Positions 1-64,000 of a stretch of 64,000 nt of DNA are shown here, piece after piece. The notes below the pieces were generated by a model. That model did no database searches and was not told the origin of the DNA. It saw only the letters and a program-made list of their open reading frames with translations. How positions within the stretch are numbered: the first letter of the stretch is position 1; each line of letters starts with the position of its first letter. This DNA is from Octopus vulgaris. Taxonomy: Eukaryota. Both the position numbers and the translations under genes were made by a program. The stretch covers positions 118,792,001 through 118,856,000 of the forward strand of contig OX597821.1 of NCBI GenBank assembly GCA_951406725.2. Reading direction: 5' to 3'.

Positions 1-173
1 TCTGCTAGAAGTAGTAGTCAAATCCACCACAATTCACACTTTGTCACCTTAAAGAAGAATACACTGGACAATGTTTTTCTGGCTCGTCTACATGAAGGAT
101 AAAGACAGGATGGTCATGGCTAGAATGCGTTTGATCATAGATCACTGTTTGGTTGACATGAAACTAAACATTT

Positions 174-373
174 TCATGGAAATTCACTGTCTAGATAATT
201 TACTGCGTCAGTACAATCAAATAACTTAAGAGCATTTCTGAGTGTTTCGTGTTTCTTTCGATCACATCTCTTGAACCATCTGTTGAGCATCTCGAATCTC
301 TGTTCATTAGTATCCTTTGGACAGTCACTGATGATAGTTTCCAGCTCAGTTTGTTTAATTCCTAATTCCCTTC
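174..373 (-). CDS. Terminal exon, rest of the death domain ([33 protein letters not shown]...[23 protein letters not shown])
   Basis: Acceptor ttttgcag. Death-domain pattern GR.LG.....I..D.P....EQ..EML..W......L..AL......D....L, stop TGA at 174-176. Confidence 0.88.
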
Positions 374-3300
374 CTGCAAAACATACAAAAATAATAAATA
401 ATTGCAACAACATTAAGAATAAAATAAGAGATGCATATTGCAGATTGTAATAAATATAACAACGATATTATATCGGGAGAGAAATTTAAAAAATAGGTAA
501 GAAAAATGAAAAATATTAGACATTGTTCTCTATTTCTAGGAATGGTGATTAAAAGATAACAAAGAAATTGAAATAAAGGATTGAAATGGAGAAATGTTTT
601 AAAAAGTATTGAAAATTACATTTGAGAGAATTTCTGGTAAAGAGATGGCAGGGAAAATGATTGTGTGGGTAATAGCGTATGAGAACCTAAAGAATCTATT
701 AATATCACTCAAAGAGTCACATTATCTCATCCATCTATCCATTTTCTCTACCCTCTATTCATAAAAGGGTTGTGGGGGTAGAGTCGCCAGGGAACCCCCT
801 TCAAAGTTACTTTCATATTACTGTCCAGTTGGATTCTCAAGCTTGACCAATTCTTTCTTGTGACAGTCTAATCTCATGTCCATAGAACTGGAATTGAGAC
901 CCCTCAATTCAGGGAAATAGTAGCTCAACCTGGAGAGACTCCCAACTCTCTGAGCTGTGCACCTCCTTTTGAGTAACAGATACCATTTAAAGGAATCCCA
1001 TTTCAGCTGCTTTGAATCATCACCTGATCAATACCTGGAATAGTCATCAGTGATGTCTCTCCTACTTCTACTCTCACTAATTAACAATTAAAATATATCA
1101 ACATTTAGAAATAACTTGAACTATCAATACCAGTAATATTAGGTACACCTGGACCAATTAAAATACAAGTGAGCATGACACCAAAATGACCTTAATTACA
1201 CAAAATACAAAATATAATACTGTTAGGTACACAACACATATTTTAAAAGACACCAACTTAACCATGTTGGGTTCATGACTCGTAATAAGGATTTCTTTTA
1301 CTGGACCAATGCCACAATTTAGAGAGAATCCGATAATGGAGAGGTTTTAGAGTAAAGCTAGCAAAGAGAAGAGTTTTAGTTTTGTACGAAAGAAGTTTTG
1401 TAGGAAAGAAGACGGGGTCACAACCATCTACACCATACACATGTAGACGCTTAGGGACTGAAGGAATCACTGCATCTACCAACCTCTACATCATCTGGGG
1501 AAGTTACCATATTTCATAAAAAGGTAGAAGGGGTTAATAGGGATTCTATACTGTGTATTCAATGCACACAATGGGAGATCTGGGGTCAGAGGTAGGTTGA
1601 TGGAGAGGAAGGAGTTTGTGAGTAGTAGATATACAGGAATAGTTAGTTGTAAGAATAACTGTGAAAGGCATGGACGAGAGTTTCTGTTACCTAGGTGACA
1701 TAATTAGGAGTGGGAGAGACTACTCTGAAAGTAAGGTGATTAGAGAAAAAGCTGAGGTGGCAAAATGTACATGGAGCTGTTATCCCTACTGACAAATAAA
1801 GAATTCTCTTTCTGAATGAAGGGTAGATTGTATGATGTATATTTGTAAAGTGCAGCGATGCATTGAATGTGGAGGATGTATGAAAACTGGCAAGAAATGA
1901 GGTGAGAATACTTCACGAGAAATGTAATGTTAGTGTATTGGAATGCTGGAGAAAAGATGAGCTGGAAGAAAAACTGGGTCTCAGTAGAATCAGGGAATAA
2001 TGGGAAGTTTGTATAAATCATACTTTCTGTTCTTACCCATTCACACAAAGAGAAATGGAATATTGTGATGTTCATGATTTCTAAATGATATTTGTATTGT
2101 AAAGGGTGAGGAAAAAATGTCAAATAAGAAATGAAATCCAGTTAAGTTTACCATATTTTAACATGTACAAGGAACCAATTTTTGTTTAAAATTAGGTTTA
2201 AAAAGTATGGGAGCTTCTTATACATGGATAGCATTATAATCCCTTACAAAACCTTATTGCCAAATTTTACGCCTCAAAATTTAAAACAAGGTAATATTTT
2301 TATAATTTCTGTTTTGTTTTATAATTTGTGTTTTGTTTCATTAACTTACAGCGCGGAGTTCAATCCACACGCAAAAACAATCAAAAATGGGGCCTGTCAA
2401 TTTAGAGACAAGACTATATGCTGACCTGGGGCTATAACAAGAGTAAAAAACAAACTGGTCAGGCGAGGGGCTACAACATGTCACACAAGAGGCACACTCT
2501 TGGGTTAACGACGTTGCATTTGATAATGAGATCCTCTTCTCCTAAGAGAAAGAATGATGCCGCACCCGGAACACTTTTCTTCTGAAGATTAAGGCAGATA
2601 TCTACCACAACCATGACAACAACAACCTACCAGTGAACAAAGTAAAAATCTAAAGAAACGAAACCATTGACATTAACTCACCTGTTTGTACATAAACAAC
2701 AACATATTTTAGATCCCTATTTTAAAAGAGAATATTAAATCTTTTGTGGCTTCAAATTAATCCATTTTACCAACCATGCAAACCTTGATTTTATGAAGTT
2801 TCTTCAATAGAATTACTTTGCAGTTAAACTTTCAATTGGAAATTAAAAGAATGGAAACTGTTCTCAATCATTCTAACAAACAGAAGCTCAAGTGAAGCCA
2901 AAATTTCAAAAAATCAATTAGGTATTAAATGCTCACCAACAAAACGCCAGTTACTCCCTAACTTCGTTGCCACTATATTGAGATGATTCTCCTCCAGTTT
3001 AACAGACTCTGAAAATAAAATATTTCCAAATTTTACACATCAAAATTTAATTTCTCTTTCTCTTTTATTAATGGTCTATATTTTGGCATTGTTATTCACA
3101 TCATCAACGGTCAACTGGTGGCCACTATGGGGTTCGACAGCATTTTTATACTTACCATAGTGACCCCATCTAATGACACAATGTTAAGGTCCACACCAGA
3201 ATGGACTAATCTTCATTTCCCTATTAAGATATCCTCTGTAATCAAATAATCTAGTACATATACCTGTTGAACCTCGCATTATTGCATTGAAACTACCTGA

Positions 3301-4234
3301 AATGGTTCAGCAGAAATGGGACTCAAAACATTATAAGCAAGATGAGGATATAGACCAAGCTGCAAGAACCAGATCTTGTATTTGTACAGTGCTTTTGACT
3401 TAACGATCGCTTTAAACCCATTCTCAGTTCGTGCCATGGTGCATAGCATATTCGTAAGCTTCTTATTGGTTTGTCTTTAACTTTTGGAATCGTTTCTCCT
3501 ACTACTTTGAACTCCACTTGCTTCTCAGGTCCTTTGACAAATGAATGTATTAATTAATTGCCTTAAAACTCCTCCTTGGGCAAGTGATTGATCCATACTG
3601 TCTACCCACAACTATATGTTAGAATTGTAATATCGTCCACCGTTGCCATCTTAGGCGATTCAATTTGAGCCATTTCTTCTGGTAAATATGCTAATCTAAG
3701 TAATATCTCCATAACAGACCCAAGCCAGATGACTGACATTTGGCAACCTGCAGCAATTCCAAGCCGATGCCAGTCTGTTGTGAAACATTCTGATGTCTGC
3801 CACATCTTGAAATTGGTACAAAAGCCCCTCATTAGATTGTCAATGTTCTCCAGTGTATAAAAGAAGTCCACTGCTTCCATCAACAAATCCTTTGGTAGAG
3901 GCCCATGAGTGTTTGCCAGATCAATTTATACAACATTGAAATCTTCTTGAGGATATGACAAAGGTCTTACTGGTTGGGCCACATCAAAATACTCCCAGGA
4001 CCATTAAAGAAGTGGTTGGTGTTAGGAAGGGCATGCCACCGGTGAAAAGCTGGAATGTCTTAAGTGAGAGATATTCTTCCACCAACGAATAAGAGCTGAC
4101 CAGGACAGTGACCACCCATCTAAAGCATGAGAGTATGGAAAACATGATTAATGATGAGTACAATATCATTGATTGTATTGAATCTTGTAGCCAAAATCTG
4201 TTTTGAAGAAAGAGAGAGAGAGAGAGAGAGGGGG

Positions 4235-4276
<42 letters not shown>

Positions 4277-6467
4277 CTTTGCTTATCTCAGTAGCAATCC
4301 AAACTCTTCTACTTTGATAAGAACAATGGATGTATTAAAAGATTTAGTATCAGTGAAGCAAAGACATGGGAATTGCTTTTGGAACACTTTTCATCTTAGG
4401 TCCACCAGATTATGTCAGACATCTGACTGAACAAAAACGGCAGCAACAACAACAAAAACAACAACAGCAACATCTGTAACCTTAGTAAAAGTGTAAAGAA
4501 AGAAAGGTCACTGACATTAACTCACCTGTTTCTACATAAACAACAACATATTTTAGATCCCTATTTTAAAAGAGAATATTAAATCGTTTGTGTCTTCTAA
4601 TTAATCCATTTTACCAACCATGCAAACCTTGATTTTATGAAGTTTCTTCAATAGAATTACTTTACAGCTAAACTTTCAATTGAAAATTAAAAGAATGGAA
4701 ACTGTTCTCAATCATTCTAACAAACAGAAGCTCAAATGAAGGTAACATTTCTAAAAATCAATTAGGTATTTTATACTTACCATTTTGCTGGTATTTACTC
4801 CCTAACTTTGTTGACTCTCCTTGAATATGCTTTTTCTCTAGTTTAATAGACTCTGAAAATAAGATATTTCCAAATTTTACTCATCATACTTTAATTTCTC
4901 TTTCTCTATTAATAGTCTATATTTTGTCATTGTTATTCACATCATCAATGGTCAATTGGTGGCCACTATGGTGTTGGACAGCATTTTTATACTTTCCATA
5001 GTGACACCATCTAATGACACAATGTTAAGTTCCACACCAGAATGGTCTAAACTTCATTTCCCGATTAAGATATCCTCCGTAACCAAATAATCTAGTAATT
5101 ATCACAGTTAATTATCACTTGATGTCACTGTTCTCTTCTTCGTTTTGTCTTTCTTTACTTATATCTGTGCCAAATCAATGACCTTGTCCTCACATCTCTA
5201 GACTTCACTAACCAGCATTCTTCTTGCTGCTTAATTCCAATGTCAACCAACTTAGTTCTGCAAAGGTCTTACCACAAACACATGTCACACTATTTCAAGT
5301 AGGATAAACACACACCTGATCTCTTTGTTGAAGGTTGTTGGTTGCAATTTTTAATTTTCACTGAACACATCACACTTCACCAGAATGTTCTCTGACTCAA
5401 GATATATCTGAAGACATTACAATGCTAGTCAGCTTCTCTGATAATTCTACCTAGGTAGAGCAGAAGACGATGACAGGTATCTTAAACCCCCAGTACACAT
5501 GCACAAAACCTCACCAACTACATATATCTGTTGATCCTCGAGTTATTGCATTGAAACTACTTGAAATGGTTCAGAAGAAATGAGACTCAAAACATTATAA
5601 GCAAGATGAGGGTATAGACAAGCTGCATGCACCAGATCTTGTATTTGTCCAGTGCTTTTGACTTAACTATTGCTTTTAACCCATTCTCAGTTCGTGCCAT
5701 GGTCCATAGCATATTCGTAACATCTTATACGTTTAACTTTTGGAATCGTTTCTCCTACTACTTTGAACTTCACTTGCTTCTCATGTCCTCAGACAAATGA
5801 ATGTATTAATCAATTGCCTTAAACCTGCTCCTTGAGAAAGTGATTGATCCATACAGTCTACACACACATATATGTTAGAATTGTAATATCGTCCACCGTT
5901 GCCGTCTTAGGCGATTCCATTTGAGCCATTTCTTCTGGGAAATCTGCTAATCTAAGTAACATCTCCATAACAGACCCAAGCCAGATGACTGACATTTGGC
6001 AACCTACAGCAATTCCAATTTCAAGACGATGCCAGTCTGTTGTGAAACATTCTGATGTCTGCCACAACTTGAAATTGTTACAAAAGCCTCTCATTAGATC
6101 GTCAACGTTCTCCAGTGTATAAAAGAAGTCCACCGCTTCCATCAACAGTTTCTTTGATAGAGGCCCATGAGTGTTTGCCAGATCAATTTATACAACATTG
6201 AAATCTTCTTGAGGATATAACAAAGGTTTTGCTGGTTGGGCCAAAGCAAAATGCTCCCAGGCCCTTTTTAGAAGTGGTTGGTGTTAGGAAGGGCATGCCA
6301 CCAGTGAAAAGCTGGAATGTTTTAAGTGAGAGATATTCTTCAACCAACGAATAAGAGCTGACCAGGACAGTGACCACCCATCTAAAGCATGAGAGTTTGG
6401 AAAACATGATTAATGATGAGTACAATATCATTGATTTTATTGTATATTGTAGCCAAAATCTGTTTTG

Positions 6468-6534
<67 letters not shown>

Positions 6535-8776
6535 TGCTTATCTCAGTAGCAATCGAAACTCTTCTACTTGGATAAGAACATTGGATATATTATAAGTTTC
6601 AGTATCAGTGAAACAAAGACATGGAAATTGCTTTTGGAACACTTTTCATCTTTACTCCACCAGATTAAGTCAGACGTCTGACCGAACAAAAACAGCAACA
6701 ACAACAAAAACAACAACAACAACATCAGTAACCTTAGTAAAAACGTAAAGAAAGGAGAATCATTGACATTAACTCTCCTGTTTATACATAAACAACAACA
6801 TATTTTAGATCCCTATTTTAAAAGAGAATATTAAATCGTTTGTGTCTTCTAATTAATCCAATTTACCAACGATGCAAACCTTGATTTTATGACGTTTCTT
6901 CAATAGAATTACTTTACAGCTAAACTTTCAATTGGAAATTAAAAGAATGGAAACTGTTTTCAATCATTCTAACAAACAAAAGCTCAAATGAATGCAAGGT
7001 TTCTAAAAATCATTTAAATATTTTATACTTACCGTCTTGCTGGTTTTTACTCCCTAACTTTGTTGACTCTCTTTGAATATCATTCTCTTCCAGTGTTAGA
7101 GACTCTGTAAATAAGATATTTCCAAATTTTACACATCAAACTTTAATTTCTCTTTCTCTTTTATTAATGGTCTATATTTTGTCATTGTTATTCACATCAT
7201 CAATTGTCAACCGGTGGCCACAATGGTTTTGGACAGAATTTTTATACTTTCCATAGTGACCCCATCTAATGACACAATGTTAAGGTCCACACCAGAATGG
7301 TCTAAACTTCATTTCCCGATTAAGATATCCTCCGTAATCAAATAATCTAGTAATTATCACATTTAATTATCACTTGATGTCACTGTTCTCTTCTTCGTTT
7401 TGTCTTTCTTCTCTTATATCTGTGCCAAATCAATGACATTGTCCTCACGTCTCTAGACTTCACTAACCAACATTCTTCTTGCTGCTTAATTCCAATGTCA
7501 ACCAAGTTGGTTCTGCAAAGATATTACCACAAACACATGACACACTACTTCAAGTAGGATAAACACACACCTGATCTCTTTGTTGAAGGTTGTTGGTTGT
7601 AATCTTTAATTTTAACTGACCACATCACACGTCAACAGAATGTTCTCTGACTCAAGAAATATCTGAAGACATTACAATGCTAGTCAGCTTCTCTGATAAT
7701 TCTACCCTTTTGGAGCAGAAGACGATGACAAGTGTCTTAAAACCCCCGGTACACATGCACAAAACCTAATCAACTACATATATCGGTTGATCCTCGAGTT
7801 ATTGCACTGAAACTATTTGAAATGGTTCAGAAGGAATGAGACTCAAAGCATTATGAGCAAGATATGATATAGAACAAGCTGCATGCACCAGATCTTGTAT
7901 TTGTCCAGTGTTTTGACTTAACTATTGATTTAACCCATTCTCAGTTCGTGCCATGGTCCATAGCATATTCCTAAGCTTCTTATAGGTTTGTCTTTAACTT
8001 TTGGAATCGTTTCTCCTGCTACTCTTAACTTCACTTGCTTCTCATGTCCTCTGAAAAATGATTGTATTAATTAATTGCCTTAATCCTCCTCCTTGAGCAA
8101 GTGATTGATCCATACAGTCTACCCACAACTATTTGCCTATCGTCTTCGTCTCATGTTAGACTTGTAATACCATCCACCATTGCCATCTTAGGTGATTCCA
8201 ATTGAGACATTTCTTCTGGGAAATCTGCTAATCTAAGTAACATCTCCATAACAGACCCAAGCCAGATGACTGACATTTGGCAACCTACAGCAATTCCAAT
8301 TTCAAGACGATGCCAGTCTGTTGTGAAACATTCTGATGTCTGCCACAACTTGAAATTGTAACAAAAGCCCCTCATTAGATCGTCAACGTTCTCCAGTGTA
8401 TAAAAGAAGTCCACCGCTTCCATCAACAATTTCTTTGGTAGAGGCCCATGAGTGTTTGCCAGATCAAGGCATACGACATTGAAATCTTCTTGAGGACATG
8501 ACAAAGGTTTTACTGGTTGGGCCACAGGAAAATGCTCCCAGAAGCATTCTAGAAGTGGTTGTTGTAAGAAGGGCAAGCCACCAGTGAAAAGCTGGAAGTT
8601 TTTAAGTGAGAGATAATCTTCAACCAACGAATAAGAGCTGACCAGGACAGTGACCACCCATCTAAGCATGATAGTATGGAAAACATGCTTAATGATGAGT
8701 ACAATATCATTGATTGTATTGAATCTTGTAGCCAAAGTTTGTCTTGAAGAAAGAGAGAGAGAAAGAGAGAGAGAGG

Positions 8777-8822
<46 letters not shown>

Positions 8823-11800
8823 CTTTGCTCATCTCAGTAGCAATCGAAACTCTTCTACTTTGATAAGAACAATGGATGTATTAAAAGATTTAGTATCAGT
8901 GAAAGAAAGCCAGGGAAATTGCTTTTGGAAACACTTTTCATCTTTAGTCCACCAGATTAAGTCAGACGTCTGACCGAACAAAAACAGCAACAACAACAAA
9001 AACAACAACAACAACATCTGTAACCTTAGTAAAAATGTAAAGAAAGGAGAATCATTGACATTAAATCTCCTGTTTATACATAAACAACAACATATTTTAG
9101 ATCCCTATTTTAAAAGAGAATATTAAATCCTTTGTGTCTTCTAATTAATCCATTTTACCAACCATGCAAACCTGGATTTTATGAAGTTTCTTCAGTAGAA
9201 TTACTTTACAGCTAAACTTTCAATTGGAAATTAAAAGAATGGAAACTGTTCTCAATCATTCTAACAAACAAAAGCTCGAATGAAGGCAAATTTTCTAAAA
9301 ATCAATTAGGTATTTTATACTTACCTTCTTGCTGGTATTTACTCCCTAACTTTGTTGACCCTCTTTGAATATCATTCTCTTCCAGTGTTACAGACTCTGT
9401 AAATAAGATATTTCCAAATTGTACATATCAAACTTTAATTTCTCTTTCTCTTTTATTAATGGTCTATATTTTGTCATTGTTATTCACATCATCAATGGTC
9501 AACCGGTGGCCACTATGGTTTTGGACAGCATTTTTATACTTTCCATAGTGACCCCATCTAATGACCCAATGTTAAGTTCCACACCAGAAAGGTCTAAACT
9601 TCATTTCCCGATTAAGATATCCTCCGTAATCTAGTAATTATCACATTTAATTATCACTTGATGTCACTGTTCTCTTCTTCGTTTTGTCTTTCTTTTCTTA
9701 TATCTGTGCCAAATCAATGGCCTTGTCCTCACGTCTCTAGACTTCACTAACCAGCATTCTTCTTGCTGCTTAATTCCAATGTCAACCAAGTTGGTTCTGC
9801 AAAGATCTTACCACAAACACATGACACACTACTTCAAGGAGGATAAACACACACCTGATCTCTTTGTTGAAGGTTGTTGGTTGTAATCTTTAATTTTAAC
9901 TGACCACATCACACATCACAAGAATGTTCTCTGACTCAAGATATATCTGAAGACATTACAATGCTAGTCAGCTTCTCTGATATTTCTACCTAGGTAGCGC
10001 AGAAGACTATGACAGGTGTCTTAAAATCCCCAGTACACATGCACAAAACCTCATCAACTACATATATCTGTTCACCCTCGCATTAATGCACTGAAACTCC
10101 TTGAAATGGTTCAGAAGGAATGAGACTCAACCATGCTGCAAGCACCAGATCTTGTATTTGTGCAGTGCTTTTGACTTAACTATTGCTTTTAACCCATTCT
10201 CAGTTCGTGCCATGGTCCATAGCATATTCCTAAACTTCTTATAGGTTTGTCTTTAACTTTTGGAATCGTTTCTCCTGCTACATTGAACTCCACTTCTTCT
10301 CATGTCCTTTGACAAATGAATGTATTAATCAATTGCCTTAAACCTCCTCCTTGAGCAAGTGATTGATAAATACAGTCTATCCACAGCTATTTGCCTATCG
10401 TCTTCGTCTCATGTTAGACTTGTAATACCATCCACCATTGCCATCTTAGGTGATTCCAATTGAGACATTTCTTCTGGGAAATCTGCTATTCTAAGTAACA
10501 TCTCCATAACAGACCCAAGCCAGATGACTGATATTTGGCAACCTACAGCAATTCCAATTTCAAGACGATGCCAGTCTGTTGTGAAACATTCTGATGTCTG
10601 CCACAACTTGAACTTGTTACAAAAGCCCATCATTAGATCGTCAACGTTCTCCAGCGTATAAAAGAAGTCCACTGCTTCCATCAACAATTTCTTTTGTAGA
10701 GGCCCATGAGTGTTTGCCAGATCAAGTCATACAACATTGAAATATTCTTGAGGATATAACAAAGGTTTTGCTGTTTGGGCCACAGTAAAATGCTCCTAGG
10801 ACCATTAAAGAAGTGGTTGGTGTTAGGAAGGGCAAGCCACCAGTGAAAAGCTGGAATGTTTTAAGTGAGAGATATTCTTCAACCAACCAATAAGAGCTGA
10901 CCAGGACAGTGACCACCCATCTAAAACATGAGAGTATGGAAAACATGATTAATGATGAGTACAATGTCATTGATTGTATTGAATCTTGTAGCCAAAATCT
11001 GTCTTGAAGAAAGAGAGAGAGAGAGAGAGACTTTGCTCATCTCAGTAGCAATCGAAACTCTTGTACTTGGATGTATTAAAAGATTTAGTATCAGTGAAAG
11101 ACAGACATGGAAATAGCTTTTGGAACACTGTTCATCTTAGGTCCACCATATTATGTCAGTTATCTGACCGAAGAAAAACAGCAGCAACAACAACAAAAAC
11201 AACAACAACAACATTTGTAACCTTAGTAAAAATATAAAGAAAGAAAAGTCACTGACATTAACTCATCTGTTTATACATAAACAACAACATATTTTAGATC
11301 CCTATTTTAAAAGAGAATATTAAATCCTTTGGGTCTTCTAATTAATCCATTTTACCAACCATGCAAACAAGATGAGGATATAGACCAAGCTGCAAGCACC
11401 AGATCTTGTATTTAACTATTACTTTTAACCCATTCTCAGTTCGTGCCATGGTCCATAACATATTCCTAAACTTCTTATAGGTTTGTCTTTAACTTTTGGA
11501 ATCGTTTCTCCTGCTACATTGAACTCCACTTGCTTCTTATTTCCTTTGACAAATCAACGTATTAATTAATTGCCTTAATCCTCCTCCTTGAGCAAGTGAT
11601 TGATCCATACAGTCTACCCACAACTATTTGCCTATCGTCTTCGTCTCATGTTAGACTTGTAATACCATCCACCATTGCCATCTTAGGTGATTCCAATTGA
11701 GACATTTCTTCTGGGAAATCTGCTATTCTAAGTAACATCTCCATAACAGACCCAAGCCAGATGACTGATATTTGGCAAGCAACAGCAATTTCAAGACGAT

Positions 11801-12245
11801 GCCAGTCTGTTGTGAAACATTCTGATGTCTGCCACATCTTGAAATTGTTACAAAAGCCCATCATTGGATCGTCAACGTTCTCCAGTGTATAAAAGAAGTC
11901 CACTGCTTCCATCAACTATTTCTTTTGTAGAGGCCCATGAGTGTTTGCCAGATCAAGTCATACAACATTGAAATCTTCTTGAGGATATGACAAAGGTTTT
12001 ACTGCTTGTGCCACAGTAAAATGCTCCCAGGACCTTTTAAGAAGTGGTTGATGTTAGGAAGGGCATGTCACCAGTGAAAAGCTGGAATGTTTTAAGTGAG
12101 AGATATTCTTCAACCAACGAATAAGAGCTGACCAGGACAGTGACCACCCATCTAAAGCATGAGAGTTTGGAAAACATGATTAATGATGAGTACAATATCA
12201 TTGATTTTATTGAATCTTGTAGCCAAAATTTGTTTTGAAGAACGC

Positions 12246-12282
<37 letters not shown>

Positions 12283-15200
12283 TTTGCTCATCTCAGTAGC
12301 AAACCAAACTCTTGTACTTGGATAAGAACAATGGATGTATTAAAAGATTTAGTATCGACGAAAGAAAGACATGGAAATTGCTTTTGGAACACTTTTCATC
12401 TGAAGTCTGTGAGAATATGACATCTGGCTGAACAATAACAAAAATAAACTCTTAGAAAATTTAAAACAAACGAAAACCTTGTGAATACTCGTTCGTTTAC
12501 CCTTAAACAGCAACATATTTTATTTCCCGATTCCAAAAGACAATATTAACTCTATTTTGTCTAAACTCATTTCTCCATATTACCAAACTCAGAAGATATG
12601 TGATGAGATTTCAGTAATATTTTTAAGATTATTAATTTACATAAGAATGATCATAAATATGGAATGCAAATGTTATTCAAACCATGTAGCAAGTGTTGAT
12701 TATATATGGTTACAAACAAGGAGTTGTGTGTTCGAATCACATCAGGAATTCCTATTTTATTCTTCTTTGTATATTTTATACGTGAACATAAATACTTTGT
12801 TTATATGTAAACATATGTTCACAGTTCAATAAAATTAATTTAACGATCAATATTTTAAATGTTCTTTTAGTTATCACAACAATATATGTCCTAACCTGAG
12901 ACATTCCGGGTACGTACCCTAACAAGCGATGACATCTCAGATCAAACAGTGGACTAATATTATTGTTTAGCATTTTCATAACATGATAAATCATGAAGAA
13001 TTTCTGGAGGATAATTTTGCAAAATATGTTGAAACTGTCGATGCCATCTTTCACCAAATAAACATTCACAGCAACACAAAACAATTCATTAAGCAAAACA
13101 ATTAATTAAGCAACCAAAGCCTCTAATGTTTTTCTTTAACCGCTCAGTTGAGATTTTCTCATTGAATCTCCTATTTTACAAAAATCATTCTGATGTTCTC
13201 GTTACTAACACTGTCTTTATCAGATACTGATAAATACTGATAAATCATTAATCCCCTCTAATCACTCGCAATTGACTGTAAAAACATGATATTTACTGAG
13301 GGAATCTGGCAGTTTTATTAATATTTCTGTTAGTCGCCGTTTAACTTGCTCTATCACTCATTAGTCTTATCTTGCAAACAGTATCCTCTTGAAGTGAATC
13401 AAACCTTGTATTTGGACGAAGACGAAGTTTGGTGGATGAGGTGATTGATAAAGTATCACAAAGAAAAGACACTGTTATCATAAATCTGCTACATTTATGA
13501 CAGGTGTGACTCTATATAGTAACATGAAGTATATTATTCAACAGCATAAAGTCAATGAGACAAACAGACAGATCATCAAATAGTATTCTTACCGAATCCA
13601 CGTTTGTCAACTATAACTTGTTGACACTTGGGACAATTTTTAGGCTCATTTTCTGAACAGCAATCTTTGCATGTAACAGTGTGCTCACATGGTTGAAACG
13701 TCACTGTAGCTTCACTAGATTTACACAGCAGACATCTGTTGAACAAAACATAGAGACATATCACTGATAACATTCATTTATAACAAATATTGCATTGAGT
13801 ACATGTTTAGAGTACAGAATATTATGAGACACTGCTAGGACCAGTAAAAGTACATAAAAATATCTTCGTTAAAAAATTACGTAAATGCAAATGTTTTTGT
13901 ATATGAATTCTACGCTCACACGTGTATGTGTGTGTGTGTGTGTGTGAGGCATTCACATACATATTGTTAAATATATGTCTTGACTCTGGAACATCACAAA
14001 AAATTGCTTTACACACAACGAGCTACATATATTCCAGAAACATACTTCAATTCTTGTAGAGGGACAATTTCTTCTGAACAAAACCTAATCTGTTTAACAA
14101 GTTCTCTAAACGTAGACAATTCCTTTTGAATTGTATGGATGGACAGATAGAATACAATTGCCCTAGCTTCTTGTATTTGTGAACAATGTGTTACAAACCA
14201 GGCCACAGTTCAATAATAAAACAATGCCCCAAGCAACATGTCTGATATGCACATACCAAACCTGAGGATAGTTTTGAAGACTGATGAGTTGAATGCAATG
14301 AATGACAGCTTTCTATCTGCCTTCAATGCACAACTAATCTCTTGATGATCCCAGTCTAAGAAAAAGGTAAAAAATTGTTCTATGATGGATGGGATATAGA
14401 AAACAGCCCAACTACCAAACTGGTCCTTTCAGTGCCTGACCTGTGTGTCTTTTCCAACCATGGCTGTCAAACAAAAACAACCCATTCACAGGGAAATTGC
14501 GGATATCTGACGTAACATATATACAAACAAAAACACCTTACAGAATTGCACAAATGCTCTGCATCCAAACCCGCCCCTAGTTAAAGCTGAATCCAGGTTT
14601 ATAGAGAAGGCCATGTTATCTGCCATACATGATGTAATAATGTTTTTGGTGCATCTGAAGAAATCATTGATTTATAAACATTTTCTCTACAACTTGTCCA
14701 CATCAAATGTGTTCCTCCAAAAACATGTTCTCTGCTTCATTAGATTGAATCATAACCAAAATTAATTAGATTAACCTTCTACTGAGGCATGTGCATACTG
14801 TCTAGCTTCTAATGAGGCAGAGTGTGACTATTGAATATTTTGTTGAATCTATTTGTACGGGGGAAGTGCTTATTTACTAAGCTAAGAAACATCTTACTCG
14901 GGTTTTAACACTTAAAGAGAAATTGCAGAGTGTGGTATAACAATCAACACAACCAACCAATCATGTGAATGTAATCAAAATAGAGTTCTTCGACTGTATT
15001 TTCTATTTCTTGTTCTTCTTACAGTTGTTGTGTGGTCTTTGGTCAAAACACAGAATAACGTATTGGGAGGATTAAAACTAAACAAAACATATGAACATAA
15101 TTGCGTACAAAATAAAAAAAATTCTCTGCTTTGTCTTGTCATTGTTAGAGAATACTTACAGTGGTGGTGGGAAAAGCGTTTTAATTCTTTCCTTTAAATT

Positions 15201-15848
15201 TGTATCCTTTATAAGATCCAGCGGCATCATATTCCGTTTGTTTCTGTGGTAAAAGTTGGCTCCATTGTCGGCCAGATAACAAGCCACTGCTAGGCTTGAA
15301 AGCTTGCCTCCTTTGCTAAGCTGGAGCTTCTTGTAGTACTTCAAATGATGGAATATAAAAAAGACAAGTACAATATTACACAAATATAAACAAAATCATA
15401 ACATCAAGTCAAATACAAGAAATATAATGGAAATTATATATGTTAAAAATAACAGAGAACACACAGACTTATCCAAATATATCAACAATGTTTCCATAAT
15501 TAATAAAGAAACATCTTTGGATGATGAAGGTGAAGTAAAAGAAGTAAGAATTGGTGTCACGGTTGAGGAAACACACCAACACATTCTAGTTGATAAACTG
15601 TTGAAACTGTTAGTCTGACAGACAATTCCAGTAATGGAGGGAGAAGGGCATTTGACTGCCAGAATAGCTTCTTCGTATCAAAGTGGACATTTCCACAACA
15701 CAAAGATGACCATCAAATGTCTGAAATACAGTCACAAATCTGTAGAGACCGTTACTCATGTGGGAATCAGTGAGTTGCTTCAAGTGCGCAAAATTTGACT
15801 GTAAATACTGTTAGATCTACTGATGGTTAGATGTTGATGTATTTGTAT

Positions 15849-15892
<44 letters not shown>

Positions 15893-15999
15893 ACACAGTA
15901 AGTAAACAAATGACAGAGACACTCAACCAATTCATTGGAAGTTACATGTATGGATCAAAACAGTTTGGATCATTAAACTATTTTGATCCATATATATTG

Positions 16000-16045
<46 letters not shown>

Positions 16046-16371
16046 ACATATAAGGGATGGCCATATTAGGACATCCGACTCACTAGAAAGAGCAGTTAAA
16101 CTCCAAACCACTAATATCGGGTAAACGTTTTTATTTCTCTTTCCATTTCAGAATTACAACTATTAGTGGTTTGGAGTTTAACTGCACTTTCTAGTGAGTC
16201 GGATGTCTTATTATGGCCATCCCTTATATGTTTGAATGTATATTATATAGTCTATTGACTATATTTTCTTTCTCACTTGAACGCTGGTAGCGGAGAATTT
16301 TTTTGCTACCCTAAAATTTATTAATTAATAAATATAAATAAATGAATATATATATATATATATATATATAT

Positions 16372-16455
<84 letters not shown>

Positions 16456-16703
16456 CATATATACTTATATATGTATATATATTATATACTCTATTACTCT
16501 TTTACTTGTTTCAGTCATTTGGCTGCGGCCATGTTGGAGCACCACCTACAGTCGAGCAAATCGACACCTGGACTTTTTCTTTGTAAGCCCAGTACTTATT
16601 CTATCGGTCCCATTTGCCGAACCGCTAAGTGACGGGGACGTAAACACACCAGCATCGGTTGTCAAGCAATGCTAGGGGGACAAACACCGACAGACAAATC
16701 ACT

Positions 16704-16783
<80 letters not shown>

Positions 16784-16947
16784 TACGACAGGCTTCTTTC
16801 AGTTTCCGTCTACCAAATCTACTCACAAGGCATTGGTCGGCCCAGGGCTATAGCAGAAGACACTTGCCCAAGATGCCAGGCAGTGGGACTGGACCCGGAA
16901 CCATGTGGTTGATAAGCAAGCTACTTACCACACAGCCACTATGTATA

Positions 16948-16983
<36 letters not shown>

Positions 16984-18060
16984 TGTATGTATGTATGTAT
17001 GTATGTACGTATGTATGTATATTGCTTTATTGTATCCATTGTCTAGTGTTCTAACATTCAATATTGTTATGGCACGTCCATAAGAAGCCAGAGGATACAT
17101 GTTGTGTACAAGAAGTAAGACAGGGAGCTGTTTTTTCAGAATCCCTCATAGAATGGAATGGATGTATTTATCATGGCACTTGCATTCTAAAGGTTGTCAT
17201 CATGTCTCTCTGTTTCTCTTTCTATCTCTTATAAATAAATCCACACGTATATATTTACAAATAATTCTAAAACTTACCTTATCCAAGACTGTTAAGGATT
17301 CATCCTCAGAATGGAACTCCTCTTTCCTCACCGCAAGGTGAAGACAATTGTTTCCGATATCATCGACCACATTTACGTCTGCTCCTTTAGAAATGAATTC
17401 CTGCATTATTCTGAAGTTGCCGCAAGAGACAGCTTGAAGAAATGGTGTTATACCATCCCAGTTTGTTATGTTCAATTTCACCGAATCCTTTGTGGAAGTA
17501 AAAATAGAGAATGAAAATTTACATGAAAACCAGGGTGGCTATCAATGTGTCATTACTGCCTTCTACTGGGTACTTGATCAAACCGATCACGTACATTTCA
17601 TGTTTGTCAGTAAAGTTAGCCTTACATAAGGTCCCTCTATAACTTGCTATGAGTGTGTTTAAGAGACATGATAAATCTATTTAGATGTCATAAACAGATT
17701 GGTTCAGCCTAATCTATGTTTATCCCTCGCTATAGTAAGTTTTAAGGGAGTTAAACTGCACTGAGCACAAGATTAATGGATTAAGCTTGGGAAAGAAGAA
17801 CTATACGACTTTTTCTCTACATTTGATGTTAATATATTAATAAGGGGCTCAGAATAGTTATATGTATATATATAGTTATATATATAGTTATATATATATA
17901 TATATATATATATATCATCATCATCATCAAAATATAGGAACAGCCATAATAGGCTGTTCAACCTACTAGAAATAGCAGCCAAGGCTTAAACCGCAAACAA
18001 GTATTAATTCCCAAAACCAGGAGAAAATTTTAAAAAAACATTTACCCTGATATATATATA

Positions 18061-18111
<51 letters not shown>

Positions 18112-21100
18112 CTATATATATACATATATGTCAAGAAAATCGCACAGATATACACATGGTGTGTGTGTCTTGTTAGTTCATGGGCTGGTTGCATTTTTAG
18201 GTGTGAGAGAATATATTATCAATGCGTCTGGCGTTTGAAACACCTGAAAGTAAGTCATAAGCAATCAAGGCAACTCACATCATATGTATGTATGTATCTG
18301 TGGTATAGCTTTAAAGAGATTTGTTATGTCAGGGTGGAACAATGTGAGAAGGTACAAAGTAAACTACAAATGGAAAAGGGTGGACTGGGTGCCCCAGGTC
18401 GAGTGCTTTTTCGTGGCACCAGCACCAGCAGGGTGACCAAATAACTTGCAAGACAAAGGAATGAAACTGAGGGAAGTGGCTGTGTACCAGGCAGGAGGTT
18501 TGACCATGATAGGTGGGAGCAGAGATAGTTCTCTTATTATAGAGGAAATTCTTGGCTGCCTCAGTAGGACAAGGAAGGAGAAGGGAAGGGGGAGTTAGGG
18601 AGAAAATAGAGAGATAGAAATAGATGGTGGTACAGATGTATTGGGGCCTACACTAGGTGAATGGTGGGTAGGTGGAGTATAAGTATTACAAATGAGATAG
18701 GGGGTGATGTATCATAAGAGTGTGAGGGAAGATGTTTAGAGATGGGGAGGAGGGGACTGTAGCAAATGATGGAGGGAGAAACTGGAGTGGCTGGGGAGGT
18801 GGGGTATTGGTAGATAATGTGGGGGGTATTGAATGCAGATAGGCATCTGAGGTAGAGTGGAGGGGCCTGCAGCAGGTGATGATCACGGGTAGTGGGATGG
18901 GAAGTTGTTGGGAGGATGGGTCGTGAAGGTGTTTGGAGATTGTATGTAAGATAATTTCTCATAACTTTGTTCCACATCTTCCTGGATCAACCTCGCCCAC
19001 AGTTTCGCTCCACAATAAGAGATCAGCGATTTTTATGCAACCGTCCTCATTCATACACATCACATGGCCGTGCAAACGCAGTCTTCTCTCTTGCACACAA
19101 CGTCTGAGACCTCTTATACCCAAGTTTTCTCTTAAATCTTTTACAGTTTGTAGTATACATGCACATACATACATGCATGCATACATATATACATACATAC
19201 ATATATACATACATACATACATACATACATACATACATACATACATACATGTATACACATTTATATACACAAACACACATACAGCTGATATTTCTCTAAA
19301 TATCGTAGTCAGTTGACAATAGAGAGAGAAGTTTAATTAAAAAATAACAAATTAATTAGTTATAAATATACCAACCATTTTTCAAATTAATTTATGACAT
19401 AAATATATTTCTCACTTATCAAATCACAACAATTCTTCATTTTATTATATTTTTCAGTGATGGAGAAGAACAATTGCTTGTTTGGTTCATGTTCTTCAAC
19501 TAGATTTGGTATCCTATGGCATTACAGCTCAGCTATAATTTGATGGTTTTAACATACAGGCTGACAATTGTAATATATTTACCTATGTTGGTGTATTTTA
19601 TGGATTTGAGGAGAAATATATTCATGTGAGGGTTTGTGTATTTATGTGTGTGTGTGTGATATATATACATATATATATCATCATCATCATCTTCATATCA
19701 TCATTGTTTAACATCCGTTTTCTATGCTGCTAGCATGGGTTGGGCATTTCGACTGGGGTCTGGGAAGCCAGGAGACTGCACCAGCCTCCATTTTGGTCTG
19801 GCAGTGTTTCTACAACTGATAACCTTCCTAATGCCAACCATTCCGTGAGTGTAGTGGGTCCTTTTTACATGCTACAGCAAGCTAGCAACGGTCACGATCG
19901 AATGGTGATTTTTACTTGCCACCGACACGGAGCCAGTCAAGGTGGCACTGGCATCAGCCATGTTCAGAGAGTGCTTTTTGCATGCCACTTGCATTTCCAT
20001 TTGATTTTCACTTTGATGTTGATGTACTTGACTCAACAGGTCTCTTCGACACAGCAAATCACCCTACGATCCAAGGTACTTCTAAATGGGCTGCGGCTAG
20101 TTACACGAAACTGGTGTAGGATACAGCCATGAATTCATATTATTTGCTGGGTATTCACAGTCATAGGATATCTCCAGAGGTCCCGGTCTTTCGTCATAGC
20201 CTCTGTGAGGCCCAACGTACGAAGGTCATGCTTGACCACCTCATCCCATGTCTTCCTGGGTCTACCTCTACCCCAGATTCCTTCAACTGTTTGGGCGTGG
20301 CATTTCTCTCAAGGCACTTATATTATGTCGTGTGTGCACACTGACATTACACATCCAGCGGATCATGCTAGCTTCATTTCTTTCGAGCCTACACATGTCC
20401 TCCGCAATCATGGTCCATGTTTCACTGCCGTGAAGCATGGCAGTTCGCACACATGCTTTGTACAATCTACCTTTCACTCTGATTGAGAGGCCCTTTGTCA
20501 CCCGTAGGGGTAGAAGCTTTCTAAACTTTGCCCAGGTTAGTCTTATTCTAGTGGTGACACTCTCAGAGCATCAACCTCCACTTCTAACTTGGTCACTTGG
20601 GTAGCGGAAGCTATCAACTACATCTAGTTTCTCCCCCTGGAGTGTGATAGAATCTGTTTTCTGAGCATATGTGGTGTTTATTGCACCTGTGCATCTGCTG
20701 CACACGAAAGCTATCTTCCCGCTTAATCTTCCTTTGATGTTGCTGCACCTCTAACATGTCCATAGCTTACACTGGGTACGTCTTATGGAGTTTCTACCTA
20801 CACCTTTTCTACAGATCGAGCAGAGCCACCTACCTGAAGAGGTGTGTGGTGAGTTTGCCTTACTACTAGAACTTTGGTCTTTGCGACATTGACTCCAAGA
20901 CTCTTTGATTTTAAACCTTGCTTCCACACCTGAAATTTCTTCTCTAGTTCTGGTAGTGATTCTGCTATGAATGCCAGGTTATCAGCATTCTTCACTATAG
21001 TCATTGCCAATCCTAACTTTACTAACGGCCTCTCTGTACAGGGCCTGTACAGCCCTTATTAAACATTCGTCAATCTCCAGTTTCCTCATCGCCCACCAGA

Positions 21101-21985
21101 TAAGGCTTTCTCCAAGTTCACAAAATCTAAGTATAGAGGTTTATCTTTGGCTAGGTATTTCTCCTGCAGTTGTCAAACCAGGAATATAGCATCATTGGTG
21201 CTTCTACCTGGAACAAAACCAAACTGCTTCTCATCTAAGTAGACTCTCTCCCTGATGAGGTGGGCTATGACCCTCTCCGTGCCCTTCATCACCTGATCCA
21301 GCAGTTTGATACCTCTGTAGTTATTTCTATCTAGAGCATCACCTTTACCCTTGTAGCAGTTGACTATAGTGATGCTATGCCAGTCGTTGGGTATGTCTCC
21401 ATTATGAACTACCTGGTTTACAATGCGGGTGACTAGGCCATAGCCCACACCACCAGATATTTTAAGCATCTCAGCAGTGATTCCTGATGGGCCGGGGGCT
21501 TTTCCTGGCTTCATACCCTTAATTGCTTTATCTACCAGGGAGATGTCTATTCGAATAGCTGCTCCCTCTAAGGGTCAACATTTGGCAGGCTCTCCTCCTA
21601 TTCATTCTCCACGTTTAGCAGCCTTTCATAATGGCTTCTCCAAGCCTCTTTCTTTTCCGAATCGTTAAAAAGCAAGTGCACAATCATCCATGCAGACACA
21701 TTTCTCTCCTGTGACATCACAATTTTCTCTCACACACTGTCTTGCAATCCGAAATACTTCAGTTCTTTGGTGCTCATGTCGCTGAACATTGGCAAACTTC
21801 TTCTTTTCTGCTTCGCTCTTGGCTATGTATACCTGTCGCCCAGCCTCTCTTTTGGTTATCCGCAGACTTGGTCTGTGGCACTCAGCAAGCTGTCCTGTAA
21901 GAATTTCCTGCTAGCTTCTATGTCCGAGGACTGTAGTTCCTCCTCTCCCTCTCATCAAATTTCTTAATGAGGATGTCCTAAATCA

Positions 21986-22057
<72 letters not shown>

Positions 22058-25000
22058 TCTGTACAGTGCCAATACCTAGAGTAGAGTTTGGTGCAGTCTT
22101 CTGACTAACCAGCTCCTATCAAAACGTCCAACCCATGCCAGCATGGAAAATGGACGTTGAATGATGATGATGTTGATGGTAGTGGTGGTGGTGGTTGTGG
22201 TGGTGATGGCGAATGGCAGACATAAAATGTGATATATTTGGGTTAATTTCATAATAATCTTGTACACATTTCGTATAATCTAGTCATTAAAAATGGTATT
22301 GTCTGTGGTGGTGGTCAGCTGAACTGTCACCACACCATTACCATTACCATTATTATCATGTTCCTCCACATACCCTAGACCTGTCATTTAAAGGTTAGTG
22401 GGGTACAGCTGATTAAATCTACCCCCAGCATTTCACTGGTACTCTGATAATGTCAATATTGAACAGATCAATAAAATACAAGAGAGTGTATATAATATGT
22501 ATATGTCAACTAACCTGGGATAGAATCAATGCCACGACATCATAGTTTTGCCTAAAAATTATAGAAAAAAGAAAGAAACATAGAAAATATGAAAATCATA
22601 GAGGTTGAGATAATTAATAATTATTAGGTCATTAATTAATGAAAATAGATGTAATGAGCTACCTAAAACCTGTTTACATCAATAATTATATAGACGCACA
22701 TAAATATAATCGATATATACACTCTAACCAGTTGATTATTCATATATACACATCTGAATAAACACCACAATGTTTTCTATGGTACAACGAACAGCAAGTT
22801 GACCTCAGCAGGATTTGAACTCAGAATGCAAAGTGTTGTAAATACATACCAACAGTAATAAGAAACAGGAAGAGGAAAGAATCATTGAATATTACTGTTT
22901 GATATTAAATGACCCTCTAGATATCACTGGTATAGATTATATTGACCCCAGAGTGACAATAGATACTCTGGCATTATTTGAACTTGGAGCATAAAAAACA
23001 AAAGTAAATCCTGTAAGGGGGTGGTTCTGTCATTTAACCTAGGGTCAGAGGAAAAAGGGACATTATAAGAGGAGGAGGGAGAGAGAGAGAGTATGAGAGA
23101 GAGAGAGAAAGAGAGAGTAATTGGGGGTTTTACGTGGAATCAAACAAAGAAGACAAAGGATTTGAATCTGTAATGTTGTGGTATGGGGGATGAGGTGGAA
23201 TAATGGATTTAGTCAGGTGACAAGAACAAGAATAACAATAATTATGGGGACGATTAATTAATGCTGTAGATTACAGTGTCATTACACTATGAGAGAGAGT
23301 AGAAGGTTGACCCATGGTGGGAATAGGATATGATTGAGTCAATAAAACAAAACATTATTGAAAGGTAAGAAAGAGATTTGGATATTCCAGATCCAATGAG
23401 GACTTACCTGACAACTGCCAGATGTAGCGGAGTGTCACCAGATTTATTTATCATACGGACGTCAATGTCAGATTTCTTCAACAGATGTTTAACAACCTCT
23501 GTGTGACCATCAGCACTGGCCAGATGTAATGGCGTTTCACGATCATTATTCGCCGAATTTACGTTAATGCTAGACTGCTTCAGTAGATGTTCAACAACCT
23601 GTAGGTGTCCCTTCATAGAGGCGAGATGTAGTGGTGTGTTCCGATCATTATCCTCAGCATTTACATCAACATCAGACTGCTTCAGTAGATGTTCAACAGT
23701 CGCTAGGTGTCCACGAGCGGAAGCCAGAGATAGAGGTGTGTCACCGTCCTTATTCTTTACGCTGACGACCATTCCAGATCGCTGCAGTAGAAGTTTAAAA
23801 GTCTCTGGCTGTCCATTTATACATGCCCGATGTAAAGCTGTGTTGCCGTCTTTATTTTCCATACGCACGTCAATGTCGGACTTATTCAACAAATGTTTAA
23901 CAGTTTCTGTGTGACCATCAGCACTGGCCAGATGTAATGGCGTTTCACCATCATTATTCGCGGCATTTACGTTAATGCTAGACTGCTTCAGTAGATGTTC
24001 AACAACTTCTAGGTGTCCCTTCATAGAGGCGAGATGTAGTGGTGTGTTCCGATCATTATCCTCAGCATTTACATCAACATCAGACTGCTTCAGTAGATGT
24101 TCAACAGTCGCTAGGTGTCCACGAGCGGAAGCCAGAGATAGAGGTGTGTCACCGTCCTTATTCCTTACGCTGACGACCATTCCAGATCGCTGCAGTAGAA
24201 GTTTAAAAGTCTCTGGCTGTCCATTTATACATGCCCGATGTAATGCTGTGTTGCCGTATTTATTTACCATACGGACGTCAATGTCAGACTTCTTCAACAG
24301 ATGTGTAACAACCTCTGTGTGTCCATTAGCACTGGCCAGATGTAATGGCGTTTCAAGATTATTATTCGCCGAATTTACGTTAATGCTAGACTGCTTCAGT
24401 AGATGTTCAACAACCTGTAGGTGTCCCTTCATAGAGGCGCCATGTAGTGGTGTGTCCCGATCATTATCCACAGCATTTACATCAACATCAGACTGCTTCA
24501 GTAGATGTTCAACAGTCGCTAGGTGCCCCTTCATAGAGGCGAGATGTAGTGGTGTGTTCCGATCATTATCCTCAGCATTTACATCAACATCAGACTGATT
24601 CAGTAGATGTTCAACAACCTCTAGGTGTCCACGATCGCAAGCCAGAGACAGAGGTGTGTTACCGACCTTATTCTTTACGCTCATGACCATTCCAGATTGC
24701 TGCAGTAGAAGTTTAAAAGTCTCTGGCTGTCCATTTATACATGCCCGGTGTAATGCTGTGTTGCCGTATTTATTTACCATACGGACGTCAATGTCAGACT
24801 TCTTCAACAGATGTTTAACAACCTCTGTGTGTCCATCAGCACTGGCCAGATGTAATGGCGTTTCACGATCATTATTCGCCGCATTTACGTTAATGCTAGA
24901 CTGCTTCAGTAGATGTTCAACAACCTCTAGGTGTCCACGAGCGCAAGCCAGAGATAGAGGTGTGTCACCGTCCTTATTCTTTACGCTGACAACCATTCCA

Positions 25001-28000
25001 GATCGCTGCAGTAGAAGTTTAAAAGTCTCTGGCTGTCCATTTATACATGCCTGATGTAAAGCTGTGTTGCCGTATTTATTTACCATACGGACGTCAATGT
25101 CAGACTTCTTCAACAGATGTTTAACGATTTCTGTGTGACCATCAGCACTGGCCAGATGTAATGGCGTTTCACCATCATTATTCGCCGCATTTACGTTAAT
25201 GCTAGACTGCTTCAGTAGATGTTCAACAACCTGTAGGTGTCCCTTCATAGAGGCGAGATGTAGTGGTGTGTTCCGATCATTATCCTCAGCATTTACATCA
25301 ACATCAGACTGCTTCAGTAGATGTTCAACAGTCGCTAGGTGTCCACGAGCGGAAGCCAGAGATAGAGGTGTGTCACCGTCCTTATTCCTTACGCTGACGA
25401 CCATTCCAGATCGCTGCAGTAGAAGTTTAAAAGTCTCTGGCTGTCCATTTATACATGCCCGATGTAATGCTGTGTTGCCGTATTTATTTACCATACGGAC
25501 GTCAATGTCAGACTTCTTCAACAGATGTTTAACAACCTCTGTGTGTCCATCAGCACTGGCCAGTTGTAATGGCGTTTCACGATTATTATTCGCCGCATTT
25601 ACGTTAATGCTAGACTGCTTCAGTAGATGTTCAACAGTCGCTAGATGTCCCTTCATAGAGGCGAGATGTAGTGGTGTGTCCCGATCATTATCCACAGCAT
25701 TTACATCAACATCAGACTGCTTCAGTAGATGTTCAACAGTCGCTAGGTGCCCCTTCATAGAGGCGAAGTGTAGTGGTGTGTTCCGATCATTATCCTCAGC
25801 ATTTACATCAACATCAGACTGCTTCAGTAGATGTTCAACAACCTCTAGGTGTCCACGAGCGGAAGCCAGAGATAGAGGTGTGTCACCGTGGTTATTCTTT
25901 ACGCTTACGAACATTCCAGATCGCTGCAGTAGAAGTTTAAATGTCTCTGGCTCTCCATTTATACATGCCCGATGTAATGCTGTGTTGCCGTATTTATTTA
26001 CCATACGGACGTCAATGTCAGACTTCTTCAACAGATATTTAACGATTTCTGTGTGACCACCAACACTAGCCAGATGTAATGGCGTTTCACGATCATTATT
26101 TGGCGCATTTACGTTAATGCTAGACTGCTTCAGTAGATGTTCAACAACTTGTAGGTGTCCCTTCATAGAGGCGAGATGTAGTGGTGTGTTCCGATCATTA
26201 TCCTCAGCATTTACATCAATATCAGACTGCTTCAGTAGATGTTCAACAGTCGCTAGGTGTCCACGAGCGGAAGCCAGAGATAGAGGTGTGTTACCGTCCT
26301 TATTCTTTACGCTGACGACCATTCCAGATCGCTGCAGTAGAAGTTTAAAAGTCTCTGGCTGTCCATTTATACATGCCCGGTGTAATGCTGTGTTGCCGTA
26401 TTTAGTTACCATACGGACGTCAATGTCAGACTTCTTCAACAGATATTTAACGATTTCTGTGTGACCACCAGCACTAGCCAGATGTAATGGTGTTTCACGA
26501 TTATTATTTGGCGCATTTACGTTAATGCTAGACTTCTTCAGTAGATGTCCAACAACCTCTGTGTGTCCACGAGCACAGGCCAGGTGGAGTGGTGTATCAC
26601 CATCGTTATTTTGATGATTTACCTGAAAAATCAATAAAAAACACTAAAAATAGTGGCTAGAAGGGGACGGGTAGAACCCTTAACGCATATTCAGAAACAG
26701 AATGTAAGGAATAAGGTGGAATGATGATGGCCGGCCTTGAGTAAGTAAATGAACTTTGTATTGAGTTTATATTGTACTTACACACACACACACACATACG
26801 CACACACACACACACACACACATACATACACACACACACATTCTCTTATTTTCAATTTTGTAGCAAGCAATTATGTCTAGATTATGGGAAAGAAAATGAA
26901 GAGAGTGTGTTCTGGGGATTGATCTAAAACTCATCAAATATTTTTAAAATTTTATTCTATCAATATAATTATCATCTACACCCTCAAAAATGAAGAATTT
27001 TCCTTAAAGAATATGAATCATTGGAAAGTTGTGAGGAAACAAAATCTTGGGGCATTAAACTATAAATAGATTAACATGCTGTTTATTTTCGTAATATAGT
27101 GTAAGTTGTCTTTAAAATTATGAAAGTACATTTCAATAGAAACTCGAAGTAACGACAGTGACATCTTGTAATGTCCTGTAAATGGCGTATGTGACTTACA
27201 AACGTATCCAATACATAAACAGGCAGAAATTTAGTGTAACATAAAAGTCGTACGTATAATTTATATAGGATGAAAAGGGTCACATTAAGGAGAAAACATG
27301 ACAGTCATGGATGACCGAAATGAGATTTGTGAATAGTTTTTCACAATCTCCAAATTTGTTTCGCTCCACACGGCCATGAAGACACGATGTAAATAAAACA
27401 TTATTAATCCCGTTCTGTTACATAATTTTCTTTTTGCCGAACATCGATCGCCCTTCTTTAATTTGTGTCCAGATGCTGTCAGTGTTTGGATACAGAAATC
27501 TTAGACAATGGTTGACAACTTCATGAGTAGACAACTTGCCGGGACCCACATAAAAAAGCCTATCCATTTGTTATGTGAAGGAATGAAGGGTGACATCCAA
27601 AGCGAGGAGGGACGAGGGATGAAATTCTAATGTTTCACACTGATCAATTCCGGTTTCTATAGCAACATATTTTAATTCTTTGACGGACAATTTGTTTTAT
27701 GTAGGATGTCATCGCTACCTAATATCATGGAGAGTCCTAGAAAATTCAGACCCCTACATACACAGGGGCAAGTGTTGTAGACTGTGCATAGCCAAACGGG
27801 CGAGGATATTAAAGGACTCCGTCGACCTGGGGACACCCTTAACTCCAGAATAGAAGACTTCTCACCCAGTTGGCACTTCAGGAGATTCCTGCTGGCACCG
27901 TGGGATCCATAAGAAAACAGAGTCGATTACGAATAACAACCAAAGGAAGACAATTCCTGTTGCTGACGTAGGGTAACGATGCCCTTTTCTTCTCCATTTT

Positions 28001-29434
28001 CTAAGGTGAACACATACTACAGGGGCCTTGTGCCAACAAGCTTCGAGGTTTGATGATACGCTGTCAAGCTAAACGCTTTATGGACGTGAAACCCAGGGTA
28101 ATCTCATAGACCGGCCTTATATATCTTTATATACATATGTGTGTGTGTGCTTATTTCGCTTTTTGGATTTGGTTTGCAAGGTTCTTTATGTGAGTTAGTG
28201 TGTTGAAGCATATTTTGTTGTGTCTGGAGAGAGATTCATTCTCTTTTCGTCCTTTATTATTTAATCCCTTCACCGATTAGGTTTCCACTCATTCACTTAT
28301 CTACTTTTAAAAAGATTTTCGTTGCGTCTTGTAAATTTTCAGTAGTCGTTGACACAGTTATCCGAGCTGCGCTCTTTTTGCATGTTTAGGTGCATATGTG
28401 TAGGTCAGTGTGCGTGCGCATACACATATTATGTATGTGTGTATGTATGTAAGTATGCATGTATGTGTGCGTATGCATATATGTATGTATGTGTGCATGT
28501 TTGTATCTATGTATTCTGCATGTTCATGTGTTTGTGTGTTCGTGTTGTTGGTGTTTGTGTGCTTGCATGTGTATGTGTGTGTGTGTGTGTATGTGTGTAC
28601 CTCTGTCTCATTGTGTGTGCATGTCTGTGTGTGTTTGTGTTTGGGTTTTTGTGGCTATGTACTGCATCTGTTATGTATGGATGTGTGCATCCATGTGTGT
28701 CCTTGTGTGAAGTGAAGTATGTGTGTGTATGGTCACGTGTTTCAGTCTTTATATTTGCGTACGTATGTGTATACGCGTGCTTGACTGTTCATATTATAGC
28801 CAGATAGGTACATAGGTAATATGAACAGACACACACACATGCACACATACATACGCAAATGAAGACTGAAACACGTGACCATATACACACACACACACAC
28901 ACTTCACTTCACACAAGGACACACATGGAGGCACACATCCATACATAACAGACGCAGTACATAGTCACACAAACCCATACACAGACACACTCAAACATGC
29001 ACACACAAGGAAACGGAGGTACACACACACACACACTCCCACACATATACACACGCACACACAAACACATGACTGGGCAGAATACGTACATACAAGCGTA
29101 CATATATATATATATATATACATATATGCGTATACACACATGATGTATACAAACACATACATGCATACATATATATAGCGGCGTACGTACACTGTTCTCT
29201 TATATGTAAGTATATATACGTACATATGTACATGCGTATGCAGAGTGGCCCCCACACATGGACATAAACAAATAAAAAGGACACGGCTCGGATAACGGGC
29301 AGAGTTAACGCCTATTGAGAAGGTTGCAAGACAACGAACATTTTAGAAAAAAAATAAAGAAGTGAATGAGTCGAAACTTAACCGGTGAGTGTGTTAAATA
29401 ATAAGGCACTAAAAGAGAATGACTCTCCCCCGAC

Positions 29435-29529
<95 letters not shown>

Positions 29530-32500
29530 TGTATCCATACATATGGCCATAATAAGTCTAAGACTGATGATGACAGTTCTAGTCCTTCATTAATTCATTT
29601 TTGACAAAACTGTATAAAATTATTTTACTTTTTGCAGTTTATGTAGAATTGTTTTCCCTTTCGAATGATATAGGCGTTATATATCTTTCTACTATTTGAA
29701 TAATTTTAATGTGCAATAAATTCAAATGATTAAAAATTGTCGACAAAAAGAATTCAAGACCTTTTGTGTAATAATCAAGCATTGTTACAGAAGCATCTTT
29801 CGTTATCAGAAAGCCATTGTAGTATCAACCCAGTCACTCGGTGAAAGATCGTGTTGCTTCAGCGGCAAAATGTGTCCTTCATGAATATTAGCAAGCAATC
29901 AGCATGCAGCAAAAGAGGCTTGCGTTCAAGCATGGAAGCTTTACCAAGTCAATAGCCAATACAAATTTCAGCAAAGAACGGGTGCTCCGAGACAAACAAC
30001 AGTACAGGCAGATCAGAGAATTCATAGGATCTCTGTAGGTAACCGAACGCTAACAACAGTGGACAGTTATCTGATGAGAGTGACATCAGCTATACACCAG
30101 AAACTGTCAGAAACCACCTGAAAGAATTTGGACTGTTCGGCCGGATCTCTCGAAAGAAGCTGGTAATTTCTGAGACAAACTGCTAGAAGTGGATCAACTT
30201 TGCTAAAAGCTATATTGAACAGACGGCCGAAGACTGGTCAAAAGTTCTTGATAGCGGCAAGCCTTGCTTCTGCATCTTTGGATCGGATGGAAAAACTTAT
30301 ATTAGATTCCGTCCAACTGAAGAATTCTGTGTGTCGAGAAAATGAGGCAAGCGGGTGGTTAGTTGGAGTGAGGTGGGGGTCAATTGTGTGGGTCGCATTC
30401 AGCAGCTTAGGTGTTGGTCCAGTTGTTGATGGCAGACTGAACAGTGTCAGCTGTCTGCAATTAGTAAATGAAAATGTGCTGCCATATTTAAATAGTCAAA
30501 TGCTACTGGGATCTATTTTGCAGCAGTACAATTGCCCCGTTCTTAATGCTAGGAAGGTTTTGCAATATTTTGAGCGCAATAATATGGAGGTTGTTGAGTG
30601 GCCTCCGCAGGGTCCAGATTTGTATCCAATAGAAAGTTTGCGGAATTATGATTCTAAAAGAGTTCATGCTAAAAAAAACCACCAAATGTGTCCCTGTTAT
30701 GTAATTTTATTGAAGGAATTATGGCAGAATATTCTCAGTGATTTTTATCCTCATTTGTCGAACTCCATGGCCCACCATTTTAAGGTCATAAAAGAGAATA
30801 ATGGTTATGGAACTAAATACTGATAATAAATTTTTGTTGATCATTTGTGCCGTAAATTTTCAGTTTAAATAAAATAATGTTGGTACAGTCTTAAACTTAT
30901 TTTGCTGACAATTTTTTATCATTTGAATTAATTGCTCATTAAATTTATTCAAAGTGTAGAAAGATATATAATGCCTCTATCATTAGGAAGAGATAAAAAT
31001 TCTATATACACTGTAAAAAAGTAAAATAATTTTATACAGTTTTAATTAAAATAAATTAATGAAGGAATAGAGCTGTCATCATATATATATATATCTAAAT
31101 GGCGGTGCCCCAGCATGGCCACAGCTTGTGAGCTGAAACTAAATGAAATAAATAAAAAAAAAATATATATATATATATAAAGGTAAATTTCTTAATTTGG
31201 TTAATAGAGATATATGATCCTAGCAGGTACCGTATTTGCTTTTCCTGGTTAATATTGGTGGCTAACCTCAGTGAGTGTAGATAAACTCCAGTGAGTTTAT
31301 TTAACTATTCCCTGATGACCTTCCCATCGGTAAATCCATATGTCTCTAGGTTGGTGGTAGAGAAGAAATACTGAACGAATAACGAAGGAGAAACGAGATT
31401 TATACATCCAGGTTTTATTTTGCAGTTAATCACATCTTTCCATGTTTGTACCTACATATGTTTCTGCTGCAAGTCAGTGCACACTGCAAGTTTTGCATCT
31501 TGCTGTGCAGGTTAGTGTTGATTACGGATGCTGCTTCTTTAGGGTACCATGAACTGCATTTCAGATTCCATCGGAACTAAATACAAGTCCAACCAAAATT
31601 GTTTATACATGTAGTGTTAGTATTCTAAAAAATAGCCTAAATTTTGAACTTTCCAACTCTACATACATAGACACATGCATATACACTCACTGACCTGTAA
31701 CATGTTGTTTGCTGAGCCATTTAACAGAAATTCAACTACATCTCTACAGTTCTTCTCCACAGCTGTATGGAGTGGTGTGTTGCCTTGTAAGTCCTGCTTG
31801 TTAATATTGATTCCCTTGGAAACCAGAAGGGCCACAGCATCACGCTTATTGCTGAAAGTAAGAAATATAAACATCACAGACATTGACATAAGAATTACAT
31901 TGAATCTACACGCATGTTCAGTACATAAAAATTAAACATACAGAAGTGTAAGTAATGTATAACACCACCCCAATATTTTCTGATTTATAAGGTACACCCG
32001 GAAGTCAACCTTTGCATTATATGGGTAGACTTCAGCATGTTCTGGAAGCAAAAGAACAGGAAGGGTGGCTAGGTTGATGGGGTGTAAGGAGAGATTGCAA
32101 GGGTGTACGGAGAAAGTAAGGGGAAGTTAGAAATGGAACAGGGGTGCGAATATGCAGAATGAGGAACAAGGGTTTATGGAGGAGATATCCAGTGGAAGTT
32201 GAGGGTGAGTATATAATGACTAGAGACTGAGAGTAGATGATGAGTAAAGATTGGAAAATGATAGTATAGAAATGAATGTTGTGGATGGTAGAGGATTGAT
32301 CAATGACTCATATGAGTTGGGGAAGGTCAGGGGGGTTAGGTGCTGATTGGCAGAATAGGAGGGTGAAGAGCAACAGGATAATAGAAATACTGTAGACAGG
32401 AGAAGGATGAGATAAAGGGAGATGATGTGTGTATGTGGTGGGTGTAGGCTACAAGAGTGTGAGTGGAGAGAAATACTGGGAGGAAGAGTGAGAGATATAT

Positions 32501-33944
32501 GTTAATAAGAAAAAGTCAACAAGAAGAGATTTAGTGGAAAGGAGAAAGGGAGTTAATTTCGTAGCATATAAGGGAGAAGGGTGATCAATGCAAAATGTGA
32601 GTGGAGAGGGACAATGTTAAAAATGAAAGATGGATGTTAAGTGAAGTGGTTCTGGCAGGTGAGAAAGATAACTGCTTTCACAGAAAAGATGATAAAATGT
32701 GTAGTTCTCTCCTCATTCAACTACAGCATTAGAATAATGTACTTAGATATATGATAGATAATGAGGGGCTGGAGAAGAAGTTTTGATGAGAAAATTAAAT
32801 AAACGGCCTAATTGTGTATATAAATATTGTATTTCTGAAATTCAGTTTTGCTGAGATGGTTTGGTTTCCTTGAGCATAACATGTTACCAATCAATCCATC
32901 TTCAACCCTAGCTTCATTCCGTTCCAGTCTTCGTATGTCCTCTGCCCGAGGTTCGTGTCTCACTACCATACACCATTGCCGTTTGAACACAAATATCATA
33001 CATTCTACCTTTTTCTCTAAGAGGGAAATTTCTTTCTAAATACACAGTTAGAAACTCTCTGAACTTTCTCCGTCCTATTCTTATTCCGTCAACTCTGACA
33101 ATTTTGTGTGACTGTTCTTTTCAATTTGATACAAGTCTTTATTCTTCAGTTGTCCATTCTTACTCTGTGTTGACTGTTTTTTTCTGACAGTTTATTTCTT
33201 TGAAATTTCTGTCTTCCGATGAAGTGGTAAAAAGTTGCCACAAAAACAATTGTAAAGAATGAAATTTGGAATAAATACTTCTCACTCTTATTACAAAATA
33301 TGGATTTGTATTCTATGGATATTGCAAGCAACGAACATAGATATTGGAATTGTCTTCATAGCTACATTTCTGGGATTGTAACAGACTTTACTGTGTGCAT
33401 GTATGTGTGTGTCTGTGTGTCCAAAGTATCTCCAAAGCAACATAATTTTGGAAAGATCTATTTTGACAACAGATCACCAAAATTGTTTTTTATGATTCAA
33501 AACTAAATCATGGAGAAAATAAGAAAACGATGTTGTTGGATATTACTACCATATTGTCATCGTGTCACACTGCCATTACTATGGCATATTTGGACATTTG
33601 ACCTGTTTGGAATTGGAAGAAATTTAGAAACACAACAAATCTGGAGATTTTAGTCAATTCTGAACTTACCACTCCACAGCATGATCAAGAGCTGTTTTGC
33701 CATCTCCACCCTTCATATCCAAATCAGCTCCAGCCTCGATTAAGAAATTTATAAGATCTGTTTTGCCCACTTGGCAAGCTGCCATCAGATATGTCACACC
33801 TTGTGAACTTATTTCGTTAATCTGAAGTGAAGAAAGCGAAGGCATGTAAAATATATTAAAGAGAGAAGAAGAGAGAGTACGGAAGAAGATGCTTGGGTGA
33901 GGATATAGGGATATGAAAGAGAAAGAAAGATGAAGAAGAAAGAT

Positions 33945-33995
<51 letters not shown>

Positions 33996-36628
33996 CATAC
34001 ATACACACACATATATATGTCATATTGGATGGTTTCCCTCAAACTCAGATTGGACTTAGAATTCCGGTCGTCCTAAAAGGGCCAGGAGAGTTCATATGTA
34101 CATATACACTCTACATCTCCAGTCTGGAATCTTCATTTTTCTTTTTACCAGAATATCAACTTACTGGAAACTTCCAGAGATGTGCAACTACACAAATACC
34201 CTCTCTCACTCATTTATCATATCTTAAATGTATTGCTTCTCTGAGCATCAACACACAAAAATCTTTCGTTTCTGGCAGCTAACTTGCTAGAATTCTACAG
34301 ATTTATCCACCATCTTTCCAACAACATTTCTGACCACCTCTGGAATTCAATACTTCTACCATTCCAGACATGCTTATAAAATCAAAAATAGCCAAGCTAC
34401 AATGATTTTCAGAAACTTTTGTTTCACATTAAAAATTGCCAAAGCTTGGAACAAACTATCTACGTTGGTTGTTAGTTGATCCCTTCAAAATAGCAGACTT
34501 CCTGAAATTCATTATCACTACTTCTGATGCTCCTATGCACCCGTTCCTCTTTCTATCCCTTTCAATGCTCCCTTTTCTGCCTATGGGTGTCTTACCCTAT
34601 GTACTATGTCATACACATTATGCTGCCATGGGTGTCTCTCTCTACATGACATTGTGTTGCTTTCTGACCTTACATGTGATGGGGAAAGATCCATAATTAG
34701 GGGAATCATACAAATCTACCAATTCATTTTAAAGGAAAAAGCGTTTCTTATTAAACGTAGGATGTCTGTCTTAGTTACACCCTCACTTTTGTCTGACTGA
34801 AGTGGTGGGGGAAAATCACTTCACAGATCCCCCAGTATATTACTGTTACATTTGATATCAAATAGGAAGCGAAAGAAAACACTGAAAAGATTTCAAGTGT
34901 GAGACGCTGACAAGAGACACGCTGCTAAATATACAGAGACCATCTGAACAAACCAACTGTAGAGATTAGACCATAAGATGGTGTGTAAAGTAATTGAATA
35001 GGTAAAGATCTATAACGGGTGAAAACCCTTAGGAATAATTGTGGTGAGTTGATGCATAAACTCAGGAAGACATTGAAAACCTCTTTAAGTTGGTCATTGA
35101 AGCTATTACAAAGGAAATATTTGTGACTTGATATCTGTGGGAAGTTATGAAAGACATCAGGGTCTGCTAAATATGTCCAAAGTGTGAAAAAGTAGACGCA
35201 AAAGAAAGAAAGAGTGACAGAGAGAATTATAATATTAAGAAAGCAGGGAGTAGTTTGAGGAATCTTAATAAGGCAGCAGTATCAGGGCTTGCATTAGTTT
35301 GTAGTCATACGGTATGTAAAAATGTGTGAGTGGTTCATACCCAACTGTATTACAGCTGTACAGATAAGCAACACTATCAACTTCACCTGGAGGAAAACAC
35401 CTACCCTCACTAACTGGCAGACATTCACCCACCGTTGAAATACATGTCTGATGGTCAACAAAAAACGTAAGGATTGTTTCTGCATTTCACCATCTGTCAG
35501 CTCTTTTCCCTCCCAAATTAGAGCCTAGATTTCTGGTCTCTTACCAAGAATTATCTCCATAAATTAAGCAGAATCCTTTTACCCACCACTCTCTAACTGT
35601 GGAGAGGCTCTATACCTGTAATTCTCAAAAATTTGCTATGGCCCCTTTTTCTTTTGCTAACAACTTTTCAAAAGCTTTTTCCCTTGCTATAATTCAGTGT
35701 CCCTCGTTTTAAATGTATAAAATACCAGGTGAAAGTATTTTCTTTCTGGGTCCCTGTCTTGACATGGGTGAATACTAACCACAGGCCCACCCCACAATAA
35801 ATGAATATTTGATACATCACCCCTTCACTTTAGTTACTGATTGAACCTTTACTCAGGTAAATATTATTTGTGTTTCATATATACGTACTCCCATTTGTTC
35901 CTTGGTCCCCAGTCCTCATAAAATTTTCCACAGCCCCCAACCAGGGGTAGTATTAATCTCTTTGGAAAAGGCCTGCTCTATATTCTTGTAGAGAGTATCT
36001 CATCTGCTGACTACCAACCTATTATTCGAATGTCCAATATTTCAAATATGAAGTAAAAAGTCATAAACAGCCATCATCTTCATCCTTTCGGTATCTTCCT
36101 CTATTCAATGAACTCCAGTATAGTTCTGTAAAGCCAGATCGAGCAGATGGTAGAGTCGATTCCTATGTGACACCCCAGTGTTTTCATATATTTGACAGAA
36201 AAGAGAAATGGTGTAACCCTTGACATCAGTAAAACTTTCAATTGTTTCTGGCGAGAGAACGTCATGACAAAGTCACCATCCATCTACTGGCTCCATCTGT
36301 TTCTCATCTCTTGGACTGAATATTTCCTGCCAGAATACTCCATTGCAGTGTGTGATGATGGGCTTCTCTCTCATTCACATTCCATCAACTCTGACATGCT
36401 TCAAGGTTTAGCTAAATATTTATGAAATCTAGTAATGATGATTAGAGATGAAAGAAAAGAAATACCTGTGTTTATTTAGGAACAATTAATATTGTGTATA
36501 AAATAGCAATCAACTTTGAGAAGACAATAAACAGAACAACTTACTTTTTGTGAATTCTTTTTAATATATTCTTGAATATTTTGAGTGTCACCAAGCAAAA
36601 GTTTACTTATATTCTCATCAAATTCCAT
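174..36628 (-). CDS. Spliced gene: Mind-bomb-derived ankyrin repeat / RING-HC / death-domain protein (13 coding exons, 1554 aa with all cassette exons)
   Basis: Manual splicing of exons 36628-36545, 33821-33670, 31851-31695, 26622-23408, 22551-22515, 17487-17278, 15338-15160, 13735-13593, 9396-9325, 7104-7033, 4852-4781, 3008-2937 and 373-174. All introns are GT-AG, phases match at every junction (0,2,0,2,0,0,2,1,1,1,1,1), total 4665 nt with no internal stop. The motif [26 protein letters not shown] followed by a RING resembles the MIB1/MIB2 ANK-RING junction. Confidence 0.85.
2937..3008 (-). CDS. First death-domain exon ([24 protein letters not shown])
   Basis: Acceptor ttttcag, donor gtgagc. 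Supplies the L..VA..LG..W..V helix 1-2 motif of a death domain and joins in frame to GRELG of the last exon. Confidence 0.85.
3260..3945 (-). mobile_element. Decayed non-LTR retrotransposon RT fragment (HERO / RLE-clade-like), array unit 1
   Basis: DLANTHG...[20 protein letters not shown]...VDDITILT resembles the RT motifs LDLANAYGS / GI..GC.IS / F.DD. Frameshifts and stops present. Confidence 0.7.
4781..4852 (-). CDS. 72-nt phase 1-1 cassette exon, derived copy ([24 protein letters not shown])
   Basis: Acceptor ttttcag, donor gtaagt, open frame. Confidence 0.65.
5100..6210 (-). mobile_element. Decayed HERO / RLE-like RT fragment, array unit 2
   Basis: ORF 5858..6145 [22 protein letters not shown]...VDDITILT. 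Confidence 0.7.
7033..7104 (-). CDS. 72-nt phase 1-1 cassette exon, derived copy ([24 protein letters not shown])
   Basis: Acceptor tttacag, donor gtaagt, open frame. Confidence 0.65.
7350..8490 (-). mobile_element. Decayed HERO / RLE-like RT fragment, array unit 3
   Basis: ORF 8151..8735 [15 protein letters not shown]...[12 protein letters not shown]. Confidence 0.7.
9325..9396 (-). CDS. 72-nt phase 1-1 cassette exon, derived copy ([24 protein letters not shown])
   Basis: Acceptor tttacag, donor gtaagt, open frame, paralogous to exon 2937-3008. Confidence 0.65.
9635..10750 (-). mobile_element. Decayed HERO / RLE-like RT fragment, array unit 4
   Basis: ORF 10409..10687 with the same RT motifs. 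Confidence 0.7.
11369..11980 (-). mobile_element. Decayed HERO / RLE-like RT fragment, array unit 5 (truncated unit)
   Basis: ORF 11646..11915 with the same RT motifs. Confidence 0.7.
13593..13735 (-). CDS. RING-HC (C3HC4) finger exon
   Basis: CLLC-x9[13 protein letters not shown]8-CPKC, MIB/IAP-type spacing. 143 nt, phase 2 to 1, acceptor cag, donor gtaag. Confidence 0.9.
15160..15338 (-). CDS. Last ankyrin / linker exon of Mind-bomb type (YYKKLQ...[13 protein letters not shown]...MMPLDLIKD...FPPP)
   Basis: 179 nt, phase 0 to 2, donor gtaagt. Resembles the MIB motif IACFLAANGADL..RNKKGQSPLDL. Confidence 0.85.
16041..16237. repeat. Inverted repeat, ~75-bp arms with ~46-bp spacer
   Basis: ttcaaacatataagggatggcc...ccaaaccactaat (16041-16115) is the near-perfect reverse complement of attagtggtttgg...ggccatcccttatatgtttgaa (16162-16236). 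Confidence 0.9.
16487..16940 (-). mobile_element. tRNA-derived SINE (octopus-type) with internal (CA)n(TA)n
   Basis: Minus-strand head agtggctgtgtggtaagtagc...gggtccagtccc with A/B-box-like motifs, and a (aagagta)n-like tail. Near-identical copies at 38551 and 57612. Confidence 0.85.
17278..17487 (-). CDS. Ankyrin exon ([20 protein letters not shown]...GNNCLHLAV...VLDK)
   Basis: 210 nt, phase 0 to 0, acceptor ...cacaaag, donor gtaagt, two ankyrin motifs. Confidence 0.85.
18900..19150 (-). mobile_element. RTE-type LINE C-terminal fragment
   Basis: [31 protein letters not shown] resembles the RTE RLRWFGHV motif. Confidence 0.6.
19678..21990 (-). mobile_element. Decayed RTE-clade LINE with (GAT)n 3' tail
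   Basis: ORF pieces [14 protein letters not shown]...NYRGIKLLD...[19 protein letters not shown]...VNVAKTKVL and [20 protein letters not shown]. (cat)n at the low-coordinate end. Confidence 0.85.
22515..22551 (-). CDS. 37-nt exon completing an ankyrin repeat ([13 protein letters not shown])
   Basis: Strong polypyrimidine tract ending in ttttag, donor gttagt. Provides the phase 2 to 0 bridge needed between the flanking exons and supplies ankyrin helix 2. Confidence 0.8.
23408..26622 (-). CDS. Giant single exon encoding 31 complete 34-aa ankyrin repeats plus the start of a 32nd
   Basis: ORF 23404..26634. Acceptor ttttcag before 26622, donor gtaagt after 23408. TPLHLA / TALHRA / TPLSLA motifs recur every 34 aa (102 nt). 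Confidence 0.95.
28215..29440. repeat. Large imperfect palindrome, ~600-bp arms with ~20-bp spacer centred near 28808
   Basis: ggtcacgtgtttcagtctt (28731) pairs with aagactgaaacacgtgacc (28862). ttatccgagc (28358) pairs with gctcggataa (29286). cattctctttt (28237) pairs with aaaagagaatg (29411). Confidence 0.85.
29540..31081 (+). mobile_element. Degenerate Tc1-like DNA transposon with ~200-bp IR/DR-type terminal inverted repeats
   Basis: tgatgacagttctagtccttcattaatt...caagac (29568-29760) mirrors gtcttaaac...aattaatgaaggaatagagctgtcatca (30888-31081). ORF 30200..30823 has [13 protein letters not shown] and the terminal GYGTKY. Frameshifted upstream. Confidence 0.9.
31695..31851 (-). CDS. Ankyrin exon ([31 protein letters not shown]...NNMLQ)
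   Basis: Acceptor tttcag, donor gtcagt, 157 nt, phase 2 to 0, GNTPLH motif. Confidence 0.88.
33670..33821 (-). CDS. Ankyrin exon ([19 protein letters not shown]...[10 protein letters not shown])
   Basis: Acceptor cag, donor gtaagt, 152 nt, phase 0 to 2, ankyrin consensus. Confidence 0.88.
35500..36420 (+). mobile_element. Highly decayed LINE (CR1/Jockey-like) RT fragment
   Basis: [13 protein letters not shown] resembles ALDISKAFDRVW. Heavily disrupted. Confidence 0.4.
36545..36628 (-). CDS. First coding exon ([28 protein letters not shown])
   Basis: Polypyrimidine acceptor (tttctttctttttctag) before 36645, ATG at 36628, donor gtaagt after 36545. Phase 0 joins in frame to INEISSQG of the next exon. 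Confidence 0.75.
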
Positions 36629-38163
36629 CTTTTAAATGAAATATGCTAGAAAAAGAAAGAAATCAAAAGTTTCAAAACTTAAAAAAATGAGGTAAACAAC
36701 AATATAAAGAAGACTGTGTTTCACATATTTCTCATAAAATATTACAAAAATTAGAAACTTCAATTTATCTAAAGTATTATTTACATCTGGATGTTCTTCT
36801 TGGCACTAATAAACCTAACAACAGTCATTGTGTTGTGTCTCTTGGTCAGCTACATTACTCTGCTTATTACAGTCTGATTGGTGACAAGTAAACCCTGAAT
36901 ATTGGAATGTAGTCTGTTGGTCATCCAGGTGGAGACACTGTTCATGTTGAGCTTGGGTTTGTGGATCATACCTCAGCTAGGTGGAGACACTGTATACCTT
37001 GCGCTATAGATCATTCTTCAGAGAGGTGTAAATACAGTACCCTTTGAGCTGAGGGCCTATGGATAATACCTTGTTGTTATTCAACTCACTGATTACGGGG
37101 CGCAGGTGTGTTTGATCAGAACTTACCTGGAGCTACTCAACAACAAATTCCAAGAACTTAGAAGTGATGGAAACAGTTATAAACAACTAAATGCTTTATC
37201 AATTTCGATATCATTTCCCATTCTGTGACCATCACTATGGTTCCATATTTTCAAAACACACACATATGCTTTTCGGTTATTTCTTCATGTTAGTCAGTAT
37301 CAGAAAGCATCACCCAAAAATGAAGTTTGCTCAACATATCAGAAGATGAGATTAATAAAGATTTTAATTACCAAGAATATTATGTTATTAAAATATATTT
37401 TATAATGAAAGATCCATCACATAGTATGAGCTGATTATTTATTTATTTATAGAACGGATTAAGATACAAAATACTTAATCTTTGAAGTAAGACACAAAAT
37501 TTACAACAATATTAAAGCTTGAGTTCATAGAATTCTTAGGCTGCCGGACAAAATGCTTAATGGCATTTCCTCCGATTTTACATTCTGGAATCAAATGCTG
37601 TCAGGCTTCACTTCGCCTTTCATACTTTTGGGTGAAATAAGTACCATTCATGTACTGGGGTCGAGGTAATCGACTTGATGCCCTTCCTCCGAATTCCTGG
37701 CCTTGTGCCAAATCTTGAGACAAATATTAAAGCATGAAATTTGGAAGACAAGGAAAGATTATTTGTTCTTCAGGTCATCTATCTTCTAGATCATTCCTGA
37801 CATGACAGAAATATAGAAAGAAATATAAAAAAGATATTGATTCCATAAAAGAAGAGAAATTTGGAGATATTAATAAAAGAATCGATAGAAAATGGTTCAT
37901 GTGCAATAAACCTTTCAGGATTCATCTTTGATTTGATCTCATCTTCTTTGTTTCTAGTCTGAACCAAAACACCAACAAGTGACATTATAAAGTTTTATAA
38001 AATATATCTTTAAAACAATTAATATAATTTGGACAATCGTTTAATAAATATGGCTTATAAACACACCCACATATGTATATATGTGCGTATATGTATTACA
38101 GATGTGTCGTAGGCAGTTTTTAGTTCAGTGCCAAGGCGGGGCACACAGGGCAAGGGTATATAG

Positions 38164-38215
<52 letters not shown>

Positions 38216-38550
38216 ACGTGTGTTTATACCTGACTGTGTGTGTGTGTGTGTGTGTGCTTGTTTGTTTATGTTTTGTATCACTGAAACTTATCCAGCTCAG
38301 AATAATAATGTTCTTATTATCTTCCTTATTAGCAAAAGGACCTTTGACAGAAGCGATCAATTAATTGAGCAGCAGATAAAGGTTCGTGTTTGGAAGGGAT
38401 CAAGTTGTAAACTATGCCTTAATGATGTATCCATCAAACCCCTGCTAGCAAAGCAGCATGAGAAAAAAGGTGTAAAAACGAATAACATATATAAATATAG
38501 GTACATGCTTACATGTATATATATATATGGATATTTATATGTATGTATAT

Positions 38551-38976
38551 ACTCTTTACTCTTTTTACTCTCTTTACTTGTTTCAGTCATTTGACTGCGG
38601 CCATGCTGGAGCACCGCCTTTAGTCGAGCAACTCGACCCCGGGACTTATTCTTTTTGTGAGCCCAGTACTTATTCTATCGGACTCTTTTTGCCGAACCGC
38701 TAAGTGACGGGGACGTAAACACACCAGCATCGGTTGTCAAGCAATGCTAGGGGAACAAACACAGACACACAAACACACACACACATACATATATATATAT
38801 ACATATATATATATACATATATACGACAGGCTTCTTTCAGTTTCCATCTACCAAATCCACTCACAAGGCATTGGTCGGCCCGAGGCTATAGCAGAACACA
38901 CTTGCCCAAGATGCCACTGAACCCGGAACCATGTAGTTGGTTAGCAAGCTACTTACCACACAGCCACTCCTGCGCG
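38551..38976 (-). mobile_element. tRNA-derived SINE (same family as 16487)
   Basis: Head gcgcaggagtggctgtgtggtaag...ggttcag and the shared body. Confidence 0.85.
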
Positions 38977-38992
38977 TATGTATATGTATGTG

Positions 38993-39075
<83 letters not shown>

Positions 39076-39210
39076 GCATACATATGTATATGTATGAATA
39101 TGTATGTATATGCATATATATATATGTAATAAATATATATGATATATATTGGTAAAAACGGTAAGATAACAAAAGAAGAGACCTCAATATTATGTAAATA
39201 GAGGAAATTT

Positions 39211-39446
39211 ATCTGTAAAATAATGTGACAATTATTCAATAGCCAAGATAAAACACTGAGTTTCAGATGCCGAGGTGGAAATCCACAACACGATCTCTTC
39301 GGTTATCTGGTCATCTATATTCTATGTTCCTTCTATATTTCAGTCATTTCAGATAACCGAAGAGATGGTGTTGTGGATTTCTCCCTCGGCATCCGAAACT
39401 CAGCGTTATATCTTGGCTATTGGATAATTGTGACATATTATTTTAC

Positions 39447-39450
<4 letters not shown>
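39211..39450. repeat. Inverted repeat, ~100-bp arms with 40-bp spacer, just 5' of the Penelope ORF
   Basis: atctgtaaaataat...ctcttcggttatctg (39211-39309) pairs with cagataaccgaagag...attattttacagat (39350-39450). Confidence 0.9.
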
Positions 39451-39480
<30 letters not shown>

Positions 39481-39484
<4 letters not shown>

Positions 39485-42433
39485 TTGATAAGGACGTTTA
39501 TAAGCGCCTTGATGAGGACGTTTATAAGCGCCTGATTTCGAATAGTGTCACAGACACATACAAAAAAGACAACACGAATATATACAAAGAGGTGAACTTA
39601 GAAGCAAGAGGAATAGCTAACGATCTTAAGATTAGCGATAGGATTGAATATCTTTCACCACGACCAGCTTTTATTACTCTGAAAGACCATAAAGCCAATT
39701 TTAGTAGAAACCCCAAATGTAGATTGATAAATCCGGCTAAAACTGAGATAGGAATTATTAGCAAAAATAGTTTGGACCCTATTTTAGTTAAGTTAGATAG
39801 TGAAGTAGACTTGAGAATTTGGAAGAATAGTAAGTCAGTCATAGAGTGGTTTAAAGGTATTAGCTATAAGAATAATTGTAGTTTCACACAATTCGACATT
39901 ATTGACTTTTACCCGTCAATATCTAGGACGTTGCTCCTAAGGGCATTGGACTTCGCCAAGCAATATGTCAACATCGATAGCTCGGAAATTGATATTATTA
40001 TGCATGCGAGGAAATCGCTTCTTTTTTCGAGGATTCCACCTGGATTAAGAAGACTGAGGATTCTCTTTTCGATGTACCGATGGGGGCATACGACGGGGCT
40101 GAGTTATGTATGCTCATAAGAGCCTTTATCCTCCATCTAAAAATAGAATTCCCTTTTATAGATGCAGGTTTATATAGGGATGACGGCCTTATAGCCACGC
40201 ATAATCTAAACGGCCATGAATCAGATAGACTTAGGAAGGACCTCATAGCTTTCTTTCAAAGGATGGGCTTACGGGTTACGATAGATGCTAACCTGAATAG
40301 TGTAGATTTTTTAGACGTAAATTTTAATGCAAGATCGGATAGATTTAAACCTTTCCGTAAGCCCAATGAAAAGCTATCGTATATTAGCAAAGATTCGAAC
40401 CATCCACCAGTTATCCTTAGGAACTTAGTCAGCAATGTAGGTAGAAGAATATCTTCAATTTCTTCGGACGAGGCAGCATTCCATAATGCTGCACCTTATT
40501 ACGATAGCGCATTAAAGAATAGTGGATTCTCTGAGAAGATCCAGTTCAACCAGCGTAATGCTGATAATAATGCTGCACGAAGAACTAGGACCAGGAAAGT
40601 TTTGTGGTTCAACCCGGCTTTCAATTTGGCCGTAAAGACTAATATAGGTAAGGAATTTTTGAGATTAGTCTCTAAGCATTTTAAGCAGGGTCATAAATTC
40701 TATAGGATTTTAATAGAAGAACCCTGAAGGTTAGCTATTCTTGTTGCAGAAATTTCGCCTCTTACATTAGCCAACATAATAGGAAGCTAATTGAGATTAG
40801 ACATGGTGCCGAGCCCATTAAGAAATGCAATTTCAAAAACGAAAGCTCCTGTCCGTTAGAAGGGAAATGTCTAGTGAAAGGAGTAGTTTATAGAGCCAAG
40901 GTGCAAGTGGAAGGCTCATCAGAATACAAGACATACACAGGGGCTTCAGAAAATTCATTTAAAACAAGATTTTATTCTCATAAAAATTCATTTAAATACC
41001 CAGAGAATAGGAAGAAAACCAGCCTAGCAAAATATGTCTGGGAACTAAAAGAAAAGGAAGCCCCACCTTTCAACGTGACATGGAGCATTCTGGACAGGGC
41101 GGCACCATACAGGCATGGAGCATACAAAAATAATTTCAAGTGCAAACTTTGTCTATTAGAAAAAATGTACATCTTATTCAAAGACAATAATTCTTTGAAT
41201 CAAAGAAGTGAGCTAATGAACTTATGTAGGCACGCGGCTAAATTTAAAATGTCGAATATAAATATACCATATGGATAGAGTATATATTTTGTATTTTTGA
41301 TTTTTGAAATTTTGATTTTGACTCTTGAACGATGAGCGCTACGATGGATTTTGTTTCCAAGCAATGCGGATCTTAATCCGTATAGCAAAGTCTTATGTTT
41401 CTACATATACATCAGGAAAAACCTTCGACCCTGTTTTCAGGTTATTGTATTGTATAGGATTACCTTGATTATTTATATTACCTTGATTATTTATAAATGA
41501 TCCAAAATAGGGTGTTATATTTTATTTTATATGTCTTTCGTATATATTTTTATTAATGCACCCATTCTTTTAAAAAAAGCAATGTTTTTTTAAAAAAAGC
41601 AATGTTGTCAAAATTAGAATGTTGATGTAAGTATGTGTATAGCCGAGGATATGTATTTGTAAGCATGCGTATCTGTGTATGTGTAAGTGAGAGTATGTTT
41701 GTGCTTAAGCACACATATACACGACTGTATGTGTATGTATCCATTCGAACTTGTTTGTATACTTGTCTCCATATATGCCAATAATGCCGTTACACAGATT
41801 GTATACATAATTTTTTCTTATTTCGTTTTTTTCCCCACCCCTCCTTCGTTCCTTTTTCTCTCTCTTCCTTTCTTTCGTTCCCCCTTACTCAGTATATGAG
41901 AATCGCTACATACATGATTTTTAACTTGCGTGCGAGATGGTTTGCGTGAATATATGTACACATGCATTTATGTGTATATTTAGATTTATATTCATACGTC
42001 TGTATATGTATGGCGTTGGCGCGCATCCTTTTGTGTATGTTGATATATATATGCACATTTTAATAAAAATATGTATTGCAGTGTAATATTTATAACAGGT
42101 TTAATTCCTATGAATTAATTTATACTTTCTTCATTAACGTCAATATGTATTTTATTCAATGTAAGGTTTTTTCCTCGGATTTTATAATTTTTTATAAGTT
42201 TTTTTTATATATATATACATATATTTTTGACCTTTTTGTTTATCGCTCGAAGATTGACCGTTTTTTTCTAAAGGGCCAATCAAACAAGTCCATTTCTTTT
42301 TAAAGGTGTAGCGTTTGTAAGAGTCTAGATTGAATTGATATATCGGTTCCATTCTAGCAAAAACTGTCTGATGAACGGCAACGTGAAACTCAGAGTAACA
42401 GATTTTGTTGAATTTTCTGCTGCTTAAAATAAA

Positions 42434-42435
<2 letters not shown>
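39481..42435 (+). mobile_element. Penelope-like retroelement (RT + GIY-YIG), 5'-truncated, two frameshifts, with 3' region containing a hammerhead motif
   Basis: FDIIDFYPSI, MGAYDGAELC, YRDDGL and VDFLDV (RT). VVYRAKV..YTGASENSFKTRFYSH...CKLCLLEK...LNQRSEL (GIY-YIG). Frameshifts near 40030-40080 and 40720. Flanked by (TA)n. Confidence 0.9.
42360..42406 (+). ncRNA. Minimal type I hammerhead ribozyme motif
   Basis: ctgt-CTGATGA-acg(gcaa)cgt-GAAA-ctc(a)gag-TA-acag. Intact catalytic core, GNRA-capped stem II, GUA cleavage triplet at 42395-42397. Confidence 0.8.
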
Positions 42436-42491
<56 letters not shown>

Positions 42492-42549
42492 ATATACATA
42501 CATATATATATGTATATATATGTATATGTATATACATACATATATATAT

Positions 42550-43070
42550 AGTGGCTTCCGGGGGTATCTGTAGTTTTTATGACTCCTGTGCATCTTCCAC
42601 ATACCAGAACTACTTTCTCTTCTAAACTTTATATAATCTTTCTGCACTTCATGTGTGTCCATAACTTACACAGGGTTCATCGCACGCAATTCCTGTCTAC
42701 ATTTACGATGGAATTTGGACCCTGTCTGTGTTTTTGTTTACAAGAAACTTAAATTTGAGACCTTCTGATTCCAACTAGAATTTCTTTTCTAATTCTGTTA
42801 CAGAATCTTCCATGAGAGTAAGATCATCAGGGTTTAACAATTCCCAGGGGCTGTTGGTCTCAAATTCCTTTTATAGCCTGGAGGACAACGATGAATAGGT
42901 GGGGACTGAGAGCCTAACCCTGATGAACGCCTACCAGAATACTAACTTCATAACTATACTCATTGTTAACTCTCATCTTACTGACAGAAACTCTACACAT
43001 GGCCTGTGCAGCTTTCACAAGTCACTCGTCTACTCCTCGCTTTCTCAAAGCCCACCATATCACACAGTGG
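42550..43070 (-). mobile_element. RTE LINE RT fragment
   Basis: The minus strand reads as degenerate GV.QGS.LSP.LF and PWELL..DDL motifs (ccctgggaattgttaaaccctgatgatctt). Confidence 0.5.
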
Positions 43071-43099
43071 AGTAGTTATGTTTAATAAAAGATAATTTC

Positions 43100-43700
43100 T
43101 TTACCTAAGTTCGAACATCCTTCGAAGTAGCCACCATGTTCAGCAATGCATCCGTCTCAGTGTCCCTGCCACTTTTGGAATCCGTGTTGCGTGTCGTTTT
43201 CCGTAAACGAGTCGAGGATCTTCTGCGATTCGCTTTTCATTTCGACAACGGCGACCTTTGAACAATATTTACATCTTGCGGAAGAGACGGAAGCCAGCAG
43301 GTGCTAAATCTGGCGAATAGGTCGAGATTGGAAGCGATACCATGTTGCTTTTGGCTAGAAAATCACGAGTGAGGAGAACTCGGCGATAGAGGGCATTGTC
43401 ATCGTGAAGAATCCACTTCTTCGCGCTCCACAGATCCGGACGCTTTCGCCGAATTGTCTTCTTTCAAAAACTCTTCAAAACGTCGCTGTAGAATTCTCGA
43501 CTGACAGTCTGGCCCCGGGGCACGAATTTTTGATGCCCAATACTACATTTCCCAGGGTGTTGCTTGTGCCAGGCCTTTCAGATCGCTCGTCATCTTCAAT
43601 ATTGCTCATCGACTTCTAGGGACGTTCTCCCGCTTTTAAACATTGCGTACGACCTGGAAACTTGCCGTAGCAGACTTCCAAAATTTCACGTTGGTTTTTC
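43100..43700 (-). mobile_element. Mariner (DD34D) transposase fragment
   Basis: Minus-strand translation KRPDLWSAKKWILHDDNA...PYSPDLAP...GYFEG. Confidence 0.75.
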
Positions 43701-43749
43701 GTTCTTGTTCTTGATAAAATCGCAGACTACAGAATGCATATGATCACAA

Positions 43750-45000
43750 AAGCTTGTGATACTATCTGTTGGTGCAGTACAGAGCTAGTCTTGGTGCTTT
43801 TTGAGACCGGCTGGTATTTGTCTTTAAACATCTCATATGAAAGCTGTTCAGTTGACTGATATGCTTACGACAAAGTGCTCAGGTCTTTGCTTCGTATAAA
43901 AGAGTTTTTAGAACAACTGACTTTTATACGTTTATTTTCGCACTCCAAAGTCAATCAAAAGGCCTCCAAAAGCTGTACTGGAGTTTGGGCCGACCTGTCC
44001 TTTGGTACTATAGAACCCGAATATGTAAAAACACCAACTGTTTTCAGAGCTTTGCCTTCAATAAACACGTTGGGCAAAATTTCTAGATTGTTACTAGGAT
44101 CTGACTGATACAACAGTTAAATCATTTTTATGCTGATATTTACGGCAAAAGATGTGGTTCCTGTTGCAAAACTATTAATGATGTGTTGGATGTCCGTGAG
44201 AATATAAGCAACTAGGGCACAATCATCTGCAAAGAGTAAGTTTGTAATTGTCTGAGACGCAATTTTAGTCCTTGCTTCAAAGTGCTGTGCGTTAAAGATA
44301 CCACCCACTGGCCCCTATTCAAACGCAGCCTTGTTTTGTACCATTTTTAGCGTCAAAGACTGAGCCTGGCAACAGTTTGAGAGAAGAGATGCCTTCATAT
44401 TTTTATGTAGGGACGCTATGATATTTAACATTTGCTCGAGAATCCTAAGGTTTGCTCATATTTTCCACAAAGCCTCTTGACATATAGAGTGACAGGCTTT
44501 TGTAAGGTCAACAAATACCACATAGAAGTCTTCATTGCGCTCCCGGGTCAGCTGAATTATCGCAACATGAATATCATATCATACTGTCCATCGACATCAA
44601 CTAAACCCACACAGACTCTCAGAATGGACAGAACAAAGTACATCAGGGTTAATTCTGTTTAAAGGTTCTCTAGAAAGGGATTTTTTCCAGCAAAAGAAAG
44701 CAGAGACATTCCACGATGATTTTCACATCCACACTTATTACATTTATACTTATATAGATGGACAATTTTTAAATTGTTGAGGAACAGTTCCTATTTGCCA
44801 CATTCGGACGATAAGCTCTCTCAATTTATCTATCAAAATATAAATTGGCAGACTTTTCTTTCCAGCAGTGTTCCTTTCTTCAGGCCATTCTTTGAGAAGA
44901 CTATACAATTCTTGAAGTTGTTCATTTATAACCTCATCATTTTCATCAGACTGATTCGGTTTTTGCGGCATGAAATTCCAAGAACTTCTGTGGGTGACTC
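43750..45000 (-). mobile_element. Decayed RTE-like LINE fragment
   Basis: ITNLLFADDCALVA and IVRMWQIGTVPQQFK pieces. Confidence 0.65.
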
Positions 45001-45626
45001 ATAAAAAGGATCCCTAAGTTGACTTCAGGATTCATGCAGTTGAATGTTGAGAAGTTTCAGTCACTCCACAATCGGCCAACAAACAGACTACAATCGAAAT
45101 GCTCAGGACCAGAGTCGGTGCGCGACCTGGGAATCCACATGAGGAATGATGCAACATTCCATGTGCATACTACCAGGATGGTAGCATTGTGCTAGTGAGC
45201 AGCTGGGGGGATTCTGAGAGCATTTAATCACCCGGATTACTCCTCCGAACTGTGGTCGCCACAGATCATCAAACAATATCGAATACAAATTCACAATGTA
45301 TGTGCCATGCTTGTTCACCGTTAGGCTGCCATGTGATGCGCTGGAGTCATCTCTCTCAAGGTGCCGATTGTTAGAACCCTTGAAAGTCATAAACAGGCGA
45401 AGATCATTGAGGTCTCGCCATTTTTATGATTTATGAACATCACGTACGTGAACTGAAGTGAATCGCCAGTCTATGACTATATGAAAATAGTGTAGAAACC
45501 ATTTGCTGGTATGCCACGACGATGGTTAAGTAAGAATAAATTCAAATATGGATGTGAAGCAAACATATTCAGTATAAGTGCTTTGCTTGTTCGCCGATAT
45601 AGATATGTGTGTGTGTGTTTATGTGA

Positions 45627-45682
<56 letters not shown>

Positions 45683-45932
45683 ATATATATATGAATGATA
45701 TTTATGTAGACACACACACATACACAGCTATAGCCGATATAAACGTGTATATATTCGAGGATTCATCCATCTGCCCGCGTTTATGCTAGGGTACCATGTC
45801 TATATTCTGTAATAAAAGCAACAATAATATATGCACTCACACACACACATCATAATATAACAAGTCCATTTCAATTTCTACATTGAAATTGTAACAGAAA
45901 CTAGATTTTAAAGAAAATAATTTTAACGTTAC

Positions 45933-46040
45933 CGTAAAAAGGGACCTTTTCAGTTGTGAATCTTTGAATCTTTGTCGTAACCGTCAGATGCTGTAGGTTT
46001 GGTCTCTCCTGCCGGATTGGCAAAATGTTTCAGCCACTTT
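45933..46040 (-). other. Candidate non-coding first exon of the ANK-RING-DD gene
   Basis: The first coding exon has a splice acceptor, so an upstream exon must exist. This non-repetitive stretch ends in a G|GTAACG donor at 45933. The 5' boundary is a guess. Confidence 0.35.
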
Positions 46041-46260
46041 ACCTATATACCTATCGTAATCAGGATGTTAACACAGTCAGCCAATAATGTTACACCTGGA
46101 AGTTACAACTATTTAATAATTGCGTCGTTTATAACTCTGTCGTGACTCCGAAAACGTCTCTTATTTCTCAATAACTATTTATTTATATATCTATTTCATT
46201 GTGAATGTTGCTTGTAATCTATTTTGAGAAATTGTAATCCATCTCATTGACGATGACTAA
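46010..46260 (-). promoter_or_regulatory. Candidate promoter region
   Basis: Unique sequence next to the candidate first exon, with CCAAT motifs (attgg 46016-46020, ccaat 46081-46085). Conserved in the inverted copy at 62210-62465. Confidence 0.3.
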
Positions 46261-46420
46261 ACAACCGTCCCGTGTTTGTAGACCAAAGTCCATTTGCTTC
46301 TAAAACAAATGGTTCCGGGTTCAGTCCTACCGTGTGGAACCTCTTATAGCCTCGAGCAGACCAATGCCTTGTGAGTGAATTTTGTTGATGGAAACTAAAA
46401 GAAGCCCATTGATGTATATA
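46040..46420. repeat. Left arm of inverted segmental duplication (partner 62045-62465)
   Basis: tttaataattgcgtcgtttataactctgtcgtgactc...aaacgtctcttatttctcaataactattt is the reverse complement of 62300-62375. Confidence 0.9.
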
Positions 46421-46600
46421 TATATATGCATTATGTATGTATGTATGTATAATTATTTAGTTAAAAATATTCAATGAGAATATTATATACTGAATTTATA
46501 TTGTATCAAAGTATTTATACGTTTAATACGAGCGATATTAATTTAAATAATATATTATTAAAAATATATATGAATGTATGTACGTATACATATACATACG

Positions 46601-46644
<44 letters not shown>

Positions 46645-46656
46645 TACATATATACA

Positions 46657-46855
46657 GGTACTACTTAAGGACAATGGTTCCGGTGCGCGCACTCGCGTGC
46701 TCGCTGGCTTGTTGTGACTAGTCGATCCTACATCAACTACATAGCAAAGTAAATAAAAGACAAAAGCACAAAGTAAGGTTCGACTACACATGACTAGCTA
46801 GTGTGGATGAGCGAGTACGCGAGTACGCGCACCGGACCACTGTTATAAAGTAGTA

Positions 46856-46857
<2 letters not shown>
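46657..46857. mobile_element. 201-bp MITE-like element with ~50-bp TIRs inserted in (TA)n
   Basis: ggtactactt...ggttccggtgcgcgcactcgcgtgctcgct pairs with agcgagtacgcgagtacgcgcaccggacc...aagtagtacc. Confidence 0.8.
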
Positions 46858-46915
<58 letters not shown>

Positions 46916-46962
46916 ATGTATATGTATATATATATACATGTATGTATGTATATGTATATATA

Positions 46963-47026
<64 letters not shown>

Positions 47027-47424
47027 ATGTATATATTATATATATATATATTTATGTATATATATATATAATACATTCCAAAACTAACGAAGAGAAAACA
47101 CAAGAAAAAGCAACAGGGTGAGGCCGTGGTACACGCAAAGTATTAAAGGACGCTCAGGGAAGGAAAGAAAGGTTGTTTCACGTTTCGGGCAAAGCTCGTC
47201 TTCGGAAACAGGAGACAGAGGAATGTCCAAGGGAAAATGAAGCTGGAAAAAAAAAAACGCCAGAAATCCACATGTCGTTACATTTTGAAATGACCGGAAG
47301 GAAATGGATGAAGAAAGACTTCTTTCAAAGACAGGAGAGTGTAACAGAAGGAGGTATCTGTGTGCATGCGTGTGTGTGTGTGTTCAAGTGTGTGTGTGTG
47401 TGTATGGTCATGTGTGTATTCTTG

Positions 47425-47506
<82 letters not shown>

Positions 47507-47884
47507 CATATGTATATATATATATATATACATTCATATATACATACACACATACATATATATATATATGTATTTCGATGGGTGAATGAATTATCCTATG
47601 TTTACCGTCACCATGGAAAATTCGATGAACCGATACCAGGGTAGCAAATTCACGTCAGAAACACGGTTGTAGCGACCTATCCAGAGGTAGAAACTCTGGG
47701 CTCATGTGCAGTAGTTTGTGTGTTATAAATGAATAAATAAATAAATGGAGTTGAACGAAGATGTTAAGAAAATTCCTTTATTTTCCACATATGTTTCGAA
47801 GACAACATGGTTTTATTCCAAAGGAATAAACGGTGTAAGATGCAATCTTCTTATTAGGAAAGGGAGGGAGCCCCTCTCAACAAC

Positions 47885-47948
<64 letters not shown>

Positions 47949-47980
47949 CATAAATATATATATATATGTATATATATATG

Positions 47981-48054
<74 letters not shown>

Positions 48055-48389
48055 GGGTTGTATGTGCTTGTGCATGTGTGCGCGTGTATACCCGTATATA
48101 TACATGTTTATATATCCTTGAAAGAGACAGTAACTATAGGTAAGGCGGAAAGCTGGCTGAAACGTTAGCACGCCGAGCGAAATGCTTATGAGAAGAAATT
48201 ATCTGTTTTTATTTATCATCGTATTAGCTCAATTAATATCAACGAGTTCGATTCGATGGATGCTAATGTTATTGATTTTTCAATTAGCCAGGGTGGTAGT
48301 GATGGTTTTGAGTCAAATCTGAATTTTCGTAATAATGAGGAGGGTAGCTATTTGCTTAATAGTAATTCAATTGTCGAAGGCTTGAGTAG

Positions 48390-48830
48390 GGGTGGAAATT
48401 CTCTTCGTGATTGTGGGAACAAAGAAAGATGTTTAATTATAAATTTTTGTAAACATAAAGAAGCGGTTTATGAAGCTGAAATCATTTCTGAGGGTAATCT
48501 TTACATTTATATTGGTTCTTCTGCTAATGATATTAACAAACAAGGTTTCAAACCATTACCTTTCGTTTAGGATCAGAAATAAGGCTTCTTCTATTAGTCT
48601 TAGTAATTTCATCTGAAATCTTAAAGATCATAAAAAATTGTTGTTTATTGAATGGAACATTTTAGGGACGGCTCCGGCCTATAAGACTGCCAATCGGTTC
48701 TGTTCGTTTTGTTTTGAAGAATTATTTTTGATTTGATTTTCTAGAAGAAAGCTGTTAAATTCAAAATCGGAAAGAGGATTTTTAGTGTTCATAGGAATAA
48801 ATGCATGTTTTAAAATTTTCTATAAGTAGG
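48390..48830 (+). mobile_element. Degenerate Penelope GIY-YIG fragment
   Basis: AVYEAEIISEGNLYIYIGSSAND, followed by frameshifted WNILG...CSFCFEE remnants. Confidence 0.6.
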
Positions 48831-49369
48831 TCTTTTAAGGATGCTTCACTTTGTTTAATTTGATAAACCGATTATTGAGAGTTTGATAATCATAGTTTCA
48901 TCCTTTGCATTTACTATTTAAGTAAGTTCTTCTCTCATTTGTTTTTGGATTTCTACGTTGCCATTATTTTAGGTTAGGTTTTTCAAAGGTAAACTCCTTC
49001 CAGTGTTATTTTTTAGATTTAGATATATTTATTCTAGCTTAATAAATCAATATAAGTATTCATTAGATAAAATGTTCATAATTTATTTCTTACTCCTATT
49101 ATTTGTATAATTTATAGCTTACATTTTCATAAAGCTTTTTTTTATATATTATACATACATGTTTACATATATATATATTCTTAGATTGGTTTAATTTGTA
49201 ATGTAATACAAGGAGTTTTATTTTAATTATCGTATTATTATTTTAAAAATAAGCTTTTAATTTGTTTTAAATTTTGAATTTTAGATTTTTAATTTAGGTT
49301 TATCTGATACTTTGAACTGGAAAGAATTTTCCTGCAATTGTTTTGGTAGGGAAACTACTCTGTTTTACC

Positions 49370-50690
49370 ATCTAATTAATAGAAAAATACAATATAGGTA
49401 ATCTGGGCTATAATAGATCCTGTCATCCCATATCAGGGCCAGCGATCCACTTGTGGACTCTGCCTAAAGGAAGCCCTTAAATGTTTAACCCATAACTCAC
49501 CACAATTACTTAACAAACACAATGAAGCCTTCGCAATGTGTGAACACAAATTCTTCTACACTTTTAAATTCTTCCATAAATCCAACTTTAAACTTACCCC
49601 CAACTCACATAACATTTACATACCTCCAGACCCTTCAATACCTTTTCTGTCTACCTTAGTAGCTTATATGATAACTGCTAATTTTTAATTACCTAATAGA
49701 TCCCCTAATCCTTAGTTGTAACCCTTATTCCTAAATCATTTAACATTCACCTGGTTTCTCCATACACAACTCCCTACACAATCATACCGCCTTAGCCGAG
49801 AAATATTTCTACAACCAATGACCTTAGCCATAAAACGAACGGACACTACTTGACCTCTTGCCCCAACCCCTAAAAATTTGTGGGACAGTACTGGCATCTA
49901 CTATCTTCTTTATATCGTCTTCTCTTTGAATCCCTTTCATTTTATTTTACTTTATTTTCTATTTCTTACCTTATCCTCCTTTACCTTCCCCCTCTCTCCT
50001 TATTTATCCTTTTATATTTATTTATCTTTTGGTTTATTTAATTTTAATTTATTTTGTATTTTTTACTTTATCCTCCTTTGCCTTCCTCCTCTCTCCTTGT
50101 ATATTTCTTTACCTATCTTCATGTTTATTTTTGTACATTATATTTTTATATTATTTATCTTATTCTTCCTATCAATCCTTGCCAATGTCCTGTCAATTGC
50201 ATTCCTCTTCCTCTCTCTCTCTCTCTCTACCTCCAGCTCCCCTGCCAATACCTCCTTCTCTATCTATTTATTTTTCTTTCTCATTATCCCTTTATGGCCA
50301 CTTCTGCTATCATTTTCTTACGAACAGTCGATATGGTCAGGTCTCTCTCTGGATACTTATACTATGAGGACTCTAAACATACCTGGATATGGTCGCCTTT
50401 CACTCTGGATATTTACACTATGAAGACTCTAATACTAGCTGGATTTACATAGGATTCTGCTAAAAGACTTAATTTACCAAAAGACTTATGGACAAACATC
50501 TACACTATCGGAAAGTTAAACATTTATATTTCTTTATTCTTCATTTCTTTATATTTCTCCAGGTCTTTATTTCATCGTTTCCTTAATCTCTACCCTGCAC
50601 ATTTTCCCTATTTGTCTCCGATGATGGGATACCCCATATTTTCAGATATCCCAGAAACAGCTGTTAGATCTATAAATTTTTTTTACGGAG
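49370..50690 (+). mobile_element. Penelope-like 3' end: GIY-YIG tail plus 3' region ending in a hammerhead-like motif
   Basis: WAIIDPVIPYQG...CGLCLKEA...LLNKHNE at 49400-49530. Hammerhead-like fold at 50614-50670. Confidence 0.55.
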
Positions 50691-50739
50691 CAACATCGAT
50701 TGTCATGTGGTAGTGAACTCACATAGATACATATTAATA

Positions 50740-51390
50740 CATGAAGCGACAGGCTTCTTTTAGTTTCCGTGCATCAAATCAAGTCTCAATGCTTTGGACG
50801 CCTAAAATGTCTAATAGAACATTCTTGCCCAATGTACCGCACTGTGGGATTGAAACCCGAAGCATGTGATTGAGAAGGGAAAGTATTATCCGACAGTCAC
50901 GCCAACGATGATGATGATGATGATGATCATTGTAAACTGATAGATACAAATATTTGCTCAGTAATCTTATCCCCAATCAGATTTCTTTTGTTGTTAACCT
51001 TAAGTGAGGTGCAACAGATCACGATTTCAGACGCCCATCCTGTCATTGAGATGATTTACTTGAGAGATTTGATCTGAAAGTCACACAAATAGCCCATCTC
51101 CGATATGTGCATACGTCTCCTGCGTCAGTGTGACGTAGGAACTTTTGTCATGGCGGAGACTCGATGCATAGGAGGAAAAACAGGAAGAATATCGTGGGAA
51201 AGAGAGAAAAATGAGGTTAAGAAGCTCAGATAGAGGGATTGGAGATTGGAAGGAGTGGGTGTACAAGGTACATTTGACGAAATGTAGCCGGCCATATAAA
51301 GGTTTAAAGAAGGGGCCGAAGGGAAGAGGGGTAGATTGTGAGAGGAGGGTGACGGCATCGTTGGGTATACTGGGTGCAGTGTTTAGGGGT
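50740..51390. repeat. Left arm of second inverted duplication (partner 58670-59320)
   Basis: Mirror ORFs YTHSFQSPIPLS...GDGLFV at 51081 (-) and 58648 (+), with a shared SINE/unique junction. Confidence 0.9.
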
Positions 51391-51579
51391 TAGGGTTCAC
51401 GAGAGATAATGAAACATACAAATAGATAAACAGACAGATTGAATGTTATATGGAAAGACCGACCGAGAGAAAGAGAGAGAGGGAGAGAGGTATAGATAGA
51501 CAGATTGACTGAGAGCTAAAGAGATGGACAGACAGACAGACAGACAGGTAAACATGCATATACAGGATTTAATTAATAA

Positions 51580-52990
51580 TGTTTGAAATGTTTAATTTGC
51601 TCTGATATTTTCTTGGTTGCTGAAAGGATTTTGACGAAATAAGATGTGTGAGAAAGATAACGAAGGGTAAACGAGTTACCTTTGTGCTCATGTGTGGCAA
51701 AGAAAGAACTAATCCAGATTTATTGGTGAGGAATTCAATTGGCAGAAGGCACACCAACTTCCAATTGATGGGTCATCTGTTGGACGTTTAATTAAGGGAG
51801 CTGGTGGTGTCACTGTCCACTGTCGAATTATCAGACCGAAATGTGCAAATGATCCCATATCAACAGCAGTTGTTTGAGAAATTCTTAGAAACATACTCCC
51901 AAAAATCGACGAAGAAGTTAAGTCGAGACACAGGTGTTATCCAAAGGTCAATATATCGTATTCTCCGTGGACACCACTGCTATCCTTACAAAATTCATCT
52001 GGTGCAGGAATTGCACGCGGATAACGTGGAATTTACGAAACAGCGATCGCTCCATATTTTTCAGTGATGAGTCTATGTTTTATCTAACTGGACACAACTG
52101 TCGCTATTGATCTGGTAATAACGCCAGATGGAAGCAAGATAGCAATGTACGAATCGATAGTACAATTATGGTATGGGCTGCAATACGGGAGGAACAGTTA
52201 ATCGGTCCGAAAGTCTCTGACAGTAATGTGACGGGTGAAAACATACCTTCGAATACTATCGACATTCTTACTGGATTATATATGGAATGTTCCCTGAACA
52301 AAAAGACGGATCATGTTCTTTGAACAGGATGGAGCGCCACTACATTTTGATTTGTTGTTTCCTGGCTTCCAAAATAAACATTTTCCTTGTAGGGCAGGAT
52401 TCATGACAGGTGAACTGTAGACAGGAACTTCGCTGCGGGCTAGCTAGGAAGTTGGTCAACAGCAAAAAGGGACTTCCACTGGGAGAACAGGGACAAAAGA
52501 ATGTTAGCAGCGAGCGTTAAACGAACCAAAATTAACTGAACAGAAATAACTGGCGACTTAAGCCTTGATGTACGTCAAGTAATAAACCTTTTGGTAAATG
52601 TATTCTCGTCTCTAGGAGTTTGAGTGTGCATAGCTTAACAAAGCTATACCCTAACAAATGGAAAGGTGGGAGAGATCCTGTGAGTCACCACAGGAGTAAC
52701 CAGACCTCACGTACCTGGGTTTTATCTGTGGGGCCATTTGAAATCAGTTGTTTATCAGAAGTTTCGTAGAAATATGGAGAAACTTAAAGAAGGAATTGAA
52801 AATGAATGCAGTAAAAAAGAAAGGAACCCCTCCGCCTTGTTTATGAATGCTGCACGTACAGAATGGAAATGTGCTATGAAACGAAATGGAAGCAATTTGA
52901 ACAGCACATATAACAATTAAATAATTAACAGATAAAATCTCAGTGTGTAGGGATACGTTTAATAATTTATCCCTTACGTCCACGGCATTT
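51580..52990 (+). mobile_element. Degenerate Tc1/mariner-superfamily transposase
   Basis: Fragments YPYKIHLVQEL, IFFSDES, VWAAI, FEQDGAPLH and PDLTYLGFYLWGHLKSVVY. Interrupted by unrelated sequence near 52390-52640. Confidence 0.7.
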
Positions 52991-54099
52991 GCGTCGGCCT
53001 CTATATACGTACATACATATATACATTCACATACATCTACTCATTAACTCACACACACTCACGCAAACACACAAGATATAAGAAATATTCAGTTGAATCA
53101 GGTCTGAAATTGAGGCACCTCGTTAGGTCGGAATAATATACAGACACAAAAATATATTGTAAATATCGTAAGTTGGTGTGCAAGAAGACAGTAAATAAGG
53201 AATACTATAGGGTGTACCCAGAGATATGCATGGGTCAAGAATGGATCGAGAGGGATCAGATATATGCTAGAAGAGAAGGAGACCCCGCCTGTTGGAGGGG
53301 AAGAGTAGCAACTGTAACCAACAATTATTAAGGGTCCATGTAGATTTCACTTCCCCTAATATCTGCCCTTAAGTTGTGCCTTTTGAACCAACGGTGTGCC
53401 CTTAGGCACATGATAAGTATATTGGCAAACGACCCTGAAACGTGGGTAGAGGCTGGTTGCTCATGCTTGGACCACAATGGCTGCCGAGTGGGTGGGGAGG
53501 GCAACATGAGGCTGACAGTGTCGTGTATGAGGCTGTGGTGGTACCCGGCCCTACCACCATGAGTAATAGCAGCAACAGCTCATCCAACAACATCAGCGAC
53601 AGAAATAGCAAGGGCGAGCGCGAAATCGGGAGCAAAGCATTAAGCGGCAGAAACCCCAACACCGACATCTACGACTGCAGCACCAACACCAGCACTACGG
53701 CCCGAGATGGTGACCTCAACAGCACCGGCAGAACAACCGGCCCCATGCTCAGAATTAATTGCCATGACACCACCGACAACAGCAGCAGTAGCAGCGGTTT
53801 CGATTCCCAGACCGGGCGTTGTGTGTGTTTATTGAGCGAAAACACCTAAAGCCCCACGAGGCTCCGGCAGGGGATGGTGGTGACCCCTGTTGTACTCTTT
53901 CGCCACAACTTTCTCACACTCTTTCTTCCTGTTTCTTGTCCCCGACTTCCTACGCAACCGCTGAGCCTGGATGCGCAGTCATCCATCCGTCGATGCTCTC
54001 GGTCTCGGGGGTTGACTTGCTTTCTCTCCTGCGGGTTTTACGAATAGCAAAGGACCACATTTCGGCCTCCCCCCGCTAATGGGACGAAGACCGCTTAGC

Positions 54100-54960
54100 T
54101 CAACAAACAAAGAAACAAACATCAACGGCAATAACAGTTTTACTGGACCCACTCACTGAAATATAAAAACACCTATGGTGGCTCCAACGACATCAGCGGC
54201 AACACCACCAACTTGACGCACGGGGTTAACAGAAGATGCACTAGAGAACACAACCAGCACTTGGGTTCGGAAATATATCGGCTCGACCGAACTGCCTTTA
54301 AGCAACGCCTGAACAACCATAGGTCCCCTTTTAGAGTTCCCGAAAGACGTAACTTCATCATCATCATGACGTGGTTCTTTAAGGATGAAGGAAACCCATT
54401 CGAAATAAAATGGAGGATCATAGGAAGTCCGTGGTCCAATATAAGCGGGAACGGACGGTGCAAGATTTGCATGGCAGAGCGGACAAGAATCTTTAGAGAT
54501 TCGACTGGCTTGGAATTTTTTATTAAATTCAAGGCACGAGATATGAAGTCCCTGCTGCCATTTCAAGCGCTCCCTACACATGCGTTCGTCAATAAGGGTT
54601 GTATAGAATGATTTCAGACCGGAAGCAGCCTACAGGTGGAGATGCCCCTTTCATCCTCTAAGTCCACAAGATTTGCTCACTGTACAGGCCTAAGGGAGAT
54701 AACCTGTCTCGTCAAGTCTCAGACAGTGTAGAATATATTTTCGTTTACAAACTAAATGACCGTAACGGTTTTCTTACCTCCAGGTCAAAGAGAGAGTATA
54801 TGCCAGTACGCATTGCAGTCTGACGAGCCATCGGTAAAGCCAAGCGCTTTGTTGATGCTAAACCATTGGCTCTCCTTCGACCGGACAAATATATAACTTC
54901 TTATATATGCATTACTGCACTAATTTTAATAGTGTGCTGCATTTCTCGGTCTATGATTCA
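54100..54960 (+). mobile_element. Penelope GIY-YIG fragment with 3' region
   Basis: FKQRLNNHRSPF...FEIKWRII...GRCKICMAE. Degenerate ctgacga-gcc..ggt-aaa motif near 54820. Confidence 0.6.
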
Positions 54961-54966
54961 CTGACG

Positions 54967-55056
<90 letters not shown>

Positions 55057-55059
<3 letters not shown>

Positions 55060-55353
55060 ACTTATAAATAAGGGCAAACGAAAAATTTCAAATGCTAAAT
55101 ATACCGAAAATTGGACATATTGACCATTTACCATATATTTTTTCCCAGTACGCACGCTACTCGAAAAAAGGTCGACAGAAATCTCTAAAAAAATTCCATT
55201 ATTACCATATCGGAGCGATTTCAGGGTTAGTTCAAAAAGAACCCTCCCTTCGTCAGTGATACATGTATCACTGACGAATGGTAAATGGACACTATATCCA
55301 ATTTTCGGCATATTTGGCATTAGACATTTTTCGTTTGCCCTTATTTATAAGTT
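55057..55353. repeat. Fold-back element with ~78-bp arms and an internal perfect 30-bp palindrome
   Basis: acaacttataaataagggcaaacgaaaaa...ccatttaccat pairs with atggtaaatgg...tttttcgtttgcccttatttataagttgt. The palindrome ttcgtcagtgatacatgtatcactgacgaa lies at 55249-55278. Confidence 0.85.
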
Positions 55354-55440
55354 GTTTATAATTTAACCTTTAAAGGTATTTTTGAATATGCTGGCCATTG
55401 ATAAATTTTTCTTTTCGAAAAAGTTTTATCCTACATTAGA

Positions 55441-55517
<77 letters not shown>

Positions 55518-55521
55518 CTTA

Positions 55522-56690
55522 CAAAAATGGGACAATGACGCAAAACATTCAGATAGTTAGGTGATACAAAAAAGGGACAAGAAAGCATCCAGACATATGA
55601 TACAAAGGGAATAATGACAGGTCATTCGGAGTTTTCTTTCCTCAGTCGAGTTCCAGATTATCGTTGCAGTTTCAGCTGACTATACTTGAGATTGCTCCAA
55701 TCTGGTCACACCCAAGGAAAAACTAAGCTAAGACCATTAGATTCCTTGGATGAAAGCAGCGAATGTATTCAGAAACAAGGACGGAAAAACGGAGATACGT
55801 TACACAAATACAAATAACAGGACATAACGTCAGGTTTCTTACGACTAAGGACGAATGAAATTAAGCTGGCGTGTGTGGAAGTAAAGCCTTATGGCAGGGA
55901 CATAAGATTTGACAGGCTCAGGGAGGAATATAGATCTTGCACGAATGGTAGTCGAACCAAGAAAGAAAGGATAGGCTTAGCCAAACACCGGTCACGTGAC
56001 GAGAGAAGAGAGCGAGGTAGATGCAGAGGGATAGAAGGATTAAGGAGGGGCGAGAAAAAATGAAAGGGATAGAGTGAAGTGAAAGAGGAGGGAAGGTGAG
56101 CTTGAAGAGAAAGCCAGGGAATGTGAGAGAGGGAAAATGAAAGAACGAAGAGTGTAATGAACGAAACAACTGTGAAAGTGCTGCTTCACTTCACTTCATT
56201 CTATCCCTTTCATTTTTTCTCGCCCCTCCTTAATTCTTCTATCCCTTTGCCTCTACATCTATCTCTTCTCTCCCCACGTGACCGGTGTTTAGACAAGCCT
56301 ATCCTTTCTTTCTTGGTTCGACTACCATCCGTGCTAGATCTATATTCCTCCCTGTGCCTTACAAATCCAATGTCCCTGCCGTAAGGCTTTACTTCCACAC
56401 ACGCCAGCTTAATTTAATTCGTCCTTAGTCGAAAGACACCTGTTGTTATGCCCTGTTATTTGCATTTGTGTAATGTTTCTCCGTTTTTCCGTCCTTGTTT
56501 TCGTATAGTGCTCTTAGCTTAGTTTTTTATTGGGAGTAGCCAGATTGGAGCAATCTCGAGTATAACCAGCCGAAATTGCAAAGATAATCTGGAACTCGAC
56601 TGAGGAAAAAAACTTCGAATGACCCGTCCTTGTTTTCTATGTATCGTCTTTCAGAATGTTTTGCGTTCTTGTCCCATGTTTGTATTTTTT
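55522..56690. repeat. Inverted repeat, ~500-560-bp arms with ~100-bp spacer; third partial copy at 58177-58550
   Basis: Mirror ORFs MEVKPYGRDI... at 55875 (+) and 56398 (-). Ends atgggacaatgacgcaaaacattc pair with gaatgttttgcgttcttgtcccat. Confidence 0.9.
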
Positions 56691-56716
56691 ATATATAAGC
56701 GGCGTACGTACACTTT

Positions 56717-56755
<39 letters not shown>

Positions 56756-57611
56756 ATATATATATATATGGTAAATGAAAGACGGAATATGGCGTATACG
56801 AGGTTCTTTTTAATCTCCACAATTCTTTCAGCACATCTAGCACCGATCCCTCAAGGGTGGAATACTTAGCAATTGGTTCAGAAGCATCCGACAGTGCAGA
56901 TGTGTCTCTTCAGGTGAAATATAGACATAACTCGTCAAAATAACAGATCCGCAATCTGTCTTCTCACTTCGTGTAAAGACAAGCAGCGAATTAAAGGATA
57001 TATCTTCATTTATGTAGAAGATCAATAATGAAATAGCACAAGAGAAACGGACACGCAATACAGCACGAAAAGTGTATAGATATGTACTGCCATATATCTT
57101 TGGAAACTGCATCTCGGAGAAAAAAAATTGTTTCTCTTTTGGACCCCAAACCCGAAACTTTTGGGAAGACTGCTGCTTGATTAAATCGACCCCTGTGCTC
57201 AACTGGATCTAACGAAAGACAAAGCTGAGCACGAAATGAAAAAAGCCAGAAAGAAGCTATAAGTAGCAGTAAGTAAATATCGGTTTGGATATAAGTTGAT
57301 GGCTCTCCTTGGGACTCGATCTCACATCTTCTGTTTAACATGACGACGAAATTTCTACCACTGGACCAGAGTAATCCGCTGCATTGCCTATCTATAAGGG
57401 ATGTGGGATCGAATTACACAGTCAGCTTGAAACTTTTCTGTCCATAAGGGTTTTCCAACCCAATATATACATGCTATAATTTATAGTTGTATTTGCGCTT
57501 CGAGATCCACTATTGCACAAAAATACACTCTTCCAGAAAACAATAAACACTTGTTCTACCAAAGTTTATAAATATTTATGATATCACAACACACACACAC
57601 ATGCACATGTA

Positions 57612-57832
57612 TACTCTCCTACTCTTTTACTCTTTTACTTGTTTCAGTCATTTGACTGCGGCAATGCTGGAGCAACGCCTTTAGTCGAGCAACTCGACCC
57701 CGGGACTTATTCTTTTGTAAGCCCAGTACTTATTCTATCGGTCTCTTTTGCCGAACCGATAAGTAACGGGGACATAAACACATCAGCATCGGTTGTCAAG
57801 CAATGCTAGGGGGAGAAACACAGACATACAAA

Positions 57833-57865
<33 letters not shown>

Positions 57866-58034
57866 CATATATACGACGGGCTTCTTTCAGTTTTCGTCTA
57901 CCAAATCCACTCACAAGGCTTTGGTCGGCCCGAGGCTATAGTAGAAGACACTTGCCCATGGTGCCACGCAGCGGGACTGAACCCAGAACCATGTGGTTGG
58001 TAAACAAGCTACTTACCACACAGCCACTCCTGCG

Positions 58035-58036
<2 letters not shown>
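57612..58036 (-). mobile_element. tRNA-derived SINE, full-length copy
   Basis: Head ggcgcaggagtggctgtgtggtaagtagc...gggttcagtcccgctgcgtggcacc, same body and tail as the other copies. Confidence 0.88.
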
Positions 58037-58100
<64 letters not shown>

Positions 58101-58141
58101 CACATGTGTGTACGTACACACATATATATATATTTATATAT

Positions 58142-58176
<35 letters not shown>

Positions 58177-59590
58177 CAAAATGGGACAAGAACGCAAAAC
58201 ATCTAGACAGTTATGTGTTTCAAGAAAGGGGCAACAAAACAGACGATACAAAGAAAACAAGGACAAGTCATTCGCAGTTTACTTTCTCAGTCGAGTTCCA
58301 TATTATCTTTGCAATTTCGGCTGGTTATACACGAGATTGCTCCAATATGGCCAGCCCCAAGGATTCCTTGGAAGAAATCAGGGTATGTATACGAAAACAA
58401 GGACGGAAAAAACAGAGAATGTTACACAAATACAAAAAGCAGGACATAACATCAGGTATTTAACGACTAAAGGACGAATTGAATTAAGCTGGCGTGTGTA
58501 GAAGTAAAGCCATATGGCAGGGGTACAAGATTTCACGGGCACAGGGCGGAATATACATACACCCATTGTATATAAAGAAATGTTTCTATATGCATATGTG
58601 TATGACCATCATGTTGAAGTGCATTTCTCCACGGCCTGAAGTCAACTTTGGATCTCTACTGTCCGCCAAATATTTCACCCAGAATACCCAACGATGCCGT
58701 CACCCTTCTCTCACAATCTACCCTTCTTCGCTTCTGCCCCATCTTTAAACCTTTATATGACCGGTTACATTTCGTCAAATGTACCTTGTACACCCACTCC
58801 TTCCAATCTCCAATCCCTCTATCTGCGCTTCTTAACCTCATTTTTCTCTCTTTCCCACGATATTATTCCTGTTTTTCCTCCTATACATCGAGTCTCCGCC
58901 ATGACAAAAGCTCCTACGTCACACTGACCCAGGAGACGTATGCACATATCGGAGATGGGCTATTTGTGTGACTTTGAGATCAAATCTCTCAAGTAAATCA
59001 TCTCAATGACAGGATGGGCGTTTGTTGCACTGTCCTTAAGATTATCAACAAAATAAATCTGATTGGGGATAAGATTACTGAGCAAATATTTGTACCTATC
59101 AGTTTACAATGATCCATCATCATCATCATCATAATCATCATTGTCACCATCATCATCGTTGGCGTGACTGTCGGATAAGAAGTTCGCTTCCCAATCACAT
59201 GGTTACGGTTTCAGTCCTACAGTGTGGCACATTGGGCAAGAATGTTCTACTGGACAATTTATGCGACCAAAGCCTTGAGAGTAGATTTGATGGACGGAAA
59301 CTAAAAGAAGCCTGTCGTTGCATATACAAATGTATACCTATATATAGGATTTTAGAATAGGCGTCTGACCCCCACGAGATTACATTCGACGTTGCTGTGT
59401 TTCTGTCCTCAAAACTTAAGGGTCGGCCAAAAGTGACCGTTAGAATATGTAGGAGGCTATAAAAAACTAAATACTGTGGTCGATCAAACCTTCTGAAGAT
59501 TCTTGACGACAGTGCCCCAGCATTGTCTCCACCTATTGAATAAAACAAATAAGAGATAAATGATACTTTTATATACACATATATGTACAC

Positions 59591-59632
<42 letters not shown>

Positions 59633-59713
59633 CAATATATATTTATCAATATATATACCAATATATATTTATCAATACATATACATATATATATATATAT
59701 ATATATATGTGTG

Positions 59714-59744
<31 letters not shown>

Positions 59745-60316
59745 CAATAAGAAAATGGAGGGGATCAATGGGTGGTTCATGAACATTTAAACATTATATT
59801 AAGTGAATTTATTTATTTATTTACTGAAATAGCAATTACAAGAATATAGATACATGTATAACATATTATGCTTTACATATAAAATATATAAAGATACCAG
59901 TAACCCTCACCCATTTTGTACACTCGGTAACGTAATTGCAATGCAATAAAAAACACTTGTGTATTACTAGTTGTGTATTCTACCAGCAGTATATTGGATA
60001 GATATTATCCCTCAGTGGGTTAGATTCACAAGCTCTAACTTTCTTGGAATATATAAAAATGTGTGTTTGTGTGTGTGTGTACATGTATGTATGTATATAT
60101 ATATAAAGAGAGAGGTTTTCTTTAAGTATTGGAAATAGTTTTTAAAAAAGTTTTTTTAGCTGCTATTTCTAATGAGTTCAGTATGCGGCAAAGTAATTTA
60201 TTTTACTAAGCCCTTTTATATAATGTAATAATTTGAATTCGCCTTAAATGGTCCCTTTGTATACTGAATACTTGGTGAAATTGATTAATTAATTAATTTT
60301 ACCCTCAATTGTTGAA

Positions 60317-60407
<91 letters not shown>

Positions 60408-60466
60408 TATATATACGTGTACATACCTATATATAAGTATACACATTTGTATATATATATATATAT

Positions 60467-60600
60467 GGAGTGACTGTGTGGTAAGTAGTTTGCTTACCAA
60501 CCACATGGTTACGGATTCAGTCCCACTGCGTTACACCTTGCGCAAGTGTCTTCTACTATAGCCTCGGGTCGACCAAGTGGATTTGGTTCTCGGAAACAGA
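60467..60600 (+). mobile_element. SINE head fragment
   Basis: ggagtgactgtgtggtaagtag...ggattcagtcccactgcg...caagtgtcttctactatagcctcggg. Confidence 0.75.
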
Positions 60601-60833
60601 AAGATTATGGTTTCGATTCTTGGACCAGGTGATGTGTTGTGTGCTTGAGCAAAACACTTCATTTCACGTTGCTCCAGTCCACTCAGCTGGCAAAAATGAG
60701 TAATCCTGCGGCGGTTCTGCGTCCAGTCCAGGGGAGAAGTATATACACGCCACTAAAACCGGGAAACTGAGCCTCATATTATTTATAATATTATACGATT
60801 GAACGCCACGCATCCTTTTCCAAGTAAGTTTTA

Positions 60834-60859
<26 letters not shown>

Positions 60860-60899
<40 letters not shown>

Positions 60900-62015
60900 T
60901 GAGAATGTGCTCTGTCTGTTTCCCTTAAACTTGAGAACTACACAACCAATTTCATTCAAATTTTACACATGCCTTACTTAGGGTCCGGGGAGCGTCATCG
61001 GCAAAAAATGTTTAACTTCTTGCCTAGGGCGAGCCCATAGCAATATCATATCTTCTCCACTACGATTCCCTAAAACTTGAGAACTGCACAACCAATTTCA
61101 TTCAAATTTTACACATGCCTTACTTAGGGTCCATGTAGTTTCATGGGCAAAAATGTTCAACTTCTTGCCTAGGGCGAGCCCATAGCAATATCATATCTTC
61201 TCCACTACGATTCCCTAAAACTTGAGAACTACACAACCAATTTCATTCAAATTTTACACATGCCTTACTTACGGTCCATGTAGTTTCATGGGCAAAAAAT
61301 GTTCAACTTCTTGCCTAGGGCGAGCCCATAGCAATATCATATCTGCTCCACTATTTCAGTATTACGTGTTAAAAGTGAAACAAAAACATTTCTCTATTTT
61401 ATGTCAGATACTTTCACTTTAACAATAAAAATTAGAGATAATAATAACAATTGAATTATATGTAGTAAGTAATAATTAAAATCAAACTAAAGTATAATAT
61501 AATCGTAACATAACAAAAGTAAAAATAGCAATTGGTATAAAATTGCATCAATGAATCGAAGTTGAATAAGTGGTTTCACATGAATGGGAATAAATTTAAA
61601 ATAAAATTAGCGTGCAGAAATGGAATAGTCCAGATGGAGGTGTGCACATACCTCGACTCGAACCTTGCAAAGTGGAAATATTTTATTTTTACCTTTGTAT
61701 CTGGGACGTAGGACGTCCCGGATGAACATTTAAAATGTCCCCCCAGAAGTAGAGGTAGGCTGGATTGTAGCCACACTTCTATACAAGAGAGAGGACAAGA
61801 TATAATTGATCGAAATTGCAAGAGACGGGCCTACAATTCCAGTGTGCTATATATTTTGAGTATTGTTATCACTAGCGATATCAAGATATAACTTTGTATT
61901 TTGTATTTTATGTGTAGATGTATATATATATATATATATGTACATGTAATATGTACACATATATATACACATATATACAAGCACTATGTCCCGGCAACGA
62001 CGGGTCATAATGCTA

Positions 62016-62016
<1 letters not shown>
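60860..62016 (+). mobile_element. Non-autonomous Helitron-like element with three internal ~146-bp tandem repeats
   Basis: 5' tc(ta)n-aaaactgagaatgtgctctgtctg. The unit aaacttgagaact(a/g)cacaaccaatttcattcaaattttacacatg occurs at 60927, 61073 and 61218. 3' hairpin cccg-gcaacga-cggg (61990-62004) is followed by ctag (62013-62016). Confidence 0.65.
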
Positions 62017-62055
<39 letters not shown>

Positions 62056-62585
62056 ATGGGCTTCTTTTAGTTTCCATCAACAAAATTCACTCACAAGGCT
62101 TTGGTCTGCTTGAGGCTATAATAGAAGACACTTGACCTAGGTTCCTCACGGTTGGACTGAACCCAGAACCATGTGTTTTAGTAGCAAATGGACTTTGTTC
62201 TATAACCACGGAAAGGTATTTAGTCATCGTCAATGAGATGGATTGCAATTTCTCAAAATATATTACAAGCAACATTCACAATTAAATAGATATATAAATA
62301 AATAAATAGTTATTGAGAAATAAGAGACGTTTTTAGAGTCACGACAGAGTTATAAACGACGCAATTATTAAATAATTGTAAGTTCCGGGCAAGTTTACAA
62401 CGTGTAACTTTATCGGCTGATTATTTTTACTTCTTGGTTACCTATACAGGTGTATAGATAAACAGGTGTAAGTAAAGCTATACTTATACAGCTGTGCAGG
62501 TATAGTTTTACATGTGTGTGTGTGTGTGTATTTTTGGTATTTAGTTCTGTTCTAAATGTGTATCTTTTACATATATCTATATATA

Positions 62586-62648
<63 letters not shown>

Positions 62649-63214
62649 ATCTCTCTCTGTCTCTCTCTCTTTCTCTCTCTTTCTCTATACATATATATAT
62701 ACATATATGTATATATATATATATATATATTTATTGTTATATTTCGGAATGGTCATATTGCCAGTTTAGCCAATAAAAACACACGCACTATATATTTGGT
62801 GTTATTTTGCTTCAGTGATATTTATTTTTTACATTAATCTTAATCATATTTCGGCCAAAGTTCTTTCGTCACACTCCTGTGACCGCATCAGTGGTCCTTT
62901 GTTTTCTTCTCACTTACTTGTGTCTCTCCTTACTAACCGTCAGCCATTTTGTATTTCTATTGTATGTCTTCATCTGCGCATGCTTATATCTCTATGTGCG
63001 TCTATGTTTATTTAGTGTGTGTGGGGGGGGGGATGCCTGTAATATTTGTATCTTCTGGTTATATACATTCTTGTAATTTGTATTTTGTTTTTGTTGTTGT
63101 TGCTTTTGTTCTAATTTTGTTCATGTGTTTACATCCACCCATTATTATCATTACATATGCTTGAATGTATGTATAACAACAATATTAGTAATAATAATAA
63201 TAAATCTAATTGAA

Positions 63215-63804
63215 AAAAAAAAAAAGGGAAGGCCAACTCTTGGTATGATAGCCATAAATACCAGAGTGTCATGTTCGTTGACACCACCCCTGGAGGTGAA
63301 CTGGCGTACCGCTTTAGAAGGACCCTAGATAAACTTAAACTAAGAATTAAGGTTGTTGAAAAGCCAGGCAACCCTATCAGATCTATAATTGGTAGAAGCT
63401 ATCCTTTTAGTAGAACTCTCTGTACGGATAACTATTGCACTGTATGTAGATTTAGCCCACAAACAAACTGTAAAGCCAGAAATGTAGTCTATAGTATAAG
63501 ATGTATAGAGGGACGATGCAGTAACAAGACAGTAACACACGTAGGGGAAACAGCAAGAAGCATTGGTGAGCGGGTGAATGAACATTGGATACAACTCAAG
63601 GAAGGTAAAAGCTCATCGATTATGTACCAACACGCTGAACAAGAACACGGGGGATCAATCAATAACATAGAGATTAAGATATTGTCCACACATAGAACAG
63701 ATGCAACAATTAGACAAATTACAGAAGCTACACATATAATAGAAAATAAGCCTAGCCTGAATAGAAAACTAGAATGGAGCAATGGCGCACACCACAACAT
63801 ATGA
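63215..63804 (+). mobile_element. Penelope-like GIY-YIG endonuclease C-terminal fragment
   Basis: ORF 63271..63804 C..NYCTVC...NCKARNVVYSIRC...HVGETARSIGERVNEH...RQITEATHI...LNRKLEW. Confidence 0.8.
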
Positions 63805-63922
63805 CGATAGTGGATCCTGCAAACATAATAAATACACAGATAATTAAAGAAATAGAAATGAATAACTATATATATGTATATGTGTATGTATATGTGTGTG
63901 TGTGTGTGTATATATGTGTATA

Positions 63923-64000
<78 letters not shown>

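Follow-up and report, generated by a model that had tools for sequence, protein, structure and literature searches.

A MIB2-derived family of ankyrin-RING-death domain genes with variable repeat arrays in Octopus

The gene studied here is related to the Mind bomb proteins MIB1 and MIB2. In the human proteins the first RING (RING1) is without ligase activity or dispensable; the ankyrin (ANK) repeats plus RING1, the region kept in the octopus family, were found dispensable for the role of MIB1 in Notch signalling. A purified MIB1 fragment comprising ANK, RING1 and RING2 had no activity, and MIB1 activity goes up with dimerisation. Human MIB2 acts on RIPK1 and cFLIP, according to the accessible part of PMC7815719.

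We analysed a window of 64,000 nt of the Octopus vulgaris genome (contig OX597821.1). Thirteen minus-strand exons, with AG/GT at every junction, would splice into 4,665 nt encoding 1,554 amino acids and a stop codon, with no internal stops. The predicted product has ~37 ANK repeats (a count that takes in atypical flanking repeats), a single RING, three spacers of 24 aa each and a death domain (DD). The features of the locus are as follows.

36545..36628, minus strand: exon 1; ATG start directly after AG, degenerate first ANK; in MIB2 it matches the 3′ portion of the exon preceding the ANK block
33670..33821, minus strand: exon 2; ANK, 152 nt, phase 0-2 (MIB2, 149 nt, phase 0-2)
31695..31851, minus strand: exon 3; ANK, 157 nt, length and phases equal to MIB2
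23408..26622, minus strand: exon 4; 3,215 nt, 31 complete ANK units of 102 nt and one partial unit
22515..22551, minus strand: exon 5; 37 nt, completes an ANK
17278..17487, minus strand: exon 6; ANK, 210 nt as in MIB2; in MIB1 this part is interrupted by an additional intron
15160..15338, minus strand: exon 7; last ANK and cap, MIB-type
13593..13735, minus strand: exon 8; C3HC4 RING, equivalent to MIB2 RING1, eight of eight zinc ligands, C-P-K-C-Q end
9325..9396, minus strand: spacer S1; a copy of DD exon 1 that has decayed, with 50/72 nt shared, phase 1-1
7033..7104, minus strand: spacer S2; shares 48/72 nt with DD exon 1
4781..4852, minus strand: spacer S3; shares 48/72 nt with DD exon 1
2937..3008, minus strand: DD exon 1; LGxxW motif kept
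174..373, minus strand: DD exon 2 with the stop codon; the 12 aligned paralogue exons are two residues longer
2604..12586, no strand assigned: tandem genomic duplication in ~2.27-kb units, 82-91% identical, bearing the spacer exons

Pfam searches recognised 31 Ank stretches within exon 4 (E 2e-248) and further Ank matches in exons 2, 3 and 6; exon 8 matched zf-C3HC4_3 (E 2e-9) and exon 13 matched Death (E 7e-6). Splicing was checked in contigs assembled from public runs (putative RNA), with joints within the RING-to-DD part; the joining of exons 1-5 is predicted from splice sites and reading frame. Contig joints skipping introns with canonical ends were RING-S1, S1-S2 (in three of four runs), S1-S3, S3-DD1, RING-DD1 and DD1-DD2; S2-S3 was absent among the joints listed (15 of 19 from these contigs). 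Two linker forms are thus present in the contigs, one leading from the RING through spacers to the DD and one directly. An origin of the spacer joints from paralogues was rejected: other loci are at most 83% identical at the S1 region, and reads needed 93%. Run X1 carries an additional 24 letters where exon 7 meets exon 8, and these match nothing in the assembly at up to two mismatches.

The preliminary description had read the locus in much the same way, as in-frame exons carrying more than 35 ANK repeats, a RING, spacers and a DD. Its suggestion that a DD has taken the place of the last RING agrees with the Pfam matches and contig joints downstream of the RING. Its view that translation starts directly at the ANK region, the N-terminal MIB domains being lost, is also borne out: the upstream 76.9 kb, which reach to the scaffold end, yielded no MIB-HERC2, ZZ or REP exon (best E 0.5), a Pfam search for REP (PF18346) gave zero matches on this chromosome, and at least seven RefSeq-type paralogue models begin with a Met at the exon 1 position.

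The Mind bomb origin, also proposed there, can be made specific. Exon-end phases (0,2,0,2,0,0,2,1) agree with those of octopus MIB2 in eight cases out of eight, and two exon lengths are identical. Over the last ANKs and the RING, identity to MIB2 is 76/177 (43%) versus 51/174 to MIB1. In the tree the family is monophyletic (support 96/95), and its sister is an octopus ANK-RING-RING protein (99/90). Because the exon phases match and the tree places the family beside the ANK-RING-RING gene, these comparisons indicate that it derives from MIB2, not MIB1. All of the domain forms, MIB2, REP-ANK-RING-RING, ANK-RING-RING and ANK-RING-DD, are present in octopus and give a stepwise record of domain turnover.

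In this genome 101 of 129 last-ANK exon matches have a downstream DD exon. Paralogues, the count of which had been left to a genome search, include at least 86 spliced-type ANK-RING-DD copies; 78 of the 86 have no stop in either the last-ANK or the DD exon, the only two exons on which intactness was judged, and 62 of the 86 lie on two small chromosomes. Named relatives with this architecture come from three Octopus species only, so that the cephalopod family suggested earlier stands as lineage-restricted and large, with its named membership narrowed to Octopus. None of 388 candidates was a homologue of the RING-DD region 449-2000 aa long, which is weak evidence. In the ESM Atlas no ANK+RING+Death combination was seen among the clusters listed (small clusters lie outside this scope), and there was no usable RING+DD match. 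We found no description of the family in the literature, where subscription papers and supplements could still list the expansion; the accessible parts of PMC9068888, PMC10700109, PMC8166818 and PMC6522055 do not mention it. Many members carry the database labels ‘MIB2-like’ or ‘ankyrin-like’, behind which ~90 fast-changing genes have gone unrecognised in three octopus genomes.

The ANK array is the first variable part. Exon 4 is organised as a higher-order repeat of four units (408 nt) with hybrid units, and units of the same class are 88-100% identical. The hybrid units are attributed to unequal crossing over, by which, judging from the repeat sequences, the arrays grow gene by gene; the recombining array of the preliminary description is therefore retained. 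Repeat number in the ANK exon is ~3-4, ~6, ~25-28 or 31 across paralogues. Around exons 7-8 the two nearest paralogues show 91-95% identity, against ~50% in ANK protein. The second variable part is the RING-DD linker, 21-135 aa long among 24 database models, in keeping with the earlier notion of two independently varying modules.

Amino-acid changes were counted at six positions that we take, after DARPin design, to form the ANK binding face. In this crude test, whose counts ignore recombination and whose positions were fixed after the variability table had been seen, these positions were enriched for change in two paralogues (16/42, p 0.003; 32/85, p 4e-5) and in this gene (22/68, p 0.007). 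Binding-face omega was ~2.9 and ~2.0 in the two paralogues, both of which carry assembly frameshifts (one and two) and have omega 0.8-1.0 at other positions; in this gene it was 0.73, below 1. There is thus an excess of amino-acid change on the binding face, weaker in this gene than in the two paralogues. ANK arrays of fungal NLRs change on the concave face in the same pattern, as the accessible text of PMC4986451 describes. The parallel with HET-type receptors drawn in the preliminary description holds for near-identical repeats and, as a pattern of amino-acid change, for the binding face, where the two paralogues but not this gene hint at positive selection. The nine exon translations scanned gave no NACHT/NB-ARC Pfam match (other exons are at most 84 nt).

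The three spacers had been taken for a module of their own. Their number and length stand, but the alignments indicate that they are duplicated, decayed first DD exons. The spacer exons are 67-82% identical to one another and to DD exon 1, except for S1-S2 (94%), and the introns flanking them are 90-95% identical; upstream partial units of the genomic duplication are without the 72-nt exon. Positive selection on the spacers was considered and rejected: synonymous sites diverged as much as non-synonymous ones, with no dN above dS.

By sequence the DD belongs to the CRADD/PIDD/RIPK1-like class. Its nearest PDB entries are RIPK1 and PIDD; among octopus DDs the family profile scored CRADD-like 51, PIDD-like 47, FADD-like 32 and MyD88-like <1 bits, in a comparison run without RIPK1, no octopus RIPK1 DD being among the 24 Pfam matches (52 candidates). 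The predicted structure of paralogue P0016 superposes on the RIPK1 DD with rmsd 1.6 over 90 columns, and on this model the family DD is a six-helix death fold with a conserved core; core residues are invariant in 29 aligned members. The tree of DDs (family support 64/87, long branches) does not settle the donor. A FADD-like gene lies ~90 kb from MIB2, but at 32 bits it ranks below both the CRADD-like and the PIDD-like DDs, so that proximity by itself was rejected as a sign of origin. For DD exon 2, omega is ~2.3 among seven C29 paralogues (p 0.016) and 0.35 among eight C31-type paralogues, where purifying selection acts; about two thirds of the exon differs between this gene and its nearest paralogues. 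Since selection and sequence of DD exon 2 differ among members, one fixed partner for all DDs is unlikely. A complex prediction for a family DD (P0267, 178-268) with the octopus CRADD-like DD, made without alignments, gave a score of 0.01, which speaks neither for nor against such a pairing.

We give an even chance to the reading that family members are variable cytosolic sensor-adaptors, in which the ANK region binds protein and the DD leads to caspase or NF-kB signalling; ligand binding, the DD partner and the immune role are what we infer from sequence. On this reading the ANK array would recognise a protein that is foreign or altered, whereupon the DD would seed an assembly of the PIDDosome or RIPK1/FADD type that leads to caspase or NF-kB signalling; optional spacers would determine how far the DD can extend from the ANK-RING rod. 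The architecture has no NACHT/NB-ARC switch to keep the DD off, a point against the sensor reading. Tentatively, we propose a more specific version: octopus may possess a ~90-gene, NACHT-free intracellular receptor repertoire made from the dispensable middle of MIB2, a DARPin-like ANK library reshuffled by unequal crossing over and exon swapping and connected through diversifying DDs and optional spacers to PIDDosome-type death. Such a family would bear on the recognition of diverse pathogens in cephalopods, which are without adaptive immunity.

It is rather unlikely that the proteins are instead inhibitors or decoys, capping or sequestering CRADD/PIDD/RIPK1/FADD assemblies or serving as bait for DD-attacking effectors of pathogens. 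This would suit the replacement of precisely the catalytic last RING of MIB2, the anti-apoptotic action of mammalian MIB2 (in the accessible part of PMC7815719), the diversifying DD surfaces of one subfamily, the divergence of the DD at this locus from that of an expressed copy (by 5 amino-acid changes and a 6-nt insertion) and the database models missing DD exon 1 or exon 2. A pure decoy, however, has no need of a separately diversifying ANK face, and the invariance of the DD core also speaks against this reading.

Neutral birth and death in unstable chromosome ends and small chromosomes, with arrays grown by slippage and no variable recognition, appears improbable, although genome location fits it: 10 of the 16 copies on the ten largest chromosomes are within 0.3 Mb of a scaffold end, and this gene is ~50 kb from one. 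There are also frameshifted paralogues, 15 intronless decayed copies and mosaic structure (in this gene the RING exon is identical to that of one paralogue, whereas DD and ANK are much older), and the spacers evolve without dN above dS. Part of the expansion is passive, because the family also yields tandem processed pseudogenes. Against neutrality, the 3.2-kb ANK exon stays open with omega 0.37 at scaffold positions, most copies are stop-free in the two tested exons, the family occurs in three species, ANK change is position-focused rather than scattered, and the spacer exons have kept 67-82% identity (S1-S2 apart) while the introns flanking them are at 90-95%.

The E3 ligase role assigned to this protein in the preliminary description is weakened: RING1 is the RING inactive in human MIB1/MIB2, and three of the five positions at which MIB1 RING3 contacts E2 are altered here (M to P, I to K, R to Q; L and P are kept), so that a ligase role is doubtful and RING1 of this gene is probably a structural remnant. 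We accordingly see little prospect for a family of substrate-variable ligases in which ANK replaces MZM/REP, RING1 has gained catalysis and the DD serves only to oligomerise the RING or to bring it to death-receptor complexes, a scheme opposed also by the inactive purified MIB1 fragment. In its favour are the eight zinc ligands kept family-wide, the RING exon being the most conserved exon between close paralogues, the gain of MIB1 activity on dimerisation and the C-P-(I/M)-C-R end, like that of catalytic MIB1 RING3, in 7 of 37 distinct family RINGs; this minority, with a canonical E2-binding surface, may be active ligases. A code for identity or development outside immunity (neural, germline, allorecognition), by a logic as in the octopus protocadherin expansion, is hardly credible: MIB proteins work in Notch signalling, processed pseudogenes indicate that some members are transcribed in the germline and other clustered cephalopod expansions are linked to neural function (accessible part of PMC9068888), but the Notch-ligand-binding MZM/REP region is gone, no signal peptide or membrane segment is apparent in family protein sequences and the DD points toward death-fold signalling.

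Compared with known systems, the family shares with MIB2 the ANK-RING1 block, with its exon phases, lengths and 43% identity, but has a DD instead of MIB-HERC2/ZZ/REP, coiled coil and catalytic RING2, a variable number of ANKs (up to ~37) and at least 86 copies. PIDD1 joins N-terminal repeats to a C-terminal DD; PIDD1/CRADD and RIPK1 are alike in DD class by sequence and fold, whereas LRR-ZU5-UPA, CARD, kinase and RHIM are missing from the octopus proteins. ANKDD1A/B, ankyrins and DAPK have an ANK array and a C-terminal DD, and ANKDD1 clusters are look-alikes in the ESM Atlas; these genes are, however, low in copy, the ANKDD1 clusters listed have no RING, and the octopus ANKs are MIB2-derived. 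Plant XB3/XBAT ligases have the ANK-RING order in common with the family, and the plant clusters listed are without DD. Molluscan BIR-DD-RING IAPs also combine DD and RING in an expanded mollusc family (accessible part of PMC8917759), but the octopus family has no BIR, and its RING precedes the DD. Fungal HET-E/HNWD NLRs, as far as the accessible part of PMC4986451 describes them, are alike in near-identical intragenic repeats, unequal crossing over, repeat-number variation and concave-face change; unlike them, the octopus family is animal, E3-ligase-derived and without NACHT/NB-ARC, with repeats at the N-terminus and effector at the C-terminus.

The gene on the minus strand (window 174..36628) has 13 exons with AG/GT signals at every junction, encoding 1,554 amino acids and a stop, and lies ∼50 kb from the end of its scaffold (G000:C8; window at 118,792,001–118,856,000). 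Pfam detected 31 ankyrin (ANK) stretches within exon 4 (3,215 nt), further Ank matches in exons 2, 3 and 6, a zf-C3HC4_3 RING in exon 8 and a Death domain (DD) in exon 13; with atypical flanking repeats counted in, the ANK total is ∼37. Junction signals, open frame and Pfam domains thus confirm the in-frame ANK-RING-spacer-DD gene of the preliminary description. Joining of exons 1–5 is predicted, on the basis of their splice signals, the open frame and paralogue models of full length (e.g. P0015). Exon 7 (last ANK) is closest, among named proteins, to models from O. vulgaris and O. sinensis (86–90% identity).

Assembled contigs of 4 of the 20 listed public runs (presumed RNA) were aligned to window 1–15,500. 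In run X1, joints RING-S1, S1-S3, S3-DD1, RING-DD1 and DD1-DD2 precisely skip predicted introns (S1, S2 and S3 are 24-aa spacers; DD1 and DD2, death-domain exons); the S1-S2 joint was found in X1, X2 and X7, from three studies. No S2-S3 joint is present among 15 of the 19 joints listed; since S1 and S2 are identical at 68 of 72 positions, the S1-S3 joint may be a proxy for it. No other genomic locus matches the spacer region at more than 83%, so the spacer joints come from this locus or from an allele close to it. The proposed joining of RING and DD in one transcript is therefore seen in the contigs, the number of intervening spacers ranging from none to two or more, via alternative splicing or allelic copy number. 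The copy in X1 is distinct from that of the reference: in its last exon, five amino acids are altered, one codon changes silently and 6 nt are inserted. Between exons 7 and 8 (window 13735–15160), both X1 and the O. sinensis model P0267 also contain 11 additional codons; this assembly lacks the extra X1 letters, which points to an exon polymorphic for presence or absence, or to a copy left unassembled.

Descent from Mind bomb ligases, as suggested earlier, was borne out and specified as descent from MIB2. Canonical octopus MIB2 (C26:2.51–2.54 Mb) contains MIB-HERC2, ZZ, REP, ANK and two RINGs; MIB1, with three RINGs, is at C13:72.6–72.8 Mb. MIB2 and this gene agree in the end phases (0,2,0,2,0,0,2,1) of all eight exons that span the first ANK through the RING; two exon lengths are equal (157 and 210 nt), two are off by one codon, and the exon 4/5 boundary falls on different residues. 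MIB1 has an extra intron within the exon-6 region. Over exons 6–8, identity is 76/177 to MIB2 versus 51/174 to MIB1. With MIB1 as root, a 30-row tree (MIBs from octopus only; four rows dropped because their RING escaped the pattern used) places the 25 family rows in a single clade (96/95). Its sister is P0031, a protein of O. bimaculoides that has ANK-RING-RING but neither REP nor DD (99/90); REP-ANK-RING-RING proteins of the C26-type cluster fall outside. This suggests a stepwise path, its order inferred, in which MIB-HERC2 and ZZ were lost, then REP, and DD took the place of RING2. The predicted start directly at the ANK region held: a scan of the 76.9 kb upstream turned up no MIB-HERC2, ZZ or REP exon, and Met opens at least seven of the paralogue models at the exon-1 position.

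MIB2-like genes that carry REP repeats, ANK and two RINGs are clustered at G000:C26:0.73–1.66 Mb and 2.48 Mb (L073–L077). In the one examined, three REPs are present, and the 50 kb covered contain no match to ZZ or MIB-HERC2; the cluster is a second octopus MIB2 expansion and a likely intermediate.

Two separately expanding modules had been claimed, and both do vary. Exon 4, the main ANK array, is a higher-order repeat of four units (408 nt) with hybrid units, a mark of unequal crossing over; other paralogues have ∼3–4 or ∼6 exon-4 repeats. The RING-DD linker ranges from 21 to 135 aa in 24 database models, frequently as short repeats. DD exon 1 was copied to give the three spacers (48–50/72 nt), which lost its Trp and hydrophobic core and sit in 2.27-kb tandem units. 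Introns flanking them differ by 5–9% and the spacer exons by ∼30% from DD exon 1, at silent and replacement sites alike; the exons escaped homogenisation of their units. Excess replacement change in spacers was rejected (dN not above dS).

The nearest two paralogues (C31:763–779 kb and 826–843 kb) are 91–95% identical around exons 7–8, one having an identical RING exon. In both, the ANK exon is a monomeric array of its own (∼50% protein identity), exons 2–3 and spacers are missing and DD exon 2 is just 31–34% identical; the gene is thus a mosaic.

Monomeric ANK arrays (∼25–28 units) of the two C31 paralogues, in opposite orientation:
775,611–778,287
827,612–830,695

These arrays are hypervariable at binding-face positions; as assembled they carry frameshifts, which reflect either pseudogenes or errors of sequencing. 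More long open ANK exons (554- and 730-aa frames), in or near family loci at G000:C26:16.30 Mb and C29:21.77 Mb, are probably further independent array expansions.

The window also contains the following elements:
39229–41275, 54135–54608 and 63214–63801, plus strand, broken reading frames resembling Penelope-type segments
20286–21910 (minus), 30167–30820 (plus), 43272–43463 (minus) and 52111–52917 (plus), LINE reverse-transcriptase and Tc1/mariner-like remnants
60920–61353, tandem repeat of 145 bp, three copies, 95% identical

The broken frames resemble segments of Penelope-type reverse transcriptase and GIY-YIG; Pfam gave no match to them. The LINE remnant, inside intron 5, has a weak RVT_1 match (E = 0.002); the others, without a Pfam match, we take to be Tc1/mariner-like by resemblance.

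In genome searches with single exons, exon 7 had at least 129 matches, the RING at least 70 and DD exon 2 at least 136. A DD exon follows on the same strand within 50 kb downstream of 101 of the 129 exon-7 matches (86 spliced-type, 15 intronless pairs). Among the 86, 78 have no stop in either exon and 62 are on C29 and C31; 10 of 16 copies on C1–C10 are no farther than 0.3 Mb from the end of a scaffold. In a profile search (119 matches), named proteins combining RING and Death belonged without exception to O. vulgaris, O. sinensis or O. bimaculoides; the 30 representatives looked up were likewise all Octopus. The suggested lineage-restricted family stands as to copy number and named members, while its restriction is tentative, given the poor coverage of squid and cuttlefish in such collections. 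No description of an ANK-RING-DD family turned up in the openly accessible literature searched.

Tandem arrays of intronless, stop-riddled family 3′ ends occur at G000:C1:216,930,000–216,965,000 (L072; period ∼3.59 kb, copies 97–98% identical) and C1:102,708,000–102,734,000. They are processed pseudogenes, which show ANK, linker and DD joined in one mRNA and imply germline expression.

The best PDB matches to one paralogue's DD are RIPK1 (E = 8e-7) and PIDD (E = 2e-5), and the predicted structure of paralogue P0016 (pLDDT 82.5) superposes on RIPK1 DD and MIB1 ANK. Against ten other octopus DDs, the family profile ranked CRADD-like highest (51 and 50 bits), then PIDD-like (47). The genome also contains a FADD-like single-exon gene (DED + DD; G000:C26:2,421,482–2,422,060, L078–L079) ∼90 kb from MIB2, and a pair of CRADD/RAIDD-like copies (CARD + DD) separated by 39 kb (G000:C14:75.560 and 75.599 Mb, L088 and L089; DD regions 78% identical). 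We give an even chance to the family being variable cytosolic sensor-adaptors, whose ANK face would bind a target and whose DD would then seed death-fold assembly. An inhibitor or decoy role is unlikely.

For selection, the binding face was defined as the six positions randomised in DARPins, chosen after the variability table had been seen; omega and enrichment figures are simple variant counts that ignore recombination. Replacements were enriched on the binding face: 16/42 in paralogue A of the C31 pair (p = 0.003; omega 2.9; one frameshift in the assembly), 32/85 in paralogue B (p = 4e-5; omega 2.0; two frameshifts) and 22/68 in this gene (p = 0.007; omega 0.73 there versus 0.37 elsewhere). 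For DD exon 2, a set of seven C29 paralogues gave omega 2.3 (p = 0.016), and a set of eight C31-type ones gave 0.35. Neutral expansion is, in our estimate, rather improbable.

The E3 ligase activity proposed earlier is doubtful for this gene, though some paralogues may have it. Sections of a preprint (bioRxiv 10.1101/2024.03.01.582834) report that only the last RING of human MIB1 transfers ubiquitin, that ANK-RING1-2 has no activity and can be dispensed with in Notch signalling, and that the second RING of MIB2 is homologous to that last RING; part of PMC7815719 describes cFLIP ubiquitylation by MIB2 as needing RING2, not RING1. The octopus family retains RING1, with 2 of 5 E2-contact positions named for MIB1 RING3 kept in this gene and a canonical C-P-(I/M)-C-R end in 7 of 37 distinct family RINGs. 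A family of variable E3 ligases is a remote prospect, and a non-immune identity code is barely credible.

Overall, the observation in the preliminary description is confirmed and its interpretation supported in part. The protein descends from Mind bomb ligases, yet by their defining features is no member. The proposed parallel with fungal repeat receptors is supported, less strongly for this gene than for the two paralogues, by the same concave-face pattern of change in ANK arrays of fungal NLRs, as described in a portion of PMC4986451; judged by the defining features of NLRs the octopus protein is no member, but it evolves like them.

Follow-up and report, generated by a model that had tools for sequence, protein, structure and literature searches.

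The window analysed here, 64,000 nt of the Octopus vulgaris genome, contains on its minus strand an octopus "MIB2-like" gene with ankyrin (ANK), RING and death-domain (DD) coding regions, which is the host of a tandem array of 72-nt exons (U1 to U4, Table 1). The same exon order and domains are present in the octopus E3 ubiquitin-protein ligase MIB2-like proteins XP_036370842.1, XP_036370845.1 and CAJ1099198.1. The RING exon is identical in protein to all three, and U1 is identical to the matching stretch of XP_036370842.1 at 18 of 24 residues; none of the related protein models retrieved carries U2-type exons. "MIB2-like" is an automatic database name. The Mind bomb E3 ligases (MIB1/MIB2) combine ankyrin and RING regions with MIB/HERC2 and ZZ domains at the N-terminus, and the Pfam lists of the related octopus proteins were not taken to show these two domains. 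The DD exon matches PF00531 with 26.5 bits (cut-off 22.6). The long ankyrin-repeat open frame likely belongs to this gene too, as one of its large exons.

Table 1. Coordinates of the gene parts and of the repeat array in the window.
Feature	Position	Strand	Remarks
Last coding exon, most of DD (PF00531 positions 23-82)	174..373	-	Profile match, E=7e-6; acceptor and stop located
Block a1 (U1 and flanks)	2616..3256		~88% overall identity to 4461-5097, 6713-7352, 9005-9638
U1, 72-nt exon, start of DD, 6/6 core hydrophobics	2937..3008	-	Spliced to DD exon
Intronic segment b1	3247..4460		Pairwise divergence 5-9%, mosaic ancestry
U2, degenerate copy (V13E, W21Y, V24N), GRAVY -1.49	4781..4852	-	Putative splicing to U1 (loose end, run X2)
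Segment c, ~420 nt	5097..5519, ~7352-7767, ~9638-10053		Precedes U2, U3 and U4; not U1
Copies of b1	~5519-6712, 7767-9004, 10053-11186, 11365-12439		Same 5-9% set
U3, degenerate candidate exon copy	7033..7104	-	Frame open, AG..GT intact
U4, degenerate candidate exon copy	9325..9396	-	Frame open, AG..GT intact
Downstream-flank copy, truncated, exonless	11187..11368		Array comparison
Downstream-flank copy at array edge	12431..12692		Far more diverged, 72-78% over best part
RING-finger exon (PF13920)	13593..13735	-	Profile match; phase 1 at end
Exon preceding RING	15160..15338	-	Acceptor position from homologous proteins
Ankyrin-repeat exon	17278..17487	-	Domain match
Ankyrin-repeat open frame, 1079 codons	23404..26643	-	Open reading frame

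U1 and U2 are each 72 nt long, bordered by AG..GT and of phase 1-1. The array had been described preliminarily as five units; four of these contain an exon copy, and no exon remnant was found for the fifth, partial unit or beside the diverged flank copy at the array edge. This edge copy was considered as proof of an old duplication and rejected because it lacks an adjoining exon remnant and because that flank is of high depth in run X3, probably as a dispersed repeat. Reading frames in segment b have no Pfam match and their Atlas matches are hypothetical clusters only. Candidate exons of 33 and 45 nt in segments b and c were unsupported.

Splicing of U1 to the DD exon is evident from a joint between 372/373 and 2936 with CT..AC ends, present in runs X2 and X8. 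Run X2 also contains a loose end at 3009 (two contigs, agreement 0.62), which equals a letter-by-letter mix of the RING exon end with the U2 end; this holds for 30 of 30 positions, and such a mix would give an agreement of 0.63. This one loose end in one run suggests that a U2-type exon is joined to U1 in transcripts. Mutually exclusive exon copies are never joined in one mRNA, and the putative U2-type-to-U1 junction argues against such an arrangement here. The RING-to-U1 part of the loose end was rejected as evidence of exon skipping at this locus, because a P0007-like paralogue, annotated with that junction, is present in the same run.

U1 encodes the start of the death domain. In the O. sinensis paralogue P0007, the protein with a U1-type stretch spans positions 2-78 of the PF00531 profile, and that stretch covers about the first 18 positions of the profile; a Pfam search with the 23-aa exons alone gives no match, U1 included. 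U2-U4 keep three of the six core hydrophobic residues and have lost V13 (replaced by E or G), W21 (Y or N) and V24 (N, D or E). Intact units have V, A or I at position 13 and V, L, I or A at position 24 in all 25 distinct units. W21 is also found in 25 of 25, which is a product of the extraction pattern and not independent, and W is present in the RIPK1 alignment as well. The loss of the DD core in the extra copies, as claimed earlier, is real for V13, W21 and V24. However, the differences cannot all be counted as losses of the extra copies, since at positions 20, 22 and 23 it is U2-U4 that have the residues most frequent in the family (K20, Q22 in 12/25, Q23 in 15/25) while F23 of U1 is shared only with paralogue P0007 among 16 units. 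Both lineages have thus changed.

U2-U4 are predicted to form a hydrophilic, flexible linker between RING and DD, with GRAVY values of -1.39 to -1.63 (-0.29 in U1). In the AlphaFold model of O. bimaculoides P0048, the degenerate copy lies within the only segment of pLDDT<50 (residues 180-208) and the intact copy is a confident helix, although the low pLDDT may reflect a thin alignment in which 5 of 27 rows carry such a copy. A single-sequence AlphaFold model of P0022 was uninformative (pLDDT 43). XP_029656683.1, its relatives and O. bimaculoides P0048 contain at the same position a different degenerate 24-residue copy, and such copies in other octopus paralogues probably have an origin separate from U2-U4. 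Degenerate copies of the first DD exon recur in the ANK-RING-DD family. Linker exons of the family are not all DD-exon derivatives: of 31 linkers compared with the unit profile, most short ones reach only -4 to 7 bits, and derivation was accepted solely for the 24-residue copies that are in register.

The family comprises 39 clusters in octopus, with highly diverged death domains and some identical RING exons. The RING exon of the present gene is identical at 47 of 47 residues to those of O. sinensis P0003 and P0007 and O. vulgaris P0005, and differs at 17 of 47 from O. bimaculoides P0010. The DD exon differs from P0007, P0003 and P0005 at 21, 43 and 39 of 61 residues; paralogue DDs are only 30-65% identical despite a RING exon identical in protein. 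An initial homologue search with the DD exon as query gave no match.

The exon copies are far more diverged than the introns around them. U1 and U2 differ at exactly 24 of 72 nt and 13 of 24 aa, as counted in the preliminary description. In the adjacent intron (3011-3130 versus 4855-4971), 8 of 117 aligned bases are substituted and a single gap of 3 nt is present, in line with the approximate count given there. The whole flanks differ at 18 of 235 positions upstream and 20 of 276 downstream (exon 24/72 versus flanks 38/511, Fisher p=1.1e-8). The exon remains an outlier in a sliding-window alignment, which had been proposed for refuting this: no intronic 72-nt window approaches the exon divergence. 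The maximum per window is 10, 15 and 12 differences for U1 against U2, U3 and U4 (median 5; 1344, 1348 and 1313 overlapping windows scanned), and the exon has 24, 24 and 22. An excess is also found for U2/U3 and U2/U4 (13/72 versus ~6%, p ~0.001) and is absent for U3/U4 (4/72, p=0.76). Exon distances are stepped (4, 13 and 22-24 of 72), whereas intron distances are almost flat, at 4.5-8.6% in the flanks and 6.9-9.1% between units 1-4 in their b segments. Divergence is just as high in the 5' exon half (9-11/36), U1 and U2-U4 have an identical 14-nt core and T15 in common, and between U1 and the other units the excess reaches ~45 nt into the downstream intron (8-13/45 differences).

The finding that 22 of the 24 differences fall in amino-acid-changing codons, taken earlier as a sign of selection, is numerically correct but carries no information on selection: neutral simulation gives a mean of 21.2 (P=0.47 for 22; 9923 stop-free runs kept of 20000). 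Most differences falling in amino-acid-changing codons is thus no evidence of positive selection, as this locus illustrates. Between U1 and U2, dN (0.467) equals dS (0.469) closely and both are well above the intron (d=0.078), and dN/dS is not significantly above 1 (Fisher pN vs pS p=1, a test of low power with ~14 synonymous sites). The evidence stated for positive selection erasing the DD helices in the extra copies hence gives this idea no support, though positive selection on the exon is possible. On the four-copy tree (33 exon steps, dN/dS ratio 0.84-1.41), with expectations computed from intron transition/transversion rates, non-synonymous steps number 24-27 against 6.7 expected (p=2e-7) and synonymous steps 6-9 against 2.1 (~3-fold; p=0.021 for the minimum). 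U2 and U3 are separated by 5 obligatory synonymous steps against 1.0 expected (p=0.004). This synonymous excess is of modest size and depends in part on codons in which the amino acid differs as well; with U3/U4 set aside, purely synonymous codons alone (2-3 per pair) reach significance in none of the five remaining pairs (p=0.14-0.39). Some of the exon divergence is probably due to diversifying selection at surface residues of the DD, although dN/dS does not reveal it. Either selection or relaxed constraint may underlie the loss of V13, W21 and V24 in U2-U4.

In units 1-4, the b segments are mosaic in ancestry. Their 35 informative sites are split into 17 for 12|34, 14 for 14|23 and 4 for 13|24, and sites with incompatible patterns lie in clusters (PHI-like p=0.016). 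When all five units are taken, the clustering has p=0.043 when the diverged start of unit 5 is left out and p=0.005 when it is included. Over-long identical runs are found in 3 of 10 five-unit pairs (p=0.0003, 0.005 and 0.015, uncorrected); the other 7, and 5 of 6 four-unit pairs, have no significant run. A mosaic pattern was sought in the immediate exon flanks and not found: of the 11 informative sites that the exon block contains, 10 support the single tree U1U2|U3U4. U1-type and U2-type flanks are common to O. vulgaris and the one other organism compared (organism B), as judged from unphased contig summaries: one contig differs at 17 of 348 positions over U1 and its flank, and others carry the U2-specific 3-nt deletion. 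Units are no more alike within than between these organisms, and exchange must therefore be slow.

We consider it probable, with moderate confidence, that the four exons arose by tandem copying of the exon that begins the DD, that U2-U4 serve as linker, and that the exon types are old while the introns have been homogenised by exchange. Of the two alternatives offered in the preliminary description, homogenised introns with exon types kept distinct fits best, because the excess extends to synonymous exon sites and because intronic segments are mosaic. U1 retains the DD core and U2-U4, spliced in and disordered, would form the RING-to-DD linker. Gene conversion or unequal crossing-over between the repeats likely keeps the introns alike and has probably erased most of their older divergence, in which case the exon types are likely much older than an intron divergence of 7% suggests. 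Selection would remove exchange tracts that cross the exon: a U2-type tract into U1 would break the DD, and a U1-type tract in U2-U4 would supply another helix 1-2, in competition with the first for folding.

The array might instead be as young as the introns say (~7-8%), with strong positive selection having parted the exons by removing the core in the extra copies and diversifying U1, synonymous steps being carried along in multiply hit codons. The ~4-fold excess of non-synonymous steps and the single tree fitted by the flank sites agree with this, as do the radical changes in U2-U4 at three of the six core positions. The change in the DD exon is also mostly amino-acid altering, since its 21 differences from P0007 require at least 28 nt and the matching contig has only 33 other letters in 262 nt. 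However, dN/dS is ~1, synonymous steps exceed the intron rate, including those between U2 and U3, and a domain-wide rate 4-5 times neutral would be required in two separate comparisons. Selection on a young array, which also leaves the mosaic b segments and the identical RING exons unexplained, thus appears unlikely to us.

We regard as improbable a young duplication in which one exon type was imported from an older cluster paralogue, either through a short conversion tract (about the exon and 45 nt) or through unequal crossing-over at introns that resemble each other, with no general homogenisation of introns. Close paralogues are numerous, the shoulder of divergence extends ~45 nt into the downstream intron, U1 groups with P0007 (87/77), and U2-U4, which have H-I-Q and S-K in common with the 'type B' paralogue P0003, group weakly with it (83/58). 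But this tree has 24 columns with the P0003 and P0007 forks unsupported, the common 14-nt core and T15 argue against separate sources, U2 versus U3/U4 needs a second import, and donor DNA was not found. One or two clustered multi-base mutations, such as a template switch or micro-inversion at the exon 3' end, are very improbable as the cause of much of the excess. When the final 12 nt of U2 and of U3 are compared with the reverse complement of the region around U1, 10 of 12 positions agree, with a shuffle p of 0.004-0.006 for a window picked after the data were seen (U4 9/12, p=0.053). However, QQ, as present in U2-U4, is also what the family most often has, and the same CAG CAA codons are seen at the loose end of a paralogue, so QQ need not have arisen by inversion; the divergence of the 5' half also speaks against it.

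Exons more diverged than introns are a known pattern, of which the present locus is a compact case within one gene, an example of divergence withstanding homogenisation. In the primate L/M (red/green) opsin genes, a 'peak of divergence' under gene conversion has been described (PMC3213168; review PMC3924837), and gibbon L/M opsins, as summarised in the former study, have dN not above dS and both above the intron (PMC3213168). The octopus array shares with the opsins exons more diverged than the flanking introns, synonymous and non-synonymous sites above the intron with dN not above dS, and exchange tracts in introns. Unlike in opsins, the repeats are single-exon units within one gene, the introns still differ by ~7%, and one exon type, instead of gaining a tuned function, has lost its fold. 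By analogy, the array is best read as an opsin-type island of divergence. In such an island, intron trees would group paralogues by species and exon trees would group orthologues; the contig summaries of organism B have U1-type and U2-type flanks in common with O. vulgaris. Classic animal cases of tandem exon duplication are mutually exclusive exons in which the fold is kept. Like those, the octopus exon is of symmetric phase 1-1 and was copied with its flanks. However, its copies are degenerate and the U2-type appears to be joined to U1.

A wider reading, which we offer tentatively and hold to be rather doubtful, is that octopus ANK-RING-DD genes make a variable, alternatively spliced RING-to-DD spacer by repeated duplication of the first DD exon and disarming of the copy. 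Selection would strip V13/W21 in separate lineages and then shield both exon types from conversion, and the RIPK1-like DDs, by diversifying, might provide specificity as a module within a large and undescribed family of ubiquitin-ligase adaptors that may have an immune role. If true, this would be a repeatable path from a folded-domain exon to a linker exon. A search by title and abstract start, with subscription journals outside its coverage, found no literature description of the family. Structures used for comparing the DD and the IAP-type RING (RIPK1, CRADD, ankyrin DDs) were PDB 9kv7, 6ac5, 2of5, 4o6x, 6hpr and 3eb5. Family member P0010 weakly matches the RIPK1 DD (E=2e-5) and the cIAP/XIAP RING (E=5e-4 to 2e-3); unlike in RIPK1 and the IAPs, no kinase or BIR domain is seen. 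Aligned to the RIPK1 domain, the 72-nt mini-exon falls on its first stretch.

An ankyrin-RING-death-domain gene is present on the minus strand of the window, and its nearest proteins are 'MIB2-like' models of Octopus vulgaris and O. sinensis. The interval between the RING exon and the last exon, which encodes the death domain (DD), is a tandem array carrying four copies of a 72-nt exon, U1 to U4, of which U1 is joined to the DD exon; no exon remnant was found in the fifth intronic segment of the array. The longer ankyrin frame, likely a large exon of this gene, is a single frame of 1079 codons with about 31 ankyrin repeats, a period of 102 nt and a higher-order one of 408 nt, far longer than its counterparts in related annotated models.

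Exons and frames of the gene (window positions)
Feature	Position	Strand	Pfam match
Ankyrin frame	23404-26643	minus	
Ankyrin frame	17278-17487	minus	
Exon	about 15160-15338	minus	
RING exon	13593-13735	minus	PF13920, E=2e-9
U4, 72-nt phase 1-1 putative exon	9325-9396	minus	
U3, 72-nt phase 1-1 putative exon	7033-7104	minus	
U2, 72-nt phase 1-1 exon	4781-4852	minus	
U1, 72-nt phase 1-1 exon	2937-3008	minus	
Last exon (DD)	174-373	minus	PF00531, E=7e-6

The preliminary description had counted 24 of 72 nt and 13 of 24 aa as different between the U1 and U2 exons, with 22 of the differences in amino-acid-changing codons, and about 8 substitutions and one small indel in the neighbouring intron; the exon counts are exact, and the intron stretch has 8/117 differences and one gap of 3 nt. 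Over the whole flanks the two units differ at 38 of 511 positions (exon excess p=1.1e-8), and the exon is an outlier among 72-nt intronic windows, in which the maximum number of differences is 10 for U1/U2, 15 for U1/U3 and 12 for U1/U4. The U2 exon differs from U3 and from U4 at 13/72 positions each, with introns at about 6%, and U3 and U4 differ at 4/72, on par with their introns. The exon excess continues past the exon for about 45 nt of downstream intron.

Positive selection on the exon, one of two causes proposed earlier, is not shown by these data. When the 24 differences are placed neutrally, a mean of 21.2 falls in amino-acid-changing codons and P(22 or more)=0.47, while Nei-Gojobori estimates are dN=0.467 and dS=0.469. 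On the tree ((U1,U2),(U3,U4)) the exon takes 33 steps. Of these, 6-9 are synonymous where intron rates predict 2.1 (p=0.021 for the minimum), and 24-27 are non-synonymous where they predict 6.7; both classes lie 3- to 4-fold above the intron expectation. The synonymous excess is a modest signal, and with purely synonymous codons taken alone no unit pair is significant.

Across units 1-4 the b segments, each 1.1 kb of intron, contain 35 informative sites, of which 17 support 12|34, 14 support 14|23 and 4 support 13|24. Sites of the same pattern are clustered (p=0.016), also among five units without the diverged start of unit 5 (p=0.043), and with that start excluded over-long identical runs occur in 3 of 10 five-unit pairs (best p=0.0003, uncorrected). 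In the immediate exon flanks 10 of 11 informative sites agree with one tree, which counts against exchange.

With K20, Q22 and Q23, U2-U4 carry the states most frequent among family units, and F23 of U1 is common only to the related protein P0007 among 16 units; both exon lineages have changed. V13, W21 and V24 are gone in U2-U4, and hydrophobic residues occupy positions 13 and 24 in 25/25 distinct intact family units, which were picked by a pattern requiring W, so that W conservation there is built in. GRAVY falls from -0.29 in U1 to between -1.39 and -1.63 in U2-U4. A degenerate copy lacking V13 and W21 lies exactly 24 residues upstream of an intact unit in five listed family proteins (P0022, P0049 and P0050 of O. 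sinensis; P0048 and P0045 of O. bimaculoides). In a weak 24-column tree U2-U4 form one clade (98/91) and four of these degenerate copies a different one (100/97), which suggests, short of proof, that they arose separately. In the AlphaFold model of P0048 (27-row alignment) the sole low-confidence segment, 180-208, spans this copy, to which the thin alignment there may contribute; the intact copy is a confident helix. In the RING-DD interval the P0019 cluster, P0021 and P0022 carry linker repeats of 12 to 17 residues, arranged in arrays, and the isoform models of one O. sinensis gene run up to X22, many distinguished by linker repeats.

The other proposed cause, homogenised introns with exon types kept distinct, is favoured by the synonymous excess and the mosaic b segments. 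We lean towards a version of it in which the exon lineages would be old, the extra copies would have shed the fold and turned into linker, the introns would be held near 7% by patchy conversion or unequal crossing-over, and selection would remove exchange tracts crossing the exon, whichever way they run. A recent duplication followed by strong positive selection appears unlikely, given the equal dN and dS; a ratio near 1 averaged across a partly constrained exon can mask selected sites. Introduction of the exon from an older paralogue is a little less likely still. Clustered multi-base mutation seems very improbable as the source of the exon excess.

The gibbon L/M opsins bear the same signature as the octopus exons: dN and dS both exceed the intron level, and dN is not the higher of the two (PMC3213168). 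A review of the divergence-peak model is given in PMC3924837. The pattern is already known in kind and the 72-nt exon array is a further instance; literature searches on the octopus ANK-RING-DD family and on intron homogenisation around duplicated exons listed no paper describing the present case.

Four of 24 listed runs were compared over positions 100-4200, two of them, X2 and X8, being presumed RNA. Contigs of both join position 373 directly to 2937 across an intron with canonical ends. The contig from X2 closely resembles the window gene, and the changes listed for the one from X8 agree with P0007. The loose end at 3009 in two X2 contigs matches, at 30/30 positions, an alphabetical mix of the ends of the RING and U2 exons (29/30 if U4 is used, 28/30 if U3; matched by eye under an inferred tie rule), so splicing of a U2-type exon to U1 is probable. 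A contig joining RING to U1 may derive from the P0007-like paralogue and not from the window gene. Among the listed variants, at least five amino-acid changes, a single synonymous one and an indel of 6 nt at 248 separate the DD exon from the close X2 contig. This suggests that the death domain is highly diverse among alleles or orthologues. Organism B, another source of runs, has a contig with 17/348 differences across U1 and its flank, and contigs bearing the U2-specific deletion; the duplication is therefore shared and homogenisation slow on that scale.

A like contrast is seen between genes. The RING exon protein is 47/47 identical to the paralogues P0007, P0003 and P0005, whereas the DD exon differs from them at 21, 43 and 39 of 61 residues, respectively, and DD exons are only 30-65% identical among paralogues sharing the identical RING protein. 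The RING is not intrinsically frozen, because 17/47 residues differ from O. bimaculoides P0010. The simplest reading of this sequence contrast would be recent exchange or shuffling among paralogues that halts at the DD exons; gene-level concerted evolution or exon shuffling may underlie it. The DD of one family member weakly matches RIPK1 and its RING weakly matches IAPs.

In the b segment (3247-4460 and copies) stop-free frames run for about 105 codons, frameshifted between copies, without Pfam match and matching only hypothetical Atlas clusters; the segment is possibly a decayed repeat element. The c segment (5097-5519 and copies) is absent before U1, and a weak 45-nt exon candidate lies at 7468-7512. 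At the array edge, 12431-12692 is a far more divergent version of the downstream flank and may have acted with 2616-2783 as a direct repeat in the first duplication. An imperfect inverted repeat (71% over 586 columns) surrounds AT/CA microsatellites at 15852-16423. Broken frames at 39229-41278, 54135-54611 and 63214-63804 resemble reverse transcriptase and GIY-YIG endonuclease fragments from Penelope-type elements, and at 60920-61353 a 145-nt unit is repeated three times in tandem with 95% identity.

Follow-up and report, generated by a model that had tools for sequence, protein, structure and literature searches.

What becomes of an exon that encodes part of a folded domain when it is copied in front of that domain? 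The question is raised by a 64,000-nt stretch of Octopus vulgaris DNA (the window), whose minus strand carries an intact ankyrin-RING-death-domain (DD) gene with the first DD exon present four times (Table 1). The open frame of ~1525 codons runs to a stop codon, the first exon of the gene not being among those located, and one exon alone (26622-23408) holds 31 ankyrin repeats by Pfam Ank. Ank, RING and Death were the sole Pfam domains in the exons scanned. The last exon scores 26.5 bits against Death (PF00531), above the Pfam cut-off of 22.6, and P0024, a sister protein with exon 1, covers Death 2-78/86; the nearest solved relatives of the DD are the DDs of RIPK1, CRADD and ankyrin-3. We propose that E2–E4 are probably tandem copies of the first DD exon that have lost its core, are likely spliced serially in most transcripts, and are predicted to form a flexible 72-residue spacer between RING and DD.

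Table 1. The ankyrin-RING-DD gene and its exon array, in positions of the window.
Feature	Position	Strand	Evidence and remarks
E1: DD exon 1, intact core	2937..3008	-	N-terminal ~22 positions of the Pfam Death model; donor GTGAGC; joints E2>E1, E1>last
E2: polar copy of DD exon 1 (V13E, W21Y, V24N)	4781..4852	-	donor GTAAGT (consensus); joints 4852/9325, 3008/4781
E3: polar copy (V13E, W21N, V24D)	7033..7104	-	donor GTAAGT (consensus); joint 7104/9325 in runs X3, X1
E4: polar copy (V13G, W21Y, V24E)	9325..9396	-	donor GTAAGT (consensus); joint 9396/13593 in X3
Tandem array: four exon-bearing units of ~1.8-2.3 kb each	2604..12586	-	self-BLAST
Exon-less partial unit of the array	11365-12586	-	self-BLAST
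Last coding exon: remainder of DD and stop codon	174..373	-	Pfam Death 23-82/86, E 7e-6; joint 372/2936
RING exon, C3HC4_3 type	13593..13735	-	Pfam PF13920, E 4.5e-9
Upstream ankyrin exons	15160..33821	-	open frame, Pfam Ank, tblastn with relatives
Ankyrin exon boundaries	33821-33670/3, 31851-31695, 26622-23408, 22551-22515, 17487-17278, 15338-15160	-	

The preliminary description had placed a 72-nt phase 1-1 exon in each of four array units. All four were found there, with AG before and GT after each and the peptides as given. They are open in the phase 1-1 frame only, both other frames containing stops, and any subset can indeed be spliced in frame, since all 16 combinations keep the frame from the RING exon to the last exon. 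These are adjacent homologous exons of one gene, duplicated together with their flanks; each begins and ends in the same phase, and its splice sites are intact. The units align at 85–91% identity in self-BLAST (that is, they differ by 9–15%) and are too diverged for an assembly duplicate; judged by this divergence, the array is genuine. With a 301-nt query, these four copies alone among 40 genome matches reached 85% or more. The units also carry an (AG)n run and a fragment of a decayed reading frame, without a Pfam or PDB match, which may resemble a non-LTR reverse transcriptase.

The joint data come from contigs of four runs, RNA by guess since none of the available runs is recorded as RNA, of relatives that are ~3–4% different from the window in the last exon. 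Canonical joints in these contigs link the three polar copies, which are hence genuine exons, as had been supposed. Free cassette use of the copies had also been supposed; instead, the joints listed (the best 15 of 56, from contigs that lose rare variants) fit one chain, RING>E4>E3>E2>E1>last. Depth was 97 for RING>E4 in run X3, 163 for E4>E3 in X3 and 3.7 in X1 (from a second study), 396 for E2>E1 and 314 for E1>last. High depth for four of these five joints is confined to X3, and the joints are pairwise, no single contig covering the whole chain. The joint 4852/9325 (depth 315) connects an E4-like end to E2: it maps to E4 rather than E3 on 25 letters, so that skipping of E3 is possible, but we read it as E3>E2 because E3 has no other exit among the joints listed. 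In X6 (organism B), which covers the last exon, none of the chain joints was seen, and we gave this run no weight as evidence. Intron-containing contigs lie upstream of E3 in X3 at depth 100, which may reflect slow or incomplete splicing at that place. The joints that lead directly from RING to E1 have the 3001 variant, which belongs to a sister gene. In X2 this joint has depth 11.4, equal to that of a 1056-nt contig that departs from the window over 100-372 by 33 letters and 8 gaps, and the variants of joint and contig match the annotated protein P0024, which has a single exon 1.

What did the copies lose? E1, the most 3ʹ copy, alone retains the hydrophobic core of the DD, in agreement with the preliminary description. 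That description further held that polar residues replaced IVA and WRFV. This stands for V13, W21 and position 24 (L or V in the family), three core residues that are invariant in the family and were lost from E2–E4. It fails for K20 and Q22-Q23, which are the commonest states among 16 paralogous exons, where S14 and R12 are also common; replacement of WRFV as worded is ruled out since the QQ is ancestral. In a model of the natural relative P0016, a proxy for the spliced forms of the window gene, the polar copy (267-290) falls outside the confident DD, with pLDDT <50 over 277-290, while the true exon 1 and last exon score ~89-97. A fold search with P0016 was dominated by ankyrins (top match, the MIB1 ankyrin region) and gave nothing on the DD; an Atlas search gave generic Death and RING neighbours only.

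The copying of DD exon 1 is not confined to this gene. The octopus ankyrin-RING-DD family is large, with at least 66 DD matches, fast-changing death domains and variable linkers. We surveyed 40 family intervals, picked by best score and RING matches rather than at random, many of them ending at 10 kb, short of the RING; 31, the window gene included, contain upstream units derived from exon 1. The most 3ʹ unit is a DD-type exon in 39 of the 40 (37 retain the entire core, 2 contain a stop), and none of the 95 upstream units has an intact core. A first exon caller took only lengths divisible by three; a second had no length filter and set some wrong boundaries, giving 8 exons of 72 nt where a manual count gave 13. 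Lengths were called at a multiple of three in 82 of the 95 upstream units, with 13 off-frame; 2 units contain stops, and some are shortened to 66, 54, 51 and 36 nt. Decayed 72-nt copies arose more than once in the family: in a tree of flanks, E1–E4 form one group (97/94), separate from the polar copies of C29.

These observations suggest a sequence of events. In a first step, the symmetric exon and its flanks would have been duplicated once, leaving a second, unpaired copy of the first DD helices ahead of the domain. The extra copy would then have lost the three core residues, which likely ended its competition with the true exon for the remainder of the domain. Finally, the defused copy may have been amplified twice by unequal crossing-over; amplification is placed after core loss because all three copies share the losses. 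The order is not simple, because P0024 shares F23 with E1 (18/24 residues identical) while the copies retain QQ. C31A and C31B, two sister genes collinear with the window gene, have a single exon 1 and no array. The RING exon is 98–99% identical to those of the C31 genes and the array is 10% diverged; we do not regard this as a conflict, as C31 introns differ by 7–15%. The predicted effect of the added linker is a longer reach between the DD, as recruiting domain, and the RING, and repeated recycling of the exon would make linker length vary from gene to gene. The window gene likely gained a longer spacer rather than a splice switch, a more ordinary outcome than first proposed.

Was the loss of the core selected? 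The copies may instead be tolerated passengers, included merely through symmetry and inherited splice sites, with the core lost by fast exon turnover or conversion between paralogs and with linker length having no selected role. We regard this account, which is compatible with serial splicing, as unlikely, but as the most serious contender. Across the family, exons have diverged more than their flanks, synonymous sites included. The difference is seen even in array-less genes (C31A versus C31B, 0.15 in the exon and 0.049 in the flanks), and pS between E1 and the copies is 0.35-0.41. Because synonymous sites are raised too, simple positive selection is rejected as a reading of exon versus intron divergence, and the argument that the copies were selected is weakened. 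Residue sharing is also patchy (C31B has the HIQ of the copies), paralogs hold anything between 0 and 9 units, and splice sites or the frame have been lost in some of these. Against mere tolerance, changes common to the copies occupy 6/72 exon sites and 11/385 flank sites (Fisher p 0.037), and 4 of the 6 fall in invariant core codons (p 0.044, post hoc). Furthermore, the absence of an intact core extends to every upstream unit surveyed, and most units have stayed in frame through their deletions.

Alternative splicing of the copies, varying the linker in 24-aa steps by transcript or tissue, was the original proposal, and we now consider it doubtful. Every subset is in frame, the joint 4852/9325 at face value reads E4>E2 with E3 skipped, and RING>E4 is far shallower than E2>E1. 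The rise in depth, however, fits a 3ʹ bias with intron-containing contigs feeding in, and the donors of the polar copies are stronger than that of E1. No RING>E3, RING>E2, E4>E1 or E3>E1 joint occurs among the best 15 of 56, and RING>E1 is the sister gene's. In its favour, exon-1 skipping and swapping are annotated in relatives: in O. bimaculoides LOC106878359, P0010 joins an upstream exon-1 copy directly to the last exon and P0029 has both copies.

A broader scheme would have the whole family build RING-DD linkers by repeated copying of DD exon 1. Young copies would swap or drop the first helices by splicing, giving variant or decoy DDs, until selection strips the core and fixes a spacer; the window array would be a recent, partly switchable snapshot. 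We regard this scheme as improbable.

A decoy isoform, in which E1 is skipped and a polar copy joins the last exon to give a putative non-folding or dominant-negative DD, is very unlikely for the window gene. Skipping of E1 would keep the frame, and forms without DD exon 1 are annotated as P0028 and, in the sister gene, as P0001 (isoform X2), beside P0024 (isoform X1) with it. On the family DD profile, a copy plus the last exon still scores 102–108 bits, compared with 119.5 for E1 plus the last exon and 81.7 without exon 1. However, no joint from E2, E3, E4 or RING into the last exon at 373 was present among the best 15 of 56, whereas E1>last is deep. Lastly, an assembly artefact or unspliced intronic debris can be largely dismissed, given the divergence between units and the canonical joints between copies, which come from runs belonging to two studies.

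How does the array compare with known systems? Tandem exon duplication itself is known, and one account states that most tandem duplicated exons join the constitutive isoform (PMC8373072). In the window gene, too, neighbouring symmetric exons of common origin are spliced to one another, probably within one transcript. In contrast to that class, what was copied is only a portion of a folded domain; its copies shed the core and probably become a spacer rather than an added repeat domain, and the process recurs across one gene family. Mutually exclusive clusters of the Dscam1 type (PMC8373072) likewise consist of related exons arrayed within a gene of an invertebrate. There, one exon enters each mRNA; the octopus copies are spliced to one another (E4>E3, E2>E1 and the 4852/9325 joint, in relatives' contigs guessed to be RNA), and their fold is not kept. 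For IGHG3, a published text names hinge exons h1–h4, and titles in its references concern an allele with three hinge exons and the triplication of a TRG exon (PMC7555362). In IGHG3 and the T-cell receptor gamma constant genes, as here, short exons have multiplied in tandem between domains and vary in number; those are extracellular vertebrate receptors, and in the octopus gene the flanks allow the spacer exons to be followed back to an exon of the adjoining domain itself. The immunoglobulin hinge goes back to an Ig domain that decayed.

MyD88s is a splice form lacking the linker that adjoins the death domain, and presence of the linker changes signalling. It is a model for alternative splicing of the copies, with a DD-adjacent linker; its other domains differ, and no unambiguous skipping appears among the listed joints of the window gene. 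The nearest relatives of the gene are annotated as E3 ubiquitin-protein ligase MIB2-like or MIB1-like, and these octopus proteins have ankyrin repeats and a C3HC4_3 RING, as the window gene does. Mind bomb proteins (MIB1/MIB2) have N-terminal MZM and REP domains and are not known to carry a death domain. Unlike them, the octopus proteins end in a death domain, as does the window gene, and MZM and REP are absent from the scanned exons, which do not include the first. Word-index protein searches for longer relatives gave no match, which is weak evidence.

The distinctive feature here is that copies of a partial-domain exon have lost the core of the fold and probably turned into spacer, repeatedly within one family. 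Among open-licence papers, a literature search listed none with a title on the octopus ankyrin-RING-DD family and none describing how an exon for part of a domain decays into a linker. One genome offers a traceable natural series from folded-domain exon to polar linker: from P0029 (nearly intact) through C31C (half-decayed) to the core-stripped copies of the window gene and the C29 clade, and then to shortened and re-amplified units. This poses a testable general question, namely whether it is selection for losing the core of a duplicated fragment, or drift, that gives rise to flexible linkers. The work also draws attention to the octopus ankyrin-RING-DD family itself, which is large and in which death domains change fast and linkers vary.

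Four 72-nt exons lie inside a tandem array (2604–12586) whose units are 85–91% identical on alignment; a fifth unit is partial and has no exon. Phase 1-1 is the sole open frame in each exon, and all four are located, with their AG and GT sites, where the preliminary description placed them. E1 carries the intact death-domain (DD) core, and E2, E3 and E4 are polar copies upstream of it. A 301-nt query around E2 matched the E1–E4 loci at 85–100% and 36 other places in the genome at no more than 79%.

Duplicated exons of the array
Exon	Position	Strand	Features
E4	9396–9325	minus	72 nt, AG before, GT after
E3	7104–7033	minus	72 nt, AG before, GT after
E2	4852–4781	minus	72 nt, AG before, GT after
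E1	3008–2937	minus	72 nt, AG before, GT after

The host gene is intact, with twelve exons from 33821 to 174 and an open frame of ~1525 codons. A single exon encodes 31 ankyrin repeats, and the protein also has a C3HC4_3 RING and a DD. Because the last exon spans Death positions 23–82 of 86, E1 contributes the domain's first quarter. The closest proteins are octopus “MIB2-like” entries, and the solved DDs closest to that of a relative are from RIPK1, CRADD and ankyrin-3. The ankyrin exon (23408–26622, minus strand) has a 102-nt period and, on top of it, longer periods of 306 and 408 nt with identity up to 99%, which we read as a sign of recent block expansion; it is only ~68% like its counterpart in the C31 sister genes. 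Decayed frames resembling mobile elements occur at 20300–21900, 39229–41275, 54135–54629 and 63214–63801. A weak RVT_1 match at 21176–21574 (E 0.0024) is under the cut-off, and three other such frames, scanned outside 54135–54629, had no match. The window ends ~49 kb from the end of its contig (C8, length 118,905,486).

Thirteen sequencing runs contain part of the last exon and the 3ʹ region, none on record as RNA. The four examined are all contigs: X1 and X2 come from a single study, X3 from a second one under the same organism label, and X6 from a different organism. In X3, canonical joints connect the RING exon (13593–13735) to E4 (depth 97, short side 72 letters), E4 to E3 (163; 3.7 in X1), an E4-like end to E2 (315, short side 25 letters), E2 to E1 (396), and E1 to the last exon (314). 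The contigs with these joints are ~3–4% different from the window in the last exon; no chain joint was seen in X6. E3 and E4 have two differences within the 25 letters at the E4-like end, and that joint could also represent E3 skipping. We take it as E3 to E2 because E3 receives 163 and an intron-containing contig at 100, and has no other exit among the joints listed. The copies appear to be used as exons, as proposed. Junctions confined to the path from 13593 to 3008, set beforehand as the refuting outcome, were not what we saw, and the predicted 72-nt ladder did not appear either. X3 also has intron-containing contigs beside the array exons, at 7077–7706 (depth 100), 9026–9354 (15) and 3038–3349 (15), which may reflect introns that are retained or slowly removed, or transcripts with internal starts. 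At position 248, window-like contigs of X3 and X6 are six letters longer, such that the window DD is two codons short relative to them.

Are the copies alternatively spliced, with a decoy DD produced when E1 is skipped? Some observations favour this earlier reading. All 16 exon subsets keep the frame, as expected for symmetric exons. Among annotations, a sister gene has an isoform without DD exon 1 (P0001, compared with P0024), relative P0028 also lacks it, and in an O. bimaculoides gene a nearly intact upstream copy is joined to the last exon (P0010) or both copies are present (P0029). On a family DD profile, the last exon scores 102–108 bits when joined to a polar copy, versus 119.5 when joined to E1; therefore, sequence scores alone do not show inability to fold. 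However, direct RING-to-E1 joints (depth 11.4 in X2, 98.5 in X3) carry a variant at 3001. Those in X2 have the same depth as a contig whose 100–372 stretch has 33 differing letters and 8 gaps. In the same runs, changes at 2974–2975 and an insert before the RING exon match, as read by hand, P0024, a sister-gene protein annotated with one exon 1. Hence, these joints do not represent skipping by the array gene. Moreover, joints from a copy or the RING exon to the last exon are absent among the best 15 of 56, and contigs drop rare forms. A mutually exclusive exon cluster was rejected for the array. The observation is real, and its first interpretation holds in part. Contigs of a sister gene are longer where the last ankyrin exon meets the RING exon (13735/15151), and P0024 has matching extra residues, which suggests an upstream acceptor.

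E1 and the copies differ at 31–33% of exon sites and 7–11% of flank sites. Among 16 paralogous exons compared, K-W-Q-Q-L/V is the commonest ending, so the copies have the ancestral K20 and Q22–Q23, and their S14 and R12 are frequent in the family. What they truly lost is V13, W21 and L/V24, all retained in the DD-type exons compared. With two sister genes as outgroups, 6/72 exon and 11/385 flank sites changed on the branch that the copies share (Fisher p 0.037), and four of the six exon changes are in core codons (p 0.044, test chosen after looking). This concentration is no more than suggestive. Exon divergence also exceeds flank divergence at synonymous sites (pS 0.35–0.41) and between the array-less sister genes (0.15 vs 0.049); therefore, DD exons of the family turn over fast, probably with a contribution from conversion between paralogs. 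Together, E2, E3 and E4 are 72% polar or charged, with a net charge of -3.

Two genes on contig C31 are collinear with the window gene (RING region 98–99%, most introns 84–93%); each has a single exon 1 and lacks an array. In a flank tree, E1–E4 form one group (97/94), sister to these genes. Since all three copies share the losses, the likely order is one duplication and core loss, followed by two more duplications; the most recent pair is E3 and E4 (4/72 differences). One point complicates this order: exon 1 of P0024 matches E1 at 18/24 residues, F23 among them, but the copies retain QQ, so the first duplication may predate the split of the P0024 gene, or E1 may have been converted. Around the last exon the window gene is only 73–78% like the C31 genes and, by this comparison, is a mosaic. 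When window 1–1800 is aligned to G000:C31:763065-765087 and 841016-843152, identity drops to this level from ~85–91%, with a probable recombination breakpoint near 1310–1521 that would have swapped the DD last exon.

The genome has at least 66 DD last exons of this kind. A profile built from exon 1 plus flanking sequence was used to scan 40 intervals upstream of such exons, that of the window gene among them. In 39 of 40, a DD-type exon is the most 3ʹ unit; by hand count, 37 of these have a full core and 2 carry a stop. Upstream units occur in 31 of 40, and a noisy caller gave 95 in total; it called 82 at lengths divisible by three, 2 contain stops and none has an intact core. In one C29 clade, 8/9 genes have a single polar 72-nt copy, and these copies form a separate branch of the flank tree; in gene C31C, the two copies have decayed to different extents; and many C29 genes have 2–8 exons, each 51 nt long, in 166-bp units with flanks that align to exon-1 flanks. 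P0016 is an annotated relative that has such a polar copy; in its predicted model, pLDDT is below 50 over the second half of the copy, and the true exon 1 and last exon make up the DD (pLDDT ~89–97). Paralogs L105 and L110, with a stop codon in DD exon 1, are probable pseudogenes. Paralogs L093 and L100 are also near contig ends, and dense paralog clusters occur on C29 and C31.

The usual fate of tandem duplicated exons is constitutive inclusion (PMC8373072). Multiplied exons are known from IGHG3 and T-cell receptor gamma genes (PMC7555362); there, hinge or connector exons are multiplied, whereas in the octopus gene it is DD exon 1. In the open-licence literature we found no partial-domain exon repeatedly copied and then made a linker within one family, and no study of the octopus ankyrin-RING-DD family.

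DD exon 1 has been duplicated, the copies have core substitutions and are spliced pairwise, and the pattern recurs across the family. We propose that the array grew via unequal crossing-over, and that having the first DD helices intact twice may be selected against. The copies would be included together in one molecule as a disordered spacer, with a possible effect on ubiquitin transfer to DD-recruited partners. From the domain set and the fast evolution of the DD, our guess is that the gene has an immune or cell-death role.

Follow-up and report, generated by a model that had tools for sequence, protein, structure and literature searches.

Mind bomb proteins are E3 ubiquitin ligases with the architecture MZM-REP-ANK-RINGs and 9-10 ankyrin repeats (MIB1 and MIB2). 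In MIB1, RING3 alone is catalytic, acting through P993-I994-C995-R996, and the protein without its entire ANK domain has barely lowered Notch activity (bioRxiv 2024.03.01.582834); thus, the length of the ANK region can be loosely constrained. Human MIB2 works in TNF/RIPK1/cFLIP death signaling (PMC7815719), and a Drosophila study states that the muscle role of Mib2 requires its ankyrin repeats (PMC5345843). For animal repeat expansions, two surveys report that several domains are duplicated at once, that 30% of long repeats lie in one large exon (PMC1553488), and that concerted evolution is rare, lineage-specific and enriched for immunity and stress terms (PMC5100051). The Octopus vulgaris gene described here lies in a 64-kb window (the whole stretch of DNA that was analyzed) and resembles MIB1 and MIB2 in having an ANK block with a MIB-type last repeat followed by a C3HC4 RING. 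In contrast to these proteins, it has a Death domain and about 38 ankyrin repeats, and no REP or terminal RING was found for it in the window.

The gene model comprises 13 GT-AG exons (Table 1) that encode 1,554 aa without an internal stop in the order ANK-RING-Death, and Pfam finds both the RING and the Death domain. From sequence comparison, it is best explained as a Mind bomb-derived octopus gene that was cut down to ANK-RING-Death. Its ANK region is homologous to that of MIB, as indicated by the match of exon 7 to MIB1 (8v0e) and by kinship with the SH3_15-bearing proteins P0296 and P0328; the ANK region of the REP-bearing P0296 also has the 34-aa repeat spacing of the array. Relatives begin at the same Met. 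In the 64-kb window, REP queries from P0296 and P0328 have no match (best E=0.76, as compared with E=2e-8 for a RING used as control), the best of four terminal-RING queries against the window reaches E=0.25, and the RING in the window aligns with the proximal RING. At the positions of MIB1 P993-I994-C995-R996 this RING reads P-K-C-Q, the E2-contact Ile and Arg not being kept, and by itself it probably has no ubiquitin ligase activity. The 13-exon model contains no NACHT or NB-ARC ATPase, and the stretches that separate ANK, RING and Death are too short to hold one; likewise, it contains no channel, membrane or ZU5 domain. A second paralog within the window was considered and rejected. The gene also contains a 2.25-kb tandem duplication.

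Table 1. Exons of the array gene and landmarks within the exon 4 array (positions in the window)
Feature	Position	Strand	Remarks
Exon 1, N-cap	36545..36628	-	ATG at 36628; matches N-terminus of P0230 and P0238
Exon 2, diverged ankyrin repeats	33670..33821	-	
Exon 3, diverged ankyrin repeat	31695..31851	-	
Exon 4, ankyrin array	23408..26622	-	3,215 nt; starts in phase 0, ends in phase 2
Repeat 1	26500..26601	-	Diverged edge head and B-type tail; homogenized sequence begins within
Repeats 8-16	24970..25887	-	918-nt block with a second copy in repeats 20-28; the copies differ at 32 of 918 nt
Repeat 9	25684..25785	-	B-head/A-tail chimera; extra A-tail+B-head module
Repeat 17	24868..24969	-	A-head/B-tail chimera; A-tail+B-head module lost
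Repeats 20-28	23746..24663	-	Nine-repeat block, second copy
Repeat 21	24460..24561	-	Chimera copied from repeat 9, with 98% identity; common E31V and silent change
Exon 5	22515..22551	-	37 nt; finishes repeat 32
Exon 6, ankyrin repeats	17278..17487	-	89-95% identity to Octopus MIB2-like proteins
Exon 7, final ankyrin repeat	15160..15338	-	Top PDB match human MIB1 ANK 8v0e, E=2.8e-7
Exon 8, C3HC4 RING	13593..13735	-	Homologous to proximal, not terminal, RING of two-RING Mind bomb-like protein
Derived Death exon 1 copy	9325..9396	-	72 nt; phase 1/1; splice sites intact
Derived Death exon 1 copy	7033..7104	-	72 nt
Derived Death exon 1 copy	4781..4852	-	72 nt
Death domain exon 1	2937..3008	-	Family-like copy
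Last exon	174..373	-	Remainder of Death domain and stop

Exon 4, bounded by AG before and GT after, consists of 7 codons, 31 repeats of 34 aa and the start of a 32nd repeat at the array end (51 aa + 30 x 34 aa), and a minus-strand ORF (26643-23404) encloses the whole array uninterrupted. The original prediction of a single-exon array with 31 repeats at exact 34-aa spacing is borne out, as are its four type motifs (A, B, C and D), their order along the array, the absence of a frameshift (no stop and no indel) and the divergence of the flanking ankyrin repeats, which lie on separate exons. The Pfam Ank model matches the array at E=1e-248, and TRF reports periods of 102, 306 and 408. That about 71 changes have left no stop has a chance of 0.14 and is weak evidence. 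The description of same-type repeats as nearly identical was overstated, as their average identity is 92-96% and only 4 of 79 pairs are identical. Internal identity averages 57% over all types, above the >50% purity of HIC arrays, and the nearest neighbor of each of the 31 repeats is another repeat of the same gene; a tree of single repeats (34 columns) has no branch at >=95%. When the array is read from the tail of one repeat to the head of the next, the succession A>B>C>D>A is followed at 30 of 30 junctions, as compared with a mean of 7.7 and a maximum of 20 in 200,000 shuffles. An AlphaFold model of repeats 8-16, folded with an alignment (pLDDT 96.6, vs. 35.8 from the single sequence), superimposes on ankyrin-1 (8cs9) with a TM of 0.93 and an rmsd of 1.4 A. 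From these nine repeats, the array is predicted to fold into one continuous solenoid that repeats four hairpin/helix faces.

Repeat 17 is an A-head/B-tail fusion (16 A sites followed by 12 B sites), and repeats 9 and 21 are B-head/A-tail fusions (15 B sites followed by 12 A sites), as had been proposed. Repeat 1, which had been taken for another A/B fusion, does have a B tail, but its head differs from the A consensus, and likewise from the C consensus, at 9 of 33 nt, whereas genuine A heads differ from the A consensus by 0-4 nt; repeat 1 is the unhomogenized edge of the array. Reciprocal products of one crossover would come to sit on different chromatids. What had been read as two reciprocal product pairs is actually one deletion (repeat 17) and one insertion (repeat 9), the latter copied to repeat 21. 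The derived changes shared by repeats 9 and 21 led to the rejection of two independent B/A events in favor of a single event, repeat 21 being a copy of repeat 9 made by block duplication. The A and B types have 39 nt in common and differ there only at codons 15-16; because of this near-identity, mispairing by one repeat removed (17) or added (9, then 21) a 102-bp A-tail+B-head module. The crossover had been assigned to the VEHLLKQS core, but the face-value switch in repeats 9 and 21 lies at nt 33-43 (GHL codons), upstream of the core, and since the variants of codons 15-16 pass freely from A to B repeats and back, the breakpoints are placeable only within nt 34-72. Recombination varies this one module at 0, 1 or 2 copies. 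Because the same tail-to-head pairs recur at every junction, exchange alters module number and not binding faces. The proposal that the binding surface is reshuffled is not supported: the hairpin/inner-helix modules are intact throughout, and only their copy number and neighbors vary.

The two copies of the nine-repeat block are joined by shared derived changes in the repeat pairs 8/20, 9/21, 10/22, 12/24, 15/27 and 16/28. The Cys9 common to repeats 1 and 17 is no sign of a 16-repeat duplication, as the Cys9 codons differ; repeats 3/19 and 4/20 do share changes, and such a duplication may have occurred. Same-type modules have a synonymous distance of 0.078, as compared with 0.36-0.59 between types, in agreement with an array that arose within the exon relatively recently and was shaped by out-of-register exchange. 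Exchange between repeat copies is supported; across 7 blocks with 16 informative sites, which are not independent, 39 of 120 site pairs are incompatible with a single tree, and a distance test among blocks, written for this analysis and distinct from the published PHI program, gave a marginal p=0.044. The statement that the array is still recombining went too far for one haplotype in which block pairs are never identical and exact matches reach at most 295 nt.

Among named matches, the closest come from Octopus vulgaris and O. sinensis; they are MIB2-like proteins with a RING and a Death domain. The models P0121, P0123, P0124 and P0127 are 82-100% identical to the array gene in exons 6-8, and three of the four share its ANK-RING-Death order. 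In a quick tree of the constant exons, from which P0280 and P0287 were left out for low coverage, the array gene forms one clade with P0121, P0123 and P0124 (99% SH-aLRT). These three models start downstream of the array exon, where P0127 has one repeat; as the closest gene models start just after exon 4, annotations may miss such arrays. With exon limits inferred from protein sequences, the homologous segment of 28 comparable relatives holds one repeat in 17, none in 2, two in 3, three in 3, five in 1, at least five in 1 and seven in 1. Given 0-7 repeats in these relatives and 31 here, the exon is a family-wide accordion of which 31 is the extreme. Relatives with an expanded segment sit in separate clades, and two relative models lack exons 4 and 5 altogether. 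Searches with the whole exon and with the ABCD unit returned generic long ankyrin proteins only (best identity 37% and 46%, respectively, each among 120 matches listed), and identity to the ABCD unit is at most 46% across 366 retrieved proteins; since close but short relatives may be missed when matches are ranked by total score, these searches do not show absence. No description of the ANK-RING-Death family was found in the main texts of the papers searched.

The comparison with relatives shows that exon 4 goes back to a single 34-aa repeat, which multiplied within the exon and gave rise to four divergent types, presumably in that order. The pattern of the repeats shows that the 408-bp four-repeat unit was then amplified about eightfold by homologous exchange out of register, in the course of which a block of 918 bp was duplicated once and short tracts were converted. 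The route to this pattern may have been unequal crossing-over or break repair. The resulting protein may be a cytosolic multivalent binder in which the repeat array replaces the substrate module of Mind bomb, now lost, and its Death domain would couple binding to death or NF-kB-type signaling. It is, on balance, somewhat likely that this Mind bomb-derived, exon-expanded gene would act as a multivalent binding/sensing adaptor for death-domain signaling. In favor of this reading, six concave-face positions of the repeats are enriched in non-synonymous changes (17/48, p=0.016) and the framework pN is 0.52 of pS. By analogy with Drosophila Mib2, a muscle role would be a non-immune alternative.

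It is conceivable, although on the unlikely side, that the array is mostly a neutral runaway, in which exchange amplified similar repeats and selection keeps frame and fold while the length has no specific role. Consistent with this, surface positions evolve at the neutral rate (pN/pS 1.09, no excess over neutrality, p=0.43, in a test of low power because one haplotype provides few changes), and positive selection on the binding face was rejected at this rate. One repeat suffices for most relatives, MIB1 tolerates ANK deletion, and the 2.25-kb duplication in the same gene marks the locus as duplication-prone; moreover, exons 4 and 5, both missing in the two relative models, can be skipped in frame because of their phases. 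Overall pN/pS is 0.64, not significantly <1 (p=0.13). On the other hand, the framework appears constrained, the same exon expanded independently in several clades, and the strict order of four distinct faces at all 30 junctions is not what a neutral runaway would lead one to expect. A hypervariable, still-recombining recognition domain in the style of the fungal het-e/het-d NLRs, with many alleles per population and shuffled new specificities, is improbable: within-type faces are almost constant, chimera-forming events number only two, the surface test on one haplotype found no positive selection, and the model has no NACHT or NB-ARC. These points outweigh features that such a domain would share, namely high internal conservation, mosaic blocks, reciprocal-type chimeras, a Death domain on the same protein, a large and variable family, and an extra module of the 5-repeat blocks that is altered at two face positions.

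A mechanical role, in which the 30 inserted repeats form a spacer or spring of about one superhelical turn between the N-terminal repeats and RING-Death, like the 29 repeats of NOMPC, is very improbable. The predicted continuous solenoid would suit it, and PMC5100051 gives about 29 repeats as optimal for TRP-N springs, but the same paper reports very low indel rates for these springs, whereas exon 4 ranges from 0 to 31 repeats in its family and no channel or membrane domain accompanies it. Duplication or misordering of a shorter array by the assembler is scarcely credible and was rejected as the source of the array; exon 4 is missing from the closest database models and the ABCD unit has no close match among the 366 proteins, but the window contains no N, the array is free of frameshifts and of exact matches longer than 295 nt, and every block carries its own substitutions.

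The locus points to a sizeable family of reduced Mind bomb derivatives with Death domains, in which the database label "E3 ligase MIB2-like" stands on proteins that are without the regions to which Mind bomb owes its ligase activity. Should the family have an immune function, it would give cephalopods a definite candidate for variable recognition inside the cell, one that PCR can test. A more specific version, which is doubtful, holds that these are undescribed, Mind bomb-derived octopus ANK-RING-Death receptors that gave up the ancestral substrate module and catalytic RING, and whose accordion exon mediates tunable DARPin-like recognition, with a module number that is polymorphic between individuals, and feeds death signaling; if true, animals would have, in these receptors, a counterpart of the fungal HIC NLRs that does without an ATPase. 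In the latter (Podospora het-e/het-d; ANK, WD40 and TPR), near-identical superstructure repeats are gained, lost and exchanged, as in the array, and a cell-death domain adjoins the repeats, as in the array gene (PMC13449251). By contrast, the octopus gene has no ATPase domain and has a four-type higher-order unit. Ankyrin-1/2/3, NOMPC and DARPins form a continuous ankyrin solenoid, as predicted for the array, and ankyrins also share the Death domain; however, the 34-aa repeats of the array were recently homogenized on one exon, and no ZU5 or channel domain accompanies them. Concerted repeat expansion is already known; here it is seen in a variable octopus family, with the thirtyfold growth of one exon (from 1 to 31 repeats). 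Compared with known animal repeat expansions, insertion, deletion and block duplication are readable at base level and paralogs with a single repeat are available for comparison, which makes the array an unusually readable case of recombination that moves a hairpin-plus-inner-helix module while preserving the faces.

The array exon is a real feature of the window, the composition of which is that of animal DNA, AT-rich and rich in microsatellites. The exon encodes 31 ankyrin repeats spaced at exactly 34 aa, plus the beginning of a 32nd, and the four repeat types (A, B, C and D) and their order match those of the original prediction. The type consensuses share 61-73% DNA identity, and copies within a type are 92-96% identical on average; complete identity is seen in 4 of 79 same-type pairs. 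Read from the tail of one repeat to the head of the next, the succession A>B>C>D>A is obeyed at 30/30 junctions, as against a maximum of 20 in 200,000 shuffles. The observed/expected CpG ratio is 0.83 in the array versus 0.48 in the remaining exons of the gene.

Features of the array gene and of the surrounding DNA
Feature	Position	Strand	Remarks
Longest ORF in the window	26643-23404	-	
Array exon (exon 4)	26622-23408	-	3,215 nt; AG/GT-bounded
Repeat 27	23848-23949		
Exons 4 and 5	22515-26622		Jointly phase 0/0
Predicted gene	36628-174	-	13 GT-AG exons; single 1,554-aa ORF
RING exon	13593-13735		
Tandem 2.25-kb units	2616-12586		About 4.5 copies, 82-91% identical, within the same gene
Last Death exon	174-373		
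LINE-like reverse transcriptase pieces	~19700-21970	-	Decayed; intronic, below the array; Pfam RVT_1 match weak (E=0.003)
Tc1/mariner-like remnant	30167-30823	+	Weak Pfam DDE_3 (E=0.024); inverted ends near 29567-29760 and 30888-31082
Second Tc1/mariner-like remnant	~43160-43600	-	Recognised by eye only
Three overlapping ORFs	39229-41278	+	296, 244 and 190 aa; upstream of the gene; no convincing Pfam match; probably a broken mobile element
Tandem repeat, 145-bp unit	60920-61353		Three copies, 95% matches

The four chimeric repeats of the original prediction reduce to two chimera-forming events. Repeat 17 is indeed an A-head/B-tail fusion, in which 16 A-diagnostic sites are followed by 12 B sites. 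Repeat 1, for which the same origin had been proposed, has a B-like tail, but its head lies 9/33 nt from A and C alike (true A heads, 0-4); it is the edge at which homogenisation of the array ends. Repeats 9 and 21 each show the expected B-head/A-tail structure (15 B sites, then 12 A sites), but not as separate events: E31V and one silent change are common to both, and derived changes are also common to the neighbour pairs 8/20, 10/22, 12/24, 15/27 and 16/28, so that repeats 8-16 and 20-28, with 32 differences across 918 nt, represent a single 918-nt duplication. Taken at face value, the switch point of these two repeats lies upstream of the VEHLLKQS core. Between nt 34 and 72, A and B differ at codons 15-16 only, with perfect identity over 25 nt; since codons 15-16 are found in A and B types alike, the breakpoints are not placeable more finely.

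In ankyrin proteins, the hairpin plus the next inner helix forms the usual binding face. Cutting the array at the shared core yields four modules (B-tail/C-head, C/D, D/A and A/B), each comprising a hairpin and the following inner helix, and the A/B module occurs in 1, 2, 1, 0, 2, 1 and 1 copies in the seven complete units. Residues at the face positions 2, 10, 11, 31, 33 and 34, chosen after DARPin design and in agreement with the variable columns of a DARPin alignment, are near-constant inside each module type. The supposed reshuffling of the binding surface is not supported: recombination here alters the number and neighbours of the faces without building hybrid ones. Modelled by AlphaFold from an alignment, repeats 8-16 (chimera 9 among them) form one uninterrupted solenoid (pLDDT 96.6, pTM 0.90), which superposes on ankyrin-1 with a TM of 0.93.

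The array combines intra-exonic expansion, a higher-order unit, one module loss, one module gain, a block duplication and conserved faces, and the underlying process is most likely unequal homologous exchange. Synonymous distances are 0.36-0.59 between types and 0.078 among modules of one type. No block exactly copies another and exact matches extend to 295 nt at most, which argues against duplication during assembly; the same figures are no proof of current activity, as the notion of a still-recombining array would require. Of 120 pairs of informative sites in 7 blocks, 39 are incompatible, and these are separated by greater distances (p=0.044), although some sites fall within the same codon. 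The repeated four-face unit would most likely allow multivalent binding, with signalling via the Death domain. A serious rival is neutral expansion at a duplication-prone locus. Computed from the distinct alleles of repeats 2-31, pN/pS is 0.64 overall, not significantly below 1 (p=0.13); the face positions give 1.09 and all others 0.52. The face is enriched for amino-acid changes (17/48, p=0.016), though not beyond the neutral level (p=0.43). Repeat 27 has seven substitutions found in no other repeat, confined to codons 16-34 (mean 1.4 per repeat; corrected p ~0.02), possibly a tract converted from another allele or paralog, and repeat 7 has six.

The exon 6-7 region has matches in 47 of 366 fetched proteins (44 of them among the 150 matches listed in one search), and the RING in three more. 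None of these 50 relatives exceeds 772 aa; the four named ones are all from Octopus, and the remainder are presumed, by similarity, to be cephalopod. The repeat count left out 22, of which 19 start downstream of the array exon and three have a canonical-like form, keeping the ancestral ANK layout along with REP or two RINGs. Of the remaining 28, 17 have a single repeat in the homologous segment, as delimited by protein alignment; two have none, three have two, three have three, and one each has five, at least five and seven. A single-repeat segment measures 51 aa, against 51 + 30 x 34 aa for the window exon. A quick tree, weak in its backbone, puts the expanded relatives in separate clades and the window gene in one clade (99%) with three N-terminally incomplete Octopus models (P0121, P0123 and P0124). 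Arrays of the other expanded relatives, with mean internal identities of 40-71% and no pair above 71%, are older than the window array, all 31 repeats of which have their nearest neighbour inside the same gene.

The coding exon after the array, used as a query, retrieved MIB2-like proteins of Octopus vulgaris and O. sinensis at 90-95% identity. Mapping relatives onto the window gave the gene model, the product of which would comprise an N-cap and three ankyrin repeats, the array, about four further repeats, a RING and a Death domain. The best PDB match of exon 7 is human MIB1 ANK, and the RING aligns with the proximal one of a REP-bearing, two-RING relative; neither REP nor a terminal RING is present in the window. 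According to one study, MIB1 binds substrate by MZM/REP and transfers ubiquitin by RING3 only, via P993, I994 and R996 (bioRxiv 2024.03.01.582834); in MIB2, the required RING is the second (PMC7815719). At the P993-I994-R996 motif, the window RING reads P-K-C-Q. Judged by its sequence, the protein is a Mind bomb derivative with neither minimal element, for substrate binding or for ubiquitin transfer, and the database label "E3 ligase" is doubtful. P0237 and P0252, two N-terminally truncated relatives with both RINGs retained but no Pfam Death domain, may be intermediate between Mind bomb and the ANK-RING-Death form. In-frame skipping of exons 4 and 5 together is possible, and the models of relatives P0238 and P0258 lack both.

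The region linking RING and Death is a second accordion, built by exon duplication. Three of the 2.25-kb copies contain a 72-nt duplicate of the first Death exon that is in phase 1/1, free of stops and flanked by intact splice sites; these duplicates differ from the original at 22-24/72 nt, whereas the upstream intron differs at only 3-5/55 bases, which hints at fast coding change. RING-Death linkers are repeated in relatives as well. Identity to P0121 and P0124 reaches 98-100% in the RING exon, and in the last Death exon identity to P0121, P0123 and P0124 is just 30-65%; the longest contig given for P0123 and for P0124 is the same, 17,062,404 bases. These figures suggest that clustered paralogs swap Death exons or that this exon changes fast among them.

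Fungi are known to have concerted ankyrin arrays. No description of an octopus or mollusc MIB2-type, or cephalopod Death-domain, ankyrin expansion was found in the open-access main texts covered by the search; papers listed for octopus together with Mind bomb or MIB2 were on other subjects, and neither of two cephalopod genome papers (PMC9068888, PMC10700109) uses the terms for such genes in its main text. An immune role may be read by analogy, because MIB2 itself acts in TNF death signalling (PMC7815719), NLRs bear HIC repeats (PMC13449251), and concerted repeats are enriched for immune function (PMC5100051). Multi-domain duplication inside one large exon is described as common (PMC1553488).
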